Positions 1-64,000 of a DNA stretch of 64,000 nt are shown here, piece by piece. Below the pieces are notes generated by a model. That model saw nothing but the letters and a program-made list of their open reading frames with translations, was not told the origin of the DNA and did no database searches. The DNA comes from Tubulanus polymorphus (Eukaryota > Animalia > Nemertea). The translations under genes and the position numbers were made by a program. The number at the start of each line of letters is the position of its first letter. The first letter of the stretch is position 1. The stretch is taken from contig NC_134030.1 in the NCBI RefSeq assembly GCF_964204645.1, positions 355,355 to 419,354 of the forward strand. Direction: 5' to 3'.

Positions 1-1261
1 GCGTTGGGTATGTACACAGTTAGGGTAAGGGTTTATCTCAGAGGTATGGAGTTAGTAGGAGGGTCAGGGCTTAGGGGACTGAACCGAAGGTTTGGAGTCC
101 CCCCACTAGTGCACGGGAAGCGGGTTATCCCTGTAAAAAAGTAGTAAGAGTTAATTGTTGTAGTGAGGCGGTCTACGGGACGTTGATGCCTCGGGGCGTG
201 TTCGTGTCGAGTCGTCGTATCCAGTCTTGTTCGGCTGCTTCGCGGATCGGTCTCGTGGAACCTGGTAGGTGTTGGAGACCGTACACCCGAAAGTGTTCGC
301 GGGTGCGGTAACTCCAATCACCGCGAGGCGTCTCCGGGGGGTTGGCGGTTAGGTCTCCTCTCACAAGAATATTTGAAAAAAAGGATCATTTTCTGAGCAT
401 CTTTATCGGGGTGGATCTGGGGAAATCCGCTAAATCCGCCCCTATTTATAGCGGTTCTGAGATCGACCACAGGTTCATGTGCCCTTTTCTATTTTCGTAT
501 AATGAAGTGTTGTTTGTGTTTCTAGCATTGTAGCACGCGCCGGGTTTAGTGCGGGTGGTTTTCCCTTGTAAAATAAAGAATTTTGACCATGGCTTTATAT
601 AAAAAAGGATATTTTGATGATTAAAAGGGGTCCGAGTCAAATACCTCCCCCCTCCCCCTCATAAATCCGCCCAAGCTCGCAGGGGTTCAGTGCATTAAGC
701 GGGACATTCATTAAGGGTGCAGTCATTAAGGGGAGGCAGTCATTAAGGGGGCAGTCATTGAGGGGGTCAGTTATCTATTTTCGACAATATTAAGTTTATT
801 TCTTAAGTAGTCAATAAAGTTTTTAGGTGAATTTGTTGAGGTCTTTTTATTCATAACTAATTTTCATAACTGTTTAGTTAATGCTAGTTTCTTTCTCTGT
901 TGATATAGTGTTATCAGTGGTGATGAATGCTCATGGTTTTGACTGGCCCGGAGAGAGTGTGGTTAGAGAATCTTGTGAGAAAAATGTGTGCAACACAATT
1001 AACACCGATACGTGTGTGAAGGATTGCCTGTACGCGGTGAGAACTCATCACGAATGTCAAGGTCACGACACCACTGATAATATAGTCGGCTGTACCGGGT
1101 ATATGATCGTTACAAGGTTGAACAATGTGAGGAATAAACTCAAAGCCGCATAAACAAAAATGATGTAAAGAAATTTCAGAAATAAAGATAACGATGAAAA
1201 TTGAAATTATAGAAATTACTTCAATTTATTCTTTTAATGCTGCGGAGTTTACTATGACTAA

Positions 1262-1600
1262 GTATCAGTGATTACTGGGTTCGAACCCGGGACACCCGTG
1301 TACATCCTCTCTTCAACATCAGGACCACTCTGAATCAGTATCAGTGATTACTGGGTTCGAACCCGGGACACCCGTGTACATCCTCTCTTCAACATCAGGA
1401 CCACTCTGAATCAGTATCAGTAATTACTGGATTCGAACCCAGGACACCCGTGTACATCCTCTCTTCAACATCAGGACCACTCTGAATCAGTATCAGTGAT
1501 TACTGGGTTCGAACCCGGGACACCCCTGTACATCCTCTCTTCAACATCAGGACCACTCTGAATCAGTATCAGTAATTACTGGATTCGAACCCGGGACACT
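1262..1600. repeat. 76-bp tRNA-like minisatellite, array 1 (~4.5 copies)
   Basis: Unit GTAATTACTGGGTTCGAACCCGGGACACCCCTGTACATCCTCT...CAGGACCACTCTGAATCAGTATCA with 76-bp period; same unit at 2189-2360, 24478-24596 and 30820-31358. Confidence 0.9.
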
Positions 1601-1646
1601 CTTGTACACACTCGCCACTGATCTAGTGTTAGTAAACCATGCTATA

Positions 1647-1790
1647 CGGTGCTGCCGCTATGATCGACATTAGCGGATTTTGCATAAACTAACACGAACT
1701 GACTCTGGCAGTAGACTCTCCTTGATTCCCAGAGTCGATTCACGTTAGTGTATGAAAAATCCGCTTATGTTGAGCATAGCGGCAGCACCG
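1647..1790. mobile_element. Palindromic MITE-like element
   Basis: CGGTGCTGCCGCTATG...CATAGCGGCAGCACCG; imperfect inverted repeat over nearly the whole 144 bp; partial relative near 24303. Confidence 0.75.
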
Positions 1791-1834
1791 GACGGTGTAG
1801 TGGGCAGCACGTCTCAATTTTCTCAGTTGATCAG

Positions 1835-2178
1835 AGGCGTTTTTACGAGCATCCGATTTTTGCGATCGATTTCGTGAACGATTTGCTCCGATCGTACGAT
1901 CGAATCGAATGTTCGTAAAAATGACGATGGATTTGGCTAATCACATGACATAAATATGGCGACGTTGAGGAAAAAAATGTATGGTTTTGAACTACCCGGT
2001 GCCACCATCTTGGAAATCAAATCGCCAAATCGCTCGCCGAGCGAGTTGGTCGATTTCAAAAATCGATCGGAAAATCGTGTTCGTAAAAACGCCGATCGTG
2101 AAATCGATCGCAAAAATCGGTGCTCGTAAATGCGTTCCTACGATCGATCGCAAAAATCGGATGCTCGTAAAAACGCCT
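1835..2178. mobile_element. MITE, PIF/Harbinger-like (CAG target-site duplication)
   Basis: TIR AGGCGTTTTTACGAGCATCCGATTTTTGCGATCGAT and its reverse complement at the right end; CAG flanks both ends. Confidence 0.8.
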
Positions 2179-2188
2179 CAGCAATTTT

Positions 2189-2360
2189 GGTTCGAACCCG
2201 GGATACCCCTGTAATCCTCTATTCAGCATCAGGACCACTCTGAATCAGTATATCAGTAATTACCGGGTTCTAACCCGGGACACCCCTGTACATCCTCTAT
2301 TCAGCATCAGGACCACTCCGAATCAGTGTCGGTAATTACTGGATTCGAACCCAGGACATT
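2189..2360. repeat. 76-bp tRNA-like minisatellite, continuation after MITE insertions
   Basis: About 2 more copies of the 1262-1600 unit. Confidence 0.85.
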
Positions 2361-2910
2361 TGCTGTTATAACTACCTCTCATGAAAAAGAAAATACGTCA
2401 ATTTTTCATCAAAATGAAGCGAATTTAATTAATCATTTATTTACTTAATTTTAGCCATTTTTAACATTTTAAGTGTTTGACACTTTTTTCTTACTCCTAA
2501 TTAACACACAAATCTTTGAGACAACCCCATCCCCTCCCCTCAGAACCCTCTCTGGACAGGTGTCCTCTTTAGTTGACTGGTTCTCCAGTTTCTATGGGAA
2601 CCAGTCTAGTTATCATAGTAACATAGATTAATAATATCGACAGAGTAAGATTTAATCCCGGATTAATGTTACTACTAATCTACACATATAATTGAGCCTT
2701 ATACATGCGCACATGTCTCACACACATCAGAGTTTTATTGATTTATCAATTAATATTCATTAATTTGCATATAAATGCATGATAAAAATGGCCGACAGTT
2801 TCGCAAATGGCCGAAACTAAACTAAGCGCCAATGATAGGTGAATTCTCAGTGGTGCCATCTATCAGGTGAAACAAGAGTTTAAGCACAATTTAATAATAT
2901 AACACAGGTA

Positions 2911-2926
2911 CCACCAGGTGGCAGTA
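2911..2926 (+). promoter_or_regulatory. CTCF-like motif
   Basis: CCACCAGGTGGCAGTA closely matches the CTCF core consensus; binding untested. Confidence 0.45.
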
Positions 2927-3079
2927 ATTGTCACGTATTGTTGTATAACTAACAATCGAGAAACCGTAAATTACAACAATCACAGAGCAACAGTTGTTTC
3001 CACGGCGATCCGCACGCGGTTACCGTAGCAATTATGACTAGTCAACAGTCGATATCCGCAACAACCACTCGTGTCTCAC

Positions 3080-3630
3080 AGACACCAGGTGGAGCTGCTG
3101 ATTGTTGACACACCAGGTGGAGCTGCAGTCTGTCGACACCAGGTGGAGCCACAGTCTGATAAGAACTGGAAATCCTTGCGTTGTTTTAACTGGCCGATAT
3201 CGATGATATCAGTCTCTGTTGACACCAGATGGAGCTGCAGTCTGTTGACACACCAGGTGGAGCTGCAGTCTGTCGACACCAAGTGGAGCCACAGTCTGAT
3301 TAGAACTGGAAATCCTCGTGTTGTTTTAACTGGCCGATATCGATGATATCAGTCTCTGTTGACACCAGATGGAGCTGCAGTCTGTTGACACACCAGGTGG
3401 AGCTGCAGTCTGTCGATACCAAGTGGAGCCGCAGTCTGATTAGAACTGGAAATCCTCGTGTTGTTTTAACTGGCCGATATCGATGATATCAGTCTCTGTT
3501 GACACCAGATGGAGCTGCAGTCTGTTGACACACCAGGTGGAGCTGCAGTCTGTCGACACCAGGTGGAGCCACAGTCTGATTAGAACTGGAAATCCTCACG
3601 CTGTTTTAACTGGCCGATATCGATGATCTC
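3080..3630. repeat. 140-bp tandem repeat containing the last codons and stop of BMPR2 (~4 copies)
   Basis: (T/A)AGAACTGGAAATCC at 3161, 3301, 3441 and 3581; the copy at 3581 is the coding end [15 protein letters not shown]. Confidence 0.9.
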
Positions 3631-6600
3631 ATCAGGTTTGAAATGATGTAATGAAATACTAGATTTACAGATGATGAAATGAGGTTGATCGGGGCCCGGG
3701 CCCGGGTCCGTGTTTGATCCCATTATGCGATCGTCGTACAATGAGAAACGTCCTGTTGTTTTAGTTGCTAGGTGACACGGTGTTTTTACTCTGTGTTTCA
3801 CAGCGCTCAGCTGCTGCTGCTGCTGTTGTTGCTGTTTTTCGTTGTTATTCTCTTTGTCTCGTAGTTCATCGTTGAGTAACAATGAAGTCTGTTCAGGTTG
3901 TTGTTGGCGCGGCGATGCGGCTGCCGCTGTTGCTGGGTTGCGGTGTTTTATAAGCGGGGCCGTCAGTTCGCAGTTCGATTGTTGTAATTTAGCGACGCCC
4001 ACCTCAGCTATACCGAGCCGACCGTTGCTAGTAGCGACAGCCGGTGAATGTGTTTTAGATAACGGTAATAACGCCGGTCTGATTACGCAGCTCTGCTGTA
4101 ACTGATCGTTCGGACTACTGGTAGGACTCGGACTACTGGTAGGACACACTACAGCCGAACCATTGAGAAGCCGAACCTGCGTTTGGATTAAAGGTTGTTT
4201 TTGATGTTGAAGTAAATTAGATTTAGAATAATCAGTTCCTAACTGGTTATGATAATGAGATTGACCGGTGGCTCCCTCTGGTGGCGCACGAGACTGATCA
4301 GTGGCTCCGCCTGGTTGTGCTTGAAACCGACCGGTGGCGCCACCTGGTGGTTGTTGAGACTGACCGATGGCTCCACCTGGTGGTTGTTGGGTGTGACCGT
4401 TGCTTCCGCCCGGTGGTTGTTGAGACTGACCGACGGCTCCCCCTGGTGCTAATTGAGACTGACCGGTGGCTCCACCTGGCGATGGTTTACAGTTTTTATC
4501 CGATATCAAACCGTTAAATGTTTTAGCAAACGGATTTAAAAATGAGAATTTAAAACCGTTCAGTTTATTAGTCGTCTGTTGTTGTCTGTGATTAGTTAGT
4601 TTAACACGAGCTGCGTTCACGTCAGATTTAGTTGCTCGGTAACCGTTACCGGGTCGATTAGATTGTTTAGGTCTAACGACCGGAGGGTCGGTGGATACTT
4701 GATTCTGTAAGAACGGAATCGGTCTCTGCGTCTGCTGATTTAATAAATCATTTTGAACGAGAGACGAGTCTAAATTATCGTTAGTCGTCGTCATAGCGAC
4801 GTCCAATAAATCGTACCTCCGTTCGGCGTCTAACATTTCGACCCTAGTGGCGCCATCTATGAGTAAAACGTTACCTCGTACGGTAAGTTCCTCGTCGCTA
4901 CGTTTGTGCGTGTTTAATTCCAGCGTAGGATTCTGTCCTTTATAATTAGATTGCACTACGGCGACCGTTGCCGCGGTGACCGGTGCGGTATTGTTACTAC
5001 GGAGATCGGTTGACGGGTACGGTTCAGATGGTGATAGAGTTGTTTCAGCAGTAGACTCCGATACACTCTGTTCCGCGCCGAACGACCCCGGGTGGTGAAT
5101 CTGATGTAAATCCATATATGGTCGATCGATGTTTGTATTTTTATCGAGATCTCGCGTCTGATTGGTCGGTACTAGATTACGAAACATGACACTATTATCG
5201 GGTAGTCCACTGTTACCGTAGGGGTGCGAGGTAGGCGTTGTACCTGTAATATAGAAAAATAGTACATTTACTGATCCGTGATTGGTCAACGCATGAAATA
5301 CTGATCCGTGATTGGTCAACGCATGAAATACTGATCTGTGATTGGTCAACCCATGAAATACTGATCTGTGATTGGTCAACACATGAAATACTGCAGTGTG
5401 ATTGGCTGATACACGAAATACTGCTGTGTGATTGGCTAATATTTACCTCTATATTTCACATCCCATAAAGTGCTAATCTCAATGAATCTTTCCTCTACGC
5501 AGAGAGCTGTTAATCTCGCTTCACCATCCTGATCCCAACAATCATCTATTGTCTCCTTTAGCAACCGTATCGCCTAGCAACACAATAATCATCACATTAT
5601 TTGAAATGTTGAGTTGAAATTGTACGATTTGTACGAACCCTGGATCCAGTAACTGTGGAACCCTGGATCCAGTAACTGTGGAACCCTGGATCCAGTAACT
5701 GTGGAACCCTGGATCCAGTAACTGTGGAACCCTGGATCCAGTAACTGTGGAACCCTGGATCCAGTAACTGTGGAACCCTGGATCCAGTAACTGTGGAACC
5801 CTGGATCCAGTAACTGTGGAACTCTGGATCCAGTAACTGTGGAACTCTAAATCCAGTAACTGTGGAACTCTGGATCCAGTAACTGTGGAACTCTGGATCC
5901 AGTAACTGTGGAACTCTGGATCCAGTAACTGTGGAACTCTGGATCCAGTAACTGTGGAACTCTGGATCCAGTAACTGTGGAACTCTGGATCCAGTAACTG
6001 TGGAACTCTGGATCCAGTAACTGTGGAACCCTGGATCCAGTAACTGTGGAACTCTGGATCCAGTAACTGTGGAACTCTGGATCCAGTAAATGTGGAACTC
6101 TGGATCCAGTAACTGTGGAACCCTGGATCCAGTAACTGTGGAACTCTAAATCCAGTAACTGTGGAACTCTGGATCCAGTAACTGTGGAACTCTGGATCCA
6201 GTAACTGTGGAACTCTGGATCCAGTAACTGTGGAACTCTGGATCCAGTAACTGTGGAACTCTGGATCCAGTAACTGTGGAACTCTGGATCCAGTAACTGT
6301 GGAACTCTGGATCCAGTAACTGTGGAACTCTGGATCCAGTAACTGTGGAACTCTGGATCCAGTAACTGTGGAACTCTGGATCCAGTAACTGTGGAACTCT
6401 GGATCCAGTAACTGTGGAACCCTGGATCCAGTAACTGTGGATGATGAAGTGTGGATGATGGAATGTGGAACCTTACCTCGTTAGAATCCCTCCAAGCGGG
6501 TGGATAAAGAGGACGACGTTTATTACGCGAAACTAATAACTGCATTTCCTCCAGCGTTGGATGAGTTCCCAGTTCACTGTGGAACGGCGCTTCATATTCA

Positions 6601-8739
6601 TTTACTGGTTGACCTACATTTATATAATAATTAACCAGTTGTTAACCAGTTGATCTACATTTATATATAATTAACCAGTCGATCTACATTTATATAATAA
6701 ACCAGTTGTTAACCAGTTGATCTACATTGATGTATAATAAACCAGTTGTTAACCAGTTGACCTACATTTATATATAATTAACCAGTTGTTAACCCGTTGA
6801 TCCCCATTTATATAATTAACCAGTTGATGTACATTTATATATAATTAACCAGTTGATCTACATTTATATAATCAACCAGTTGTTAACCAGTTGATGTACA
6901 TTTATATAATTAACCAGTTGATCTACATTTATATAATTAACCAGTTGTTAACCAGTTGTTCTACATTTATATATAATTAACCACAGTTGATCTAGAACTT
7001 GTTAACTTATCGAGGCATTTACACACATTTCGGCCGGTTCTGATTGAAAGTAATCTGATTATACAATTCCTGAATCAATAGAGAGTATTCTGGTTGAAAA
7101 ACCAACACCCCAGAACAGAACGCTTTTCCAGAATCAGAATTGTATTCCGGTTGAAATGAACGTAACCAGGACGAGAATTCAGGAATCGATAGAGCTTATT
7201 CCGGTTGAAATGAACGTAACCAGGGCGAGAATTCAGGAATCGGTAGAGCTTATTCCGGTTGAAATGAACGTAACTAGGGAGAGAATTCAGGAATCGGTAG
7301 AGCTTATTCCGGTTGAAATGAACGTAACTAGGGCGAGAATTCAGGAATCGGTAGAGCTTATTCCGGTTGTAATGAACGTAACCAGGGCGAGAATTCAGGA
7401 ATCGGTAGAGCTTATTCCGGTTGAAATGAACGTAACCAGGGAGAGAATTCAGGAATCGGTAGAGCTTATTCCGGTTGAAATGAACGTAACCAGGGAGAGA
7501 ATTCAGGAATCGGTAGAGCTTATTCCGGTTGAAATGAACGTAACCAGGGAGAGAATTCAGGAATCGGTAGAGCTTATTCCGGTTGAAATGAACGTAACCA
7601 GGGCGAGAATTCAGGAATCGGTAGAACTTATTCCGGTTGAAATGAACGTAACCAAGGCGAGAATTCAGGAATCGGTAGAGCTTATTCCGGTTGTAATGAA
7701 TGTAACCAGGGCGAGAATTCAGGAATCGGTGGAGCTTATTCCGGTTGAAATGAACGTAACCAGGGCGAGAATTCAGGACTCGGTAGAGCTTATTCCGGTT
7801 GAAATGAACGAAACCAGGGCGAGAATTCAGGAATCGGTAGAGCTTATTCCGGTTGAAATGAACGTAACCAGGGCGAGAATTCAGGAATCGGTAGAGCTTA
7901 TTCCGGTTGAAATGAACGTAACTAGGGAGAGAATTCAGGAATCGGTGGAGCTTATTCCGGTTGAAATGAACGTAACCAGGGCGAGAATTCAGGAATCGGT
8001 AGAACTTATTCCGGTTGAAATGAACGTAACCAAGGCGAGAATTCAGGAATCGGTAGAGCTTATTCCGGTTGTAATGAACGTAACCAGGGCGAGAATTCAG
8101 GAATCGGTGGAGCTTATTCCGGTTGAAATGAACGTAACCAGGGCGAGAATTCAGGACTCGGTAGAGCTTATTCCGGTTGAAATGAACGTAACCAGGGCGA
8201 GAATTCAGGAATCGGTAGAGCTTATTCCGGTTGAAATGAACGTAACCAGGGCGAGAATTCAGGAATCGGTGGAGCTTATTCCGGTTGAAATGAACGTAAC
8301 CAGGGCGAGAATTCAGGAATCGGTGGAGCTTATTCCGGTTGAAATGAACGTAACCAGGGCGAGAATTCAGGAATCGGTAGAGCTTATTCTGGTTGAAAGC
8401 ACCGGCCAGAATTCCGCAATTGAAAAGAAATCGATCGAAATCGGGAAAATAAATTACCTTGATATAAATCTACACATCTTGAACACACTTCCCACAGAAC
8501 TAATCCTAATGCATAAATATCTATTTGTTTTAAAGATGCTTCGCAGTCTCTGAGATTGACAGCGCCATCTAGAACTTCAGGAGCCATATACCTCAACGTA
8601 CCAACCTACAATCAATCAATCAATCAATCAATCATTAGAACAGTGGGGGTGTGGTTTTAGAGGTACTGGGTGTGGCTTAGATTGAGATTGACAGCACCAT
8701 CTAAAACTTCAGGAGCCATATACCTCAACGTACCAACCT

Positions 8740-8784
<45 letters not shown>

Positions 8785-8887
8785 AGAACAGTGGGGGTGT
8801 GGTTTTAGAGGTACTGGGTGTGGCTTAGATTGAGATTGACAGCACCATCTAAAACTTCAGGAGCCATATACCTCAATGTACCAACCT

Positions 8888-8920
<33 letters not shown>

Positions 8921-11750
8921 AGAACAGTGGGGGTGTGGTTTAGAGGGACACCAGAGGTGTGGTCTAGAGAAGAGATGGGTGGAGTTTAGAGAAGCGTTGG
9001 GGGCGTGGTTAACTTACATCAATCAATGAAGTTTGTTCAGTATTATCGTCGTGTCCCGTTCTGGATAAACGTGATCCGCTGATGCACATCGCGAAACCAA
9101 AATCAATTATTACGCAACTTAAATCCGGTTTTACTAAAATATTCCTCGAGTTTAAATCCCGGTGAGCGATTACCGGTTTAAATTTATCTGCAAAAATAGG
9201 ATGAAAACGATTAGTACAATTAGTTCATTCTCTGATAAGGTTCCGGGTACCTGCGTTTACATCCTCACTTGCCAGGGGTCACCCCCGAACTCGCTTCCAC
9301 AAGCGCCCCCTGGCTGCACCACGATGTATGTTTTCTTTATTGACTCTGGTCGGCTAGTAACCGACTCCAACTACTCGTGAGGTCAAGGGGTTCGGCGAAC
9401 AGCTTTAGCGTTGTGGGTTCGAATCCCTTGACGGGTGAAGATGCTGCATGTAGTACTTACCTCCGATCAGCTGATCAGTATGCAAATGAGCTAAACCGTT
9501 AGCTATCGAGTGACACATCCTCTGGCAAGTGAGCCAGTCGACGGTGTTATTCTTCAAATACGAATTCAACGAACCGAGTTCTAAATAGGTTAAAACAATA
9601 ACGAATTGTGATTCACCGTCTGGAGTGAAACGTTCCTCCGATCCGTAGAACTTCAATAAACTCTCGTGATTCATAAACGGTAGCGTGTAAACGGTTCGTT
9701 CGTTTACGTAATACTGTCTCTGAGCAGACGTAAATACCTTCACCGCTACCGTATGATCGAACAGCGCCCCCTGCCAGATATCGCCGAAACGACCCGATTG
9801 TAACAGTTTATCCAGTTTCAATCGACTCAACTCGTAACACGGACTCGGCGGGTCAAGGTCGTCGTCGTCGCTGCGCGTTCGCCGTAAAGGGTCAAGGTCG
9901 CATTTACGCCTGCTCAACCATAGGCGATAAAATAAATAAAGTAAAACTACGACGACCGTTACCCCGACGACGGACAACAGAGCGATTATGATCGTTTTCT
10001 CTCGGTAATTAGCGTGGTCCGGTAAGAATTGAGCTGAAATTTTCGAAAAGAAAATTATTTCATCAACACAACTTCAAAAACTGATTGTCCCGGAGAAGTG
10101 ACTGCAGAATGACTGTGGGGGGGGGGGGGGTGGTTCCAGGTTGTAATGTAAGGGGGGGGGGGGGGGGTGGTTCCAGGTTGTAATGTAAGGGATGGCTCCA
10201 GGCTGTAAGGGATGGCTCCAGGTTGTAGGGGGTGGCTCCAGGCTGTAAGGGAATGCTCTAGGCTGTAAGGGATGGCTCCTAGCTGTACTTGATGGCTCCA
10301 GGCTGTAAGGGATGGCTCCAGGATGTAAGGGATGGCTCCAGACTGTAGGGGGTGGCTCCAGGCTGTAAGGGATGGCTCCTAGCTGTACTTGATGGCTCCA
10401 GGTTGAAAGAAATGGTTCCAGGTTTAATGGAGATGGCTTGAGGCTGTGAGGGATGTCTCCTGGCTGCTAGGGATAGCTCCAGGCTGTAGGGGGTGGCTCC
10501 AGGTTGTAAGGGATAGCTCCAGGTTGTAAGGGAAGGCTCCAGGCTGCTGTCTGATATCGATACTTACTAGCGGTAGATTTAGGTTTATGAGTTGGAGAGA
10601 ACAGCGCTGGTTTATATACATCAGAGACGTGTGTATTACACAGAGTTGTATTACAACAACAGAATCTTGCATCCTCTTTACTATATGGCTTATCATTAAC
10701 GCAACGGTTACTGCGACAATTCTGTTTATCGGGATGATCCCAGCAACCTACCAAATATAATACAACACTACAGTTACTAACAGTGGCGACACCTGATGGA
10801 TGCCGATAGAACAATCACACAAACCTCTTTTGATCCAGATGATAGAATCGTTGTTGGCGCCTCCCAGTTTCCAGTACGAGAAACAAAAACTGTGTCCACT
10901 TTCACCGGTACAGTGAACAGTCTGTCCGTCGGGTAACACTTTACCGGTACTGGGTTCAGCTCCGAGACCCATTGTCGGGTTCACCACCGATCCATCTGAG
11001 CTCGTTTTAGCGCTTTCATAGAAACGACATACAGTCGACCTGACTCCTATAGGAACCACTGAAATATATAGAAATTACATCCATTTCAGGTATTTAGGCC
11101 TTCGCCCTTAGAGGTATTTACTTCATCGGCAGGAACCTGATGACGCCATGAGACTCTGCCACGTTCCTCCCTCGGCAGGGATTCGAACCTGATGACACCG
11201 TGAGACTCTGCCACGTTCCTCCCTCAGCGGCAGGGATTCGAACCTGATGACATCGCGAGACTCTATCACGTGTTCCTCCCTCGACAGGGATGGGAACCTG
11301 ATGACATCGTGAGACTCTGCCACGTTCCTCCCTCAGCGGCAGGGATTTGAACCTGATGACATCGTGAGACTCTGCCACGTTCCTCCCTCAGCGGCAGGGA
11401 TTGAACCTGATGACATCGTGAGACTCTGCCACGTTCCTCCCTAAGCGGCAGGGATTCGAACCTGATGACATCGTGAGACTCTGACACATTCCTCCCTCAG
11501 CGGCAGGGATTTCAACTTTATAAGACTCTGTCTCTCTGCTAGTAGAGGGGATGATGGCCTGAGCGGGGGGACAGTGGTGTAGGATCAGGTATTCTATGGT
11601 CTAAAGAACTGCTTATTGGACACACTTGACTGATCTCTGTCCAAGATGGAAGATCTCGATTGCGGCAACTAATCACAGCAACTTACCTGTCAAAACTAGA
11701 GCTATCCCCGTGAACCACAAACCACACCGAATATTCACTATCAAAACCAT
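3580..11750 (-). CDS. BMPR2: BMP type II receptor Ser/Thr kinase (BMPR2/wishful thinking-like), 9 coding exons
   Basis: Exons 11687-11750, 10825-11058, 10568-10747, 9461-10033, 9018-9187, 8458-8605, 6477-6613, 5447-5573, 3580-5243; all GT-AG and in phase. Signal peptide, Cys-rich ectodomain (GCW...CCCNTTLCN), TM after [13 protein letters not shown], kinase motifs [57 protein letters not shown], and the long C-terminal tail typical of BMPR2/Wit. Confidence 0.93.
5270..5440. repeat. 30-bp intronic minisatellite
   Basis: ACTGATCCGTGATTGGTCAACGCATGAAAT ~5.5 copies filling most of the last BMPR2 intron. Confidence 0.9.
5636..6440. repeat. 23-bp intronic minisatellite (~35 copies)
   Basis: TGGATCCAGTAACTGTGGAAC(T/C)C tandem array. 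Confidence 0.95.
6605..6995. repeat. AT-rich repeat containing copies of the BMPR2 exon 7 splice acceptor
   Basis: Irregular ~30-42 bp units CCAGTTGA(T/C)CTACATTTATATAATTAA; the real acceptor TAG|GTCAACC at 6613-6616 is the last unit in transcription order. Confidence 0.85.
7140..8400. repeat. 54-bp intronic minisatellite (~23 copies)
   Basis: TTATTCCGGTTGAAATGAACGTAACCAGGGCGAGAATTCAGGAATCGGTAGAGC units; explains the 465-aa ORF. Confidence 0.95.
8551..8950. repeat. 132-148-bp repeat duplicating the BMPR2 exon 6 acceptor and first ~55 nt of exon (3 copies)
   Basis: TGTAG|GTTGGTAC(G/A)TTGAGGTATATGGCTCCTGAAG on the - strand, starting at 8885, 8737 and 8605; unit length varies with a (CAAT)n tract. 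Confidence 0.92.
10190..10545. repeat. 20-bp intronic minisatellite
   Basis: GGATGGCTCCAGGCTGTAAG variants. Confidence 0.85.
11130..11515 (-). repeat. ~55-bp minisatellite with tRNA A/B-box-like motifs (~7 copies)
   Basis: - strand unit contains TGGCAGAGT and CAGGTTCGAATCCC. Confidence 0.8.
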
Positions 11751-13628
11751 TGTCTATAGACTGTTCGGTAACTGCGTAAATCTATAATATCAGCAGGATC
11801 AACCCTGTAATCACCGCACCACGCACTGAGTACTCAGTCATTCTGACACACCAGAACCAGCAAAAAACAACATCCAACTTTCACTTGTCTTTAGACGCCG
11901 ATTCCATATTTCACAGGGCCTCAACTCGACTGTCGACACGTCGGTTCAATAGAACTGCGCCTACTATATGAGATCTGTAATTGTTTCATTGTTCTACGCC
12001 GTTCTAGACGCATATTTTACTAGATTTGCAGCAATTTCCGTCAAAAATGAAGACACCTTCAATGTCTGATCATTGAGCTACTTCCATTATCGAAAAGGGG
12101 AGGTAGGTTTGACTTTGTAATCTTTGATTTACTTTCAAATCAACTTCATAGACTAATCCACTAATATTCCACCCTTAGTCTGCTATTTACTCAATTAAGT
12201 AAGTTTTGTGAAAATTTCGTCGTTTTCTGAGATGAGAAACTGCTTCCAGACTTAATTATTTACATTTTATCATTGAAGCCACTTTCCCTATTAAGGTCGA
12301 GTCTAATGTCTGGAGATGCCGTCGATCGTAGTTCGACGTGTCTGCCGTGAGAGGGAGTGCATAATCACCATAAAATAAAAAAAGGCATAAAAAATGTATG
12401 TGACTCGTTGTAAACGTCGTCGAATTGCTGCAAATATCCGAGTTAGATAACTCTTGAAAACAATTCCGATAAATGAAGTTTTAAATTCATTTATATTTCG
12501 CGTTTCGATGTTTTTCCTCCGTGTTGTACTCGCTAAAAGTGCAAAAACGCCTACGACTCATCCGCCATCTAACGTAATGCGATCGCATGAACTGACATTA
12601 CTCCAGAGTTGATAAACAAACGATGTAAACGGTTTTTTCGGACTAAAAATAATAATTTTCATCTATCTTTCCTACACTGGTGATTATAAATGGTTATAAT
12701 GAGTTAAAACAGTGCGTACGTGGCTTCACCGAAAACTCGCATGCCACAGGAAGAATCTATTTTATCTTGAAAATGAGGTTCGAATCCCATATATCATGCC
12801 TCGCTTCACTTTTTTTTCATGAATCTCTAAATTCTATTGATTTAGATGATGGAAGCTTTGGGGTCAGATTCCATTTCCGGAAAACGCCAAGAATAGTCCA
12901 ATTAGTAATTATCTATAAACATGCATGTGGAGCTTGAAGTACTAAGTAGTTTAACAAGTTTCAGGTGATCCACATATAAATGCCCACATTAAGTAGCCCC
13001 TATTTGCAGTGCAGCTTAGTTTTAAGTTCCAGTTCCTGCTGGCAGCTAACAGTGTGCGGGCAACAGTTTAAAAACCAGGAGGGTCAATGAACAATCCAAT
13101 ACTAGGATCAGTCTTCGAGCTGAGTCCAGACTAGTCAGTAACCTGTCTGTGGTTTAGTTTCACAATCGGATATTTTAACAAACCACATATTTTGGTATAT
13201 TGGTATAAGTCCATCCGATTATAAAAAGCTTACCAACGATTAGGTAACTAAGTAGGTCCAGACCTGTTTAGTGTGCGGCAACAGACAGCTCATAATAGGA
13301 TTGATGGACAATTCAATAGGGTCAGCCTCAGAGCTGGGTCAAACTCCTGTTTCACAGTGGACTTCCGAGACCGTGGTCCAGTCTTGAGGTTAAATAAACA
13401 ATCCTCAAGTCCAGTCTGGGATCTATAGTCAAGATTTAGCTGCTTACAGTATTCGAGAAAGAAATCCTTCCTTTGGTCCCTTCATGAAATCCAGTGAAGT
13501 CTCGAAGATAAATAACTCCAGAAGAAAGACGAAACAAACAAATGAATGTTTTACTATGGAATCACAACTTTATTTTGTTACAACTAAGAAATCGCTCTGC
13601 TCAGGCTGTACAATAACTCTAAACTATA

Positions 13629-13644
13629 CCAGTAGATGGCGCTA
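13629..13644 (+). promoter_or_regulatory. CTCF-like motif
   Basis: CCAGTAGATGGCGCTA matches the CTCF consensus; lies between BMPR2 and the ATP synthase c coding region. Confidence 0.45.
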
Positions 13645-14236
13645 GTGGTGGTGATCGGGTGATATTCAAGATTTTACACTCTTAACGACGACGCCGCTTC
13701 AATCAATAAATTAATTTAACATTTTTTTTTAACACTAGCACATTACAGAGATGTATTTAGTAATATGTACATGCATATATTTATGGTCCACAGTTTTCGT
13801 ACCTAGACGTCCTGCTCCGCGAGCGGGCGACCGTCATTAAGAACAATAATTCTTGCTCACTTCGAAAGTTTTCGGAAATATATATTACCCAATGTAGTAA
13901 CGTTAGTGGTCAATCAAATCTAAACTATCAAATCATTTCACAAACCTCGCAAAATACTTATTATTCATCTCTGCTTTAAAACAATTAATTAATGATGTTC
14001 GGCCTAAATTTTCGTCTAAACTTTTGACATAGTTTTTTGTTTTTTTACGTTTAATATCAAAAACGTGGTTATTTTTTTCTACGAGAAGAGCTCGACCCCG
14101 GTTTTACAACGCCCGACTCTTCAAACGCACAAAAAAAAAAAACCCAATAATAATAATCATTAATTTATACACAATATTATCAATTAATAGAATCGTTTGC
14201 TAGTTTTATTTTTTCGTTTAGGCTTCGAGCGTCGGA

Positions 14237-16656
14237 TTAAAAAGCGAACAGAATCAAGAACGCCATCATTAGACAGAACAGACCCATAGCTTCGGACAGA
14301 GCAAACCCTAGAATAGCATACGAGAACAATTGTTGTTTTAACGACGGGTTTCTGGCGTAACCAATTACTAAATTACCGAATACACTTCCGATACCAGCTC
14401 CTGAAATATCATAATTAAAATACTGCGTTAGATGTTGACAGGGATGAGATGAAAGTATTTTGTCAGACAGTTTTCATTGAAATTTACGAGATAAATCAAT
14501 CTTCAACCCCTTAAAAGGTTTTGGGCGGAAGTTCACAACCATTCACTTAGGGCTGTGAACGTTTTCATACATCCTTGATGTTCTTCATCCGCCAGACATC
14601 CAATAGATGTCGCTCAAGTCTCAATTTAAAACAACAGCAAGTGAAAAACGTGATAAATGCAATTTATCAAAACCATCGGAAAATTGAAACCGTTAAGGGC
14701 TGAACATAAGGTCTGTAGCAATCAGACTACAGAGACAAAAAGTCGGCACCTTTTCCTCCTAAAATTCCAAACAACTTTCTACAGATTGGTCTTGACAGAA
14801 TTTTCGGGGATTTATTTTGAGACTGTTTAAGTCGCTGCCCAAATTCGAACCATGTAGAATGATAGCTAGTAAACGTACCTGAACCAGCTGCACCGACAGT
14901 AGCTGCACCAGCTCCGATGTATTTAGCTGCTTGATCGATATCACGCCTTACGGCTGATGTCTGTAGACTACGTATTTGTGAATTCAGAACGGACATTAAA
15001 TTAACATTATTTAACGTGCACATTGTCGATACATTGTTAACAGCAGCAGCGGGACTCGTCACGGTTACCTAGAAAACACACAATATAATAACAAACTTTA
15101 GTTTACAATCGCTGATCAGGGTGTGACACTTTCCTGACTTGCGTATTCTTGGACTTCCAAGTGTATTCCATTTCCCAGACTTGATCTGCTAAGAGTTCGA
15201 TCAATTAACCCAGTCCTTACACCAGATGGAAACTGAACTTGATTCTAGCTATCTCAACAAATTTCCACCAAGTTTAGATTTTCTTTTCAAACTATCTCCT
15301 GACTGTTTCCATTTCTAATACAGATAAGTGTCTAATGAACGCAGCATCTAGTGAGGTGGCGCTGAGCGTTACAGAATCTGGAGAATTGAATACTTACTGG
15401 TTGTTTACGGCTTGTAACCGCGGAGCTGATCGGACGAGTGACTGTAATCGCTCTCGACGCAACCTATAAATAATGAGAAATATATTTCACTATAGACAAC
15501 GGCAGAATCAGTGAATTCTACTTACAGCATCTCCGCAGTGAGTGGGCTCAACCAGAACACCCCCCCCCTAAACAACACAGAACACACCTCTGCAGAATCA
15601 GAACTCCCTTTGGGACTTTACACACAGGCACTTGAATATGGACTATGATAATGGATAAATATTTGATAATTTACCAGCGATACGTTAATCCTACTTTAAT
15701 AGATCCGCCATGTTTTATAATAAATTTACCCATGATGCAACGCGCGCCGGTCGTTTAGCTATACTATACAGAAAGGCTGGAAACGACCCTATCTCCGTAA
15801 TGCTTAAATCTACCCGCAGTTATCGGGACAGCCGAACACTGCCGATGATTGCCGAAGTACGTCCTTAGTGTCAATTTTAACCCTGATATATAAGGAGCGC
15901 CCATAATTTCAATTGTAGATGATTTTTTTGGAAACATTGACACCGTTTTAGCTCCGTTAAAGATTTTAAATGGCAACAAAATTGATTTTTGAAAATTCAC
16001 GATGCCTCTTCGGGATTGCTGTGACGTCATCTGTCCCGATAACTGCAGGTAGATTTAAGCATTATGGAGATAGGATCGTTTCCAGCCTTTCTGTATAGTA
16101 TAGCTAAACGACTGGCGCTCGTTGCATCATGGGTAAATTTATTATAAAACATGGCGATCTATTAAAGTAGGATTAACGTATCGCTGGTAAATTATCAAAT
16201 ATTTATCCATTATCAAAGCCCACATTCAAGTGCCTGTGCTTTACAGCTCCTCGGTCCCCTCTGCATTGAGTGATAGTAACACATTAAGACAACATTTTGT
16301 TTAGTTACAATGCTTAAAACAACTTTGATAGAAGAGGTTTCAGCAGTAAAGCCCCCCCCCCCCGAACTCAGGAACTGAACTCATTTTGTACCCCTCGGCC
16401 TCCTCTGGTCCTGACTTAACTCCAATGATTTCCCAAATTGACATTTAATTACCAGTTAGTCAATAAACTGTCTAATTTAACTCAGGGAATACGTAACAAA
16501 CTGAACATACGCCCCCGAGACTACTGTCAACGGGTCAAGGACGAATCAAGAGAAGAAATTGTTTCATGAATTTCAAGACATTATTTCCGAATAAAAGCGT
16601 AAACGACTTACCAGACTGCGTGTGATGGGTGTGAGGTATTTAGCGCAGGAATACAT
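14237..16656 (-). CDS. ATP5MC: Mitochondrial ATP synthase F0 subunit c precursor
   Basis: Exons 16612-16656 ([15 protein letters not shown]), 15398-15463, 14879-15068 (...[31 protein letters not shown]) and 14237-14400 ([54 protein letters not shown]); probable non-coding first exon at ~16907-16934. Confidence 0.96.
15623..16238. mobile_element. Non-autonomous DNA transposon with ~207-bp TIRs and 7-bp TSD
   Basis: 15623-15830 is the inverted copy of 16031-16238; termini CACAGGC...GCCTGTG; CTTTACA flanks both sides. Confidence 0.88.
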
Positions 16657-16934
16657 GATAGTAGATGATTTGATTGCTCCGACTGCGGGTGGGTTACAAG
16701 CCACTGAAATATACAGAATGACCTTCACTATTTATAATCGCCGACAATTTCCCTTCAAAATTAAGATTTATAAAACGAACTATTCTCATAAAATCAAAGA
16801 AAACGATATAATAAATCTTATCACAGATATTCACCTACAGATGATTAGTAGAAATGTGTTATTTGAACGGATTAGAGGAGTAATTTGAAAGCGACTGCCG
16901 GCTTACCTAAAATATCACCGATAGAGAGTCGAGA

Positions 16935-17167
16935 TGCGCATGCGTCGTTACGAGCTGGTAATTACTGGTAGAGGGGTCGAGCAATAGGAGACACCCCTAA
17001 AACAAACCCTACAATTAGAAAATACATCCATATACCTACTTATAGACAGTAGGCATTAGGAACGGTAATTTACTCATTTCAAAAATTCTCATTAAAAAAA
17101 GAGAGATAATTAAACCGATCGGTAATTTCCGGTAGAGTTCGGAAAGCGCCCGAGGAAACCCGGAAGT
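16935..17167. promoter_or_regulatory. Putative bidirectional promoter ATP5MC/JAZF1
   Basis: Genes are divergent and close; NRF1-type TGCGCATGCG at 16935 and ETS/GABP-type CCGGAAGT at 17160. Confidence 0.55.
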
Positions 17168-17245
17168 AAAGATTTGGGGAGCCCCAGCCTCAGCCTCAGC
17201 AGCATCAGCAGCATCAAGAGAGGGCTGGATGACGACCCGAGGAGC

Positions 17246-19414
17246 ATGGCTGTGTTTTTAATGAACACATGCAAGTTCAATAGTTGTGGGATGAATTTCT
17301 CGACTCTGGGTGACCTCATTCAGCATATTGAGGACACTCATATCGGTAAATATCAACACTCTCAGTTTGACAGGTGTCACTGTCAAAACTTTTAGATTTT
17401 GACAGTTGTTCAAATGTTCTAATTTTGTTGTTTGTTATTTAAGAGTCGGATCCACGAGTTATAGAGAAACAGGAATTACAGCAGCCTCCATCTCTTCCAT
17501 TAAGTTATATACTCAGGTTATTTTGTGAGGCTGGTGGTACAAAACGCGTTGAGGCCGCCGCTGCCGTCAGTAATGAGTTGAAGAAACGACCACGAGGTGG
17601 CGCTGTCTCACCGGCTCGTAGCGTTACCCCGACCGGGAGCGAGCTGGACGACGATGATGTCGTTGCCGCCAGCGACGACGAGGATAGCGATGATTCTTGG
17701 ACGACGCAAGAAGAATTTTCATCGGAAGTTATTCTCAGGTGGGTGTTTTAACCCTTGGCTCCGGACAAATGGCGTCAGTAAAATGCGAGGGTTTTTACAA
17801 CTCCTCGATTCCTTTAACTCCTCGAGCTGCAGTTGCTCTAAAGTTGGTTAGAGTTTCTCAGTTGATAGCTGACATTGTGACAATTAGAAGTTCATTGTTG
17901 CTATTGGCCGGTTATCTTTAACCAACTTTTGAGCAACTGCAGCCCTTTAATGGAAAATGTTTTAAATGTGCTTGAAACTCCTTCAATTTGAGCAAAATGT
18001 CAGAATTCCTTCAATTTTTTAGAAATATACAATCAGACATGTTTGTAGTTGTATAGTAAACCACCTAAATCAGTACAGTTGAAACAAGGATCTTTTTGTT
18101 AGCCAATTAGGAGGTTACAGAATTAGAAACAGAGTTTAGTATAGTGGATAGAAATGTGCTCACAAAATCACCCAATAACCTACTGAGATAAACACTACCG
18201 ATTAGGAGGAGTTTACTGACGTAATTCTGGGATATGATTAATTATTAATTATAGTATGATTATTATTATTATTAATCATAATAAGATCATTATTTTTATG
18301 ATTATAATGAATTATAGTATGATTATTATAATTATTAATCATAATAAGATTATTATCATTTTTATGATTATTATAATTATCATGAATTATAGTTTGATTA
18401 TCATTATCAATTGTAGTATAGTATCCTGATGATGATTATGATTATTATAATTAATTATAGTATGATTATTATTATTATTAATCATAATAAGATTATTATC
18501 ATTTTTATGATTATTATAATTATCATGAATTATAGTTTGATTATCATTATCAATTGTAGTATAGTATCCTGATGATGATTATTATGATTATAATTAATTA
18601 TAGTATGATGGCGAATATAAAAGATGTGAGCGATAAACCGTTTGCGTGTCCAGTTCCCGGTTGTAAGAAACGATATAAAAATGTGAATGGAATCAAATAT
18701 CACGCGAGACACGGTCATCGTAAAGACGCACGATTCGTGTAAATATTCATAACCGTCATTCGTTCATTGTTTCGTCGTTTACCTCGTCGTTTCCATGGTG
18801 ATTTATTTTACGTTTTCAGAGTGAAAAAAGCGTTCAAATGCAAATGCGGTAAAAGTTACCGGTCGGCTCAAGGTTTACGCAATCATCAACTGCTTTATCA
18901 CCCGGTAACAACGCTTCTTAAAACAGCGACGACGCAACAATCAAATACAGCTACAACAACGCAAGCCGTTATCGCTACGGCAACCGTTTCTCAATTAGTA
19001 ACGCAGCCGACGCTGGCGTTATCGATACCAGCCGTTTCCTGTATCACTCCGCTTCCTATTCCTCCGCAACCGCAAACACTCGTCACAACAATGGCAGCAC
19101 CGCTTAGCGTAACCATGACTACCGACAATCACCCGTCGAATACGAAGAATACGACGACGACGATTAATCCGGGATTAGGGATTAATCCTGGATTAGGGAT
19201 TAATCCGGTGGGGGGAGGAGTAGGAAACGTGAATAATATACAAGCTCACGTTCAGGCAGCACACGCACTAGCTCACGCACAGGCTCAGGCTAAACAGGTC
19301 GTACAGGCCATTCAAAACGCTACAAATAACGCTTTAACTACTACAGCGCCACCTACAATAACAAACCTCGTACAGTCAGTATCATCAGCTATAGAACAAA
19401 TAGTAGCCGAATAG
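17246..19414 (+). CDS. JAZF1: JAZF1-like C2H2 zinc-finger protein
   Basis: Exons 17246-17345 (MAVFLMNTCKFNSCGMNFSTLGDLIQHIEDTHI), 17444-17738 (QELQQP...DSDDSWTTQEEFSSE), 18604-18738 (KPFACPVPGCKKRYKNVNGIKYHARHGH) and 18820-19414 (FKCKCGKSYRSAQGLRNH plus a T/Q/A-rich tail). Confidence 0.93.
17826..17943. mobile_element. Short palindromic MITE
   Basis: GCTGCAGTTGCTCTAAAGTTGGTTA...TAACCAACTTTTGAGCAACTGCAGC. Confidence 0.7.
18230..18610. repeat. AT-rich repeat containing copies of the JAZF1 exon 3 acceptor
   Basis: AATTATAG|TATGAT near 18250, 18311, 18451 and the real site at 18601-18609. Confidence 0.75.
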
Positions 19415-19705
19415 AGGGGGGTCTTACAGCGCCACCTACAATAACAAACCTAGTACAATCAGTATCATCAGCTATAGAACAAATAGTAGCCGAATAGAGG
19501 GGGGTATCGCAGCGCCCCCTACAATAATAAACCTAGTACAATCAGTATCATCAGCTATAGAACAAATAGTGGCCGAATAGAGGGGGGTCTTACAGCGCCC
19601 CCTACAATAACAAACCTAGTACAATCAGTATCATCAGCTATAGAACAAATTGTAGCCGAATAGAGTGGGGTCTCGCAGCGCCCCCTACAATAACAAACCT
19701 AGCAC
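19343..19705. repeat. 83-bp tandem repeat containing the JAZF1 C-terminus and stop (~4.4 copies)
   Basis: (A/G)CAGCGCC(A/C)CCTACAATAA starting at 19343, 19426, 19509, 19592 and 19675; the first four units run on to GCCGAATAG. Confidence 0.93.
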
Positions 19706-19944
19706 AATAGACACTGAGAGGAATCTGAGTAGAAAGGGTCCCGGGCCTTCCTGTGGAGTGTGCTGCCCCCTGTGAGCTAAATGAATAAGGTACAGACCTG
19801 TTTGTATTGTATGAACAGTTACAATGAGCTGATCAAACAGGGAACAATATTCACCAATAGGTGTCTCTGTCTAAGTGTTTATTACATGTTGTGTGTAAAT
19901 TATTGATAGTCGCTGAAATATTACATTCATTGTTCTCACTTTCT

Positions 19945-20670
19945 GTTCTTACTGCTCCTTATTCAGCTGCTCCTACCCTTACTGCTCCTTATTCAGCTGC
20001 TCCTACCCTTACTGCACCTTATTCAGCTGCTCCTACCCTCACTGCACCTCTACCCTTACTGCTCCTTATTCAGCTGCTCCTACCCTTACTGCTCCTTATT
20101 CAGCTGCTCCTACCCTCACTGCTCCTTATTCAGCTGCTCCTACCCTTACTGCTCCTTATTCAGCTGCTCCTACCCTCACTGCTCCTTATTCAGCTGCTCC
20201 TACCCTTACTGCTCCTTATTCAGCTGCTCCTACCCTCACTGCTCCTTATTCAGCTGCTCCTACCCTCACTGCTCCTTATTCAGCTGCTCCTACCCTCACT
20301 GCACCTCTACCCTCACTGCTCCTTATTCAGCTGCTCCTACCCTCACTGCTCCTTATTCAGCTGCTCCTACCCTCACTGCACCTCTACCCTTACTGCACCT
20401 CTACCCTTACTGCACCTTATTCAGCTGCTCCTACCCTCACTGCACCTCTACCCTCACTGCACCTCTACCCTTACTGCACCTCTACCCTTACTGCACCTCT
20501 ACCCTTACGCTCCTACCCTCACTGCTCCTTATTCAGCTGCTCCTACCCTCACTGCTCCTTATTCAGCTGCTCCTACCCTTACTGCTCCTTATTCAGCTGC
20601 TCCTACCCTCACTGCACCTCTACCCTTACTGCTCCTTATTCAGCTGCTCCTACCCTTACTGCACCTCTTC
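19945..20670. repeat. 30-bp/18-bp compound minisatellite
   Basis: ACTGCTCCTTATTCAGCTGCTCCTACCCT(T/C) mixed with ACTGCACCTCTACCCT(T/C). Confidence 0.92.
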
Positions 20671-22213
20671 TCCTGTTGCTTGCTGCACCTCTACGCTTAT
20701 TGCTCTACTTTTGTCTCAAGCTACACTTAGTTCCTGCTCCTCTCAAGCTAGACTTGCTCTTATTGAGCTGCTTCTGCTCCTGTGATTAGTGTTAATTTAT
20801 TATCTATTGTGTCCTGTATTTATTGTATTGTAAATATTGCCTTATTTAATTGTTCAGTATTATTGTGTGTACACACCATGTATAAAACCAGAGTCAATGT
20901 GTCCCTTCCAGTCAACGCCACCTCTAGCCTGCTGCTGGTGGAACACTCAACTCAATTTGTCCGGCATGCAATATCGTGAGTTAGTATTAGTTCATACATT
21001 TTAAGGGTTTGAAAAAGTATTCCCACAAAACTGTTATCTCTGAGTTAAACAGTTATCTCTGAGTTAAACAGTTATCTCTGAGTTAAACATTTTTTTTAGT
21101 TAAACAGTGATCTCTGAGTTAACCCTTTCAGTGTGTCTACACTGCAGTGCGGTGTATTGATGTAATTAGTAATTATCTCTCTTGAAAAATGGCAGCACCT
21201 GTCAAACATTGTGAAATACTAGTAACTAACGATACACCGCGCCGTGGTGTAGACGCATTATAGTGATATTCCTGTCATTCAACACACTGGACTGGAATTT
21301 TTCAGAATTTTCAAATAATCTTCAGCACTATAGGGTATTTATTGAAAGGGTACAGTTATCTCTGATTTGAGGAGCTGTCTCTGAGATAGACGTCAGATAA
21401 ATGTCAGGAGTGACTCAGGAGTGTCTCGGCGTGCATTCTCTCTTGTTTGACATTTTTGTGTTGTGTACATAAAACAAACATCAATTGCATTTATTGAATA
21501 TAAACCGTTTTCTATGTTGCTTAAAACCAAATTAAGATTGTATATGTAGTGACGTGAGTGTGTATTATCAACGAGAATGAGGAGGGGGTTGATTTTATTT
21601 TTATTCGTGCTGGAGGAGGGGGGAAGGGGGTAAGTGTGCCTGTATTTGTGATTGTTGATGTTGTACTCAGATGTTGCTTTATATTGCATTATTTAATACA
21701 CATGCCTAAAACAGTTCATCTATTGATACAGTGTAGAGTATAGTTTGAGGGGGGAGGGGGGTGAAAAGGGGAGGGAGAGTGAGGGGTTCAGAGAGGGCAG
21801 GGAGTGTGAGGGGTGTAAAAGGCTCGGATTTACTTAAAATTGATAGAAGAGTAAGAAATATTCTATTCATTATTTCAGTCATTTTGAGTTGGTCTTATGA
21901 AAAATAGTCAGAGTAAAAATTGAAAGCGAAACTTGTTTTTCTGAGAAGTCAAAGTTTCATTCAGAAGTATTAAATGTGTATAAATCAAATGCCAGTCATA
22001 AACTTGTTACGGTTTTCTAAGTCGTAACTGTTTAAGTTTTACTTTTCATCATATTGTCATTGACTTAAATCCAAATGAAGATTGATTAAGTAAATTGGAA
22101 AAGAAATACAAATACAGACTCAAGAATATAGAGATGACTTCGGCAATGTGACAAGTCATCCAATTGACGACTTATAGCGAGTTTAACTTTGAAAACCAGT
22201 AATCAGTTTACAC

Positions 22214-22318
<105 letters not shown>

Positions 22319-23699
22319 GTTAAGGTTATCATTTTGTCAAAGTGCATTTATTTAAGTACAGTCTATAGTCACGCAACTGTAGTCAGTTTATTAGGTTCCA
22401 TAGGTCACTTCTATTTGACCTGTGCGTTTTGACTTTTGGAACTGGTCACCCGGCACCTCACAGTTCGGTAAAGAGATTAATACCAGACCGTAGAATTGAG
22501 TTCTACGGTTTATATTTTCAATCTAGGTTTGATTAATTAACACTTCAGTAATGAACGGATTTCATGTTGTACCAAGGTCGACAGTTACTGAAAAGTTGGT
22601 TCAAATACCAGTGGCTAGTTATCATAGTATCAATTAAAACTGTATTATTATCACGGTATTTATCCGCCGGTTAACTTGATAAGCCAACTTTCGAGTGACT
22701 GTAACCTCCTAGAACTGTGGAGTTTGATACTGAATTTCTTTTAGCATTATTGTGATATATTTATGATAATTTTATTATTTATTTAATGATAGATGGATTA
22801 GTAGTTGCCTGAAGTTGCTATCAGTCAATCGCTCACGTTGTTAGTATTTATTTTTTTTATAGTTTTTTCACTGTCTCTTTAGTTATTTATATTACTCAAG
22901 TCTCGTGTCCCATTCCGTAGTCTCTGAACAAACACAAACTGACGTCATGGACCAGTTTCATAGAAACATCCTTGAAGTTTGAAGTGACCAATAGCAATTA
23001 GGCCAAAAATGTGCGTGGAGCTTTTTTGTCAGTTTCACGAAAAAGTTTCAGCTTAAGTTTGAATTGTTGTTCTCATTCTGAAAAACATGAAGTTCAACCA
23101 AGGCCCAAAAAATTGATACCTTGTTTCTCGATTTCTATACTGATTTTAAAAGTTGACCCGGCCGTAAATTACTTTTTTTTAAATCATGGTCAAGCTAACA
23201 ATAAAAGTCCCGGCAGTTATAGAAATGATCTCTGTAATGATCTATTTAAGTGCACTAAGTTAAATGACCTGCGGCCGATGAGGATAAACAAGGTATCATT
23301 TTTGTAAAGCCTTTAAATTTGAAATTAGTGACAAACTGGAACTGTGGACTGAAAATCAATCGCGTGTTGTAGAAAAATAGAACAAACTGCAATTATAAAA
23401 CAGAATCCGAATTGTTGCCAATAATTTATGTATTTATTATCTGTATAATGATATGAAAATATCTGATGCGTGCAATGTGAGCTGGGAATGCATTAAAATA
23501 AACTCAGTCTGAAATAATAACAGTAGCGATCATCACTTATATTCCAGAATAGAGTGACTGGTGTTGTTAATTATCAGTACCAGCAAGTCAAGTGCTACTT
23601 TTTGGAAACAATTTCTGTGGCCCTAATAATTTGTGCTTACCTTTCTTCACTTACAAATGTGAAAAAGTGCTGAAAATTACAGCATTTGTAATGTGAGAA

Positions 23700-23880
23700 T
23701 GATTAGTTGGAAGATCTACGTCTTGCCCCACTGCAAGGGATCAAGAGATGGCCAAAGCCTTTTACAGGTCCTTATAGCTCACAACCCATTGTTATGAGTC
23801 TTGACAGCCAACGCCAGAGCTAGTTTCGAACCCGGGACCTCTTGGTTCCCAGTCCTGCCACTCAACCCCGCTGGACCCAA
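23700..23880 (-). mobile_element. Possible tRNA-derived SINE remnant
   Basis: - strand GGTCCAGCGGGGTTGAGTGG...GGTCCCGGGTTCGAAAC resembles A/B boxes. Confidence 0.45.
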
Positions 23881-24477
23881 CAATCGGGAGATCAAATAAT
23901 CTAGATCCAAGGTCACGGCTTGGCAGTTAACTTCTCATAGTACATGAGTGACATAAGTAAAATTAATTGGTCCCGTGGAATACGAGTAGTACAATTAATG
24001 ATTTAATTCGTGGTCAGAAATCTTTGGAAATATAATTTAATTTGCTTTAAATTCCTTCTGTGGCATGTGGTTCTACCGCTTCACCGGATGCTAATACATT
24101 CGCTGAGCAAAATAGTTCTATTAAAAGTGGCTCGAACTTCGTTTATAAAAGCAAATTCCCCTTAGATAAAGCTTTTGCACTGATAAAAATATTTATTCAA
24201 AACAAACAAGTGTTGAGTGATCGATGAAATTTGACTGAGAAAAATATCAGTATTCCTCGCATGCCACAGTCGAATAACTAGCTGTGCTAGATCTTAACCG
24301 TTTGGTGCTGCCACTATGAATAACGATAGCGGGATTTCGGTAAACTAAAGTAAAAACAACAAACCAATGCCGGAACATAATATTTCTTTATTACGTACAA
24401 TATAACGAACCAGCACCTAATTCTAATAAACAATGATACTTGAATTGTAAATGATATTCTAATATTTATTTAGGTAA

Positions 24478-24596
24478 CCCCTGTATATCCCCTATAGAGC
24501 ATCAGGACCACTCTGAATCAGTGTCAGTAATTACTGGGTTCGAACCTGGGACATCCCTGTACATCCTCTATTCAGTATCAGGACCACTCTGAATCA
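24478..24596. repeat. 76-bp tRNA-like minisatellite (~1.5 copies)
   Basis: Same unit as 1262-1600. Confidence 0.85.
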
Positions 24597-24775
24597 TTTC
24601 AATAAGTCTATCAACTCTTATTCTCGAAATGGATATCATAGAATAAATGGAATTGTTGCTAGTCCAAATGATTCTATTTTTTTTAATGAGGCTTTCGTTT
24701 ATTGACTCGTTTTGAAAATCAATTTAACTAAATCGTGTTAACGGATTCTGAATCCGTGGTTTATGGTGACAACTT

Positions 24776-25360
24776 TTGGTCGGGTATATTTGATACTGGT
24801 CAGGTATATTTGATATTGGTCAGGTATATTTGATACTGATCAGGTATATTTGATACTGGTCAGGTATATTTGATACTGGTCAGGTATATTTGATATTGGT
24901 CAGGTATATTTGATACTGGTCGGGTATATTTGATACTGGTCGGGTATATTTGATACTGGTCAGGTATATTTGATACTGGTCGGGTATATTTGATACTGGT
25001 CGGGTATATTTGATACTGGTCGGGTATATTTGATATTGGTCAGGTATATTTGATACTGGTCGGGTATATTTGATATTGGTCAGGTATATTTGATACTGGT
25101 CAGGTATATTTGATACTGGTCAGGTATATTTGATACTGGTCGGGTATATTTGATACTGGTCGGGTATATTTGATACTGGTCGGGTATATTTGATACTGGT
25201 CGGGTATATTTGATACTGGTCGGGTATATTTGATACTGGTCAGGTATATTTGATACTGGTCAGGTATATTTGATACTGGTCAGGTATATTTGATACTGGT
25301 CGGGTATATTTGATACTGGTCAGGTATATTTGATACTGGTCAGGTATATTTGATTCTGGT
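24776..25360. repeat. 20-bp minisatellite upstream of GPCR paralog 1 (~29 copies)
   Basis: GGTC(A/G)GGTATATTTGATACT units. Confidence 0.95.
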
Positions 25361-25703
25361 ATATATTAGTTTTTACACCTCGCGTGTTACCACAGAGACC
25401 TGTATTCACGAAATTCAAACTTTGTGGTTCTACAGTTGTCTGTATATAAACTCTAGTCTAAAACTGCTGCGAATTTTCATATGAAACTTAGATTATTTCA
25501 GATGGATTTTTAGTAAACTCTCAGAGCGAATCGTGTGAGTAGTAATTTCAACAGAGCGCGTGAAATCTTCAGATGATTGTAGTGTGTTCTGTAGCAGGAG
25601 TTTGATGGAAGTATTTTGAAATCGTGGTTCCGCGGCTGTAACCCACAATTTGAGGGAAGCAGTCACTACACTGATTGTCGCGTCAAACTGTTCTGTTCTT
25701 GTC

Positions 25704-26927
25704 ATGGACAATTTTACCGCTATCGTCACCACAACTCGAATATACCGCACCACTGTGAAGACACCGGGATATATCATAGCTTACAAGGGGTTTGCAAAGT
25801 TCAGTTTTTTATTTAGCAACACAATCAATTATCTCTTCTTACTTCCACCTGGAAGTGTGTTTAACTTTCTGACAATAATTCTACTGATAAAGTGTCGCAG
25901 ATATCAGTCAGTTCGTTACACGTTCCCTTATCTCATAACTATCGCGTTTTCAGATCAACTTGTCGTCTTGTTTGAGTTACAGAAATTCCCTTTCCATTTG
26001 AGAGAGTTCGTTGTTTATCGTCTAGGATTTTATAGAGGATGTGGCAGTTATTTTCTATTAGCTAAAAACAGGAAACTATGTCCATCACTTTATTATTTCA
26101 ACTACTACTTCCGTCATCTGCCCAATAAACTGTTTCCTTTGTGTTTGCTACGGAGACTATTTTACGACCAGGCAATATCTGTATCAAACTACATAGTTAT
26201 AGTGATCGCTATCGAGAGATTTGTTTCTATTCGTTTTCCTTTCTTTCACATGAAACATTTCACCGTCACTCAGCGTAAAATTGTAGTAGTTTTTATCATC
26301 TTCTGGGCGTATTTTATGAACTTGGATTCAGCAATCATGCGCAGTCGTGTTAAATTCGTTAAAATTCATAGATACAACGAAACATACGACTCTTTTGTGT
26401 GTCGTCAGTCAATCGCTATAAGCCAGCCCCAGACACGAGCAATAGCAGTTGCGAAAACAATTTTACAAGATATATTTCCATCTGTAATGATTGTAATATT
26501 ATCAGTGTTAACTGCTTCATTACGCAATAAGAGATCTGAGATGAGAGCGAAGAGAACAGATCGTCATCAATCTGCAGCCAGTAAAACTCTTGTAGTTATA
26601 GTTATGCTGTATATTTTACTAGTTTTACCGCATGCTGTAGTTAAAAGCATCTACTATCTACTACTGGCTTTAAACCAAGTGATTAAAAAAAATGATAAAA
26701 ACATCACTGACCCTCATTTACGATACTTACTTTATGAAATTTGGATCGACTTACGATGGTTCCTGATACCATTTCGACAATTTGTGTACTGCGTGAATTT
26801 CTTTATCTACATCGGAACATTGAAAGTTTTCCGGAAAGAATTTATCAAACTATTTACTGATTGTTTTTGTTGTAAAATAAGGAACATAATCTGTCGTATA
26901 AACTTCAAAGAACCCGAATCTGTGTGA
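25704..26927 (+). CDS. Class A (rhodopsin-like) GPCR, peptide-receptor-like, paralog 1
   Basis: Single exon with ~7 hydrophobic segments: GSVFN (TM1), YLITIAFSD (TM2), AIERFVSI (TM3), LVLP (TM6), VNFFIY...FRKE (TM7/helix 8). First ATG 25704. Confidence 0.88.
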   Translation: MDNFTAIVTTTRIYRTTVKTPGYIIAYKGFAKFSFLFSNTINYLFLLPPGSVFNFLTIILLIKCRRYQSVRYTFPYLITIAFSDQLVVLFELQKFPFHLREFVVYRLGFYRGCGSYFLLAKNRKLCPSLYYFNYYFRHLPNKLFPLCLLRRLFYDQAISVSNYIVIVIAIERFVSIRFPFFHMKHFTVTQRKIVVVFIIFWAYFMNLDSAIMRSRVKFVKIHRYNETYDSFVCRQSIAISQPQTRAIAVAKTILQDIFPSVMIVILSVLTASLRNKRSEMRAKRTDRHQSAASKTLVVIVMLYILLVLPHAVVKSIYYLLLALNQVIKKNDKNITDPHLRYLLYEIWIDLRWFLIPFRQFVYCVNFFIYIGTLKVFRKEFIKLFTDCFCCKIRNIICRINFKEPESV

Positions 26928-27786
26928 TTCATTTTCATTTTCGAAATTCCTGAACCTGAATTTCATCAGTGAACTATTTATACAGGGGACTGAAATATTG
27001 ATCACTCCACGTGACTCCTTTAAAGTTGGATTAAATTGTAGTCCATTAATTTCTACGGAAATTCAATGCTTTCGAAACTATAAATAGAATTAATGTTTAT
27101 GTAGGTGATTTAATCTCCACAAATGTTTATTCCAACAATAGCCGTAAGGAGCTAAGCTGTGACGTCACTTCCCTGATATAAATACTCCACCGATTCCACT
27201 AACAGAAATCACTATCCGTGTATGATTTCCACCCATAGCCCCGATCACACGAGAGCATTTTTGGCCCGTGCCAAATTTGGCCCTGTTCAGACATGTGCCG
27301 AATGGGCCCGAGCCTATTTGGGCCAACCAAAAACGTCGGTCTAGGCCTTAAGTCATATTCTGCAGGAGAACAAGGAAATTGTATTTATAGTAAATACTCA
27401 GTAAATACTCAGTAAATGCTCAGTCCACAGAGACACAGTTCGTATTCGACTCGGAGGGGAGTGTAAGGGGGGGGGGCGCTGGGGTGTAAAATCTAGTCAT
27501 TGCAGAGATGCAATTGAATCATTCAAATATGTTGTAAAACATTTTTACAAAAACAAATTCGTTCAAAGAAAGTAAAGTTATAAACATTTATGTACGGAGA
27601 GATAACGGTGAATTGTTGAGTTTTTTGTTGAGACGCAGAAACTCCTGCTATCCCATCAGCATTGTGGTATACAAGCACCACTTCAAGGACGGTGGGGGTA
27701 ACGATTGTAGATCGGGCGCGATGTATGTCGTATGGTCGTTAAATATGTCTCATCGATCTAATAGTACTGACAGTAACTTCCTACAG

Positions 27787-27921
27787 GGCCCAGTTTCACA
27801 AACAAATTTAACCCAAATTTTAGGTGTAATTGCCGCCATTGGTTACTTCATGTTTTCAATGAGGACAACAATTCAAACTTAACCGTTTTTTTGGCTTAAA
27901 CTATTTGGTGAAACTGCTCCC
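27787..27921. mobile_element. Short MITE (GGNCCAGTTT-terminus family)
   Basis: GGGCCCAGTTTCACAAA...TTGGTGAAACTGCTCCC. Confidence 0.6.
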
Positions 27922-28404
27922 TGTTGTCTATGTACAGAAGGTTGAATCAATAAATACATAATCGGAAATAAGTAAATTTTCCAAATGCTGTTTGTTGCAT
28001 TTCGCCTCTTGTGTCTCAATGGAACTTGAAGTGTATCAGTGCTGGTATATGTAATACTAGTATATATTAGTTTTCACGCCTCACATGTTACCACAGAGAC
28101 CTGTATTCACGAAATTCAAACTTTATGGTTCTACAGTTGTCTGTATATAAACTCGAGTCTAAAACTGCTGCGAATTTTCATATGAAACTTAGATTATTTC
28201 AGATGGATTTTTAGTAAACTCTCAGAGCGAATCGTGTGAGTAGTAATTTCAACAGAGCGCGTAAAATGTTCAAATGATTATAGTGTGTTCTGTAGCAGGA
28301 GTTTGATGGAAGTATTTTGAAATCGTGGTACCACGGCTGTAACCCACAATGTGAGGGACGCAGTCACTACACAGATTGTCGCGTCAAACTGTTCTGTTCT
28401 TGTC

Positions 28405-29616
28405 ATGGACAATTTTACCGCTATCGTCACTACAACTCGAATATACCGCACCACTGTGAAGACACCGGGATATATCTTAGCTTTCATAAGGTTTTCAGCC
28501 TTCAGTATTGTGTTTAGCCGAGACTTCAATTATCTCTTCTTACTTCCACCGGGAAGTGTGTTTAACTTTCTGACAATAATTTTACTGATTAAGTGTCGCA
28601 GATATCAGTCAGTTCGTTACACGTTCCCTTATCTGATAACTATCGCGTTTTCAGATCAATTTTTCGTCTTGTTTGAGTTACTGGCTTTCCCTTGGTATTT
28701 GAAAGACTTTGTAGTTTCTCGTCTAGGATTTTATAGAGCATGTCGCAGTAGATATCTGACATTCACTAAACACAGTAAACTATGTCCATCACTTTACTAT
28801 TTCAATTACTATTTCAATTATCTGCCCAATAAACTGTTTCCTATGTGTTTGCTACGGAACCTATTTTACGACCAGGCAATATCTGTATCAAACTACACAG
28901 TTATAGTGATCGCTATCGAGAGATTTGTTTCTATTCGTTTTCCTTTCTTTCACATGAAACATTTCACCGTCACTCGCCGTAAAATTGCAGTAGTTTTTAT
29001 CATCTTCTGGGCGTATTTTATGAACTTGGATTCAGCAATCATGCGCAGTCGTGTTGCTTTAGTTAAATTTCTTAGACTCAACGAAACATACGTCTATTTT
29101 TCGTGTTATCCGACAATCGCTTCAAGCCTGGCCCAGAGAGAAGCAATGACACTTGCAAAAAGAATTTTACGAGAGAAAGTTCCTTCTATAATGATTGTAA
29201 TATTATCAGTGTTAACTGCTTCATTTCGCAATAAGAGATCTGAGATAAGAGCGAATCGTCATCAATCTTCAGCCAGTAAAACTCTTCTAGTTATAGTTAT
29301 GGTGTATATTTTACTAGTTTTACCGCATGCTGTAGTTAAAACCATTCATGACGTAATAAACACCTTACAGCGGTCGTCTAAAGGAAGTAAAGGAAGATAT
29401 ATCTTTGCCCATTTAATAAACCCTTATTTACGATACCTTCTTAGTGGTATATGGATGCACTTAACATGGTTCCTGCAAACATTTCGACACTTTGTGTTCT
29501 GCGTGAATTTCTTTATCTACATTGGAACATTGAAAGTTTTCCGGAAAGAATTTATTAAACTATTTACTGATTGTTTTTGTTGTAAAATAAAATCTGTAAT
29601 AAATAAAAAAATCTGA
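28405..29616 (+). CDS. Class A GPCR, paralog 2
   Basis: Same motifs; tandem duplicate of 25704-26927 including ~350 bp of upstream sequence. Confidence 0.88.
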   Translation: MDNFTAIVTTTRIYRTTVKTPGYILAFIRFSAFSIVFSRDFNYLFLLPPGSVFNFLTIILLIKCRRYQSVRYTFPYLITIAFSDQFFVLFELLAFPWYLKDFVVSRLGFYRACRSRYLTFTKHSKLCPSLYYFNYYFNYLPNKLFPMCLLRNLFYDQAISVSNYTVIVIAIERFVSIRFPFFHMKHFTVTRRKIAVVFIIFWAYFMNLDSAIMRSRVALVKFLRLNETYVYFSCYPTIASSLAQREAMTLAKRILREKVPSIMIVILSVLTASFRNKRSEIRANRHQSSASKTLLVIVMVYILLVLPHAVVKTIHDVINTLQRSSKGSKGRYIFAHLINPYLRYLLSGIWMHLTWFLQTFRHFVFCVNFFIYIGTLKVFRKEFIKLFTDCFCCKIKSVINKKI

Positions 29617-30091
29617 CGGATAAAACGTCCCTTTTAAAGAACCCGGATTAAATTGTGGTCCGTACTTTTTTATTTGTTATTCCTCGAGGGGTTCCGAATT
29701 AAGGGCGCGAGTTCGATATTGCGGGTCTCATATCGGTCATATCGCTATTTATATCGTGAGTGGTTTACGTGTGAACGTGCTCTCTAATTCGGCACGGACC
29801 ATAATTTGGCTCGAGTCTGATCCGCGCCAATTTGGCCCGGGCCCAATCGTGTCCGTTTGATCTTCGTTCATGATGACCGTAGATTTATTTGTAATATTTA
29901 TATCACCATGACTGTATATATGCAGTATGAATAATATATAATTACAACATAAGTTACAAACATAAGCGTCTGAATGCTTGTAAAGCGGTGTACGGATTCG
30001 AGCACCCAGAATCTAACTACGTTAATGAAAACTAGATAAACTAGTCCTGTGATGACATATCAATGAAAATGAACTTGTTTTGACAATACAT

Positions 30092-30810
30092 GGATTAGGA
30101 TTAGGATTAGGATTAGGATTAGGATGAGGATTAGGATTAGGATTAGGATTTTACTTAAACTCCAACCATTTCTATGGTACATGGAGGGAGACTTATATGA
30201 AGTATACAATATTTACAATTAACAGAAAGTTTAAACTTGTTTTGATAAAATATAACAAAGTTATTAACAATATATACATACACTATTTACAACATACTAA
30301 TTATTGAAGGGATCTATATACATCTAAGCCTTTTTTAATGAATTATACAAGGTGGATTGTAGGATTTTTTAGAATAACAAGATTGCCAAAAGAATTCAGA
30401 TTCAAAATATTTTCACGGATTACATTCAGTAGGTTGCAGTTAAAAATAAAATGCAATTCATCACCTAAAACATTAAGCCGAACATAATCTATCATTTCTA
30501 TCTAACGGAAGATTTGATAATTTATTTACAGGCAAAAGATAAGATCCAATTCTAAATTCGAATAAACTTATTACTAAATCTTCATCAAGTTCACTAATAT
30601 ATCTTTCTAATTTAATATCATTTTTGTATTGCCTGTAATTAATGTATGTCGGGCTAGCATCTATTGTGGAAATTGTATTTTGAAGGTGTTGATCACAAAG
30701 AATCCGTTTTATTCGCCTTGAGAAGGTCCTACTGTTCCCCATAAATTGTTGTGTCCAAATATGAGATAAACCGCAATCATCAAAGGTTTCTTAATGAATA
30801 ATAACCAAGG
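30092..30810 (-). mobile_element. 5'-truncated non-LTR retrotransposon with (TAATCC)n tail
   Basis: Degenerate post-RT C-terminus (LERYI...FRIGSYLLP...RLC followed by a GDELHFIFNC-like knuckle), then 3'UTR and a (GGATTA)n tract at 30092-30150. Confidence 0.75.
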
Positions 30811-30819
30811 ACTCTTATG

Positions 30820-31358
30820 TCAGTAATTACTGGGTTCGAACCCGGGACACCCCTGTACATCCTCTATTCAGCATCAGTACCGCACTCTGAACCAGTATCA
30901 GTAATTACTGGGTTCGAACCCGGGACACCCCTGTACATCCTCTATTCAAAATAAGGACCACTCTGAATGAGTATCAGTAATTAATGGGATCGAACCCGGG
31001 CCATCCCTGTACATCCTCTATTCAGCATCAGGACCACTCTGAATCAGTGTCAGTAATTACTGGGTTCAAACCCGGGACACCCCTGTACATCCTCTATTCA
31101 GCATCAGGGCCACTCTGAATCAGTATCAGTAATTACTGTGTTCGAACCCGGGACACCCCTGTACATCCTCTATTCAACATCAGTACCACTCTGAATCAGT
31201 GTCAGTAATTACTGTGTTCGAACCCGGGACACCCCTGTACATCCTCTATTCAACATCAGTACCACTCTGAATCAGTGTCAGTAATTACTGTGTTCGAACC
31301 CGGGACACCCCTGTACATCCTCTATTCAGCATCAGTACCACTCTGAATCAGTGTCAGT
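30820..31358. repeat. 76-bp tRNA-like minisatellite (~7 copies)
   Basis: Same unit as 1262-1600; abuts the truncated 5' end of the LINE. Confidence 0.92.
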
Positions 31359-31942
31359 TGCCTGACCTCTGAATGATTTAACTGATATTCTATTATCAGA
31401 CAAAGCGAAGTTCTACAAGGCGATGTTTCGACTCATGAAATTCAATTTTGGAAATTTCTTTAAAAAAGAGAGGAAAAATCTGGACCATCAATATTCATCC
31501 GATATACGATTAGAGATTATCCGACTTACGACTTTACTGTATATTCCATTTAAACCAATCATTATCGTGGGATTCAAATCGATATTTACATCTGAGTCTG
31601 TGCTATATCACACTCTCAGCACATGTACTACTTATGAAACTTCGCGTTACTAAGGTGAACAATGATACATAGTTTCACCTACCCCCCCCCCCCTGTTTGA
31701 ATACGTAAAACTATCCGGAGCCGAACCCCCGATAGAAAGAGGCATGAACTATTCCATCAAAACATGTCTGACCAAATAACGTGTAGACTGTGGATCGATT
31801 AGATATATTAACCGCACGGACTGCGCGCGTGACCCGTCATTTGAAAAAAATTTTACCATCTTGAAGTTTAATACGTTAATTTTCGAATTCATGTGGACTT
31901 CAAAACAATATTGAAACTAATCGTAAACGGTTTTGGCGCTCA

Positions 31943-33025
31943 CTAATCCTCGACTGATGACCGAGCCTGTAATAGTTTCCAACCAGCTCGCCTGAAATTG
32001 GAATTTGTTATGCTGTAAAGGAGAAAGTTAGCGCACGAATCTACCACAGTCAGTCCGATACCCGTTTTCCCTACAACCAATCCGTATTTATATTTGTAGT
32101 TCACTTTTATGTAACCCCTACCAATGAATCGGTGAACAAGGAACACCGACTCACAAACGATGTAAACAGTCACAACAGTTATAACCATTCTCAACACTCT
32201 TTTCTCTATCGAACTCGATTCCGTTTGTTTTTCAGTTTTTTGCGCCGATTGCAGCATCTTACCACGTGACTTACGTTTGATAAGGAGATTCACGATTAAG
32301 GCCGTGTTTGTTATACAAAGGAATACCATCGGAATCAAAACCCCGAATATGAAATCCGGCCCGTTAACGGTCGTCTCGATCCATTCCAGAAGCACTGAGA
32401 GTAATTCCTGGAAATGCCAGAGTGGAATATTTTTGTGCATACTTATTGTCGGTCCCGATTCACCGCATGGTTTTGCAAAAAAGAAAGGCGATCTGGGGAC
32501 GAGTTGAGGAAAGTACATGGCTACTGAACCGAGGTGTATAATCACTAACCACGAGTTGACGACTTTGCTCGTCCAAAAAACACGTGATTTCAAAGGAAAC
32601 AATACAATAACACACCTCTCAAAACTCAACAAGAAAACACACCAGTTGCGAGTGAGCAAGAATATGTAATAACATCCGTGAGAAACTTTAACAAATGCTC
32701 TCCCGAAATGCCAGTCATCCACACGAAAAACAATATCTCCCAGAAGTCGGTAAACATGAATAGTCCTCAGCGGGTACATGACAAATACAGACAACGAGTA
32801 CAGAACATCATTGACCGCTACCGCTTTTACTAAGTAATAAGAACGACTTTTCATCGTGTTCAAAATTACGAAGGTAAAGCTGTTGAATATTATACTGAAA
32901 ATCGTTGCCGGTCCGAAGAAATAGATGTACACAAATACGCTGAACTTAAAATCCCATCTGATCTCTCTCTGTTTCCACTTTTCGCAATCAGTCAACTCAA
33001 CGACTGCACCGGTCGTGTTTAACAT
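31943..33025 (-). CDS. Class A GPCR, FMRFamide-receptor-like
   Basis: Single exon, 360 aa, ~7 TM; AVAVND, LSFERC, IPMVFL, ANFLLY...FRR. Confidence 0.88.
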   Translation of the reverse strand: MLNTTGAVVELTDCEKWKQREIRWDFKFSVFVYIYFFGPATIFSIIFNSFTFVILNTMKSRSYYLVKAVAVNDVLYSLSVFVMYPLRTIHVYRLLGDIVFRVDDWHFGRAFVKVSHGCYYIFLLTRNWCVFLLSFERCVIVLFPLKSRVFWTSKVVNSWLVIIHLGSVAMYFPQLVPRSPFFFAKPCGESGPTISMHKNIPLWHFQELLSVLLEWIETTVNGPDFIFGVLIPMVFLCITNTALIVNLLIKRKSRGKMLQSAQKTEKQTESSSIEKRVLRMVITVVTVYIVCESVFLVHRFIGRGYIKVNYKYKYGLVVGKTGIGLTVVDSCANFLLYSITNSNFRRAGWKLLQARSSVED

Positions 33026-33508
33026 TGTGTGTTCAGCGATCCTCTACGAGTTGAAGAGGGAGAGAGAGAATGGCTGTTATATCAACGTTTTGACGCCATC
33101 CACAGTACGTACCAATTACCATATACAACGAGTCGCGAACTGCGAACAGCCTATAGCAAAAATATATTCAACGAATATCCCTGGCGTTTTGTAGCAACCG
33201 ATGTGTTATAGATACCTCGAGATCATCAGTAAAATCTGCCAGTGTTTACCACACAATCTTTAAAATTACATTTCAAAATTCTAGCGTTGTTTACTCGACA
33301 CAAAATGAAAGACACAATTAGTATGATTTTTTTTCAGGGGAATTTTAAGCCCCTCCTCCGCCTCTGAAAGTATTGCGGATATTGTGTATTATCCTTATCG
33401 TTCAAATACGAGGAGTGACTGGTGCGCATGTGCGAGGAGGTCCTTTCATAGCCCGGCCCGTGTGGTCTACACCGGGACTATTCATGATTAATGAACAATT
33501 TGGTATCA

Positions 33509-33713
33509 TAAGATACAAACCCACTATCTACAGATTAAAATAATTTAAAAACAAGAATTCATTTATTCAATCTAAAATATATAGAATACACGACATCTGG
33601 CGATGATCTCTAGGGTGAGATCGAAACGTCGTGTATTTTATATATTTTAGATTGAATAAATAAATTCTTGATTTTAAATTCTTTTAATCTGTAAATAGTG
33701 GGGTTTTATCTTA
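33509..33713. mobile_element. Hairpin element with degenerate Penelope-type hammerhead core
   Basis: ~85-bp inverted arms around GATGATCTCTAGGGTGAGATCGAAACGTCG. Confidence 0.6.
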
Positions 33714-34533
33714 TTATCCGTTCACCACGTTTGACAGGTTATCGTTCTGTTATCCGTATCGTTTACATACATATTAAAAACAAACAGAGATATTCATTCC
33801 TCCTCCCTGTCTTTCCCTTATATAGATTATACTTGGAAAATCTGCGCGTCAAAATGCAGATTCCGAAGCGCCTGCGGGAAGCGAGTTCACGTATTCGGAG
33901 CGCTCCTTTTGAATATCCATTGGTCACTGCCGGCTGAGAAACAGTACTGACCAAGATACGCTTGCTAGAGTTGGAATTTTCGTAGCGATCGGTTTCGAAT
34001 CCGTAATAATACAGACAATTAATTACGTAATAAACAAGATTAATCTTTTTAAATAGTTAAATGTGCTTGAACGGAACCCCGGTTGTAATTGCAAGGCGAT
34101 TTATTCATAGCCTATCGATTAAAGTGTCGTCTACGTAACCTAGATAAACACAACATTAATCAGCTGACTGACATACAGTACACAGTACTGTACACAGCTA
34201 GGCACTACAGTACGGATCGAAGTGCTGTTTTAACCTGTTGTATGGCTCTGTTTATATCAGTGCTATTCTGATGACATATATCGAGATCAGGTTTAATTAT
34301 TGTGGAATCTTTTTAACTACAGCGTCGAAAAATTCTGAAATACCTCATTAAGTTCGGGTGCTATTTACAGTGGTGATAATAGAGTGAGTTGCAGGATTTC
34401 GATCGCTAACCTGTGGATATCTGTGGATCTGAGTATCGATCTGTGTTCCAGTCAGTACTGCTCTCCTACCTCACTGCTCATTGAATGTCGTTTTAACTGT
34501 TGTTGATTGTTAAATAATTTGAATTGTGTAACG

Positions 34534-37500
34534 ATGGAAACCGAACCGTTATTACCGCGGGAATTGCGGGTGGTCCCCGGTGGTCCGGGATCGGATGACC
34601 ACGACGACGGGACTAGTCGCTCCGTCGATTTTGAAGGCAGTCACAGAGAAAGGACTAACACTTACGCCGATGTTTTACGGAATAAAGATATCAGAAATCA
34701 GACTGAAGTAAAAGTTTACGGACGGCGCTGGTATATTTTATTCATGTTTTCGCTGTTAGGACTCGGGCAGGGATGTGTTTGGAATTCGTTCGGACCTATC
34801 AGTCAGTCGATTAAAGATGTATTCGGCTGGCAGGACTCGACGATAGCCCTATCCACGAACTGGGCCTGTATTACGTACGTTTTGTCGTCAGTATTCTTTT
34901 CGTGGCTTCTAGAAGTAAAAGGTTTGTCGCTAATTTGTATTTAAGACCGAATTAGACGAAATAAATTCCCAAGGCCCGGTTTTATAGACTGGTTTTACCT
35001 TTGACCCGGGCTAACTCAATTGATAATGAATTAAGTGAGCCCCCGGGTTAAAGGTTAAACCAGTCTGTAAAACCGGGCCCTAGAAGAATAATTGTTCATA
35101 AAGCGATATTATTATATACTCTTGCAACCCTTTAAGGCAGAGGCTCTAGTCTCAATGAGTTGAGAATATTTTCAAAATTGTCAGATGAAACTTTTTTAAC
35201 TTTTGTAAGAACTGAAGAAAAAATTATTCGGAGGATTATTTAGGAAGCGAGAAAATGAATTCGTTAAAATTCCGAATCGGACATGTCTAAGTTTAATAAT
35301 TCCTGCACTGGAATTATCCAATGAATCAATGAATCATTATCCAATACACAACAAAGGAGGCTTAACAGTTTACAATAGAGGCTTATACGAGAACAACATT
35401 CAATAATTACTAAATTCATCATAGGTATCTCTGAACATGTATATATTTCAATGTTTTATTGAATAGGTTTACGCGTGTCGGTGATATTGACTTCCGCTTT
35501 ACTGGTTGTTGGATGCGGTATAAAATGTATCTCGAAGTGGGATCCATACTTCACCTGGTAATAAATTATCGTCGATTTATTTATTCGTCAATTTTCCCTT
35601 CCCCGACCAGGAAATAGATTCACGCCAACACTAATGATGTGACTTTAGCGGGCGGCAATCAAACCCTGGCAAGCGAGGATGTCATTCATTGGGCCCGTGT
35701 CGTCACCTACTTAGCCTTTGAGGGGGGACCTGAAATTCCAACAAGTGTAGAAATGAAAAGTCAAAGTCCCTCTAATAGGCCTCCTTATACAATAGAAGTA
35801 TATACACTGAGTTAATACGTGTTTCGTCTGTTTCTGGTCACATTCCGCCTGATGATTCGCTGTTATACTTAACAGTCAAGGCTTTGGGTTTTTTCCAATA
35901 AATACGATCCCATATTCGGATATGCACCAGATTCATTTACTGATGGGATTGTAACAAATCCCCATTAAAATTTCCAATAAATGCATAATAAAATTGGACA
36001 CAGAATTTGCATATTAATATTTGCATATTTTAATTTTAAATGATATCGGATAGGTTGGCACATCTGGGTTGTATTGTAAGCGGATTTGCTGGACCGGTAG
36101 TGATGGCTGGACCTCCGTGCGTTTCGGCGACCTGGTTCCCAGCTAACGGTAGAACTACAGCAACGGCCATCATGATCGTATCCAACTATTTAGGAGTAGC
36201 ATTGTCGTTTATTTTGGGTGAGTTTCACGGCAGAAGTTTACAAAAATAAATTGGAAATTCTATTTGATTGATTTTATTGATATAGATATTAAATTTAATC
36301 GCTGGATTTGAATATTTCATTACTCCTGAGTTAATTTATTCCAGGTCCGTTAATCGTGAATACTCATACAACCTATAATAATATTACAACTCCAACTCCT
36401 AATATATCTTACATCAGGTGAGTTTTATTTACAGCTACAGGTACCAGTACCTGATGCAGATTGCTCAATAAACTTCGTTATTTTATATCAAAGACAGGTA
36501 CCATCAGGTGCTCGTCGAAAATCGGGTCTATGAACTTATTATATATTACCTTAAACTTTGTTATCTTTGATTTGTTTCAGTTCCGATATTTTTATTGATT
36601 TTTCTAATACTTCCAATGTGACGGTGGCGCCACCAACTTTAGGTGAGGATTTTATCTTATTGCCCGAGAGATTAGACCGATATAATCTGTTTACATGAAG
36701 CTCATCTTCTTAGAAATTGCATCTATTTGAATTCATTTCTTCAGGAATAATGTCAAACCCCTAACCGCGCTAAGTGGCCTTCAGCGTGGCTACATTATCC
36801 TAGAAATGTCCTTATTTTTCTCCTGGACCTCGACCTTGCGATTCCGCCCCGGTGTAACCTACGTAGAACAGTTTTCGAGGGGTTGCATCAGTTTGCAATA
36901 TCGCGTTTCTTCAATAAATTATCTACTATATGATGATGAAACGATTAATACATTTTCAATGACTATTGAGGACCCAGTTTCACAAAAAGTTTTTATTCTT
37001 AAATCGATTTAATTTCTTCATTAATTCAGTTTATCTTGAATCGATTTAGGGCTTAATCTTTTTTGTGAAACTGGACCCCGGTCTATAAAAATATATGTGG
37101 GATTTCGAACGATTTCTACAACTGTTAATAGACAAAATATATACAAACCAACATGAACATGGATTGTAGGATTGTATTCGATGTAAATTAGTAAAGTTGT
37201 TTTGTTGTTTTTCAGCCCCTTCGAAGGACAACGAATCGATAGAGGCCCAAAGGGCGGAAATAATGATACTTCTATACATAGGTATATGATCTATATATTA
37301 TCGATCTTTGTCGGAAATATCACAAGTCAAAATGATAAATAAATGATAATTTCGCTGATAACCTCTGATAACCGCCGAACAGAGTTTGTTTTCTTGCATA
37401 GTGGTTTTGATACAAAGTTCATTAAGAATTTCAGCGCGTCTTAAGTTCAGTACTTCAACCGACAGGGTAAACACTCAGTATCTGTCTGTCTGGCTGTCAA

Positions 37501-40500
37501 TGAAAGGCCTCGAGAATAAGCTTGGGCCTCGAGAATAATCTTGGGCCTCGATAAAAGGCTTGGGCCTCGAGATAGGCTCGGACCTCGGGAATATGCTTGG
37601 GCCTCGAGAATAAGCTTGGGCCTCAGGAATATGCTTGGGCCTCGGGAATAGGTCTGAGCTCCGTGAACGGGCTTGGACCTCGAGAATAGGCTTGGGCCTC
37701 GGGAGATGCTTGGGCTTCGAGCTTCGTGAACGGACAGGCTTCGAGGCCGAACCTCGGCTTTTTGATTAGGCCTCAGCTTCCATATTGGGCTTGGGTTTGC
37801 TTTGCGATTGGGCCTAAATCTTTCTACATTTGACACTGTACAATATTTCTACAATTTTGATAGGATAAATAGATGAATAAAAAATAATATGTTATCTATA
37901 TATTGTAGACGATATTTCTACATTTAATACCAATTTGATAGATATATAGTATAATGATGATATGACGTGTATATATTGTAGAGGAGGCGTTCCACGTGAT
38001 TGTGTTTATTTGTATCCTCATCTATTTCCCTCCACATCCGCCATTACCGCCGACAATATCAGCATCTACAGATCGCGTCAGTTTCATACGAGGCCTCGGT
38101 CAGGCTTTCTGGTAAGTTATTTTCTTTTCACAAAAAAAGTATATTTCAGCACAAAATTAGTGTTCGCAACCGTCGTACCATTGACCATGGCCTGCATCCG
38201 AGCAGTTAACCAGTCACCAATAACCCTAACCCTAGACTCGAACTTGCCACCTCCGGCATGCAAGCCGAGCATACTAACCCCTAGACCATAGACCTGTAGC
38301 GTCTGACAGAGTTTGTAAATTTCTCTGGTCAGTGTGGTGTCTGGTGACCAGTCAGGTGTGATGACTGGTGACCAGTCAGGTGTGGTAACTGGTGACCAGT
38401 CAGGTGTGATGACTGGTGACCAGTCAGGTGTGGTAACTGGTGACCAGTCAGGTGTGATGACTGGTGACCAGTCAGGTGTGGTAACTGGTGACCAGTCAGG
38501 TGTGGTAACTGGTCACCAGTCAGGTGTGGTAACTGGTGACCAGTCAGGTGTGGTGACTGGTGACCAGTCAGGTGTGGTGACTGGTGACCAGTCAGGTGTG
38601 GTGACTGGTGACCAGTCAGGTGTGGTAACTGGTCGTGTGGCCATTCACTACATATCACTCTTTTCTTGAAGAATATTAATGACTCTTTGCTCCCCAACTT
38701 CCAAACTAACTAATTCAATTGTTTACCAGATGAAAATCTCGGACTCATTTTGTTTGTATTTTTAGTCACGCACGATTGTGGGTAATGGCAATACCATACG
38801 GATTAGGGTTAGGTGTTTATAACTGTTGGAACGCGATATTAGATGTGAATTTGAGCCCGTTAGGAATACAGCAGTCTGAAGCAGGCTGGCTCGGGTTTTA
38901 CGCTGTAATGGCCGGCTGTACCGGAGCCCTTATCGTGTCCTGGTAAGCTAAATTATCATTATTATTAGTGAATTATTACTATTTAGATGAAAATGATTAT
39001 CTGAAAATTATTACGGTAAACAAAATTCGGTCTATCATTTGGATAAGTCGTCACATTACTGAAGTCATCTCTATTTTTGAGTCTCAATTTGTATTTCTAA
39101 TTCAATTTACTAAGTGTAAGTCATCATTTGTATATAAGTCATCAACAAATCAATGAATTTGGTCCCAACTGCAAACGCATTTATCACAAAATGATTATAT
39201 CTTTGTTTGTGTTTTGTGCTGTAGGATTTCCGATCATTTCCTGGGTCACATGAAGATATTTTGTATCGTGTTGTTTATTGGTGCTGGTGGCTCCGCCTTG
39301 TGGAGCATGTTACTTATTGGTCAATATATACCGTTCAATTCTGGTAAGATAATAATCACCAGTCTCAATGAGACGATTAATTAGAAAGCAAATATCATTT
39401 GAATTCGGAATTTTCTGTTAAGGCTAAACAAAAATGATACCTTGTCCGCAACGGCCGGGTTATTTTTGTAAAATATGATTAAATTTGTAATCAATTTATT
39501 TCTGATGCCGGGTCTGTTATATGATAAAATAAATCACGATTAAAACAAAAAGTAATGCACAGGGTAGATAGGCGGCTGGACCGGGTCAACTTTTAAACTC
39601 AGCAGAAATGAGAATCATGGTATCGATATTTTTTGCCTAAGATTTAATTATATTTTCTCTGACTCTCCTTTCGCAGGTGAACTATATACATCTATAATAG
39701 TGGGCGGTTTATTGATATACACGTGTATAGCACTGTTTTTTGAAATGGCTTGTGAATCGGCGTATCCGATAGCGGAGTCTGTGATCAGCGGCATGTTTGC
39801 TTTACTAAACAATATCTGTGGAGTGACGTTCCTTCTACTCTTCTATATTCCTAATATCGGTAAGTATACGACTAATGAACTCGTGTTCAATATTTATTAT
39901 GTTCTAGATACGGAATGGATGAACTGGTGTTTTATAATGAACTCGTGTTCAATATTTATTATGTTCTAGGTACGGAATGGATGAACTGGTGCTTTATAAT
40001 GAACTCGTGTTCAATATTTATTATGTTCTAGGTACGGAATGGATGAACTGGTGCTTTATAATGAACTCGTGTTCAATATTTATTATGTTCTAGGTACGGA
40101 ATGGATGAACTGGTGTTTTATAATGAACTCGTGTTCAATATTTATTATGTTCTAGGTACGGAATGGATGAACTGGTGCTTTATAATGAACTCGTGTTCAA
40201 TATTTATTATGTTCTAGGTACGGAATGGATGAACTGGTGTTTTATAATGAACTCGTGTTCAATATTTATCATGTTCTAGGTGCGGAATGGATGAACTGGT
40301 GTTTTATAATGAACTCGTGTTCAATATTTATTATGTTCTAGGTGCGGAATGGATGAACTGATGTTTTATAATGAACTCGTGTTCAATATTTATTATGTTC
40401 TAGGTACGGAATGGATGAACTGGTGTTTAACGGGTGCTCTGTTTATCGCTATACCGATATTAATGTTCGCTAAAGTCACCTATAACCGATTGGAACTGGA

Positions 40501-40624
40501 TGTCCCGGATGCGGATGAAGTACTTCACCATGGTAACGAACATCACAATGAGAATCATATACAGTACGATGAATACGGACGCAGTAAATCGATATCTTCA
40601 GAATCAGAAATTCACTTTCTTTAA
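34534..40624 (+). CDS. SLC49A4: MFS transporter, SLC49A4/DIRC2-like (FLVCR family), 11 exons
   Basis: Exons approx. 34534-34921, 35467-35557, 36054-36217, 36345-36417, 36581-36642, 37216-37281, 37982-38111, 38766-38942, 39225-39343, 39677-39859, 40404-40624. Motifs: ETEPLL dileucine signal, VYGRRWYIL, QGCVWNSFGPI, SATWFPANGRTTATAI, FFEMACESAYP, WMNWCL, YNRLELD. Confidence 0.9.
34973..35080. mobile_element. Short palindromic MITE
   Basis: GGCCCGGTTTTATAGACTGGTTT...AAACCAGTCTGTAAAACCGGGCC. Confidence 0.75.
36969..37078. mobile_element. Short MITE (GGNCCAGTTT-terminus family)
   Basis: GGACCCAGTTTCACAAAAAG...CTTTTTGTGAAACTGGACCC. Confidence 0.7.
37505..37720. repeat. ~20-bp degenerate intronic minisatellite
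   Basis: GCTTGGGCCTCGAGAATA variants. Confidence 0.8.
38328..38635. repeat. 24-bp intronic minisatellite (~12 copies)
   Basis: CTGGTGACCAGTCAGGTGTG(G/A)T(A/G)A units. Confidence 0.93.
39872..40428 (+). repeat. 62-bp tandem repeat, 9 copies of the SLC49A4 last-exon acceptor
   Basis: TTATGTTCTAG|(G/A)T(A/G)CGGAATGGATGAACTG with junctions at 39908, 39970, 40032, 40094, 40156, 40218, 40280, 40342 and 40404. Confidence 0.95.
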
Positions 40625-41434
40625 ATAGAACCGACGCACCCTCGACCCCCTGCCCCATCGAGATCCAGCCCAACGCAGGGAAACAGGGAAACAAACATGT
40701 TTGATCGAGGAAAATTTGTTTCCCGAAATCATGGTTTCTGTATGCCATAAGGCTGGGAGGTCGGGGAGATCCCAGCAGGGGAGTGAGGGGGAATGGGCGG
40801 AGAGGAGGGGGGGGGGGGGGTGCCATGGTATGGTGTGAATAGTAATGAAAAAAACTTATCTGGACATGTGATTACAACTAATATACCGTATATAATGTAA
40901 TGAACGGATATCTAGCTGTTAAAAATCAAATTCAATCCTCGCTTCGTGCAATAAAAATGAAATTTCACAAATATTTCTTTAAATTTTCTGGGAAATATTT
41001 TACACTGAATTCAATCAAATTATTTTGTAAATATGACAGTAATTGTGAATAATGAATTGTACATAACCAAAAGAATTGAAACTAAACATATTTTTATACC
41101 GCGTGTAAATCGAAGAATATATCTGTGATTCTAGTTTGTAAATACGCCGTAATGTGGCGCTGTTTCCAGAAACAGTTTTTAGAAATTTGTTTGGCTTCAA
41201 TAAACAGAATTTTTTAATGATATTATTTTTGTTGAGTTCGATCACCACATCGGAAGTGGCCCACCAGATATAGACCGGGCGTGCTCCAAAAGTTTCTGGT
41301 CGGATGGTTGGTCCGGCCGACTAGAGAAACTCGTAGGACCGATGGTCACTTAGTGGTCACTTTATACAGATATGATACGGACCGCCGAGACACACCCGGT
41401 CGCTACGGGCTAGAGGGCTGCAGTAAGACTACTG

Positions 41435-41508
41435 AACCCAGTTCCACAGTGTTGTGAGTTACAGTAACTCAGAGATGAATCTTAACCCGTAACTGTAGAA
41501 CTGGACCC
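41435..41508. mobile_element. Short MITE (GGNCCAGTT-terminus family)
   Basis: ACCCAGTTCCACAGT...ACTGTAGAACTGGACCC. Confidence 0.55.
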
Positions 41509-41571
41509 TGGAGTGCCTGGTTAGAATAAAATGCTGGGATATTTAATTTCATGAAAAAAAAAACTAATTCG

Positions 41572-41643
41572 TGCGTTCGCCGGGAATCGAACCCGGATCC
41601 ATTGCTTGGAAGGCAACGATGCTAACCTTTACACCACGAACGC
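41572..41643 (-). tRNA. tRNA-Gly (TCC)
   Basis: GCGTTCGTGGTGTAAAGGTTAGCATCGTTGCCTTCCAAGCAATGGATCCGGGTTCGATTCCCGGCGAACGCA folds into a cloverleaf with anticodon TCC; followed by a T10 Pol III terminator. Confidence 0.95.
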
Positions 41644-43944
41644 CGCTTGCAAACGGTGCATTTCGACTAGTAACCCATTTCTAACACGTGGTTAGGAGAT
41701 TGAAATAAAATCTCCGACCGTCTGAATGTGGCGTATTGTGTTCAACAGATGGTTACATATCTTATACGGGTTTATGTTTATTTCTATCATACGGGTTATG
41801 TTCCAGATGTGACCTAAATTCGATGATGTCAAAGGGTTACCCATGAAGGCAGCCATTATCCAATGTTTTCTAGAAGGGTGTGTTTATATATCCGCATCAA
41901 TTCAATGACGTCATAGGGGGATTAACGGAAGCAAACATCTTTTCTTGAAGTGTATCACATGCCTAACCACATCGAGATCATGATGTCATAGGGGAATTTC
42001 TTTTCCATATCAATTCCGACGTCATAAGCACATTCTTAGTCACCACTTTTTTCATATGACGTCATAAGGAGATTCAAGGGCGCAGACATATTTACGGGAA
42101 AGAATGATTTCTGAGATGGCTGTTTTGGGTTAGATTGATGTTTCCTGTTCTCTATGAGCAGTCGATGTTTGGCTCTTGTAATCGTGAATCATATACGTTA
42201 CTGGAGGGTCTGGTCACAGGCGTGGATTGAGGGGGTATTGAGGGTATTGTAAAGCAACTGCGGGCCCAAAAATAAATTCCTTGAGTATAATACCTGTCAT
42301 TTAGCAAGGTATAATTGTTGGTTCATGAAATACCAATTTAATTTAATAATTATGACTGTAAATTGTTTATGTTGTTGTTGCAACACTTTTTATTGGATGA
42401 TTAAATCATGTAAAGTTTTTCGGTAAACCTACAGTTTGTTTGTTTGTATTAAGCATTATCTATACCTCTATTTATGATGATGCGCAGTTTTTACTGGTTT
42501 GTTTAAGTCTGTAGTTATCTGTATGTTCCATAAAAATAAATAAATCTTGTTGTTTGTTGTTTGTTTTGAATCAGTGCTAGTAATGATACTTCTCCGCAGC
42601 GGCCCGACTACTTTTGTAAACTACGATAAAATTTGTAATCGGTTCATTTTGAATAGGCTGCTGGACCTGGTTATGGTTAGCCTGATCAGATTATCCAGTC
42701 GATCTGAATTACTGCTCTTACCCAAGTCTGTGTCCCAACTCGCTTCGGTCTGTGGCGTCGGGCCGGAGGATCGCCGCGACTGACAAAAGGGTGCCACAAG
42801 GATTCAACTATTGTAAACTTCAGATAAAATATGCAAACATCTCAATTCACAGAATATATTTCACATATGGTTGATAAAGAAAGCATGTCCCCCTTCGGCC
42901 CCATTCGGCCTTCAGAGTGATTCATTAAAGGCCCGCAGCTCCGGCGCACCAACAGAGAAACCAGTCTAATTGAATGGGAAAGGCTGCCAGTCTGCAAAGG
43001 CTTAGTACCAAGTACTCGAGAAGAAAACCATTCTCAAGTCGGTGATGTCAAACGCGTTAGAGGTATTTACTGCCCGTTTAGACAACGTTATTCACTTGCC
43101 GCAGTTAGTTTCTAGTCACGGGATTGAAAGATTGATTGATTTCAGAGGTAAATATACGATTTAAATCCTGCTGAGAATCAGGTTTAATTACTCAGTTCAG
43201 AGGTGGTATGTGTTCACTGTTTGTCTGTGTGTTTAAGACTGACCCCCATTTCCGGGATCGATTGAGTAGGAAGCAATTCTTTTGACATTTATTTTGATGG
43301 AATATGTTGAATTGAATTGATACTTCGCTTAAAATAAATTATTAATCAATTTAATGACCTAAAAGAAATCAAATCGTCGTTTTGGATTATGATGGACGTT
43401 TTTTAAGTTAGGAAACGAATTTTGTGGTTTGTGTAAGGTATTAACATTGATTGAAACTAGCGGGGGAGGGGTCGGGGGTAAGTTGCTTAGTGTAGGCCTA
43501 TCCAGAAGCTTGCTACAAACACACAGAGGATTAACAGATTATCAGTTTACAAAAACTCTGATACTTGGAGCTAGCGCAGGGTCAGTCCATTTACTGACGG
43601 CACATAGCACAAGATTTTGTCCCGGTGGTTATTGGACACTCAGTCCATGAAATTCAGTCAATGAAATTTCTAATTAAATGTAAGTAATAAATGAACTGAA
43701 CTTTAATCCCCTGTCTGGCTGTTAATCCCCCTTTGGCTCATAATCCTGTTACAATTTGCACTGCAGTTTATTTCTTTAATTGCGACATTAATGACATGTT
43801 TGTTTAGTGACCCCTGACCCCGACTGTTGAGTTGGCACAGTGCACTGTGCAGACACCGTTGAACTTGGCTTTATGAACAATTTGGTTGTTTTTCATTTCA
43901 GATATAACAAGGTATTCCGCTAGTGTGGGTAGTGACTGACACTG

Positions 43945-44357
43945 AGTGGTCAGCAGCAGTAGTCAGTAGTGGTCAGCAGTGGTCTGTAGCGGTCAGCAGT
44001 AGTCATTAGCAGTCAGCATTGGTCAGTAGTGGTCAGCAGCGTTCAGTAGCAGTCAGCAGCGGTTTGTAGTGGTCAGTAGTGGTCAGCAGTAGTCAGTAGT
44101 GGTCAGCAGTAGTCAGTAGTGGTCAGCAGTAGTCAGTAGTGGTCAGCAGTAGTCAGTAGTGGTCAGCAGTAGTCAGTAGTGGTCAGCAGTAGTCTGTAGC
44201 GGTCAGCAGTAGTCATTAGCAGTCAGCAGTGGTCAGTAGCAGTCAGCAGCGGTTTGTAGTGGTCAGCAGCGGTCAGCAGTAGTCAGCAGTAGTCAGTAGT
44301 GGTCAGCAGTAGTCAGTAGTGGTCAGTAGCGGTCAGCAGTAGTCAGTAGCGGTCAGT
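43945..44357. repeat. 10/20-bp minisatellite immediately 5' of the PTPMT1 ATG
   Basis: AGTGGTCAGCAGTAGTCAGT units ending ...GGTCAGT|ATG. Confidence 0.9.
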
Positions 44358-46217
44358 ATGGTTTTAATGCAGATTGTTCCTCGTATAGCTTTCTACCCGT
44401 CGTTGCTGTATAACATCGTTCTAGAGAAATTATCATTCCACAATTGGTACAACAGAATCGATGAACACATTATACTGGGAGCTCTTCCCTTTAGACATAT
44501 GACTGAACAGGTATGTATCTTCTAATCCATCCTGTCTCTCTCTCCAGGTCCCCTCAGGTCTTCTCATTTTCGATAGAATCCTGGAGCTGCAGTTTCTAGA
44601 AAATTGGTTGAAATCAACCGGTGGATAGGTTGACATAGTGACTGTTAAAATTTCATTGTTACTATGGTATTTATCCACCGGTAATCCACTAGCTGCATCC
44701 GTTATAATCCATCCTGCCCCCTCCTCCCCAGGTCTCCCCTTCTTCTCACTTTCAACTCTGTTATTTTGCAGCTGTCTACAGAAGAGAATGTTAAAGGTGT
44801 TATAACGATGAATGAAGAATTTGAAACCAGATTTCTGGTCAACACTCAACAGGTGAATAATCTAAATCCTCTCACAGATTACACCAGTGTAATCTGTGAG
44901 GTTACATCGGTGTAATCTGTGAGATTCAGATAACAATGATGTAATCAGTGAGATTACACCAGTGTATTACACCGAAGTAATCTCACAGATTACAACAATG
45001 TGATCTCGCAGATTGCATTGTTGTTATCTCACAGATGAAACCTATGTAATCAGTGGTGTTAAAAGCAGTTTTTGATCGCTGCGTCACTTGTCGACTTTTG
45101 ACAGCTTCTAATGTTGCTGCGGTGAAATTACTTCAATTTTGTCAAAATCATAGTAAAAAAAAATTCATTCAGTAAATTAATTGGCGCAGCTCTTGCCGCT
45201 GCAGTCGCCTCGGTTCCAACGCCACTGGTTATTGAACAGATCATAGCAATGTAATCTCATAGAGCTGATTGAATCAATCAATAAATGATTGTTTGATTGA
45301 CAGGAGTGGGAGGAGAATGGAATTAATTGATAAATGATTGTTTGATTGACAGGAGTGGGAGGAGAATGGAATTAATTGATAAATGATTGTTTGATTGACA
45401 GAAGTGGGAGGAGAATGGAATTCATTGATAAATGATTGTTTGATTGACAGGAGTGGGAGGAGAATGGAATTAATTGATAAATGATTGTTTGATTGACAGG
45501 AGTAGGAGAATTGAATTAATTGATAAATGATTGTTTGATTGACAGGAGTAGGAGGAGAATTGAATTAATTGATAAATAATTGTTTGATTGACAGGAGTGG
45601 GAGGAGAATGGAATTAAACAGCTCAGATTGGATACCGAAGATTTTATCAATTCCCCGACCCTGACGAACATCATCGAAGGGATGAAATTTATCGAACAAA
45701 TTAAACGTGACAATGGGACAGTGTATGTACATTGTAAAGCAGGTCGAACGCGTAGCGCTACGATAGTAGCGTGTTACATCATACAGGTACGCCATCTACT
45801 GGTCTAAAAAACAACTACCTACGTACCGCCCTCTTCAACACACTATAACTAGCTACTCGACTAGAGCCATCTAGTGATTATTCCTGAAACTACGCTACCC
45901 GAAACAGTGAATGCATCAGTAGTGCCCTCTAGTATTCAAAGTGTGAACTACCCCCTCCTCAGTAGTGCCCTCTAGTATTCATAGTGTGAACTACCCCTCC
46001 TCAGTAGTGCCCTCTAGTATTCATAGTGTGAACTACCCTCTCCTCAGTAGTGCCCTCTATTGTCTATTTTCAGAAGGTCGGCTGCAGTCCGACGGAAGCC
46101 GTCGATTTCATACGCGGAAAACGATCGCATATTTTACTCCGTCAAAAACAAATGGATTCCATCGAAGAATTTTACAATACGATTAAAAATAAACCCGATG
46201 TAAACGATACTACGTGA
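44358..46217 (+). CDS. PTPMT1: Mitochondrial phosphatidylglycerophosphatase / protein-tyrosine phosphatase 1
   Basis: Exons 44358-44510 ([11 protein letters not shown]...[16 protein letters not shown]), 44772-44852 ([15 protein letters not shown]), 45595-45786 (catalytic [14 protein letters not shown]) and 46074-46217 ([15 protein letters not shown]). Confidence 0.94.
45278..45617 (+). repeat. 49-bp tandem repeat, 7 copies of the PTPMT1 exon 3 acceptor
   Basis: TTGTTTGATTGACAG|(G/A)AGT(G/A)GGAG... with CAG at 45301, 45350, 45399, 45448, 45497, 45543 and 45592. Confidence 0.95.
45917..46060. repeat. ~43-bp intronic repeat with CTCF-like core
   Basis: CAGTAGTGCCCTCTAGTATTCA(T/A)AGTGTGAACTACCC, ~3.3 copies. 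Confidence 0.85.
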
Positions 46218-46892
46218 CGTCGATTAACTTTACTCCAAGACTATATCATCATCATCGTAATCAGGACTAAAAACTACTATAGGATTAAAGGAGTCATCTT
46301 GTTTTAAATTGATCTAACACGTTTTTGTTGATTTTATCTCGTTATTTTCCGATGTCTGTTGAAATAAATTTAACTGTTAGAAAGACAGATTGTTGATTTT
46401 AATCAGTGCTGCCCTCTGGTTGGGCTTCTAGTCACTAAGTTTAGTAGCGGTTCGTCTGTTCTAGTCGCCCTCTCACTACAGAAAGTGCTTCCACTCGCAG
46501 AGTTTCTGGTTCCATACACAAAAGATGAAGAACAATGTCTGAAAATCTTCTAACAAACTTAATATTTATTTTCACAAAGCTGTTTACTACTAAACGATAC
46601 ACATGTATTACAATATTACGATACACATGTATTACAATATTACGATACACATGTATTACAATATTACAGGTCAGATGATGATGACCAGTTTTTGATAATA
46701 GCACATTTTAATCAGTTCCAGCTTTAAATATTTTCACCCCCCACGCGATGGAGTCAATTAGTCTATTATAACCTTAAACTTTACGGTAATAAATTTAACT
46801 AAAAATCCAAGGATTTTTTGCGATGATGTAAAACTTGAAAATGTGCAAGGATTTTAATGATATATTTATATAATTACAACATGGAAAGCTGA

Positions 46893-47017
46893 AGGGTTCC
46901 CAGAGTCATAGGCTCACTTTATAAGGGGGTTCCCCGAGTCATAGGCTCTCTTTATAAGGGGGTTCCCCGAGTCATAGGCTCTCTTTATAAAGGGGTTCCC
47001 CGAGTCATAGGCTCTCT
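46893..47017. repeat. 33-bp repeat between convergent PTPMT1/SDHD 3' ends
   Basis: GGGTTCCCCGAGTCATAGGCTCTCTTTATAAGG, ~4 copies. Confidence 0.88.
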
Positions 47018-47300
47018 AGGGACCTTCAATAAAGTACGTATAATTCTCAACTCACTGCCCTGGTTATTGATCCCCGGAGTGGTGTGCAAGTATACTTTAT
47101 CAATGACCCCTACTGTACCAATGACCTGGAACCAGTCCGTTATATCTCTATCGCGTGCAACTGCTGACAACCAGTCTAATAAGCGTTGATAATAAATAAA
47201 TAATTCTCTTTTTTTAAGTTCATATGTAAAAATTCTGGTCTACAGTGACTCAGACGTAACTATAGCAACAGTTACTACGGCGATGACGATGGATATTGTT

Positions 47301-48915
47301 TTACTGTTCGATGGCTGGGGTTTTGTTTTTCTTATCGAGAGCCCAGAAGTATTTGACGGCACCGATGCAGCCGATATCGTTATAGTTAAACACGCAGATA
47401 CCGGCAAAACCGAGCGCCGCAAATATCAATATCATCCATTCACACACCGCAGGGGGCAGCACTTTACGATGGATGTAGTCAACGGCAACAGTGTCTAAAC
47501 CCCTACAATATAGAATGAAATAAATATCAGTATTGTAACACTAATCCAGCTGTTAGTATAGTGAGGGGAGGGAGAGGGGAGGAATGGGGAGGGAGGGGGG
47601 AGGGGAGGGAGGGGGGAGGGTAGTGAGAGGAGAGGGGTGGGTAGTGAGAGGAGAGGGGAGGGTAGTGAGGGGGGAGGGGAGGGAGGGAGAGGGGATGAGA
47701 GAGAGGAGAGGGAGGGAGAGGGTGTATACATACCAGTAACCATGTAACACTAATCCAGCTGCTAGTATAGGGAGGGGAGGAATGGGGAGGGGAGGAATGG
47801 GGAGGGGAGGGAGAGGGTGTATACATACCAGTAAGCATGTAACACTAATCCAGCTGCTAGTATATAATCCATTGCTGGATGCACATATATGAATGATGCT
47901 GGTATTAAAGGTATCAAAGCTGTAGCTAAATATCTCTCGACTTTCCAGTGAACAGATGGTCTCAGGTGTTGTTTAGCGGGATCTCCCCAAACCACTGAAA
48001 ATACACATCAAACATGTCTATTCATCAGTGGATTCTAGATTTCAGAACGACCCACACTCCGTCTATATTCACACTGTCGTAACTTAAGCCCGAAAGTTCG
48101 TACAGAAGAACTAACTACATGAATATGCAATCGGCCCCTGGGACCAGTTGCACAGTCGTGACTTAAGTCCAAAAGTGGTCTTAAATCTAAAAACTGGTCT
48201 TAAGTTGTTAGATTGGCTATAGAACTAAGTTGGTCTGAGACTTGTCTTAAGTCTAAGCCATGACTGTGTAATCGGCCCTTGTTGCCAGGGATTCACAAAC
48301 AGAAATCAGTTGCCGAGGTCGGAATCGAGGTCGACCTGTTTCACTTACTTGGATCAGAAAATCGACTTTTCTCTTTTTTACTTAAAAACACATTTGTCGT
48401 ATGAATTCTGCGCTGTTGTGATGATTCAGCTGTACCCGCTACTACTGTTACTAATGGTAACGCCGGTCTACTTGTTACGGATGAGAATTTTGGCCTAAAA
48501 AGACCCGCAGTGCCAGTTGTCAGGCCGAACCCTGAAAATAGTGAAATATCAACCATATTAATACGTGTCAAGATCGACATCAGATCTGGAGATTGAGAAC
48601 GTGCAGGCCAGGGATAGAAATTGAGTCTGAGGATAAGGTGCATTCGGTAGAGAATGCAAGGTTCCAACACTACTGTCAGTGTCACTAGCACCAGTAGAGT
48701 AGGCACAGGCAGGAGTAAACGCCAAGGACGCAAGGTCAAATAAAAACCTATTTGTTACGCAACAACTTCGCATTGAGGAGTGAGAATAGAAATCGAAATT
48801 ATAAATATATAGAATATAGAATCAAACAGTGAAATATAGAGTTAATTGGTGTTTACGGTAACTAGTTACGGTGATATTTACCTCTAGAACCGAGACGAAA
48901 TACAAGACCGTTCAT
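47301..48915 (-). CDS. SDHD: Succinate dehydrogenase cytochrome b small subunit
   Basis: Exons 48882-48915 (MNGLVFRLGSR), 48349-48531, 47829-47994 (SVHWKVERYL...MDYILAAGLVLHAYW) and 47301-47502 (GLDTVAVDYIH...FNYNDIGCIGAVKYFW). Confidence 0.92.
47536..47865 (-). repeat. Duplicated SDHD exon end and splice donor within a purine/pyrimidine-asymmetric repeat
   Basis: TATACTAGCAGCTGGATTAGTGTTACATG(C/G)TTACTG|GTATGTAT at 47829 (real) and 47734 (copy); third partial copy near 47536-47560. Confidence 0.88.
48140..48278. mobile_element. Short MITE (GGNCCAGTT-terminus family)
   Basis: GGACCAGTTGCACAGTCGTGACTTAAG...CATGACTGTGTAATCGGCCC. Confidence 0.6.
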
Positions 48916-49568
48916 CTTTACCAGTGTACGGATCCGGACTCGTGGAGCGGACCGGCGCGATAGAAAAATGAAAATGGTTATTCGTACGGATTGCTCCGAT
49001 GACTCCGTTTCCTTACGGGACCTGTGTGGAGAAAACTCAAGTCATTGAAGGTCATTCTGGAAGACGAACTACGGCAATCCAATCCATAGCCCGTGGTGTA
49101 GTATTACTGCATGTATTTGCCACGTAACGCTCATGCATTCCGAAAAAACAAGTCCTCTATCATATCATCATATCGTATCATAATTTACCGTCAATTGAAG
49201 GCATGTAAGCCTCTCTTGCATTGAAACTAAGTGTACTCGTAAGGTAGGCACTTAAGGTGTCCTCTTAGTGTTCCTTTTTTATGAGGGTGCTGTCATGAGA
49301 TTAAAGTCTATATTTTTTCTTAGTGATTTAAAGTTTTCTTTTTTAAATTTCGTAGTCAAATTTCATTCTTAGAAGTCCTGATAGCTATTTTTTCTCTCGC
49401 TTAGTGTAGCCCTGATTTAGTGTGTTGTTTATTAACATGGCTGATTCCCACCCATGGCAGTTGATTCAGACCCCTCTAATGAGGAGCCGCTCGATATTTC
49501 GCTGATATCAACCCATTCATCTGACACTTGGTCATCCGATGAGTCCATTTGAAATCTCACAATATTTC

Positions 49569-50150
49569 TCAGAAGATTTTTGTAGTCTGGTCGATCCTTT
49601 GCACTATTTCTCGGCTAATTTTCTGTAGAGCATGCTTCAGTCTTGTTGTTTGTTTCAATGGTCTGTTAGAAGTTTTCGATGTTTTTCGCTGTTTGTTTTG
49701 TAACCGCTGTTCCTGTGTCCAGTTCGGAGTGATACTAACAGCATTGAGATTACTATCGTTTGTTTTCCGAAAATTTAAATATGCTTGTAAGATTAGTTGT
49801 TTTTCTGAAGTTGTTGAAAGGATAACTCTCATTGGCCTTGGCCTTCATCCCGTTTTCCGAGCCGTGTCACGTGTCGAGGTTTGGCAATTTTTCCTCCGAG
49901 CCCCAAACATTTCATTAGATTTTCAATTATTGTTGATTCAGAATTTTCACGGCTTTCAGAGTCAGCTATTTTTGGTTCCTCAATATTATGAATTATAATA
50001 TGCGTTCGACGCTTATCCATTTCTTCCAGATCTCGCTTGAATTTCTTGAGTTGATCTAACAGCTGTGTGGAATAGATCGAAAATGTCGTTTTTGATTTGT
50101 GGAAAGTAGTTTTTCGCCGTATTCGCAGTTTGCTATCATGTGTATAGTGA
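49569..50150 (-). mobile_element. LINE (CR1/L2-like) ORF1 remnant, copy 1
   Basis: DKRRTHIIIHNIEE...RLGKR frameshifting to RVIL...VSITPNWTQEQR, resembling CR1/L2-group ORF1; copies at ~52434-53015 and ~55268-55850. Confidence 0.65.
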
Positions 50151-50191
50151 AGAGGATGTGCCGTGGAATATCAATTGAATCAATCGACACT

Positions 50192-51211
50192 TTATTTCAG
50201 ATTGTTTTTTTTTCTTGTACGTCCTTCTCTAGAAATACAACTAGTTATTTCTTTTCGAAATTTTCTTAAACTGATGAAATACACGATGAAATTAATTGCA
50301 TTGTTTGACGTTTCAAGTGTGGATGTTGACAATGTGATGATTTGAAGCATGTAAGGTTTACGGGGCCACATTAGAATTGACGGTCTCGTATGTAGAACAG
50401 TACTGACCATATTATTAGGTAGCGATAGAAATAAATAAACGCATGTTATCGCAACAAGATTTTTAATACAGGCGCGGTCTTGTTTGGACATATTTTGTAC
50501 AGTTTTCCGAGAAGATTTCACTGATCGCGACGCCAGTTTTATAGCGATTATGATAATACACGAAACGCTTATGAAGTACGGAGCAAAGCAAAGAGTAATC
50601 AGTTTGATTACAGTTATAGCTGTCCTGAATACGGCATTCTCTGCAGATCGGAAATTAGGAAATATTATACAGTTTTTGGTTCCGTCTGCGGCGTAAGTAT
50701 GGATGCCATATACGTTGAACATAGCGCCCTCTACCAGTAAAACAACGATCCACTGGCAGACGATCACGTATCGACGCCGTGTTTTGGTAAAAGTTGTCGA
50801 AGCTTTCAGAGGTATAGAAATAGCAAGCGACCTTTCTACGGCAAAGACGCACAACGTCCACGTCGATAGTTTTATCGAAACGTTGACTGTGATGAGTAAA
50901 AACTTACAAACAAATTCGGAAATCGTGTAAAAGACATATATACCGAAGCCGGTATTCGAAGCGTAGCTGATCTTTTCCAACAATTTCAGTGACATCGAGT
51001 TCAAGTATATAATATCTGATGTAGCCAATGAGATTAAGTATTGAACACTGGGACCGTCTAGTTCATTACGCAGTCGGACTAGTAAAACTAGTGTCAGAAA
51101 GCTGCCGACACTACCGACAATCATCACGAGATATATTAGTAAACTGTACGTGTACCAGACGGTCGACTGCCAATGCTCCGAAGGCGACTGCAGAAAAAAT
51201 GAACGATTCAT
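50192..51211 (-). CDS. Class A GPCR (peptide/chemoreceptor-like), tandem copy 1
   Basis: 339 aa single exon; YLISLATSD, FAVERSLAISIP, LSLP, NNAINFIVY...FRKE. Confidence 0.9.
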   Translation of the reverse strand: MNRSFFLQSPSEHWQSTVWYTYSLLIYLVMIVGSVGSFLTLVLLVRLRNELDGPSVQYLISLATSDIIYLNSMSLKLLEKISYASNTGFGIYVFYTISEFVCKFLLITVNVSIKLSTWTLCVFAVERSLAISIPLKASTTFTKTRRRYVIVCQWIVVLLVEGAMFNVYGIHTYAADGTKNCIIFPNFRSAENAVFRTAITVIKLITLCFAPYFISVSCIIIIAIKLASRSVKSSRKTVQNMSKQDRACIKNLVAITCVYLFLSLPNNMVSTVLHTRPSILMWPRKPYMLQIITLSTSTLETSNNAINFIVYFISLRKFRKEITSCISREGRTRKKNNLK

Positions 51212-51650
51212 GATTCCGTCAAAAAGATTAAATTAATCCAAGCGCGCCTCTGTAAAAATGAGCTTAATACGTGAATGTTAGTGAGTGATGCGTGCCGGCC
51301 GGTCGGTCTAATTATAACCTAATGACGTATCAGTAACGCACATATAACGACGTAAATTAATTTGCTCTGAACATCACACATCACACAATTTATATGTGGA
51401 TTACAAACAGTGTGATGTGCAATGTTTGAACTACAAACAAACAATGTCGACTAGCCCCATTTGTCGTGGATTGTCATCCCGTTAGATGCGGGCAAAATAG
51501 GCAAAATTATCCACGAAAGATTTTATATCATCAAAATGTCTAACAAACTCACGGTCATTCGGGACGGTCATTCGGCGGAGTCATGAAAACAGTGCGGGAC
51601 TTTTTTGTGAGTTCAAAAGATAACATAAGACACACTAACTATCCGTGTGG

Positions 51651-51832
51651 AACGAGAGAAACCCCCACAATAAATTCAGCCTAAACATTTCCCCTGATGA
51701 TGGCCGAAACGTTGCACAAAAGTACGCCTGATGATGGCTAATAGTCTTTAGCCGAAACGTTGCGCAAATATATATAACTCTTCTATTCAAGTTTCTCGTT
51801 TTGGCTGAACTTATTGCGGGATTTCTCTCGTT
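51651..51832 (+). ncRNA. Inverted-repeat element with two minimal hammerhead-ribozyme-like motifs
   Basis: CTGATGATGGCCGAAACGTT (51694) and CTGATGATGGCTAATAGTCTTTAGCCGAAACGTT (51728), inside arms AACGAGAGAAA...CAGCC / GGCTG...TTTCTCTCGTT; copies at 54561 (one motif) and 57404/57438. Confidence 0.55.
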
Positions 51833-53056
51833 GAAACTTTTAATTTTGGAAACTTTCCTTTTCCCTGAAGTGGCGAGTATATTACCATCTAAAAATCAGT
51901 TTGGGTATATAACCACGGACCAAAGAGTCCATGGTTTAACCATTCACCAAAATGGTTTTTATGTTCATGTTATATAACCATGGACCACGAAGATAACGCT
52001 CATGCATTCCGAAAATCAAGTCCTCTATCATAATTTACCGTCAGTTGAAGGCCTGTAAAGGCCATGACTAAACAGCTTCTCTTGCTTTGAAACAAGTGTA
52101 CTCGTAAGGTAGGCACTTAACGTGCCCTCTTAGTGTTCCTTTTTTATGAGGGTGCTGTCATGAGATTAAAGTCTATATTTTTTCTTAGTGATTAAAAGTT
52201 TTCTTTTTTAATTTCGTAGTCAAATTTCATTGTTAGAAGTCCTGATAGCTATTTTTTTCTTTCGCTTAGTGTAGCCCTGATTTAGTGTGTTGTTTATTTA
52301 CATGGCTGATTCCCACCCATGGCAGTTGATTCAGACCCCTCTAATGAGGAGCCGCTCGATATTTCGCTGATATCAACCCATTCATCTGACACTTGGTCAT
52401 CCGATGAGTCCATTTGAAATCTCACAATATTTCTCAGAAGATTTTTGTAGTCTGGTCGATCCTTTGCACTATTTCTCGGCTAATTTTCTGTAGAGCATGC
52501 TTCAGTCTTGTTGTTTATTTCAATGGTTTGTTAGAATTTTTCGATGTTTTTCGCTGTTTGTTTTGTAACCGCTGTTCCTGTGTCCAGTTCGGAGTGATAC
52601 TAACAGCATTGAGATTACTATCGTTTGTTTTACGCAAACTTAAATATGCTTGTAAGATTAGTTGTTTTTCTGAAGTTGTTGAAAGGATAACTCTCATTGG
52701 CCTTGGCCTTCATCCCGTTTTCCGAGCCGTGTCACGTGTCGAGGTTTGGCAATTTTTCCTCCGAGCCCCAAACATTTCATTAGATTTTCAATTATTGTTG
52801 ATTCAGAATTTTCACGGCTTTCAGAGTCAGCTATTTTTGGTTCCTCAATATTATGAATTATAATATGCGTTCGACGCTTATCCATTTCTTCCAGATCTCG
52901 CTTGAATTTCTTGAGTTGATCTAACAGCTGTGTGGAATAGATCGAAAATGTCGTTTTTGATTTGTGGAAAGTAGTTTTTCGCCGTATTCGCAGTTTGCTA
53001 TCATGTGTATTGTGTAGAGGATGTGCCGTGGAATATCAATTGAATCAATCGACACT

Positions 53057-54076
53057 TTATTTCAGATTCTTTTTTTTTCTTGTGCATCCTTCTCTAGAAA
53101 TACAACTAGTTATTTCTTTTCGAAATTTTCTTAAACTGATGAAATACACGATGAAATTAATTGCATTGTTTGACGTTTCAAGTGTGGATGTTGACAATGT
53201 GATGATTTGAAGCATGTAAGGTTTACGGGGCCACATTAGAATTGACGGTCTCGTATGTAGAACAGTACTGACCATATTATTAGGTAGCGATAGAAATAAA
53301 TAAACGCATGTTATCGCAACAAGATTTTTAATACAGGCGCGGTCTTGTTTGGACATATTTTGTACAGTTTTCCGAGAAGATTTCACTGATCGCGACGCCA
53401 GTTTTATAGCGATTATGATAATACACGAAACGCTTATGAAATACGGAGCAAAGCAAAGAGTAATTAGTCTGATTGCAGTTATAGCTTTCCTGAATACGGC
53501 TTTCTCTGCAGATCGGAAATTAGGAAATATTATGCAGTTTTTGGTTCCGTCTGCGGCGTAAGTATGGATGCCATATACGTTGAACATAGCGCCCTCTACC
53601 AGTAAAACAACGATCCACTGGCAGACGATCACGTATCGACGCCGTGTTTTGGTAAAAGTTGTCGAAGCTTTCAGAGGTATAGAAATAGCAAGCGACCTTT
53701 CTACGGCAAAGACGCACAACGTCCACGTCGATAGTTTTATCGAAACGTTGACTGTGATGAGTAAAAACTTACAAACAAATTCGGAAATCGTGTAAAAGAC
53801 ATATATACCGAAGCCGGTATTCGAAGCGTAGCTGATCTTTTCCAACAATTTCAGTGACATCGAGTTCAAGTATATAATATCTGATGTAGCCAATGAGATT
53901 AAGTATTGAACACTGGGACCGTCTAGTTCATTACGCAGTCGGACTAGTAAAACTAGTGTCAGAAAGCTGCCGACACTACCGCCAATCATCACGAGATATA
54001 TTAGTAAACTGTACGTGTACCAGACGGTCGACTGCCAATGCTCCGAAGGCGACTGCAGAAAAAATGAACGATTCAT
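53057..54076 (-). CDS. Class A GPCR, tandem copy 2
   Basis: Intact 339-aa ORF with a few substitutions versus copy 1. Confidence 0.9.
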   Translation of the reverse strand: MNRSFFLQSPSEHWQSTVWYTYSLLIYLVMIGGSVGSFLTLVLLVRLRNELDGPSVQYLISLATSDIIYLNSMSLKLLEKISYASNTGFGIYVFYTISEFVCKFLLITVNVSIKLSTWTLCVFAVERSLAISIPLKASTTFTKTRRRYVIVCQWIVVLLVEGAMFNVYGIHTYAADGTKNCIIFPNFRSAEKAVFRKAITAIRLITLCFAPYFISVSCIIIIAIKLASRSVKSSRKTVQNMSKQDRACIKNLVAITCVYLFLSLPNNMVSTVLHTRPSILMWPRKPYMLQIITLSTSTLETSNNAINFIVYFISLRKFRKEITSCISREGCTRKKKNLK

Positions 54077-55890
54077 GATTCCGTCAAAAAGATGAAATTA
54101 ATCCAAGCGCGCCTCTGTAAAAATGAGCTTAATACGTACATGATAGTGAGTGATGCGTGCCGGCCGGTCGGTCTAATTATAACCTAATGACGTATTAGTC
54201 ACGCACATATAACGACGTAAATTAATTTGCTCTGAACATCACACATCACACAATTTATTTGTGGATTACAAACAGTGTGATGTGTAATGTTTGAACTACA
54301 AACAAACAATGTCGACTATCCCCATTTGTCGTGGATTGTCATCCCGTTAGATGCGGGCAAAATAGGCAAAATTATCCACGAAAGATTTTATATCATCAAA
54401 ATGTCTAACAAACTCACGGTCATTCGGGACGGGCATTCGGCGGAGTCATGAAAACAGTGCGGGACTTTTTTGTGAGATGCTCACAAGTTCAAAAGATAAC
54501 ATAAGACACACTAACTATCCGTGTGGAACGAGAGAAATAAATTCAGCCTAAACATTTCCCCTGATGATGGCTAATAGTCTTTAGCCGAAACGTTGCGCAA
54601 ATATATATAACTCTTCTATTCAAGTTTTACGTTTTGGCTGAACTTATTGTGGGATTACTCTCGTTGAAACTTTTAATTTTGGAAACTTTCCTTTTCCCTG
54701 AAGTGGCGAGTATATTACCATCTAAAAATCAGTTTGGGTATATAACCACGGACCAAAGAGTCCATGGTTTAACCATTCACCAAAATGGTTTTTATGTTCA
54801 TGTTATATAACCATGGACCACGAAGATAACGCTCATGCATTCCGAAAATCAAGTCCTCTATCATAATTTACCGTCAGTTGAAGGCCTGTAAAGGCCATGA
54901 CTAAACAGCTTCTCTTGCTTTGAAACAAGTGTACTCGTAAGGTAGGCACTTAAGGTGCCCTCTTAGTGTTCCTTTTTTATGAGGGTGCTGTCATGAGATT
55001 AAAGTCTACATTTTTTTTTAGTGATTAAAAGTTTTTTTTTTTAAATTTCGTAGTCAAATTTCATTGTTAGAAGTCCTGATAGCTATTTTTTTCTTTCGCT
55101 TAGTGTAGCCCTGATTTAGTGTGTTGTTTATTTACATGGCTGATTCCCACCCATGGCAGTTGATTCAGACCCCTCTAATGAGGAGCCGCACGATATTTCG
55201 CTGATATCAACCCATTCATCTGACACTTGGTCATCCGATGAGTCCATTTGAAATCTCACAATATTTCTCAGAAGATTTTTGTAGTCTGGTCGATCCTTTG
55301 CACTATTTCTCGGCTAATTTTCTGTAGAGCATGCTTCAGTCTTGTTGTTTGTTTCAATGGTCTGTTAGAAGTTTTCGATGTTTTTCGCTGTTTGTTTTGT
55401 AACCGCTGTTCCTGTGTCCAGTTCGGAGTGATACTAACAGCATTGAGATTACTATCGTTTGTTTTACGCAAACTTAAATATGCTTGTAAGATTAGTTGTT
55501 TTTCTGAAGTTGTTGAAAGGATAACTCTCATTGGCCTTGGCCTTCATCCCGTTTTCCGAGCCGTGTCACGTGTCGAGGTTTGGCAATTTTTCCTCCGAGC
55601 CCCAAACATTTCATTAGATTTTCAATTATTGTTGATTCAGAATTTTCACGGCTTTCAGAGTCAGCTATTTTTGGTTCCTCAATATTATGAATTATAATAT
55701 GCGTTCGACGCTTATCCATTTCTTCCAGATTTCGCTTGAATTTCTTGAGTTGATCTAACAGCTGTGTGGAATAGATCGAAAATGTCGTTTTTGATTTGTG
55801 GAAAGTAGTTTTTCGCCGTATTCGCAGTTTGCTATCACGTGTATAGGGTAGAGGATGTGCCGTGGAATATCAATTGAATCAATCGACACT

Positions 55891-56910
55891 TTATTTCAGA
55901 TTCTTTTTTTTTCTTGTACGTCCTTCTCTAGAAATACAACTAGTTATTTCTTTTCGAAATTTTCTAAAACTGATGAAATACACGATGAAATTAATTGCAT
56001 TGTTTGACGTTTCAAGTGTGGATGTTGACAATGTGATGATTTGAAGCATGTAAGGTTTACGGGGCCACATTAGAATTGACGGTCTCGTATACAGAACAGT
56101 ACTGACCATATTATTAGGTAGCGATAGAAATAAATAAACGCATGTTATCGCAACAAGATTTTTAATACAGGCGCGGTCTTGTTTGGACATATTTTGTACA
56201 GTTTTCCGAGAAGATTTCACTGATCGCGACGCCAGTTTTATAGCGATTATGGTAATACACGAAACGCTTATGAAATACGGAGCAAAGCAAAGAGTAATTA
56301 GTCTGATTGCAGTTATAGCTTTCCTGAATACGGCATTCTCTGCAGATCGGAAATTAGGAAATATTATGCAGTTTTTGGTTCCGTCTGCGGCGTAAGTATG
56401 GATGCCATATACGTTGAACATAGCGCCCTCTACCAGTAAAACAACGATCCACTGGCAGACGATCACGTATCGACGCCGTGTTTTGGTAAAAGTTGTCGAA
56501 GCTTTCAGAGGTATAGAAATAGCAAGCGACCTTTCTACGGCAAAGACGCACAACGTCCACGTCGATAGTTTTATCGAAACGTTGACTGTGATGAGTAAAA
56601 ACTTACAAACAAATTCGGAAATCGTGTAAAAGACATATATACCGAAGCCGGTATTCGAAGCGTAGCTGATCTTTTCCAACAATTTCAGTGACATCGAGTT
56701 CAAGTATATAATATCTGATGTAGCCAATGAGATTAAGTATTGAACACTGGGACCGTCTAGTTCATTACGCAGTCGGACTAGTAAAACTAGTGTCAGAAAG
56801 CTGCCGACACTACCGCCAATCATCACGAGATATATTAGTAAACTGTACGTGTACCAGACGGTCGACTGCCAATGCTCCGAAGGCGACTGCAGAAAAAATG
56901 AACGATTCAT
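55891..56910 (-). CDS. Class A GPCR, tandem copy 3
   Basis: Intact 339-aa ORF with a few substitutions versus copies 1 and 2. Confidence 0.9.
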   Translation of the reverse strand: MNRSFFLQSPSEHWQSTVWYTYSLLIYLVMIGGSVGSFLTLVLLVRLRNELDGPSVQYLISLATSDIIYLNSMSLKLLEKISYASNTGFGIYVFYTISEFVCKFLLITVNVSIKLSTWTLCVFAVERSLAISIPLKASTTFTKTRRRYVIVCQWIVVLLVEGAMFNVYGIHTYAADGTKNCIIFPNFRSAENAVFRKAITAIRLITLCFAPYFISVSCITIIAIKLASRSVKSSRKTVQNMSKQDRACIKNLVAITCVYLFLSLPNNMVSTVLYTRPSILMWPRKPYMLQIITLSTSTLETSNNAINFIVYFISFRKFRKEITSCISREGRTRKKKNLK

Positions 56911-57918
56911 GATTCCGTCAAAAAGATGAAATTAATCCAAGCGCGCCTCTGTAAAAATGAGCTTAATACGTGAATGTTAGTGAGTGATGCGTGCCGGCCG
57001 GTCGGTCTAATTATAACCTAATGACGTATTAGTAACGCACATATAACGACGTAAATTAATTTGCTCTGAACATCACACATCACACAATTTATATGTGGAT
57101 TACAAACAGTGTGATGTGCAATGTTTGAACTACAAACAAACAATGTCGACTATCCCCATTTGTCGTGGATTGTCATCCCGTTAGATGCGGGCAAAATAGG
57201 CAAAATTATCCACGAAAGATTTTATATCATCAAAATGTCTAACAAACTCACGGTCATTCGGGACGGTCATTCGGCGGAGTCATGAAAACAGTGCGGGACT
57301 TTTTTGTGAGATGCTCACAAGTTCAAAAGATAACATAAGACACACTAACTATCCGTGTGGAACGAGAGAAACCCCCACAATAAATTCAGCCTAAACATTT
57401 CCCCTGATGATGGCCGAAACGTTGCACAAAAGTACGCCTGATGATGGCTAATAGTCTTTAGCCGAAACGTTGCGCAAATATATATAACTCTTCTATTCAA
57501 GTTTCACGTTTTGGCTGAACTTATTGTGGGATTTCTCTCGTTGAAACTTTTAATTTTGGAAACTTTCCTTTTCCCTGAAGTGGCGAGTATATTACCATCT
57601 AAAAATCAGTTTGGGTATATAACCACGGACCAAAGAGTCCATGGTTTAACCATTCACCAAAATGGTTTTTATGTTCATGTTATATAACCATGGACCACGA
57701 AGATAACGCTCATGCATTCCGAAAATCAAGTCCTCTATCATAATTTACCGTCAGTTGAAGGCCTGTAAAGGCCATGACTAAACAGCTTCTCTTGCTTTGA
57801 AACTAAGTGTACTCGTAAGGTAGGCACTTAACGTGCCCTCTTAGTGTTCCTTTTTTATGAGGGTGCTGTCATGAGATTAAAGTCTATATTTTTTCTTAGT
57901 GATTAAAAGTTTTCTTTA

Positions 57919-58876
57919 CTATGTACGATATTTCTCACTTGGAACGAATGGAATCCCTATCATATTGCGTTGTATACCGATGATCAATACTTTACCTGAT
58001 GGGTGATACTTTGCAAGGTACCCTCGCAGGGAATCGAATGATTCTTTACTTCTCGGTTCAGCCAATTTCCCTCCTAACATTGCGCAATGGTCTCGCGCTG
58101 CCGAGAGAACCTTCTTCGGGTTTGTCACTGGTTGATACCACCCGGTGCCAACACGTACTGTAAATTCGTCTGGGCTCCTGATTCCTTATTACAGAATGGT
58201 TAAAAAAAAACGAAAAATAAATGAATAAGAATAAAGCTAAAAGGAAATCTAGATATTGGAAGAAATTCATCATCAAAAGGCAGTTTCAAGGAAGATAGAC
58301 TTTATCTATTATGACTCTGTTATTAATCTCAGAGTTTCAGAGTCAATAATGACGACGATATTTCGTGTCTCTGCTGGTGAAGTTTAGTTAGAAATTTAAA
58401 ATACCTCGGAGAACGTCTGAACAAAAGTCTTGATAATTTCATTTTTGAAAGTTCGCTAACAAGATGTCTGATATCTGGTGTTTGTGGTGCATTTACGATT
58501 GGAAATGTCTCAGGTGAAGAATATGCGAAGTGTGGAGATTAAAAAACTTTTTTGCCTTACCTGAGCTATCTTTAATGTAAACCTCTTCGCCACTAGAGGG
58601 CGCTATAGCTTTGATCAATAGATCGTAGAGTTGACAATGTTCAGCGTGAAAACTGATCCCGACACAGAGGATCCCTTCTTGCGAACACAAACCCAAACAT
58701 TGAAATTCGAACTGGACGTTACTGACATTTTTGTACGCCCCTAGAGTTGAGCGGACGACTTTTATTCGTTGGTAGATAAACGAAGTCTTCCCAGAAGTCG
58801 TAGATTCAATTGGGGTCCGAGCATAAAACAGAACCCACAACGCGAAGACGGTTTTTCGTATGTTTGTTGCAGCCAT
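57919..58876 (-). CDS. Secreted PAN/Apple-like + partial C-type lectin domain protein (possibly truncated)
   Basis: Exon 58561-58876: signal peptide and CLGLC...CVGISF...CQL. Exon 57919-58184: AARDHCAMLGGKLAEP...IIGI, resembling the N-terminal half of a CTLD; the stop lies at the junction with the GPCR array. Confidence 0.62.
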
Positions 58877-59915
58877 TTTGTCGTGGTGTTAATTCAGTTT
58901 TACATAGATCCAGTAATAGATAGACTATGTGAATATCGTCTCATTGTCTATGCATGTATTTTTAGGGTGAGGAAAAAAGCGATATATTGATTAACGTAGA
59001 AAAAATGTAGCTGGTGAATTAGTGGTGAATTAGTGGTGAATTAGTGGTGAATTAGTGGTGAATTAGAATAAACTGGTGAATTTCTTAATGAAACAGGAAC
59101 TCTATAAATTTAAAGATTACTATTATCATCGATTATACTCCGACTTTTGATTTGACAAAGGCGTTTTTACAAGTAATTGAGAATCAGATTCACTTCTCAT
59201 TCACTGGGAATAGAACGCAATTCTAATCGAGCTGCGAATGGTGTATTGGAAATGGTTGAAAATTCTTTCATTTCTTCTCATTTCTTGATAACAGATTATC
59301 AATGTTTTATCTAAGTTAACTCTGTAGACGATCATGAAATTTTTACTATATTCCCTAATTGTGTTCGCTACGTCCAAAAATCAAGTTCCTCTTGTTTGTC
59401 TTATAAGTGGAATAATATTCTACAGGTTTTATAACCGATTCCTGTAGACGATTCAAGCAATGAATTTATGAGCTCAATTCACGACAATACGCGATCATAT
59501 TGAGCAAATAATAAGCGATCTGTCGTTTACGCAAGGGTGATATGCACCAGTTGCTGTCTATGTTCTTAGCCAAACGCGATGCATCAGCGAAATCATGATT
59601 GTGTGTTTATGCAGTTTGCGCAAGTGAATAAATATTCGAAAGAACAATAACTGGTCTTACAGCAGTGATAGCAGGAATCACAACTCAAATACGCCAACAC
59701 GCCAAAGACTGATTATTGGTATCATTTCTGATAGCTTATTCCACGTCCTACGTGTCATAGATTTTTTTTTAAGATTTTATTTATTATAGTGGCATGAGCA
59801 ACATGCATAGATATGATGTGTTTCAATTGTTATAACCTGCGTCCGGCCCAAATGTCGACTTACAAATCGTTCTTCAGAAATTAGTTGGTACAGGATTGCC
59901 AACCACAGTAAAATA

Positions 59916-60500
59916 TGTGTTCAGTGCTTCATCTGAGACATTTTTAATTGAAAATGAACTACAAACACCAGATATTAGACATTTTATCAGCACACTTTCA
60001 AAAACTGATCGTCCACACTTCACATGTGTTCAGTGCTTCATCTGAGACATTTTTAATTGAAAATGAACTACAAACACCAGATATTAGACATTTTATCAGC
60101 ACACTTTCAAAAACTGATCGTCCACACTTCACATGTGTTCAGTGCTTCACCTGAGACATTTTTAATTGAAAATGAACTAAAAACACCAGATATTAGACAT
60201 TTTATCAGCACACTTTCAAAAACTGATCGTCCACACTTCACATGTGTTCAGTGCTTCATCTGAGACATTTTTAATTGAAAATGAACTACAAACACCAGAT
60301 ATTAGACATTTTATCAGCACACTTTCAAAAACTGATCGTCCACACTTCACATGTGTTCAGTGCTTCACCTGAGACATTTTTAATTGAAAATGAACTACAA
60401 ACACCAGATATTAGACATTTTATCAGCACACTTTCAAAAACTGATCGTCCACACTTCACATGTGTTCAGTGCTTCACCTGAGACATTTTCAATTAAAAAT
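59916..60500. repeat. 109-bp tandem repeat (~5.4 copies) with dispersed and inverted copies
   Basis: Period 109; partial copy 60617-60665; inverted copies ~60672-60795 and ~61330-61395; diverged inverted copy ~58443-58535. Confidence 0.92.
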
Positions 60501-60547
60501 AATTAACGAGACGAGTAGTAGTGTATAGGTTCAATATTTATTTGACG

Positions 60548-60588
60548 CACGAGCTTTCGCTTTTAATGAATAGAAGCTTCATCATGTG
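60548..60588 (-). ncRNA. Degenerate hammerhead-like motif
   Basis: CAC-ATGATGA-AGCTTCT...AAAAGC-GAAAGCTC-GTG; the first core C is replaced by A. Confidence 0.4.
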
Positions 60589-62072
60589 AATGAGTTGTTA
60601 GTTAAAAATTAACAACAAACACCAGATATTAGATATTTTATCAGCACACTTTCAAAAACCGATCGTGTGCAGATAAAATGTCTAATATCTGGTGTTCGTA
60701 GTACATTTCCAATTAGAAATATCTCAGGTAAACAGGCACTGAACACATGTGAAGTGTGGACGATCAGTTTATGAAAGTATGCTGATAAAATGTCGTCAGA
60801 CGTCTTCTATCACTTTCACTGAAAATATCTTATGAAATGAAATACAAGGTGAGGCAAAAACGTCTAAAAGATTGACAATTTCTAGAACGGTGTATCTAAG
60901 TCGATTAGATAAACCAGAAAGTGCTCTTTCCAGGCAACGGATCGATATCTACAGAGAAAACTATTTTCAACAACTAATGCGGACCCCGAAACCGTGTGGC
61001 AATTGGGTATCACACTTGCGGTAAAATGGGCGTCCAACAGGCGCGTTTGTAAATAATCTGCGCTTCGAATTTGTCTCGTTTTGTATCGAAAGCGAAGCAA
61101 ATTGATAATCAACATAAACAACAAAGAGCCCAAGAGGGGGCGCTGAATATTGATTGTTATGTTGTTTGAACACATTTGGATTCACGGGTCTAATAAACAT
61201 GCTGTTGTTCCACGATTTACCAAATAATAATGTGTGTTTTATTCGATTCTAAGAAAGTAAACTTTTGCATCATTGTTGACAAACGTTCTCTGTGAGAACG
61301 ACCTTTCACAATGTCCCTGGAAAACCAAAACACATGTGAAGTGTGGACGATCAGTTTTTGAAAGGTCGATGATAAAATGTCTAATGTCTGGTGTCTAATG
61401 TCTAATGTCTAATGTTTTATGTCTAGAACAACCTTTCACAATGTCCCTCGAAAACCAAAACACAAACGAAAAAGAGTAGTTTATGATTCATAGTAAAAGT
61501 ATTATTGGATTGTCGACTGAATTAAGTCTTCCTTGCTGGGCGTCAAATACTTCCGAAGGCCAACGGTGTAAATAAATATCACGAAAACGTCTAAAAAATC
61601 CCTGTGATTACTGATGAACCAATGGCATCTTCTACATTGCATGGGGCGATTGGGTGACGTCACGTCGATTCATTCACGATTAATAAATATTTTCTCTCTA
61701 CGGCTTCGATAAAGTATCCCTTGAAAGAAAACCTTCCACCTGATTATAGCGACCTGAGTCATTATGAAATGTACAAAAAGCAATTACCATCATATCTCAC
61801 TTTTGTGATTTTATTGAACATGATATGAACGAATGTGCAACAGAAATGATTGATTGATTGATTGATCGATTCATTGGTTGATCGATTGATTGATTGATTG
61901 ATTGATCGACTGACTGCTCATCGGTGGCGTTTCAACCATTCTGGAAGATATGAAGAAAAGAAGATAATTTCAATAACATTATTAGGACATTACAGTAAGC
62001 ACACGCGCGCACAGCACGTGATTGGTCGGGCTATAAACTTACCCTGTCTTTTAAACACGTTTTGTAGTTATA

Positions 62073-62786
62073 TCATTTTGTTCTCGGTAATTGCAGTTGG
62101 GTTATCTCCTTTTCTAACAACGCTATCTCTTTCATCAGTTCCAATTTCTCATTTACCAATCTCAAATTAACCACCGAGAGTGGTTCATCTACAACTGTTT
62201 CATCTTCAACTGGTTCATCTACAACTGGTTCATCTAATTGCTGTTGGGTTAGCATTTCTAACAACGCTATATCTTTCATCAGGTCTTCTGCAACTGTTTC
62301 TTCTACAACTGGTTCTTCTGCAACTGGTTCTTCTACAACTGGTTCTTCTGCAACTGTTTCTTCTACAACTGGTTCATCTTCAACTTGTTCTTCTGCAACT
62401 GGTTCTTCTGCAACTACCGGTTTTTTATTCTTTCTTCCCCTACGTTTCTTTGGTTTAGTTTCTTGCCCGTTCAAATCTTTGGTATCTTCACCTTGTTCAC
62501 CTTCAGTCACCGTTTTCTGGTTGTTTTTTTTAGATTTTTTTACTTTCTTGGATTTTTTCCTTTTTCTCGTCTTTTCTCCAGTGGCGTCTTGTGGGACTAC
62601 TGCTAACCCTGTATCACTGTCTCCTGCCGCCGCCGCTGCCGCCGAGTCGAGAAGCTCTGTCGATGATGACGCCTGCTCGATGAGGTCTACTTGCTCTTTC
62701 TTACCCTTGCGTTTGTTTCGTCTTTTCGAATCGACAAAAACCACAAAAACGATGGCGATAACGAGGAAAACTCTTATAATATTCAT
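62073..62786 (-). CDS. Orphan secreted low-complexity protein (basic N-half, Glu-rich EEPVV repeats)
   Basis: ATG 62786; signal-peptide-like MNIIRVFLVIAIVFVVFVDS; strong acceptor TTGCTTTCAG at ~62804 and upstream donor GTAAGC at ~63745 suggest a spliced 5'UTR. Confidence 0.7.
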   Translation of the reverse strand: MNIIRVFLVIAIVFVVFVDSKRRNKRKGKKEQVDLIEQASSSTELLDSAAAAAAGDSDTGLAVVPQDATGEKTRKRKKSKKVKKSKKNNQKTVTEGEQGEDTKDLNGQETKPKKRRGRKNKKPVVAEEPVAEEQVEDEPVVEETVAEEPVVEEPVAEEPVVEETVAEDLMKDIALLEMLTQQQLDEPVVDEPVEDETVVDEPLSVVNLRLVNEKLELMKEIALLEKEITQLQLPRTK

Positions 62787-62934
62787 GGCCTTCGTCGGTG
62801 TTTCTGAAAGCAACGAGAAAACTGGTTTTTATTTTGTGATATCTAGTTCTAAGATTTGCGTCAGCCTTTGAGACGCCGTCATAGCAACCAACATTTTATA
62901 GGCTTCGGTCAACATTTCATAAACGATCGTTCAT

Positions 62935-63290
62935 ATTAATAATAATAATAATAATAATGATGATAATGATAATGATAATGATAATGATAATGATAATAGC
63001 AATAATAATAATAGCAACAGCAACAGCAACAGCAATAGCAATACAAATGTAATTACATTACAAAAATATATATTATTATATTATTAGATAATACAATAGT
63101 AATGATAAAAATTCACGTATTAATAATAATAATTAATAATAATAACTAATAATAATCATTGCCATAATGATATAATATGTCAACATAATATGATAATATA
63201 TATATCATTATCATATTATCTTAAAAAATATGATAATTAATACGTATAATAATAATAATGATAATAATAATAATGATAATTAATACGTAT
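62935..63290. repeat. AT-rich (AAT/GAT/AAC)n low-complexity tract
   Basis: Degenerate trinucleotide repeats in the putative first intron of the orphan gene. Confidence 0.85.
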
Positions 63291-64000
63291 TTTGATTTGT
63301 ACTGCTCTAGATCAAAAATTTATAAGCGATACCAAATTCGTTTAAAAGTAAGACGTAATATAAAGTGAATTTATAAATCGGGATAAGATTGTGATAAATA
63401 AACCGAGTGAAATTCTACAATAGATTCGACCAATAATTGAAAAAAGTTTTCCAATGGACGAGAATAAATATTTCCATCAGCGGCAGGCTTACTGAGTGCT
63501 AGATTTACAAGATATATTTATACAGAAATCAAACAAAGTGAGCGATCAAAAAAGTAATTCCAGTATTAAGCAACTTTACAACTTTTGAAATTGAGATTTA
63601 TTTTCATTCAAATGTTACATTAATAGACGATATTCCAAATATATGTTAAAAAGTAAGGAAAATGTAACAGGATAATTGAGCTACACAGAGTACACGGACA
63701 GACGGTAACAGATCAACAACAAACAATCAGTGAATTATTGCTTACCTTCTGTTCGTTAATAAATTGAGAATGTACGAATTATAACAACAGTGTGGAATAT
63801 CGTTCGTTTTAACCGGTCTTAAATACACGGAATCGATTCATTTTTCGTTCAACGGCATGATTATCGGCGATTAGCAACAGACGTTTGGCACCTCCGCCTG
63901 TGAGCGTAAACACAATTGTGAATAATGCGAAATTTTGAAATCAATCAACGCACAACAAGTAACATCTAATTCGACACGTGGACAGTAAATAAATCATTCT

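Follow-up and report, generated by a model that had tools for sequence, protein, structure and literature searches.

Tandem repeats across splice sites and stop codons in a repeat-dense region of the Tubulanus polymorphus genome, with exon-proximal splicing in two genes

Tandem repeats that span exon-intron boundaries and leave splicing undisturbed are known from amphioxus as 'mirages', with units of 10-160 bp in Adh3, the globins BflGb6 and BflGb9, troponin C and PGBD5 (PMC3087553, PMC3902484). They are located at acceptors and donors, consist of the host gene's own sequence, carry AG or GT in many copies, and were shown to be unstable in length (PMC3087553, PMC3902484). In human F7, the first element of a 37-bp VNTR in intron 7 spans the exon 7 donor and is followed by identical pseudo-donors, with only the exon-proximal site being used; this single locus, at which a donor only is concerned, was studied by mutagenesis and is linked to 'oriented scanning' of donors (PMC1557585). 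The Rogers model, in the form cited in PMC3087553, derives intron gain from tandem duplication of an AGGT-containing exon segment. Literature on nemertean genomes, tandem repeats and introns was searched, and nothing was found there on tandem repeats at splice sites.

The window, i.e. the whole stretch of DNA analysed here (64,000 nt; C6:355355-419354), lies 0.36 Mb from the contig end, where repeat density is highest, and tandem repeats account for 19.5% of it versus 4.3% of 249 kb of other loci fetched from the same genome. A preliminary description had reported repeats over functional boundaries at eight sites. All eight were read by eye, with decoys additionally counted by scanning with the authentic junction sequence: six were clear, the unit comprising the boundary plus 23-73 nt of adjoining exon, and the remaining two (the BMPR2 exon 7 and JAZF1 exon 3 acceptors) were weak. 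The units were confirmed to be mutually unrelated, the consensus differing between loci and each unit running on into its own host exon, so that every array originated locally. As in the amphioxus mirages, the units (27-148 bp) span the exon-intron boundary, are host-derived and occur at acceptors and donors, with an exon part of 53 nt (BMPR2 exon 6), 27 nt (SLC49A4), 26 nt (PTPMT1) or 35 nt (SDHD). Unlike the mirages, the present set includes stop- and start-codon arrays and is clustered where repeats are dense, close to a contig end. Boundary-spanning repeats with undisturbed splicing having been described in amphioxus (PMC3087553, PMC3902484), the proposal of an undescribed system was not borne out; Tubulanus appears to be a second animal lineage, beyond amphioxus, with many junction-spanning minisatellites.

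Three boundary arrays were assigned to BMPR2 on the minus strand. The clear array at the exon 6 acceptor (8552-8950, 148-bp unit, read from the sequence) has a unit running from the intron 3' end, which contains a CAAT/ATTG microsatellite, across the acceptor into the beginning of the exon. The authentic first exon base is 8605, and two decoy acceptors (first exon-like bases 8885 and 8737) show 98-100% identity over 50 nt, with AG intact and a stop reached after 78 nt. Tandem Repeats Finder (TRF) coordinates under-call partial end copies, and in this case the TRF row (8609-8918) misses part of the exon. At exon 7 (acceptor 6613), the weak, acceptor-like array (6614-6994; 27-, 40- and 67-bp units) is built from units resembling aaatgtag plus about 13 exon-like nt; ten 27-bp copies are 74-85% identical to the junction, AG being kept in seven and lost in three. 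The clear stop-codon array (3081-3631; 140-bp unit, 3.9 copies) repeats 49 nt of terminal CDS together with the TAA and 88 nt of 3' flank. The open frame closes at the TAA at 3580-3582 in the first copy on the gene strand, and later copies constitute 3' flank. A 33-bp array of 6.8 copies is in frame inside the CDS of the tail exon (4256-4479), and two further arrays (5269-5435 and 5635-6441) are wholly intronic. The kinase profile (PK_Tyr_Ser-Thr) was matched across exons at positions 1-124, 123-155 and 168-203.

JAZF1, on the plus strand, carries a clear stop-codon array (19342-19708; 83-bp unit, 4.4 copies) whose unit takes in 70 nt of CDS end, TAG (19412-19414) and another 10 nt. The AT-rich 143-bp repeat at its exon 3 acceptor (18233-18609, 2.2 copies; first exon base 18604) is a weak case, extending just 6-7 nt into an exon that matched a zinc finger in a profile search.

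RNA evidence was taken from one run (X2), judged to be RNA from GT..AG joints and exon-only cover, no run being recorded as RNA; its contigs, in which rare forms are lost, cover two arrays, those of SLC49A4 and PTPMT1. The first of these genes, on the plus strand, is presumably an SLC49A4-like transporter, the name having been taken from reading of the exons; two of its exons, each searched alone, gave no Pfam match. The clear array at its last-intron acceptor (39873-40428) consists of nine copies of a 62-bp unit in which 35 nt from the intron 3' end precede the first 27 nt of the last exon. Upstream of the authentic acceptor (40404; donor G at 39860), eight decoys are 96-100% identical with AG intact in all, and the RNA-like contig joins 39859 to 40404, i.e. 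the exon-proximal copy. Misuse of these decoys should not be masked by exon-junction-dependent decay, the intron being the last one, so that the bypass must be made at splice-site choice. The first decoy is unused despite otherwise native surroundings; at 48 nt from the donor it may be too near for use, the shortest introns sampled elsewhere measuring about 76 nt.

PTPMT1 (plus strand), of which exon 3 matched PTPMT1 in searches, has a clear array at the exon 3 acceptor (45268-45617; 49-bp unit, seven copies, each divided into 23 intronic and 26 exonic nt). Six decoys precede the authentic first exon base at 45595, and the RNA-like contig covering exons 1-2-3 joins 44852 to 45595, again the exon-proximal copy, at a depth of 2149, compared with 11 for the contig listed on the array itself. 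With the authentic exon-proximal site used in both covered arrays, a further likeness to the mirages is given. A marginal boundary case (43954-44362; 20-bp unit, 20 copies, plus strand) abuts the PTPMT1 start codon (44358); it represents 5' UTR or upstream sequence, and the RNA-like contig begins inside it at 44298.

In SDHD, on the minus strand, the exon 3 donor shows a clear array (47540-47864) with a 95-bp unit that takes in the donor and about the last 35 nt of exon sequence. Two copies are followed by part of a third at about 47540-47570, just ahead of the acceptor (first exon base 47502). The true exon ends at 47829, and the decoy donor at 47734 is 96% identical to the authentic one. CybS profile positions 25-76 and 78-133 fall on the exons flanking the array, and the CybS frame is kept by the first donor only. 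The layout, as read from the sequence, resembles that of the F7 VNTR; unlike F7, most cases in the window are acceptors.

Placement at exon boundaries was assessed with an unbiased sample of introns interrupting Pkinase, Myosin_head and Kinesin matches elsewhere in the same genome. The open-frame rule was relaxed (profile matches had run into introns in 25 of the 65 pairs of the first modelling pass), 131 intron models were reduced to 118 (236 boundaries) by dropping 13 with poor splice scores, and every array was extended by the same automatic lag matching. Against a uniform-placement null, the 27 arrays held by these introns straddled a boundary with at least 20 nt on each side twice versus 2.27 expected (P = 0.70 for two or more), a sample of two events which rules out only enrichment above about three-fold; with at least 5 nt on each side, the count was 3 versus 5.17 expected. 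The window itself yielded six robust straddlers versus 2.66 expected under a within-gene uniform null (P = 0.009) and 1.03 under a whole-window null (P = 0.0003), counts that are biased in that the window was chosen for the pattern and one array, that of BMPR2 exon 6, was lengthened by eye. A roughly two-fold real boundary excess may exist. The excess over both nulls inside the window speaks for duplication aimed at boundaries, combined with a spliceosome adapted to pass arrays of acceptors by ratcheting or skipping, as an undescribed splicing or intron-evolution system; the unbiased sample, showing no excess, speaks against it, and the suggested boundary-associated duplication process was not supported.

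The same junction-straddling structures were read in unrelated loci of this sample, which also argues against arrays over-expanded or created by repeat mis-assembly. Copy numbers are those of the assembly: DNA-run contigs collapse the arrays, ending about 30 nt inside each, and two array bins are at zero depth, in keeping with an artefact. Against this, the copies differ individually by irregular substitutions and one indel, the covered arrays are entered from either side by DNA as well as RNA contigs, and arrays of 0.2-1.3 kb are far below long-read length, assuming a long-read assembly. An artefact is extremely improbable on this evidence; the arrays are real.

Translation in the incoming phase led every decoy acceptor examined into an in-frame stop, within 34-145 nt at the weak JAZF1 site and within 3-78 nt at SLC49A4, PTPMT1 and both BMPR2 acceptors; the earlier statement had been that decoys give a stop or frameshift where translated. 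Passage of the spliceosome over near-identical upstream acceptors was likewise upheld, for up to eight of them, by the SLC49A4 and PTPMT1 contigs. A conflict with first-AG selection, as deduced earlier, was not supported: the rule counts from the branch point, and the units copy 23-95 nt of the intron 3' end, so that a branch region and pyrimidine tract may be present in each of them.

Ratcheting from copy to copy, also envisaged before, does not hold for the arrays in general. GT opens the regenerated junction in SLC49A4 (tag/GTACGG, the slash marking the junction; a partial donor match giving a weak donor-like site) and, weakly, in BMPR2 exon 6 (tag/GTTGGT), and is absent there in PTPMT1 (cag/GAGTGG), BMPR2 exon 7 (tag/ATCAAC) and JAZF1 (tag/TATGAT). 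The SLC49A4 acceptors, standing directly before GTACGG, resemble recursive (ratchet-point) splicing as conceivable zero-length ratchet sites; unlike recursive splicing of long introns, the other arrays regenerate no donor (BMPR2 exon 6 weakly), and the unit size is 49-148 nt instead of tens of kilobases. As a general rule, recursive splicing was rejected, because GT is regenerated in SLC49A4 and, weakly, in BMPR2 exon 6 only; the joint acceptor and donor consensus (AG/GTRAGT) is not present at every step. Stepwise intermediates were not seen in the RNA-like contigs, which cover two arrays and drop rare forms. For boundary-aimed duplication with an adapted spliceosome, the clean bypass of eight (SLC49A4) and six (PTPMT1) decoys counts in favour, and G/GTACGG makes stepwise removal of 62-nt units conceivable in SLC49A4. 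The regenerated junctions of PTPMT1, BMPR2 exon 7 and JAZF1 are, in contrast, not donor-like, no splicing is involved at the stop-codon arrays, and comparable structures are spliced normally in amphioxus and human F7 (PMC3087553, PMC1557585). In view of the unbiased sample as well, this reading is very unlikely.

A function of the decoy arrays, i.e. tuning of expression through unproductive splicing and decay, slower intron removal or lengthening of too-short introns, would fit the retention of AG or GT in every decoy of five clear splice-site arrays and in 7 of 10 copies at BMPR2 exon 7, the higher repeat content of sampled introns (7.4%) compared with the flanks of single-exon kinase hits (2.3% for these loci overall), and the position of 26 of the 53 window arrays in or beside six genes. 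Self-identity of the arrays is, however, 93-99%, so that intact sites need no selection; array RNA makes up a small share in PTPMT1 (11 vs 2149), and the stop-codon and 5' UTR arrays suit the same neutral model. A functional role is accordingly judged improbable.

Preferred, with a probability of about 0.78, is an explanation by ordinary local tandem duplications (minisatellites) in an unusually repeat-dense stretch 0.36 Mb from a contig end. A duplication wholly inside the CDS would persist only with a length divisible by three, in line with the periods of all four CDS-internal arrays, one inside an intron would be harmless, and one across an exon edge or stop codon would be tolerated, as one copy stays attached to the rest of the exon. 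The remaining copies would be added to the intron or 3' UTR, after which slippage or unequal exchange could enlarge the array. With their arrays collapsed, several introns are short (1415 nt in total for the eight introns of BMPR2), and therefore many tolerated duplications must include the junction; a junction-seeking process is unnecessary. As in the Rogers model, tandem duplication sets extra splice signals beside an exon and adds intron sequence; unlike in that model, existing introns are lengthened, and conserved domains (CybS, kinase) continue across the old boundary.

Decoys and true site agree over at least -25 to +25, which means that the choice must be decided by information deeper in the exon or by relative position. 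Selection of the authentic site would most likely reflect exon definition, with factors on the real exon guiding U2AF/U2 to the closest acceptor upstream and U1 to the closest donor downstream; removal of mis-spliced, stop-containing transcripts by mRNA decay could act as a second filter. Repeated splice sites and stop codons would then require neither new duplication machinery nor an unusual spliceosome. SLC49A4 and PTPMT1 provide two natural cases in which 6-8 near-identical acceptors are passed, and could serve as 3' splice-site test constructs. A more far-reaching proposal, regarded as unlikely, combines a strict exon-proximal acceptor rule, a counterpart of the 'oriented scanning' of F7 donors, with minisatellite birth concentrated in transcribed introns near chromosome ends; the rule is assigned to the splicing step because eight identical decoys are passed over in the last intron of a gene, for which exon-junction-dependent decay is unable to hide misuse. 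Were the proposal true, the genome would offer many natural constructs for dissecting 3' splice-site selection, and the arrays might be a major way in which introns are lengthened or new exons and introns arise.

Tandem-repeat density in the sampled loci drops about six-fold inward from contig ends, the pooled fraction falling from 12.5% at <1 Mb to about 2% beyond 4 Mb, in a gradient built from the positions of 99 fetched loci for which the per-locus rank correlation was non-significant (rho -0.16, P 0.13). Gene predictors are likely to stumble on the arrays, and mis-called exon starts are to be expected in annotating this genome. Four CDS-internal arrays were recorded, with periods of 18, 33, 18 and 12, all divisible by 3.

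Open frames, reading phase and GT/AG sites served to build the gene models, and identities were then checked on single exons. The gene at about 3580-11760 (-) had BMPR2 as its best solved relative (2e-30; next ACVR2A, 4e-21), as befits a BMP type-2 receptor, and kinase profile positions continued in it from exon to exon. The gene at 44358-46217 (+) was PTPMT1 (3rgo, 1e-15), a zinc-finger match was obtained by single-exon check in JAZF1 exon 3, and positions 25-76 and 78-133 of CybS fell on the (-) exons 47829-47994 and 47301-47502, which were therefore assigned to SDHD. The transporter-like gene at 34534-40625 (+) was presumably SLC49A4.

TRF analysis of the window yielded 53 distinct arrays (12,579 of 64,000 bases, 19.7%). 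Sequence reading, together with a scan using each authentic, exon-proximal junction, gave six clear arrays that copy a splice site or stop codon with the adjoining piece of exon: the BMPR2 exon 6 acceptor (8605, (-); 148 bp unit, 2 decoys with 98-100% identity over 50 nt), the BMPR2 stop (3580-3582, (-); 140 bp × 3.9, the unit including TAA and the 49 coding nt before it), the JAZF1 stop (19412-19414, (+); 83 bp × 4.4, including TAG and the preceding 70 coding nt), the last SLC49A4 acceptor (40404, (+); 62 bp × 9, 8 decoys at 96-100%, AG intact in 8/8), the PTPMT1 exon 3 acceptor (45595, (+); 49 bp × 7, 6 decoys) and the SDHD exon 3 donor (47829, (-); 95 bp × 2 with a partial third copy, 1 decoy donor at 96%). 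Two cases were weak, namely the BMPR2 exon 7 acceptor (27-bp units, 74-85% alike, AG gone in three copies) and the JAZF1 exon 3 acceptor (6-7 exon nt only, within an AT-rich repeat), and a ninth was marginal, a 20-bp × 20 array at 43954-44362 (+) reaching the PTPMT1 start codon (44358). The BMPR2 arrays at 5269-5435 and 5635-6441 lay entirely within intron. The repeats over functional boundaries reported in the preliminary description were thus real at six clear and two weak sites, and its statement that translated decoys give a stop or frameshift was borne out: every decoy acceptor that was translated in the incoming phase led to an in-frame stop, after 3-78 nt at both BMPR2 acceptors, SLC49A4 and PTPMT1 and after 34-145 nt at the weak JAZF1 acceptor.

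In SDHD, the incomplete third copy of the donor unit (about 47540-47570, (-); …TATACTAACAG…) differed from the exon at two bases, and the resulting change TAGC → TAAC creates a TACTAAC that matches the branch-site consensus perfectly, about 50 nt upstream of the acceptor. The long tail exon of BMPR2 (-) carried in-frame repeats (33-bp × 6.8 at 4256-4479; 18-bp × 2 at 4110-4145), giving an 11-residue peptide repeat in the C-terminal tail of the receptor.

Copy usage was read from contigs of sequencing run X2, which was treated as RNA, though no run was recorded as such, because its cover was confined to exons and GT..AG joints were present. For SLC49A4, a contig of depth 341 joined 39859 to 40404, the last of nine acceptors, and the 30 nt past the joint took in bases that distinguish this copy from the decoys. 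For PTPMT1, a contig of depth 2149 spanned exons 1-2-3 with the joint 44852 → 45595, again the last copy; a contig listed on the exon 3 acceptor array had a depth of 11. The claimed bypass of near-identical upstream acceptors is therefore real. No joint to a decoy was present among the listed X2 contigs, from which rare forms drop out, so that low-level decoy use is possible. Some SLC49A4 RNA included the array (summed depth about 200 in one bin, inflated by the shared words of the repeat). As the SLC49A4 decoys lie in the last intron, decay dependent on exon junctions should not mask misuse, and bypass there seems to be decided at site choice.

The 20-bp × 20 array was transcribed, as judged from its X2 summed depth (10,000-18,000, inflated by shared repeat words) and from the PTPMT1 mRNA contig beginning within it, and is probably the PTPMT1 5′ UTR. 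Compared with the window, a separate DNA run lacked 3 and 4 bases at 40773 and 40807 and X2 differed at 45649-45650, all of them minor polymorphisms that distinguish the samples sequenced.

Robust straddlers, defined as arrays with at least 20 nt on each side of a boundary, numbered 6 in the window versus 1.03 expected under a uniform whole-window null (P = 0.0003) and 2.66 under a null confined to genes with their arrays collapsed (P = 0.009); lowering the threshold to 5 nt gave 9 versus 5.66 expected (P = 0.06). Since the window had been picked for its pattern, a comparison sample was built by profile search of the same genome (267.8 Mb) with Pkinase, Myosin_head and Kinesin, taking as domain-interrupting introns the gaps between successive six-frame matches whose profile coordinates adjoin. 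From 131 modelled introns, 118 were retained (236 boundaries; length quartiles 126, 372 and 561 nt), which held 27 arrays (7.4% of intron bases). Here 2 straddlers were found versus 2.27 expected (P of ≥2 = 0.70), or 3 versus 5.17 with at least 5 nt; by sequence reading, they comprised a myosin donor (×3), a kinesin donor (×2) and a kinase acceptor array. Junction arrays thus occur throughout the genome, and across these 236 boundaries they did so at about the chance rate, with no excess over uniform placement, although two events rule out only enrichment above roughly three-fold; the proposed boundary-associated duplication process is not supported. In a myosin gene (L041:107-298; C5:17.69 Mb), a perfect 95-bp × 2 duplication had the G of the donor's GT as its exact first base and copied only the intron side, without exon sequence.

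Tandem repeats made up 19.5% of the window versus 4.3% of 249 kb of other fetched loci. The window lies 0.36 Mb after the start of its contig (C6:355355-419354), and the pooled repeat fraction of 99 fetched loci fell from 12.5% at <1 Mb from the nearest contig end to 9.3% at 1-2 Mb, 5.2% at 2-4 Mb and about 2% at >4 Mb, which suggests that the T. polymorphus genome has a strong subterminal minisatellite domain; a per-locus rank test of repeat content against distance to the contig end was not significant. After array collapse, little intron was left (1415 nt for the 8 introns of BMPR2; 48 nt for the last SLC49A4 intron), so that in genes of this sort a junction must be included in most of the 50-150-nt duplications that are tolerated. 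Arrays wholly within coding sequence had a period divisible by three in 4/4 cases, which argues for a selection filter.

In the best-supported account, a high rate of local tandem duplication in the region would be followed by selection, purging frame-breaking copies and tolerating those that leave one intact boundary, and arrays would then grow by slippage or unequal exchange. Decoys match the true site across at least 50 nt; what marks the true site must thus be either relative position or sequence further into the exon, consistent with exon definition and with the exon-proximal rule seen in human F7, where the exon-proximal one among identical donors is used (PMC1557585). Decay of stop-containing RNA may be an extra filter in BMPR2 and PTPMT1. 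General ratcheting was rejected because it needs an exon starting with a donor-like GT, found only in SLC49A4 and weakly in BMPR2 exon 6.

PMC3087553 and PMC3902484 describe "mirages", boundary-spanning tandem repeats named in amphioxus Adh3, with AG/GT intact and splicing normal, and met again in amphioxus globin, troponin C and PGBD5 genes. The junction arrays of the window are alike in spanning the exon-intron boundary with splice signals and, in SLC49A4 and PTPMT1, in normal splicing. They belong to this known kind, and the suggestion of an undescribed splicing or intron-evolution system is not supported, none being needed.

The 1.76-kb SLC49A4 intron 3 (36218-37981) contained, at 36418, a perfect ratchet-like site of zero length (…catcag|GTGAGT); its phase would permit recursive splicing, and it may be due to chance. 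Arrays of 76-78-bp units (1261-1608, 2189-2358, 30818-31358) and, in BMPR2 intron 1, of 55-bp units (11132-11516) shared a tRNA T-arm-like motif (GGTTCGAACCCGG / GGTTCGAATCCCTGCC), and look like a dispersed tRNA-derived element prone to tandem repetition, in contrast to the junction arrays, which arose locally. A tRNA-Gly(TCC) gene lay between SLC49A4 and PTPMT1 (41571-41643, (-)), with a DNA-run depth of about 720 versus about 30 around it, the spike that a multi-copy tRNA should give. Three tandem copies of a unit of about 2.8 kb at 49400-57700 (-), each with one hydrophobic, receptor-like 346-aa open frame (50195-51232, 53060-54097, 55894-56931), may have arisen when a gene was recently triplicated in place; long frames of a similar kind, each in a single exon, were present at 25620-26924, 28321-29613 and 31946-33043.

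Follow-up and report, generated by a model that had tools for sequence, protein, structure and literature searches.

The last intron of a transporter gene in the ribbon worm Tubulanus polymorphus is, apart from a short head, a run of tandem copies of its own 3′ splice junction. This raises the question of what such a run does: whether its junctions are used as successive splice sites, whether it represents the making of a new intron, or whether it is simply tolerated while the mRNA is made as before. A preliminary description of the locus had proposed a ratchet for recursive splicing or an intermediate of intron gain. We addressed the question in a window of 64,000 nt, the whole stretch of DNA that was analysed, and all positions refer to it.

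The transporter gene and its last intron

Evidence from DNA and RNA was taken from the sequencing runs of one study (n=3), which were available as contigs, and two of these runs, X1 and X2, were used. X1 was read as DNA owing to its even depth of ~30, and X2 as RNA, since nine GT..AG intervals are missing from its contigs and the depth over most introns is zero. Exons were translated singly and the frame was derived from their summed lengths and phases, all of them being open. The X2 joint 39858>40403, with its cut moved by +1 to give GT..AG, is equivalent to 39859>40404. The gene model is as follows.

34534-40624, plus strand: coding part of an 11-exon MFS transporter gene (putatively SLC49/FLVCR-like); 1674 nt, i.e. 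557 codons and the stop; nine X2 joints, with exon lengths and phases summing to an open frame
34534-34921, plus strand: exon 1
35467-35557, plus strand: exon 2
36054-36217, plus strand: exon 3
36345-36417, plus strand: exon 4
36581-36642, plus strand: exon 5
37216-37281, plus strand: exon 6
37982-38111, plus strand: exon 7
38766-38942, plus strand: exon 8
39225-39343, plus strand: exon 9
39677-39859, plus strand: exon 10, ending in TCG before the donor, the last G being base 1 of a split Gly codon; X2 record 11 (depth 341) covers 39676-39858 and then crosses the joint
39860-40403, plus strand: last intron, 544 nt, phase 1, GTAAGT...TTCTAG; X2 joint, and the same place and phase in four paralogs
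39860-39872, plus strand: unique intron head of 13 nt with the real donor GTAAGT, outside the array; predicted U1 pairing of -11.2 kcal/mol
40404-40624, plus strand: coding part of exon 11 (last transmembrane helix, C-terminal tail and stop TAA); aligns with the last exons of the paralogs; X2 record 12, depth 940

The X2 contigs thus define exon 10 (39677-39859) and exon 11 (40404 onwards), and the array-bearing intron is the last one, as had been proposed.

The identity of the gene was sought exon by exon. Pfam MFS_1 matched exon 3 (E 0.0013) and exon 1 (E 0.57), both below the cut-off. The best solved-structure match for exon 1 was FLVCR2 (E 0.0063), and exon 10 matched FLVCR2 and FLVCR1 only among solved structures, collinear with the match of exon 1. 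The SLC49 name given in the preliminary description agrees with these matches, although they are weak and come from individual exons, and the gene may tentatively be regarded as an SLC49/FLVCR-like MFS transporter. Naming it more closely than SLC49-like was attempted and abandoned, single exons being too short as queries.

A minisatellite across the 3′ splice junction

Tandem Repeats Finder reports a minisatellite at 39873-40428 with a period of 62, 9.0 copies, 97% matches, no indels and a score of 1056. In the register of the gene, one 62-bp unit comprises the final 35 nt of the intron and the initial 27 nt of exon 11. Each copy therefore carries a full acceptor, consisting of a branch-point-like TAAT, a pyrimidine-rich stretch and TAG, followed by 27 nt of exon start. 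The sites are listed below, a slash marking the intron-exon cut.

39873-40428, plus strand: 62-bp x 9.0 minisatellite, 35 nt of intron plus 27 nt of exon 11 per unit, unique in the genome
39902-39913, plus strand: decoy acceptor 1, TTCTAG/ATACGG, GT lost, 48 nt from the donor
39964-40347, plus strand: decoy acceptors 2-8, AG at 39968-9, 40030-1, 40092-3, 40154-5, 40216-7, 40278-9 and 40340-1, each followed by GTACGG or GTGCGG
40398-40409, plus strand: real acceptor TTCTAG/GTACGG (copy 9), used in the observed mRNA; X2 record 11 enters copy-9-specific sequence and record 12 starts at 40403

When the copies are aligned in register, TTCTAG is present in 9/9 and only 6/62 unit positions vary. The six bases that follow are ATACGG in copy 1 (39907/39908), GTACGG in copies 2-6 and 9, and GTGCGG in copies 7-8. 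Eight junctions consequently read TTCTAG/GT(A or G)CGG, namely seven decoys and the real acceptor at 40403/40404. Both repeat finding and alignment bear out the nine copies described earlier, with eight GT junctions and one TAG/AT. Moreover, the self-contained 62-nt GT...AG units reported there do exist; there are seven, spanning 39970-40403, the eighth GT junction being the real acceptor. Upstream of the array the intron has 13 nt only, donor GTAAGT included, and without the eight extra units its length would be 48 nt.

A search of the whole genome (268 Mb, 77 contigs) matched the 62-bp unit to its own locus only, which rules out a dispersed repeat or transposon as the source of the unit. No Rfam family matched within 39860-40428, and the predicted fold of the array was no better than that of shuffled sequences (z = -0.49).

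Tandem arrays carry a risk of misassembly, and an artefact would mean that the copy number is inflated or that no array exists at all. We consider this highly improbable. The k-mer mass of the array is 17,720 depth.nt in X1, where single-copy sequence has a depth of ~33; this fits ~9 copies. The mass for units 2-6 equals about five collapsed copies, a separate X1 contig reaches 162 nt into units 7-9 with 0 mismatches, and the edges of the array are the exact break points of the RNA contigs. X1 may derive from the assembled individual. X2 comes from another sample, and k-mers specific to copies 7-8 are absent from it, which hints at a different allele.

Repeat setting and similar arrays

The window is rich in tandem repeats, with 47 arrays occupying 19.5% of its 64,000 nt; three of them lie inside the transporter gene. 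A second junction-spanning duplication is found in the window at 8551-8950 (minus strand), where a BMPR2-like kinase exon has its acceptor and first part in duplicate (148 bp x 2.1); the duplication contains an (ATTG)n tract and its junction reads TTGTAG/GT. Elsewhere in the genome, an intron of RUVBL2 holds an array of 77 bp x 20.9 that is 97% identical (L018; G000:C11:13778500-13780900, minus strand). Its unit, TTTCAG/GAATGGCTCAGGC, again joins an acceptor to an exon start, with no GT at the junction, which reads CAG/GA. In addition, an Ig-receptor gene carries an array of 82 bp x 9.6 with the junction CAG/CA.

Other features of the window were recorded in passing. A 76-78-bp satellite with GGTTCGAACCCGGGAC occurs at 1261-1608, 2189-2358 and 30818-31358; GGTTCGAACCCGGGAC resembles a tRNA T-arm, and the satellite may be a tandem repeat that arose from a tRNA or SINE and occurs at several places. 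A tRNA gene lies at 41572-41643 on the minus strand (Rfam tRNA, 63.4 bits, E 1.3e-12), ~1 kb downstream of the transporter stop codon. Two long open frames on the plus strand, at 25620-26924 and 28321-29613 (435 and 431 codons from stop to stop), are clearly paralogous, show rhodopsin-type receptor motifs by eye and have the appearance of intronless receptor genes in a tandem pair.

The acceptor used in the mRNA

Record 11 of X2 is a contig of 509 nt at depth 341 that contains exons 8-10 and continues across the joint 39859>40404 for a further 30 nt, into copy-9-specific sequence. It is unbroken at the donor. No branch occurs in it at 0, 2, 22 or 25 nt past the joint, the points at which copy 1, copies 7-8, the C-type copies and the T-type copies would diverge. 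Among the 15 X2 joints listed, out of 29, there is none from exon 10 to a decoy, and the sole listed joint at this donor is 39859>40404. Therefore, it is the last acceptor to which exon 10 is spliced in the main mRNA. Rare forms are lost from contigs, which also collapse the array, such that splicing intermediates cannot show in them, and decoy use below roughly 1/10 to 1/4 of the main form is compatible with these data.

The decoys could nevertheless be real alternative 3′ splice sites, in which case their use would give a stable mRNA whose product is a truncated transporter, without the last helix and with a short hydrophobic tail at its end. The truncation itself had been predicted correctly: the reading frames give the peptide described, copies 7-8 reading GAEW... 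and copy 8 having an earlier TGA. From any decoy an in-frame stop follows within 21 codons, in what becomes the last exon, and array-bearing RNA is present in X2. However, no exon-10-to-decoy joint is found among those listed and the spliced contig is unbranched, the array is young (97% identity) with a tail that would be an accident of intron sequence, and copy 8 already carries the earlier TGA. We therefore regard a role as alternative sites as very unlikely. Among RNA-derived ORFs in a protein collection, no match was obtained for the ORF at 39568-39966, which would encode the exon-10-to-decoy peptide, and there was no record for the product of 40403-40621; both blanks carry little weight, since RNA contigs of this species seem to fall outside such collections.

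RNA from the array

We then compared X2 depth along the gene with the exon model. Depth bins equal exon overlap multiplied by contig depth, except for bins with high-copy repeats and three others. In bin 39800-39999 exon 10 accounts for the entire signal (59 nt x 341 / 200 = 100.6), and no X2 RNA is seen there from the intron head, copy 1 or the unspliced donor. Bin 40000-40199, at 203.7, holds ~40,700 depth.nt of array sequence. A 34-nt contig at 40399-40432 with a depth of ~160 fits the values of the next two bins (0.8 for 40200-40399, and ~5,290 depth.nt above the exon signal for 40400-40599). This contig holds four 31-mers that are obtainable only from an unspliced last acceptor, and record 12 starts exactly at 40403, as expected where a second path enters.

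By this bin arithmetic the unspliced last acceptor has a depth of ~160 in X2 against 341 for the spliced joint, approximately half the depth or a third of the molecules at the junction. For intron 7 the corresponding value is about a tenth; apart from stretches that high-copy repeats mask, no signal is seen in the remaining introns. The last intron is thus the least completely removed intron of the gene in X2. Depth of the mRNA climbs steeply towards the 3′ end (138, 341 and 940). Given this steep 3′ coverage bias, the depths could come from polyadenylated RNA that simply retains the whole intron; decoy use and stepwise splicing fit them as well.

Repeats are also present in the other introns. 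Intron 7 contains a minisatellite of 24 bp x 12.8 at 38328-38633, 130 nt upstream of the exon-8 acceptor. Besides the last intron, X2 covers only the piece of intron from this array to exon 8, at depth 14 compared with 138 for the spliced joint. Within introns 8 and 9, short stretches at 39034-39130 and 39445-39614 have contig depths between thousands and tens of thousands, in the DNA run as in the RNA run; these are high-copy, expressed repeat fragments.

Stepwise removal of the intron

The recursive ratchet of the preliminary description would work as follows. The exon-10 donor would join to a decoy, the junction would regenerate a donor (G/GTACGG), and this donor would be joined in turn to an acceptor further on, the cycle ending at the last copy. 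Mistaken choices would in this manner be corrected, and the array would be tolerated because the exon starts with GT. We judge both the stepwise route and this account of its tolerance to be unlikely.

The juxtaposed AG/GT on which the proposal was built is indeed present, since the seven decoys and the real site all read this way. Nonetheless, AG/GT occurs at 4/9 RNA-backed acceptors of the transporter gene and at 2/4 paralog acceptors, a small sample of ordinary acceptors gives 6/17, and its presence at the array junctions is not special in this gene. The junctions have it because exon 11 starts inside a Gly GGT codon.

Pairing with the conserved 5′ end of U1 was then predicted for each kind of donor. 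The regenerated donor TCG/GTACGG pairs at -4.5 kcal/mol, compared with -11.2 for the real donor. The ten donors used in the gene range from -5.1 to -12.2 kcal/mol, and the regenerated donor is weaker than every one of them. The same site in situ, TAG/GTACGG, reaches -5.7 and lies within the weakest donors in use (-5.1 to -6.0). On these predicted energies the regenerated donor would be marginal, not impossible. Length also bears on the matter: the shortest of 18 introns checked in the genome has 77-78 nt and none has ≤62 nt. Splicing of one 62-nt unit, or across the 48-nt reach to copy 1, may be too short, although a regenerated donor could reach the acceptor two units on.

Other observations speak to both sides. 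X2 contains array RNA and the unspliced last acceptor and shows no unspliced donor, which favours stepwise removal, yet 3′ coverage bias with plain intron retention also matches these depths. The decoy closest to the donor, copy 1, has lost its GT, and no branch leaves the spliced contig where joints to decoys would diverge from it. Moreover, the RUVBL2 array has 20 decoys reading CAG/GA, at which no ratchet is possible. Of the earlier claim, then, the juxtaposed sites stand, whereas the weak regenerated donor, the 544-nt intron and a first copy without GT count against a ratchet, for which we obtained no positive support.

Ratchet points such as those of Drosophila Ubx, kuz and Bx likewise have AG/GT juxtaposed, such that a donor would regenerate after the first splice. 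However, such points are conserved, occur in long introns and depend on a cryptic exon together with a donor that can compete (PMC8605326); theirs are introns of tens of kb with strong donors, in contrast to 544 nt, young copies and a weak donor here. A published parallel for stepwise splicing is offered by the dual-specific sites in tandem repeats of human UBC and VCX3A (Duan et al. 2024, PMC10809524). UBC uses AGGT sites in its repeats, and as in these genes the array has AGGT at the same place in every unit, units that read GT...AG, and sites that could each act as acceptor or donor. Unlike the array, UBC has coding, in-frame units and an isoform ladder, whereas the 62-nt unit is intronic and contains a stop, with no ladder seen in the contigs.

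More broadly, the array could act on splicing either through stepwise removal by way of its regenerable GTs or by holding back the last intron, with 1/4-1/3 of polyadenylated transcripts unspliced or decoy-spliced. We think it doubtful that it does so; if true, copy number would tune transporter output.

Age of the intron

The second proposal was that the locus is an intermediate of intron gain, in which tandem duplication of an AGGT segment creates new introns. A published model of this kind exists and the route is documented (PMC3265369, PMC4974935), and the units of the array do read GT...AG. Exons 10 and 11 were therefore searched separately against the whole genome, and both searches found the same four paralogs. 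In each, the exon-10 and exon-11 matches are collinear, and between them lies a GT..AG intron whose position and phase (phase 1) are those of the last intron; the lengths are 376, 249, 94 and 91 nt. The Gly codon is split at the junction in 3/4 paralogs, and in two of these it is GGT, as in the array-bearing gene. Since place and phase are common to all four, the intron is older than the duplications of the gene family.

It follows that the array enlarged an existing intron, and the reading as intron gain fails: four paralogs have theirs at this codon position and in this phase, so that none was gained. In addition, the unit length is not a multiple of three and there is a stop inside, so that no copy can turn into a coding exon. 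We give this reading next to no weight. The locus resembles the Rogers model of intron gain by AGGT tandem duplication (PMC3265369, PMC4974935) in that AGGT duplication yields GT...AG units. It differs in that the existing acceptor of an old intron was duplicated, whereby an intron was lengthened and none created.

The array as a probable by-product

We conclude that the array is most likely a mirage-type minisatellite, amplified in tandem over the 3′ splice junction of an old intron and tolerated as a by-product of a repeat-rich genome, in which tandem arrays make up about a fifth of the sequence. We infer that a 62-bp segment across the 3′ splice junction of the old phase-1 intron was multiplied by replication slippage or unequal exchange. 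The extra copies lie in the intron, which they would have lengthened from ~48 to 544 nt. Productive mRNA would be formed in one step by joining the exon-10 donor to the last copy, the only copy attached to the rest of the exon. The AG/GT of the junctions would be a by-product of an exon that starts with GT in a conserved Gly codon, as opposed to a ratchet under selection. The array itself is probably neutral, or carries a mild cost, the last intron being the least completely removed in X2.

Mirages were described in amphioxus, where those in Adh3, globin, TnC and PGBD5 copy splice sites and leave the normal mRNA undisturbed, many copies having AG/GT (PMC3087553, PMC3902484). The array resembles the amphioxus cases (Adh3, globin BflGb6/BflGb9, TnC, PGBD5): repeats of tens of bp lie across an intron-exon boundary with the splice sites copied, and here too the regular mRNA is still made (record 11, depth 341; open model of 557 codons). 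At 39873-40428 the repeat is head to tail, its unit is tens of bp long, and the boundary that it spans is fixed by the joint 39859>40404. Unlike those cases it lies in another phylum; length polymorphism is a noted trait of mirages. A literature search found no reports of junction-spanning minisatellites from nemerteans, which is no proof of their absence.

Two points sit less easily with a tolerated mirage. Firstly, competition is to be expected among nine acceptors that are almost identical, and the sequence offers no reason for the success of the last. Secondly, array RNA and the unspliced last acceptor could reflect decoy use or stepwise removal and not slow splicing, the RNA side of the mirage account being one run in the form of contigs.

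Taken by itself, the locus matters little, being one more junction-spanning minisatellite. As a class, however, arrays of up to 20 identical acceptors, with and without GT, constitute a natural experiment on how the productive site is chosen. They also bear on the benefit, if any, of re-splicing at regenerated donors and on a possible cost of the arrays to expression. Moreover, mirage-type repeats in a ribbon worm would mean that these structures are not peculiar to amphioxus.
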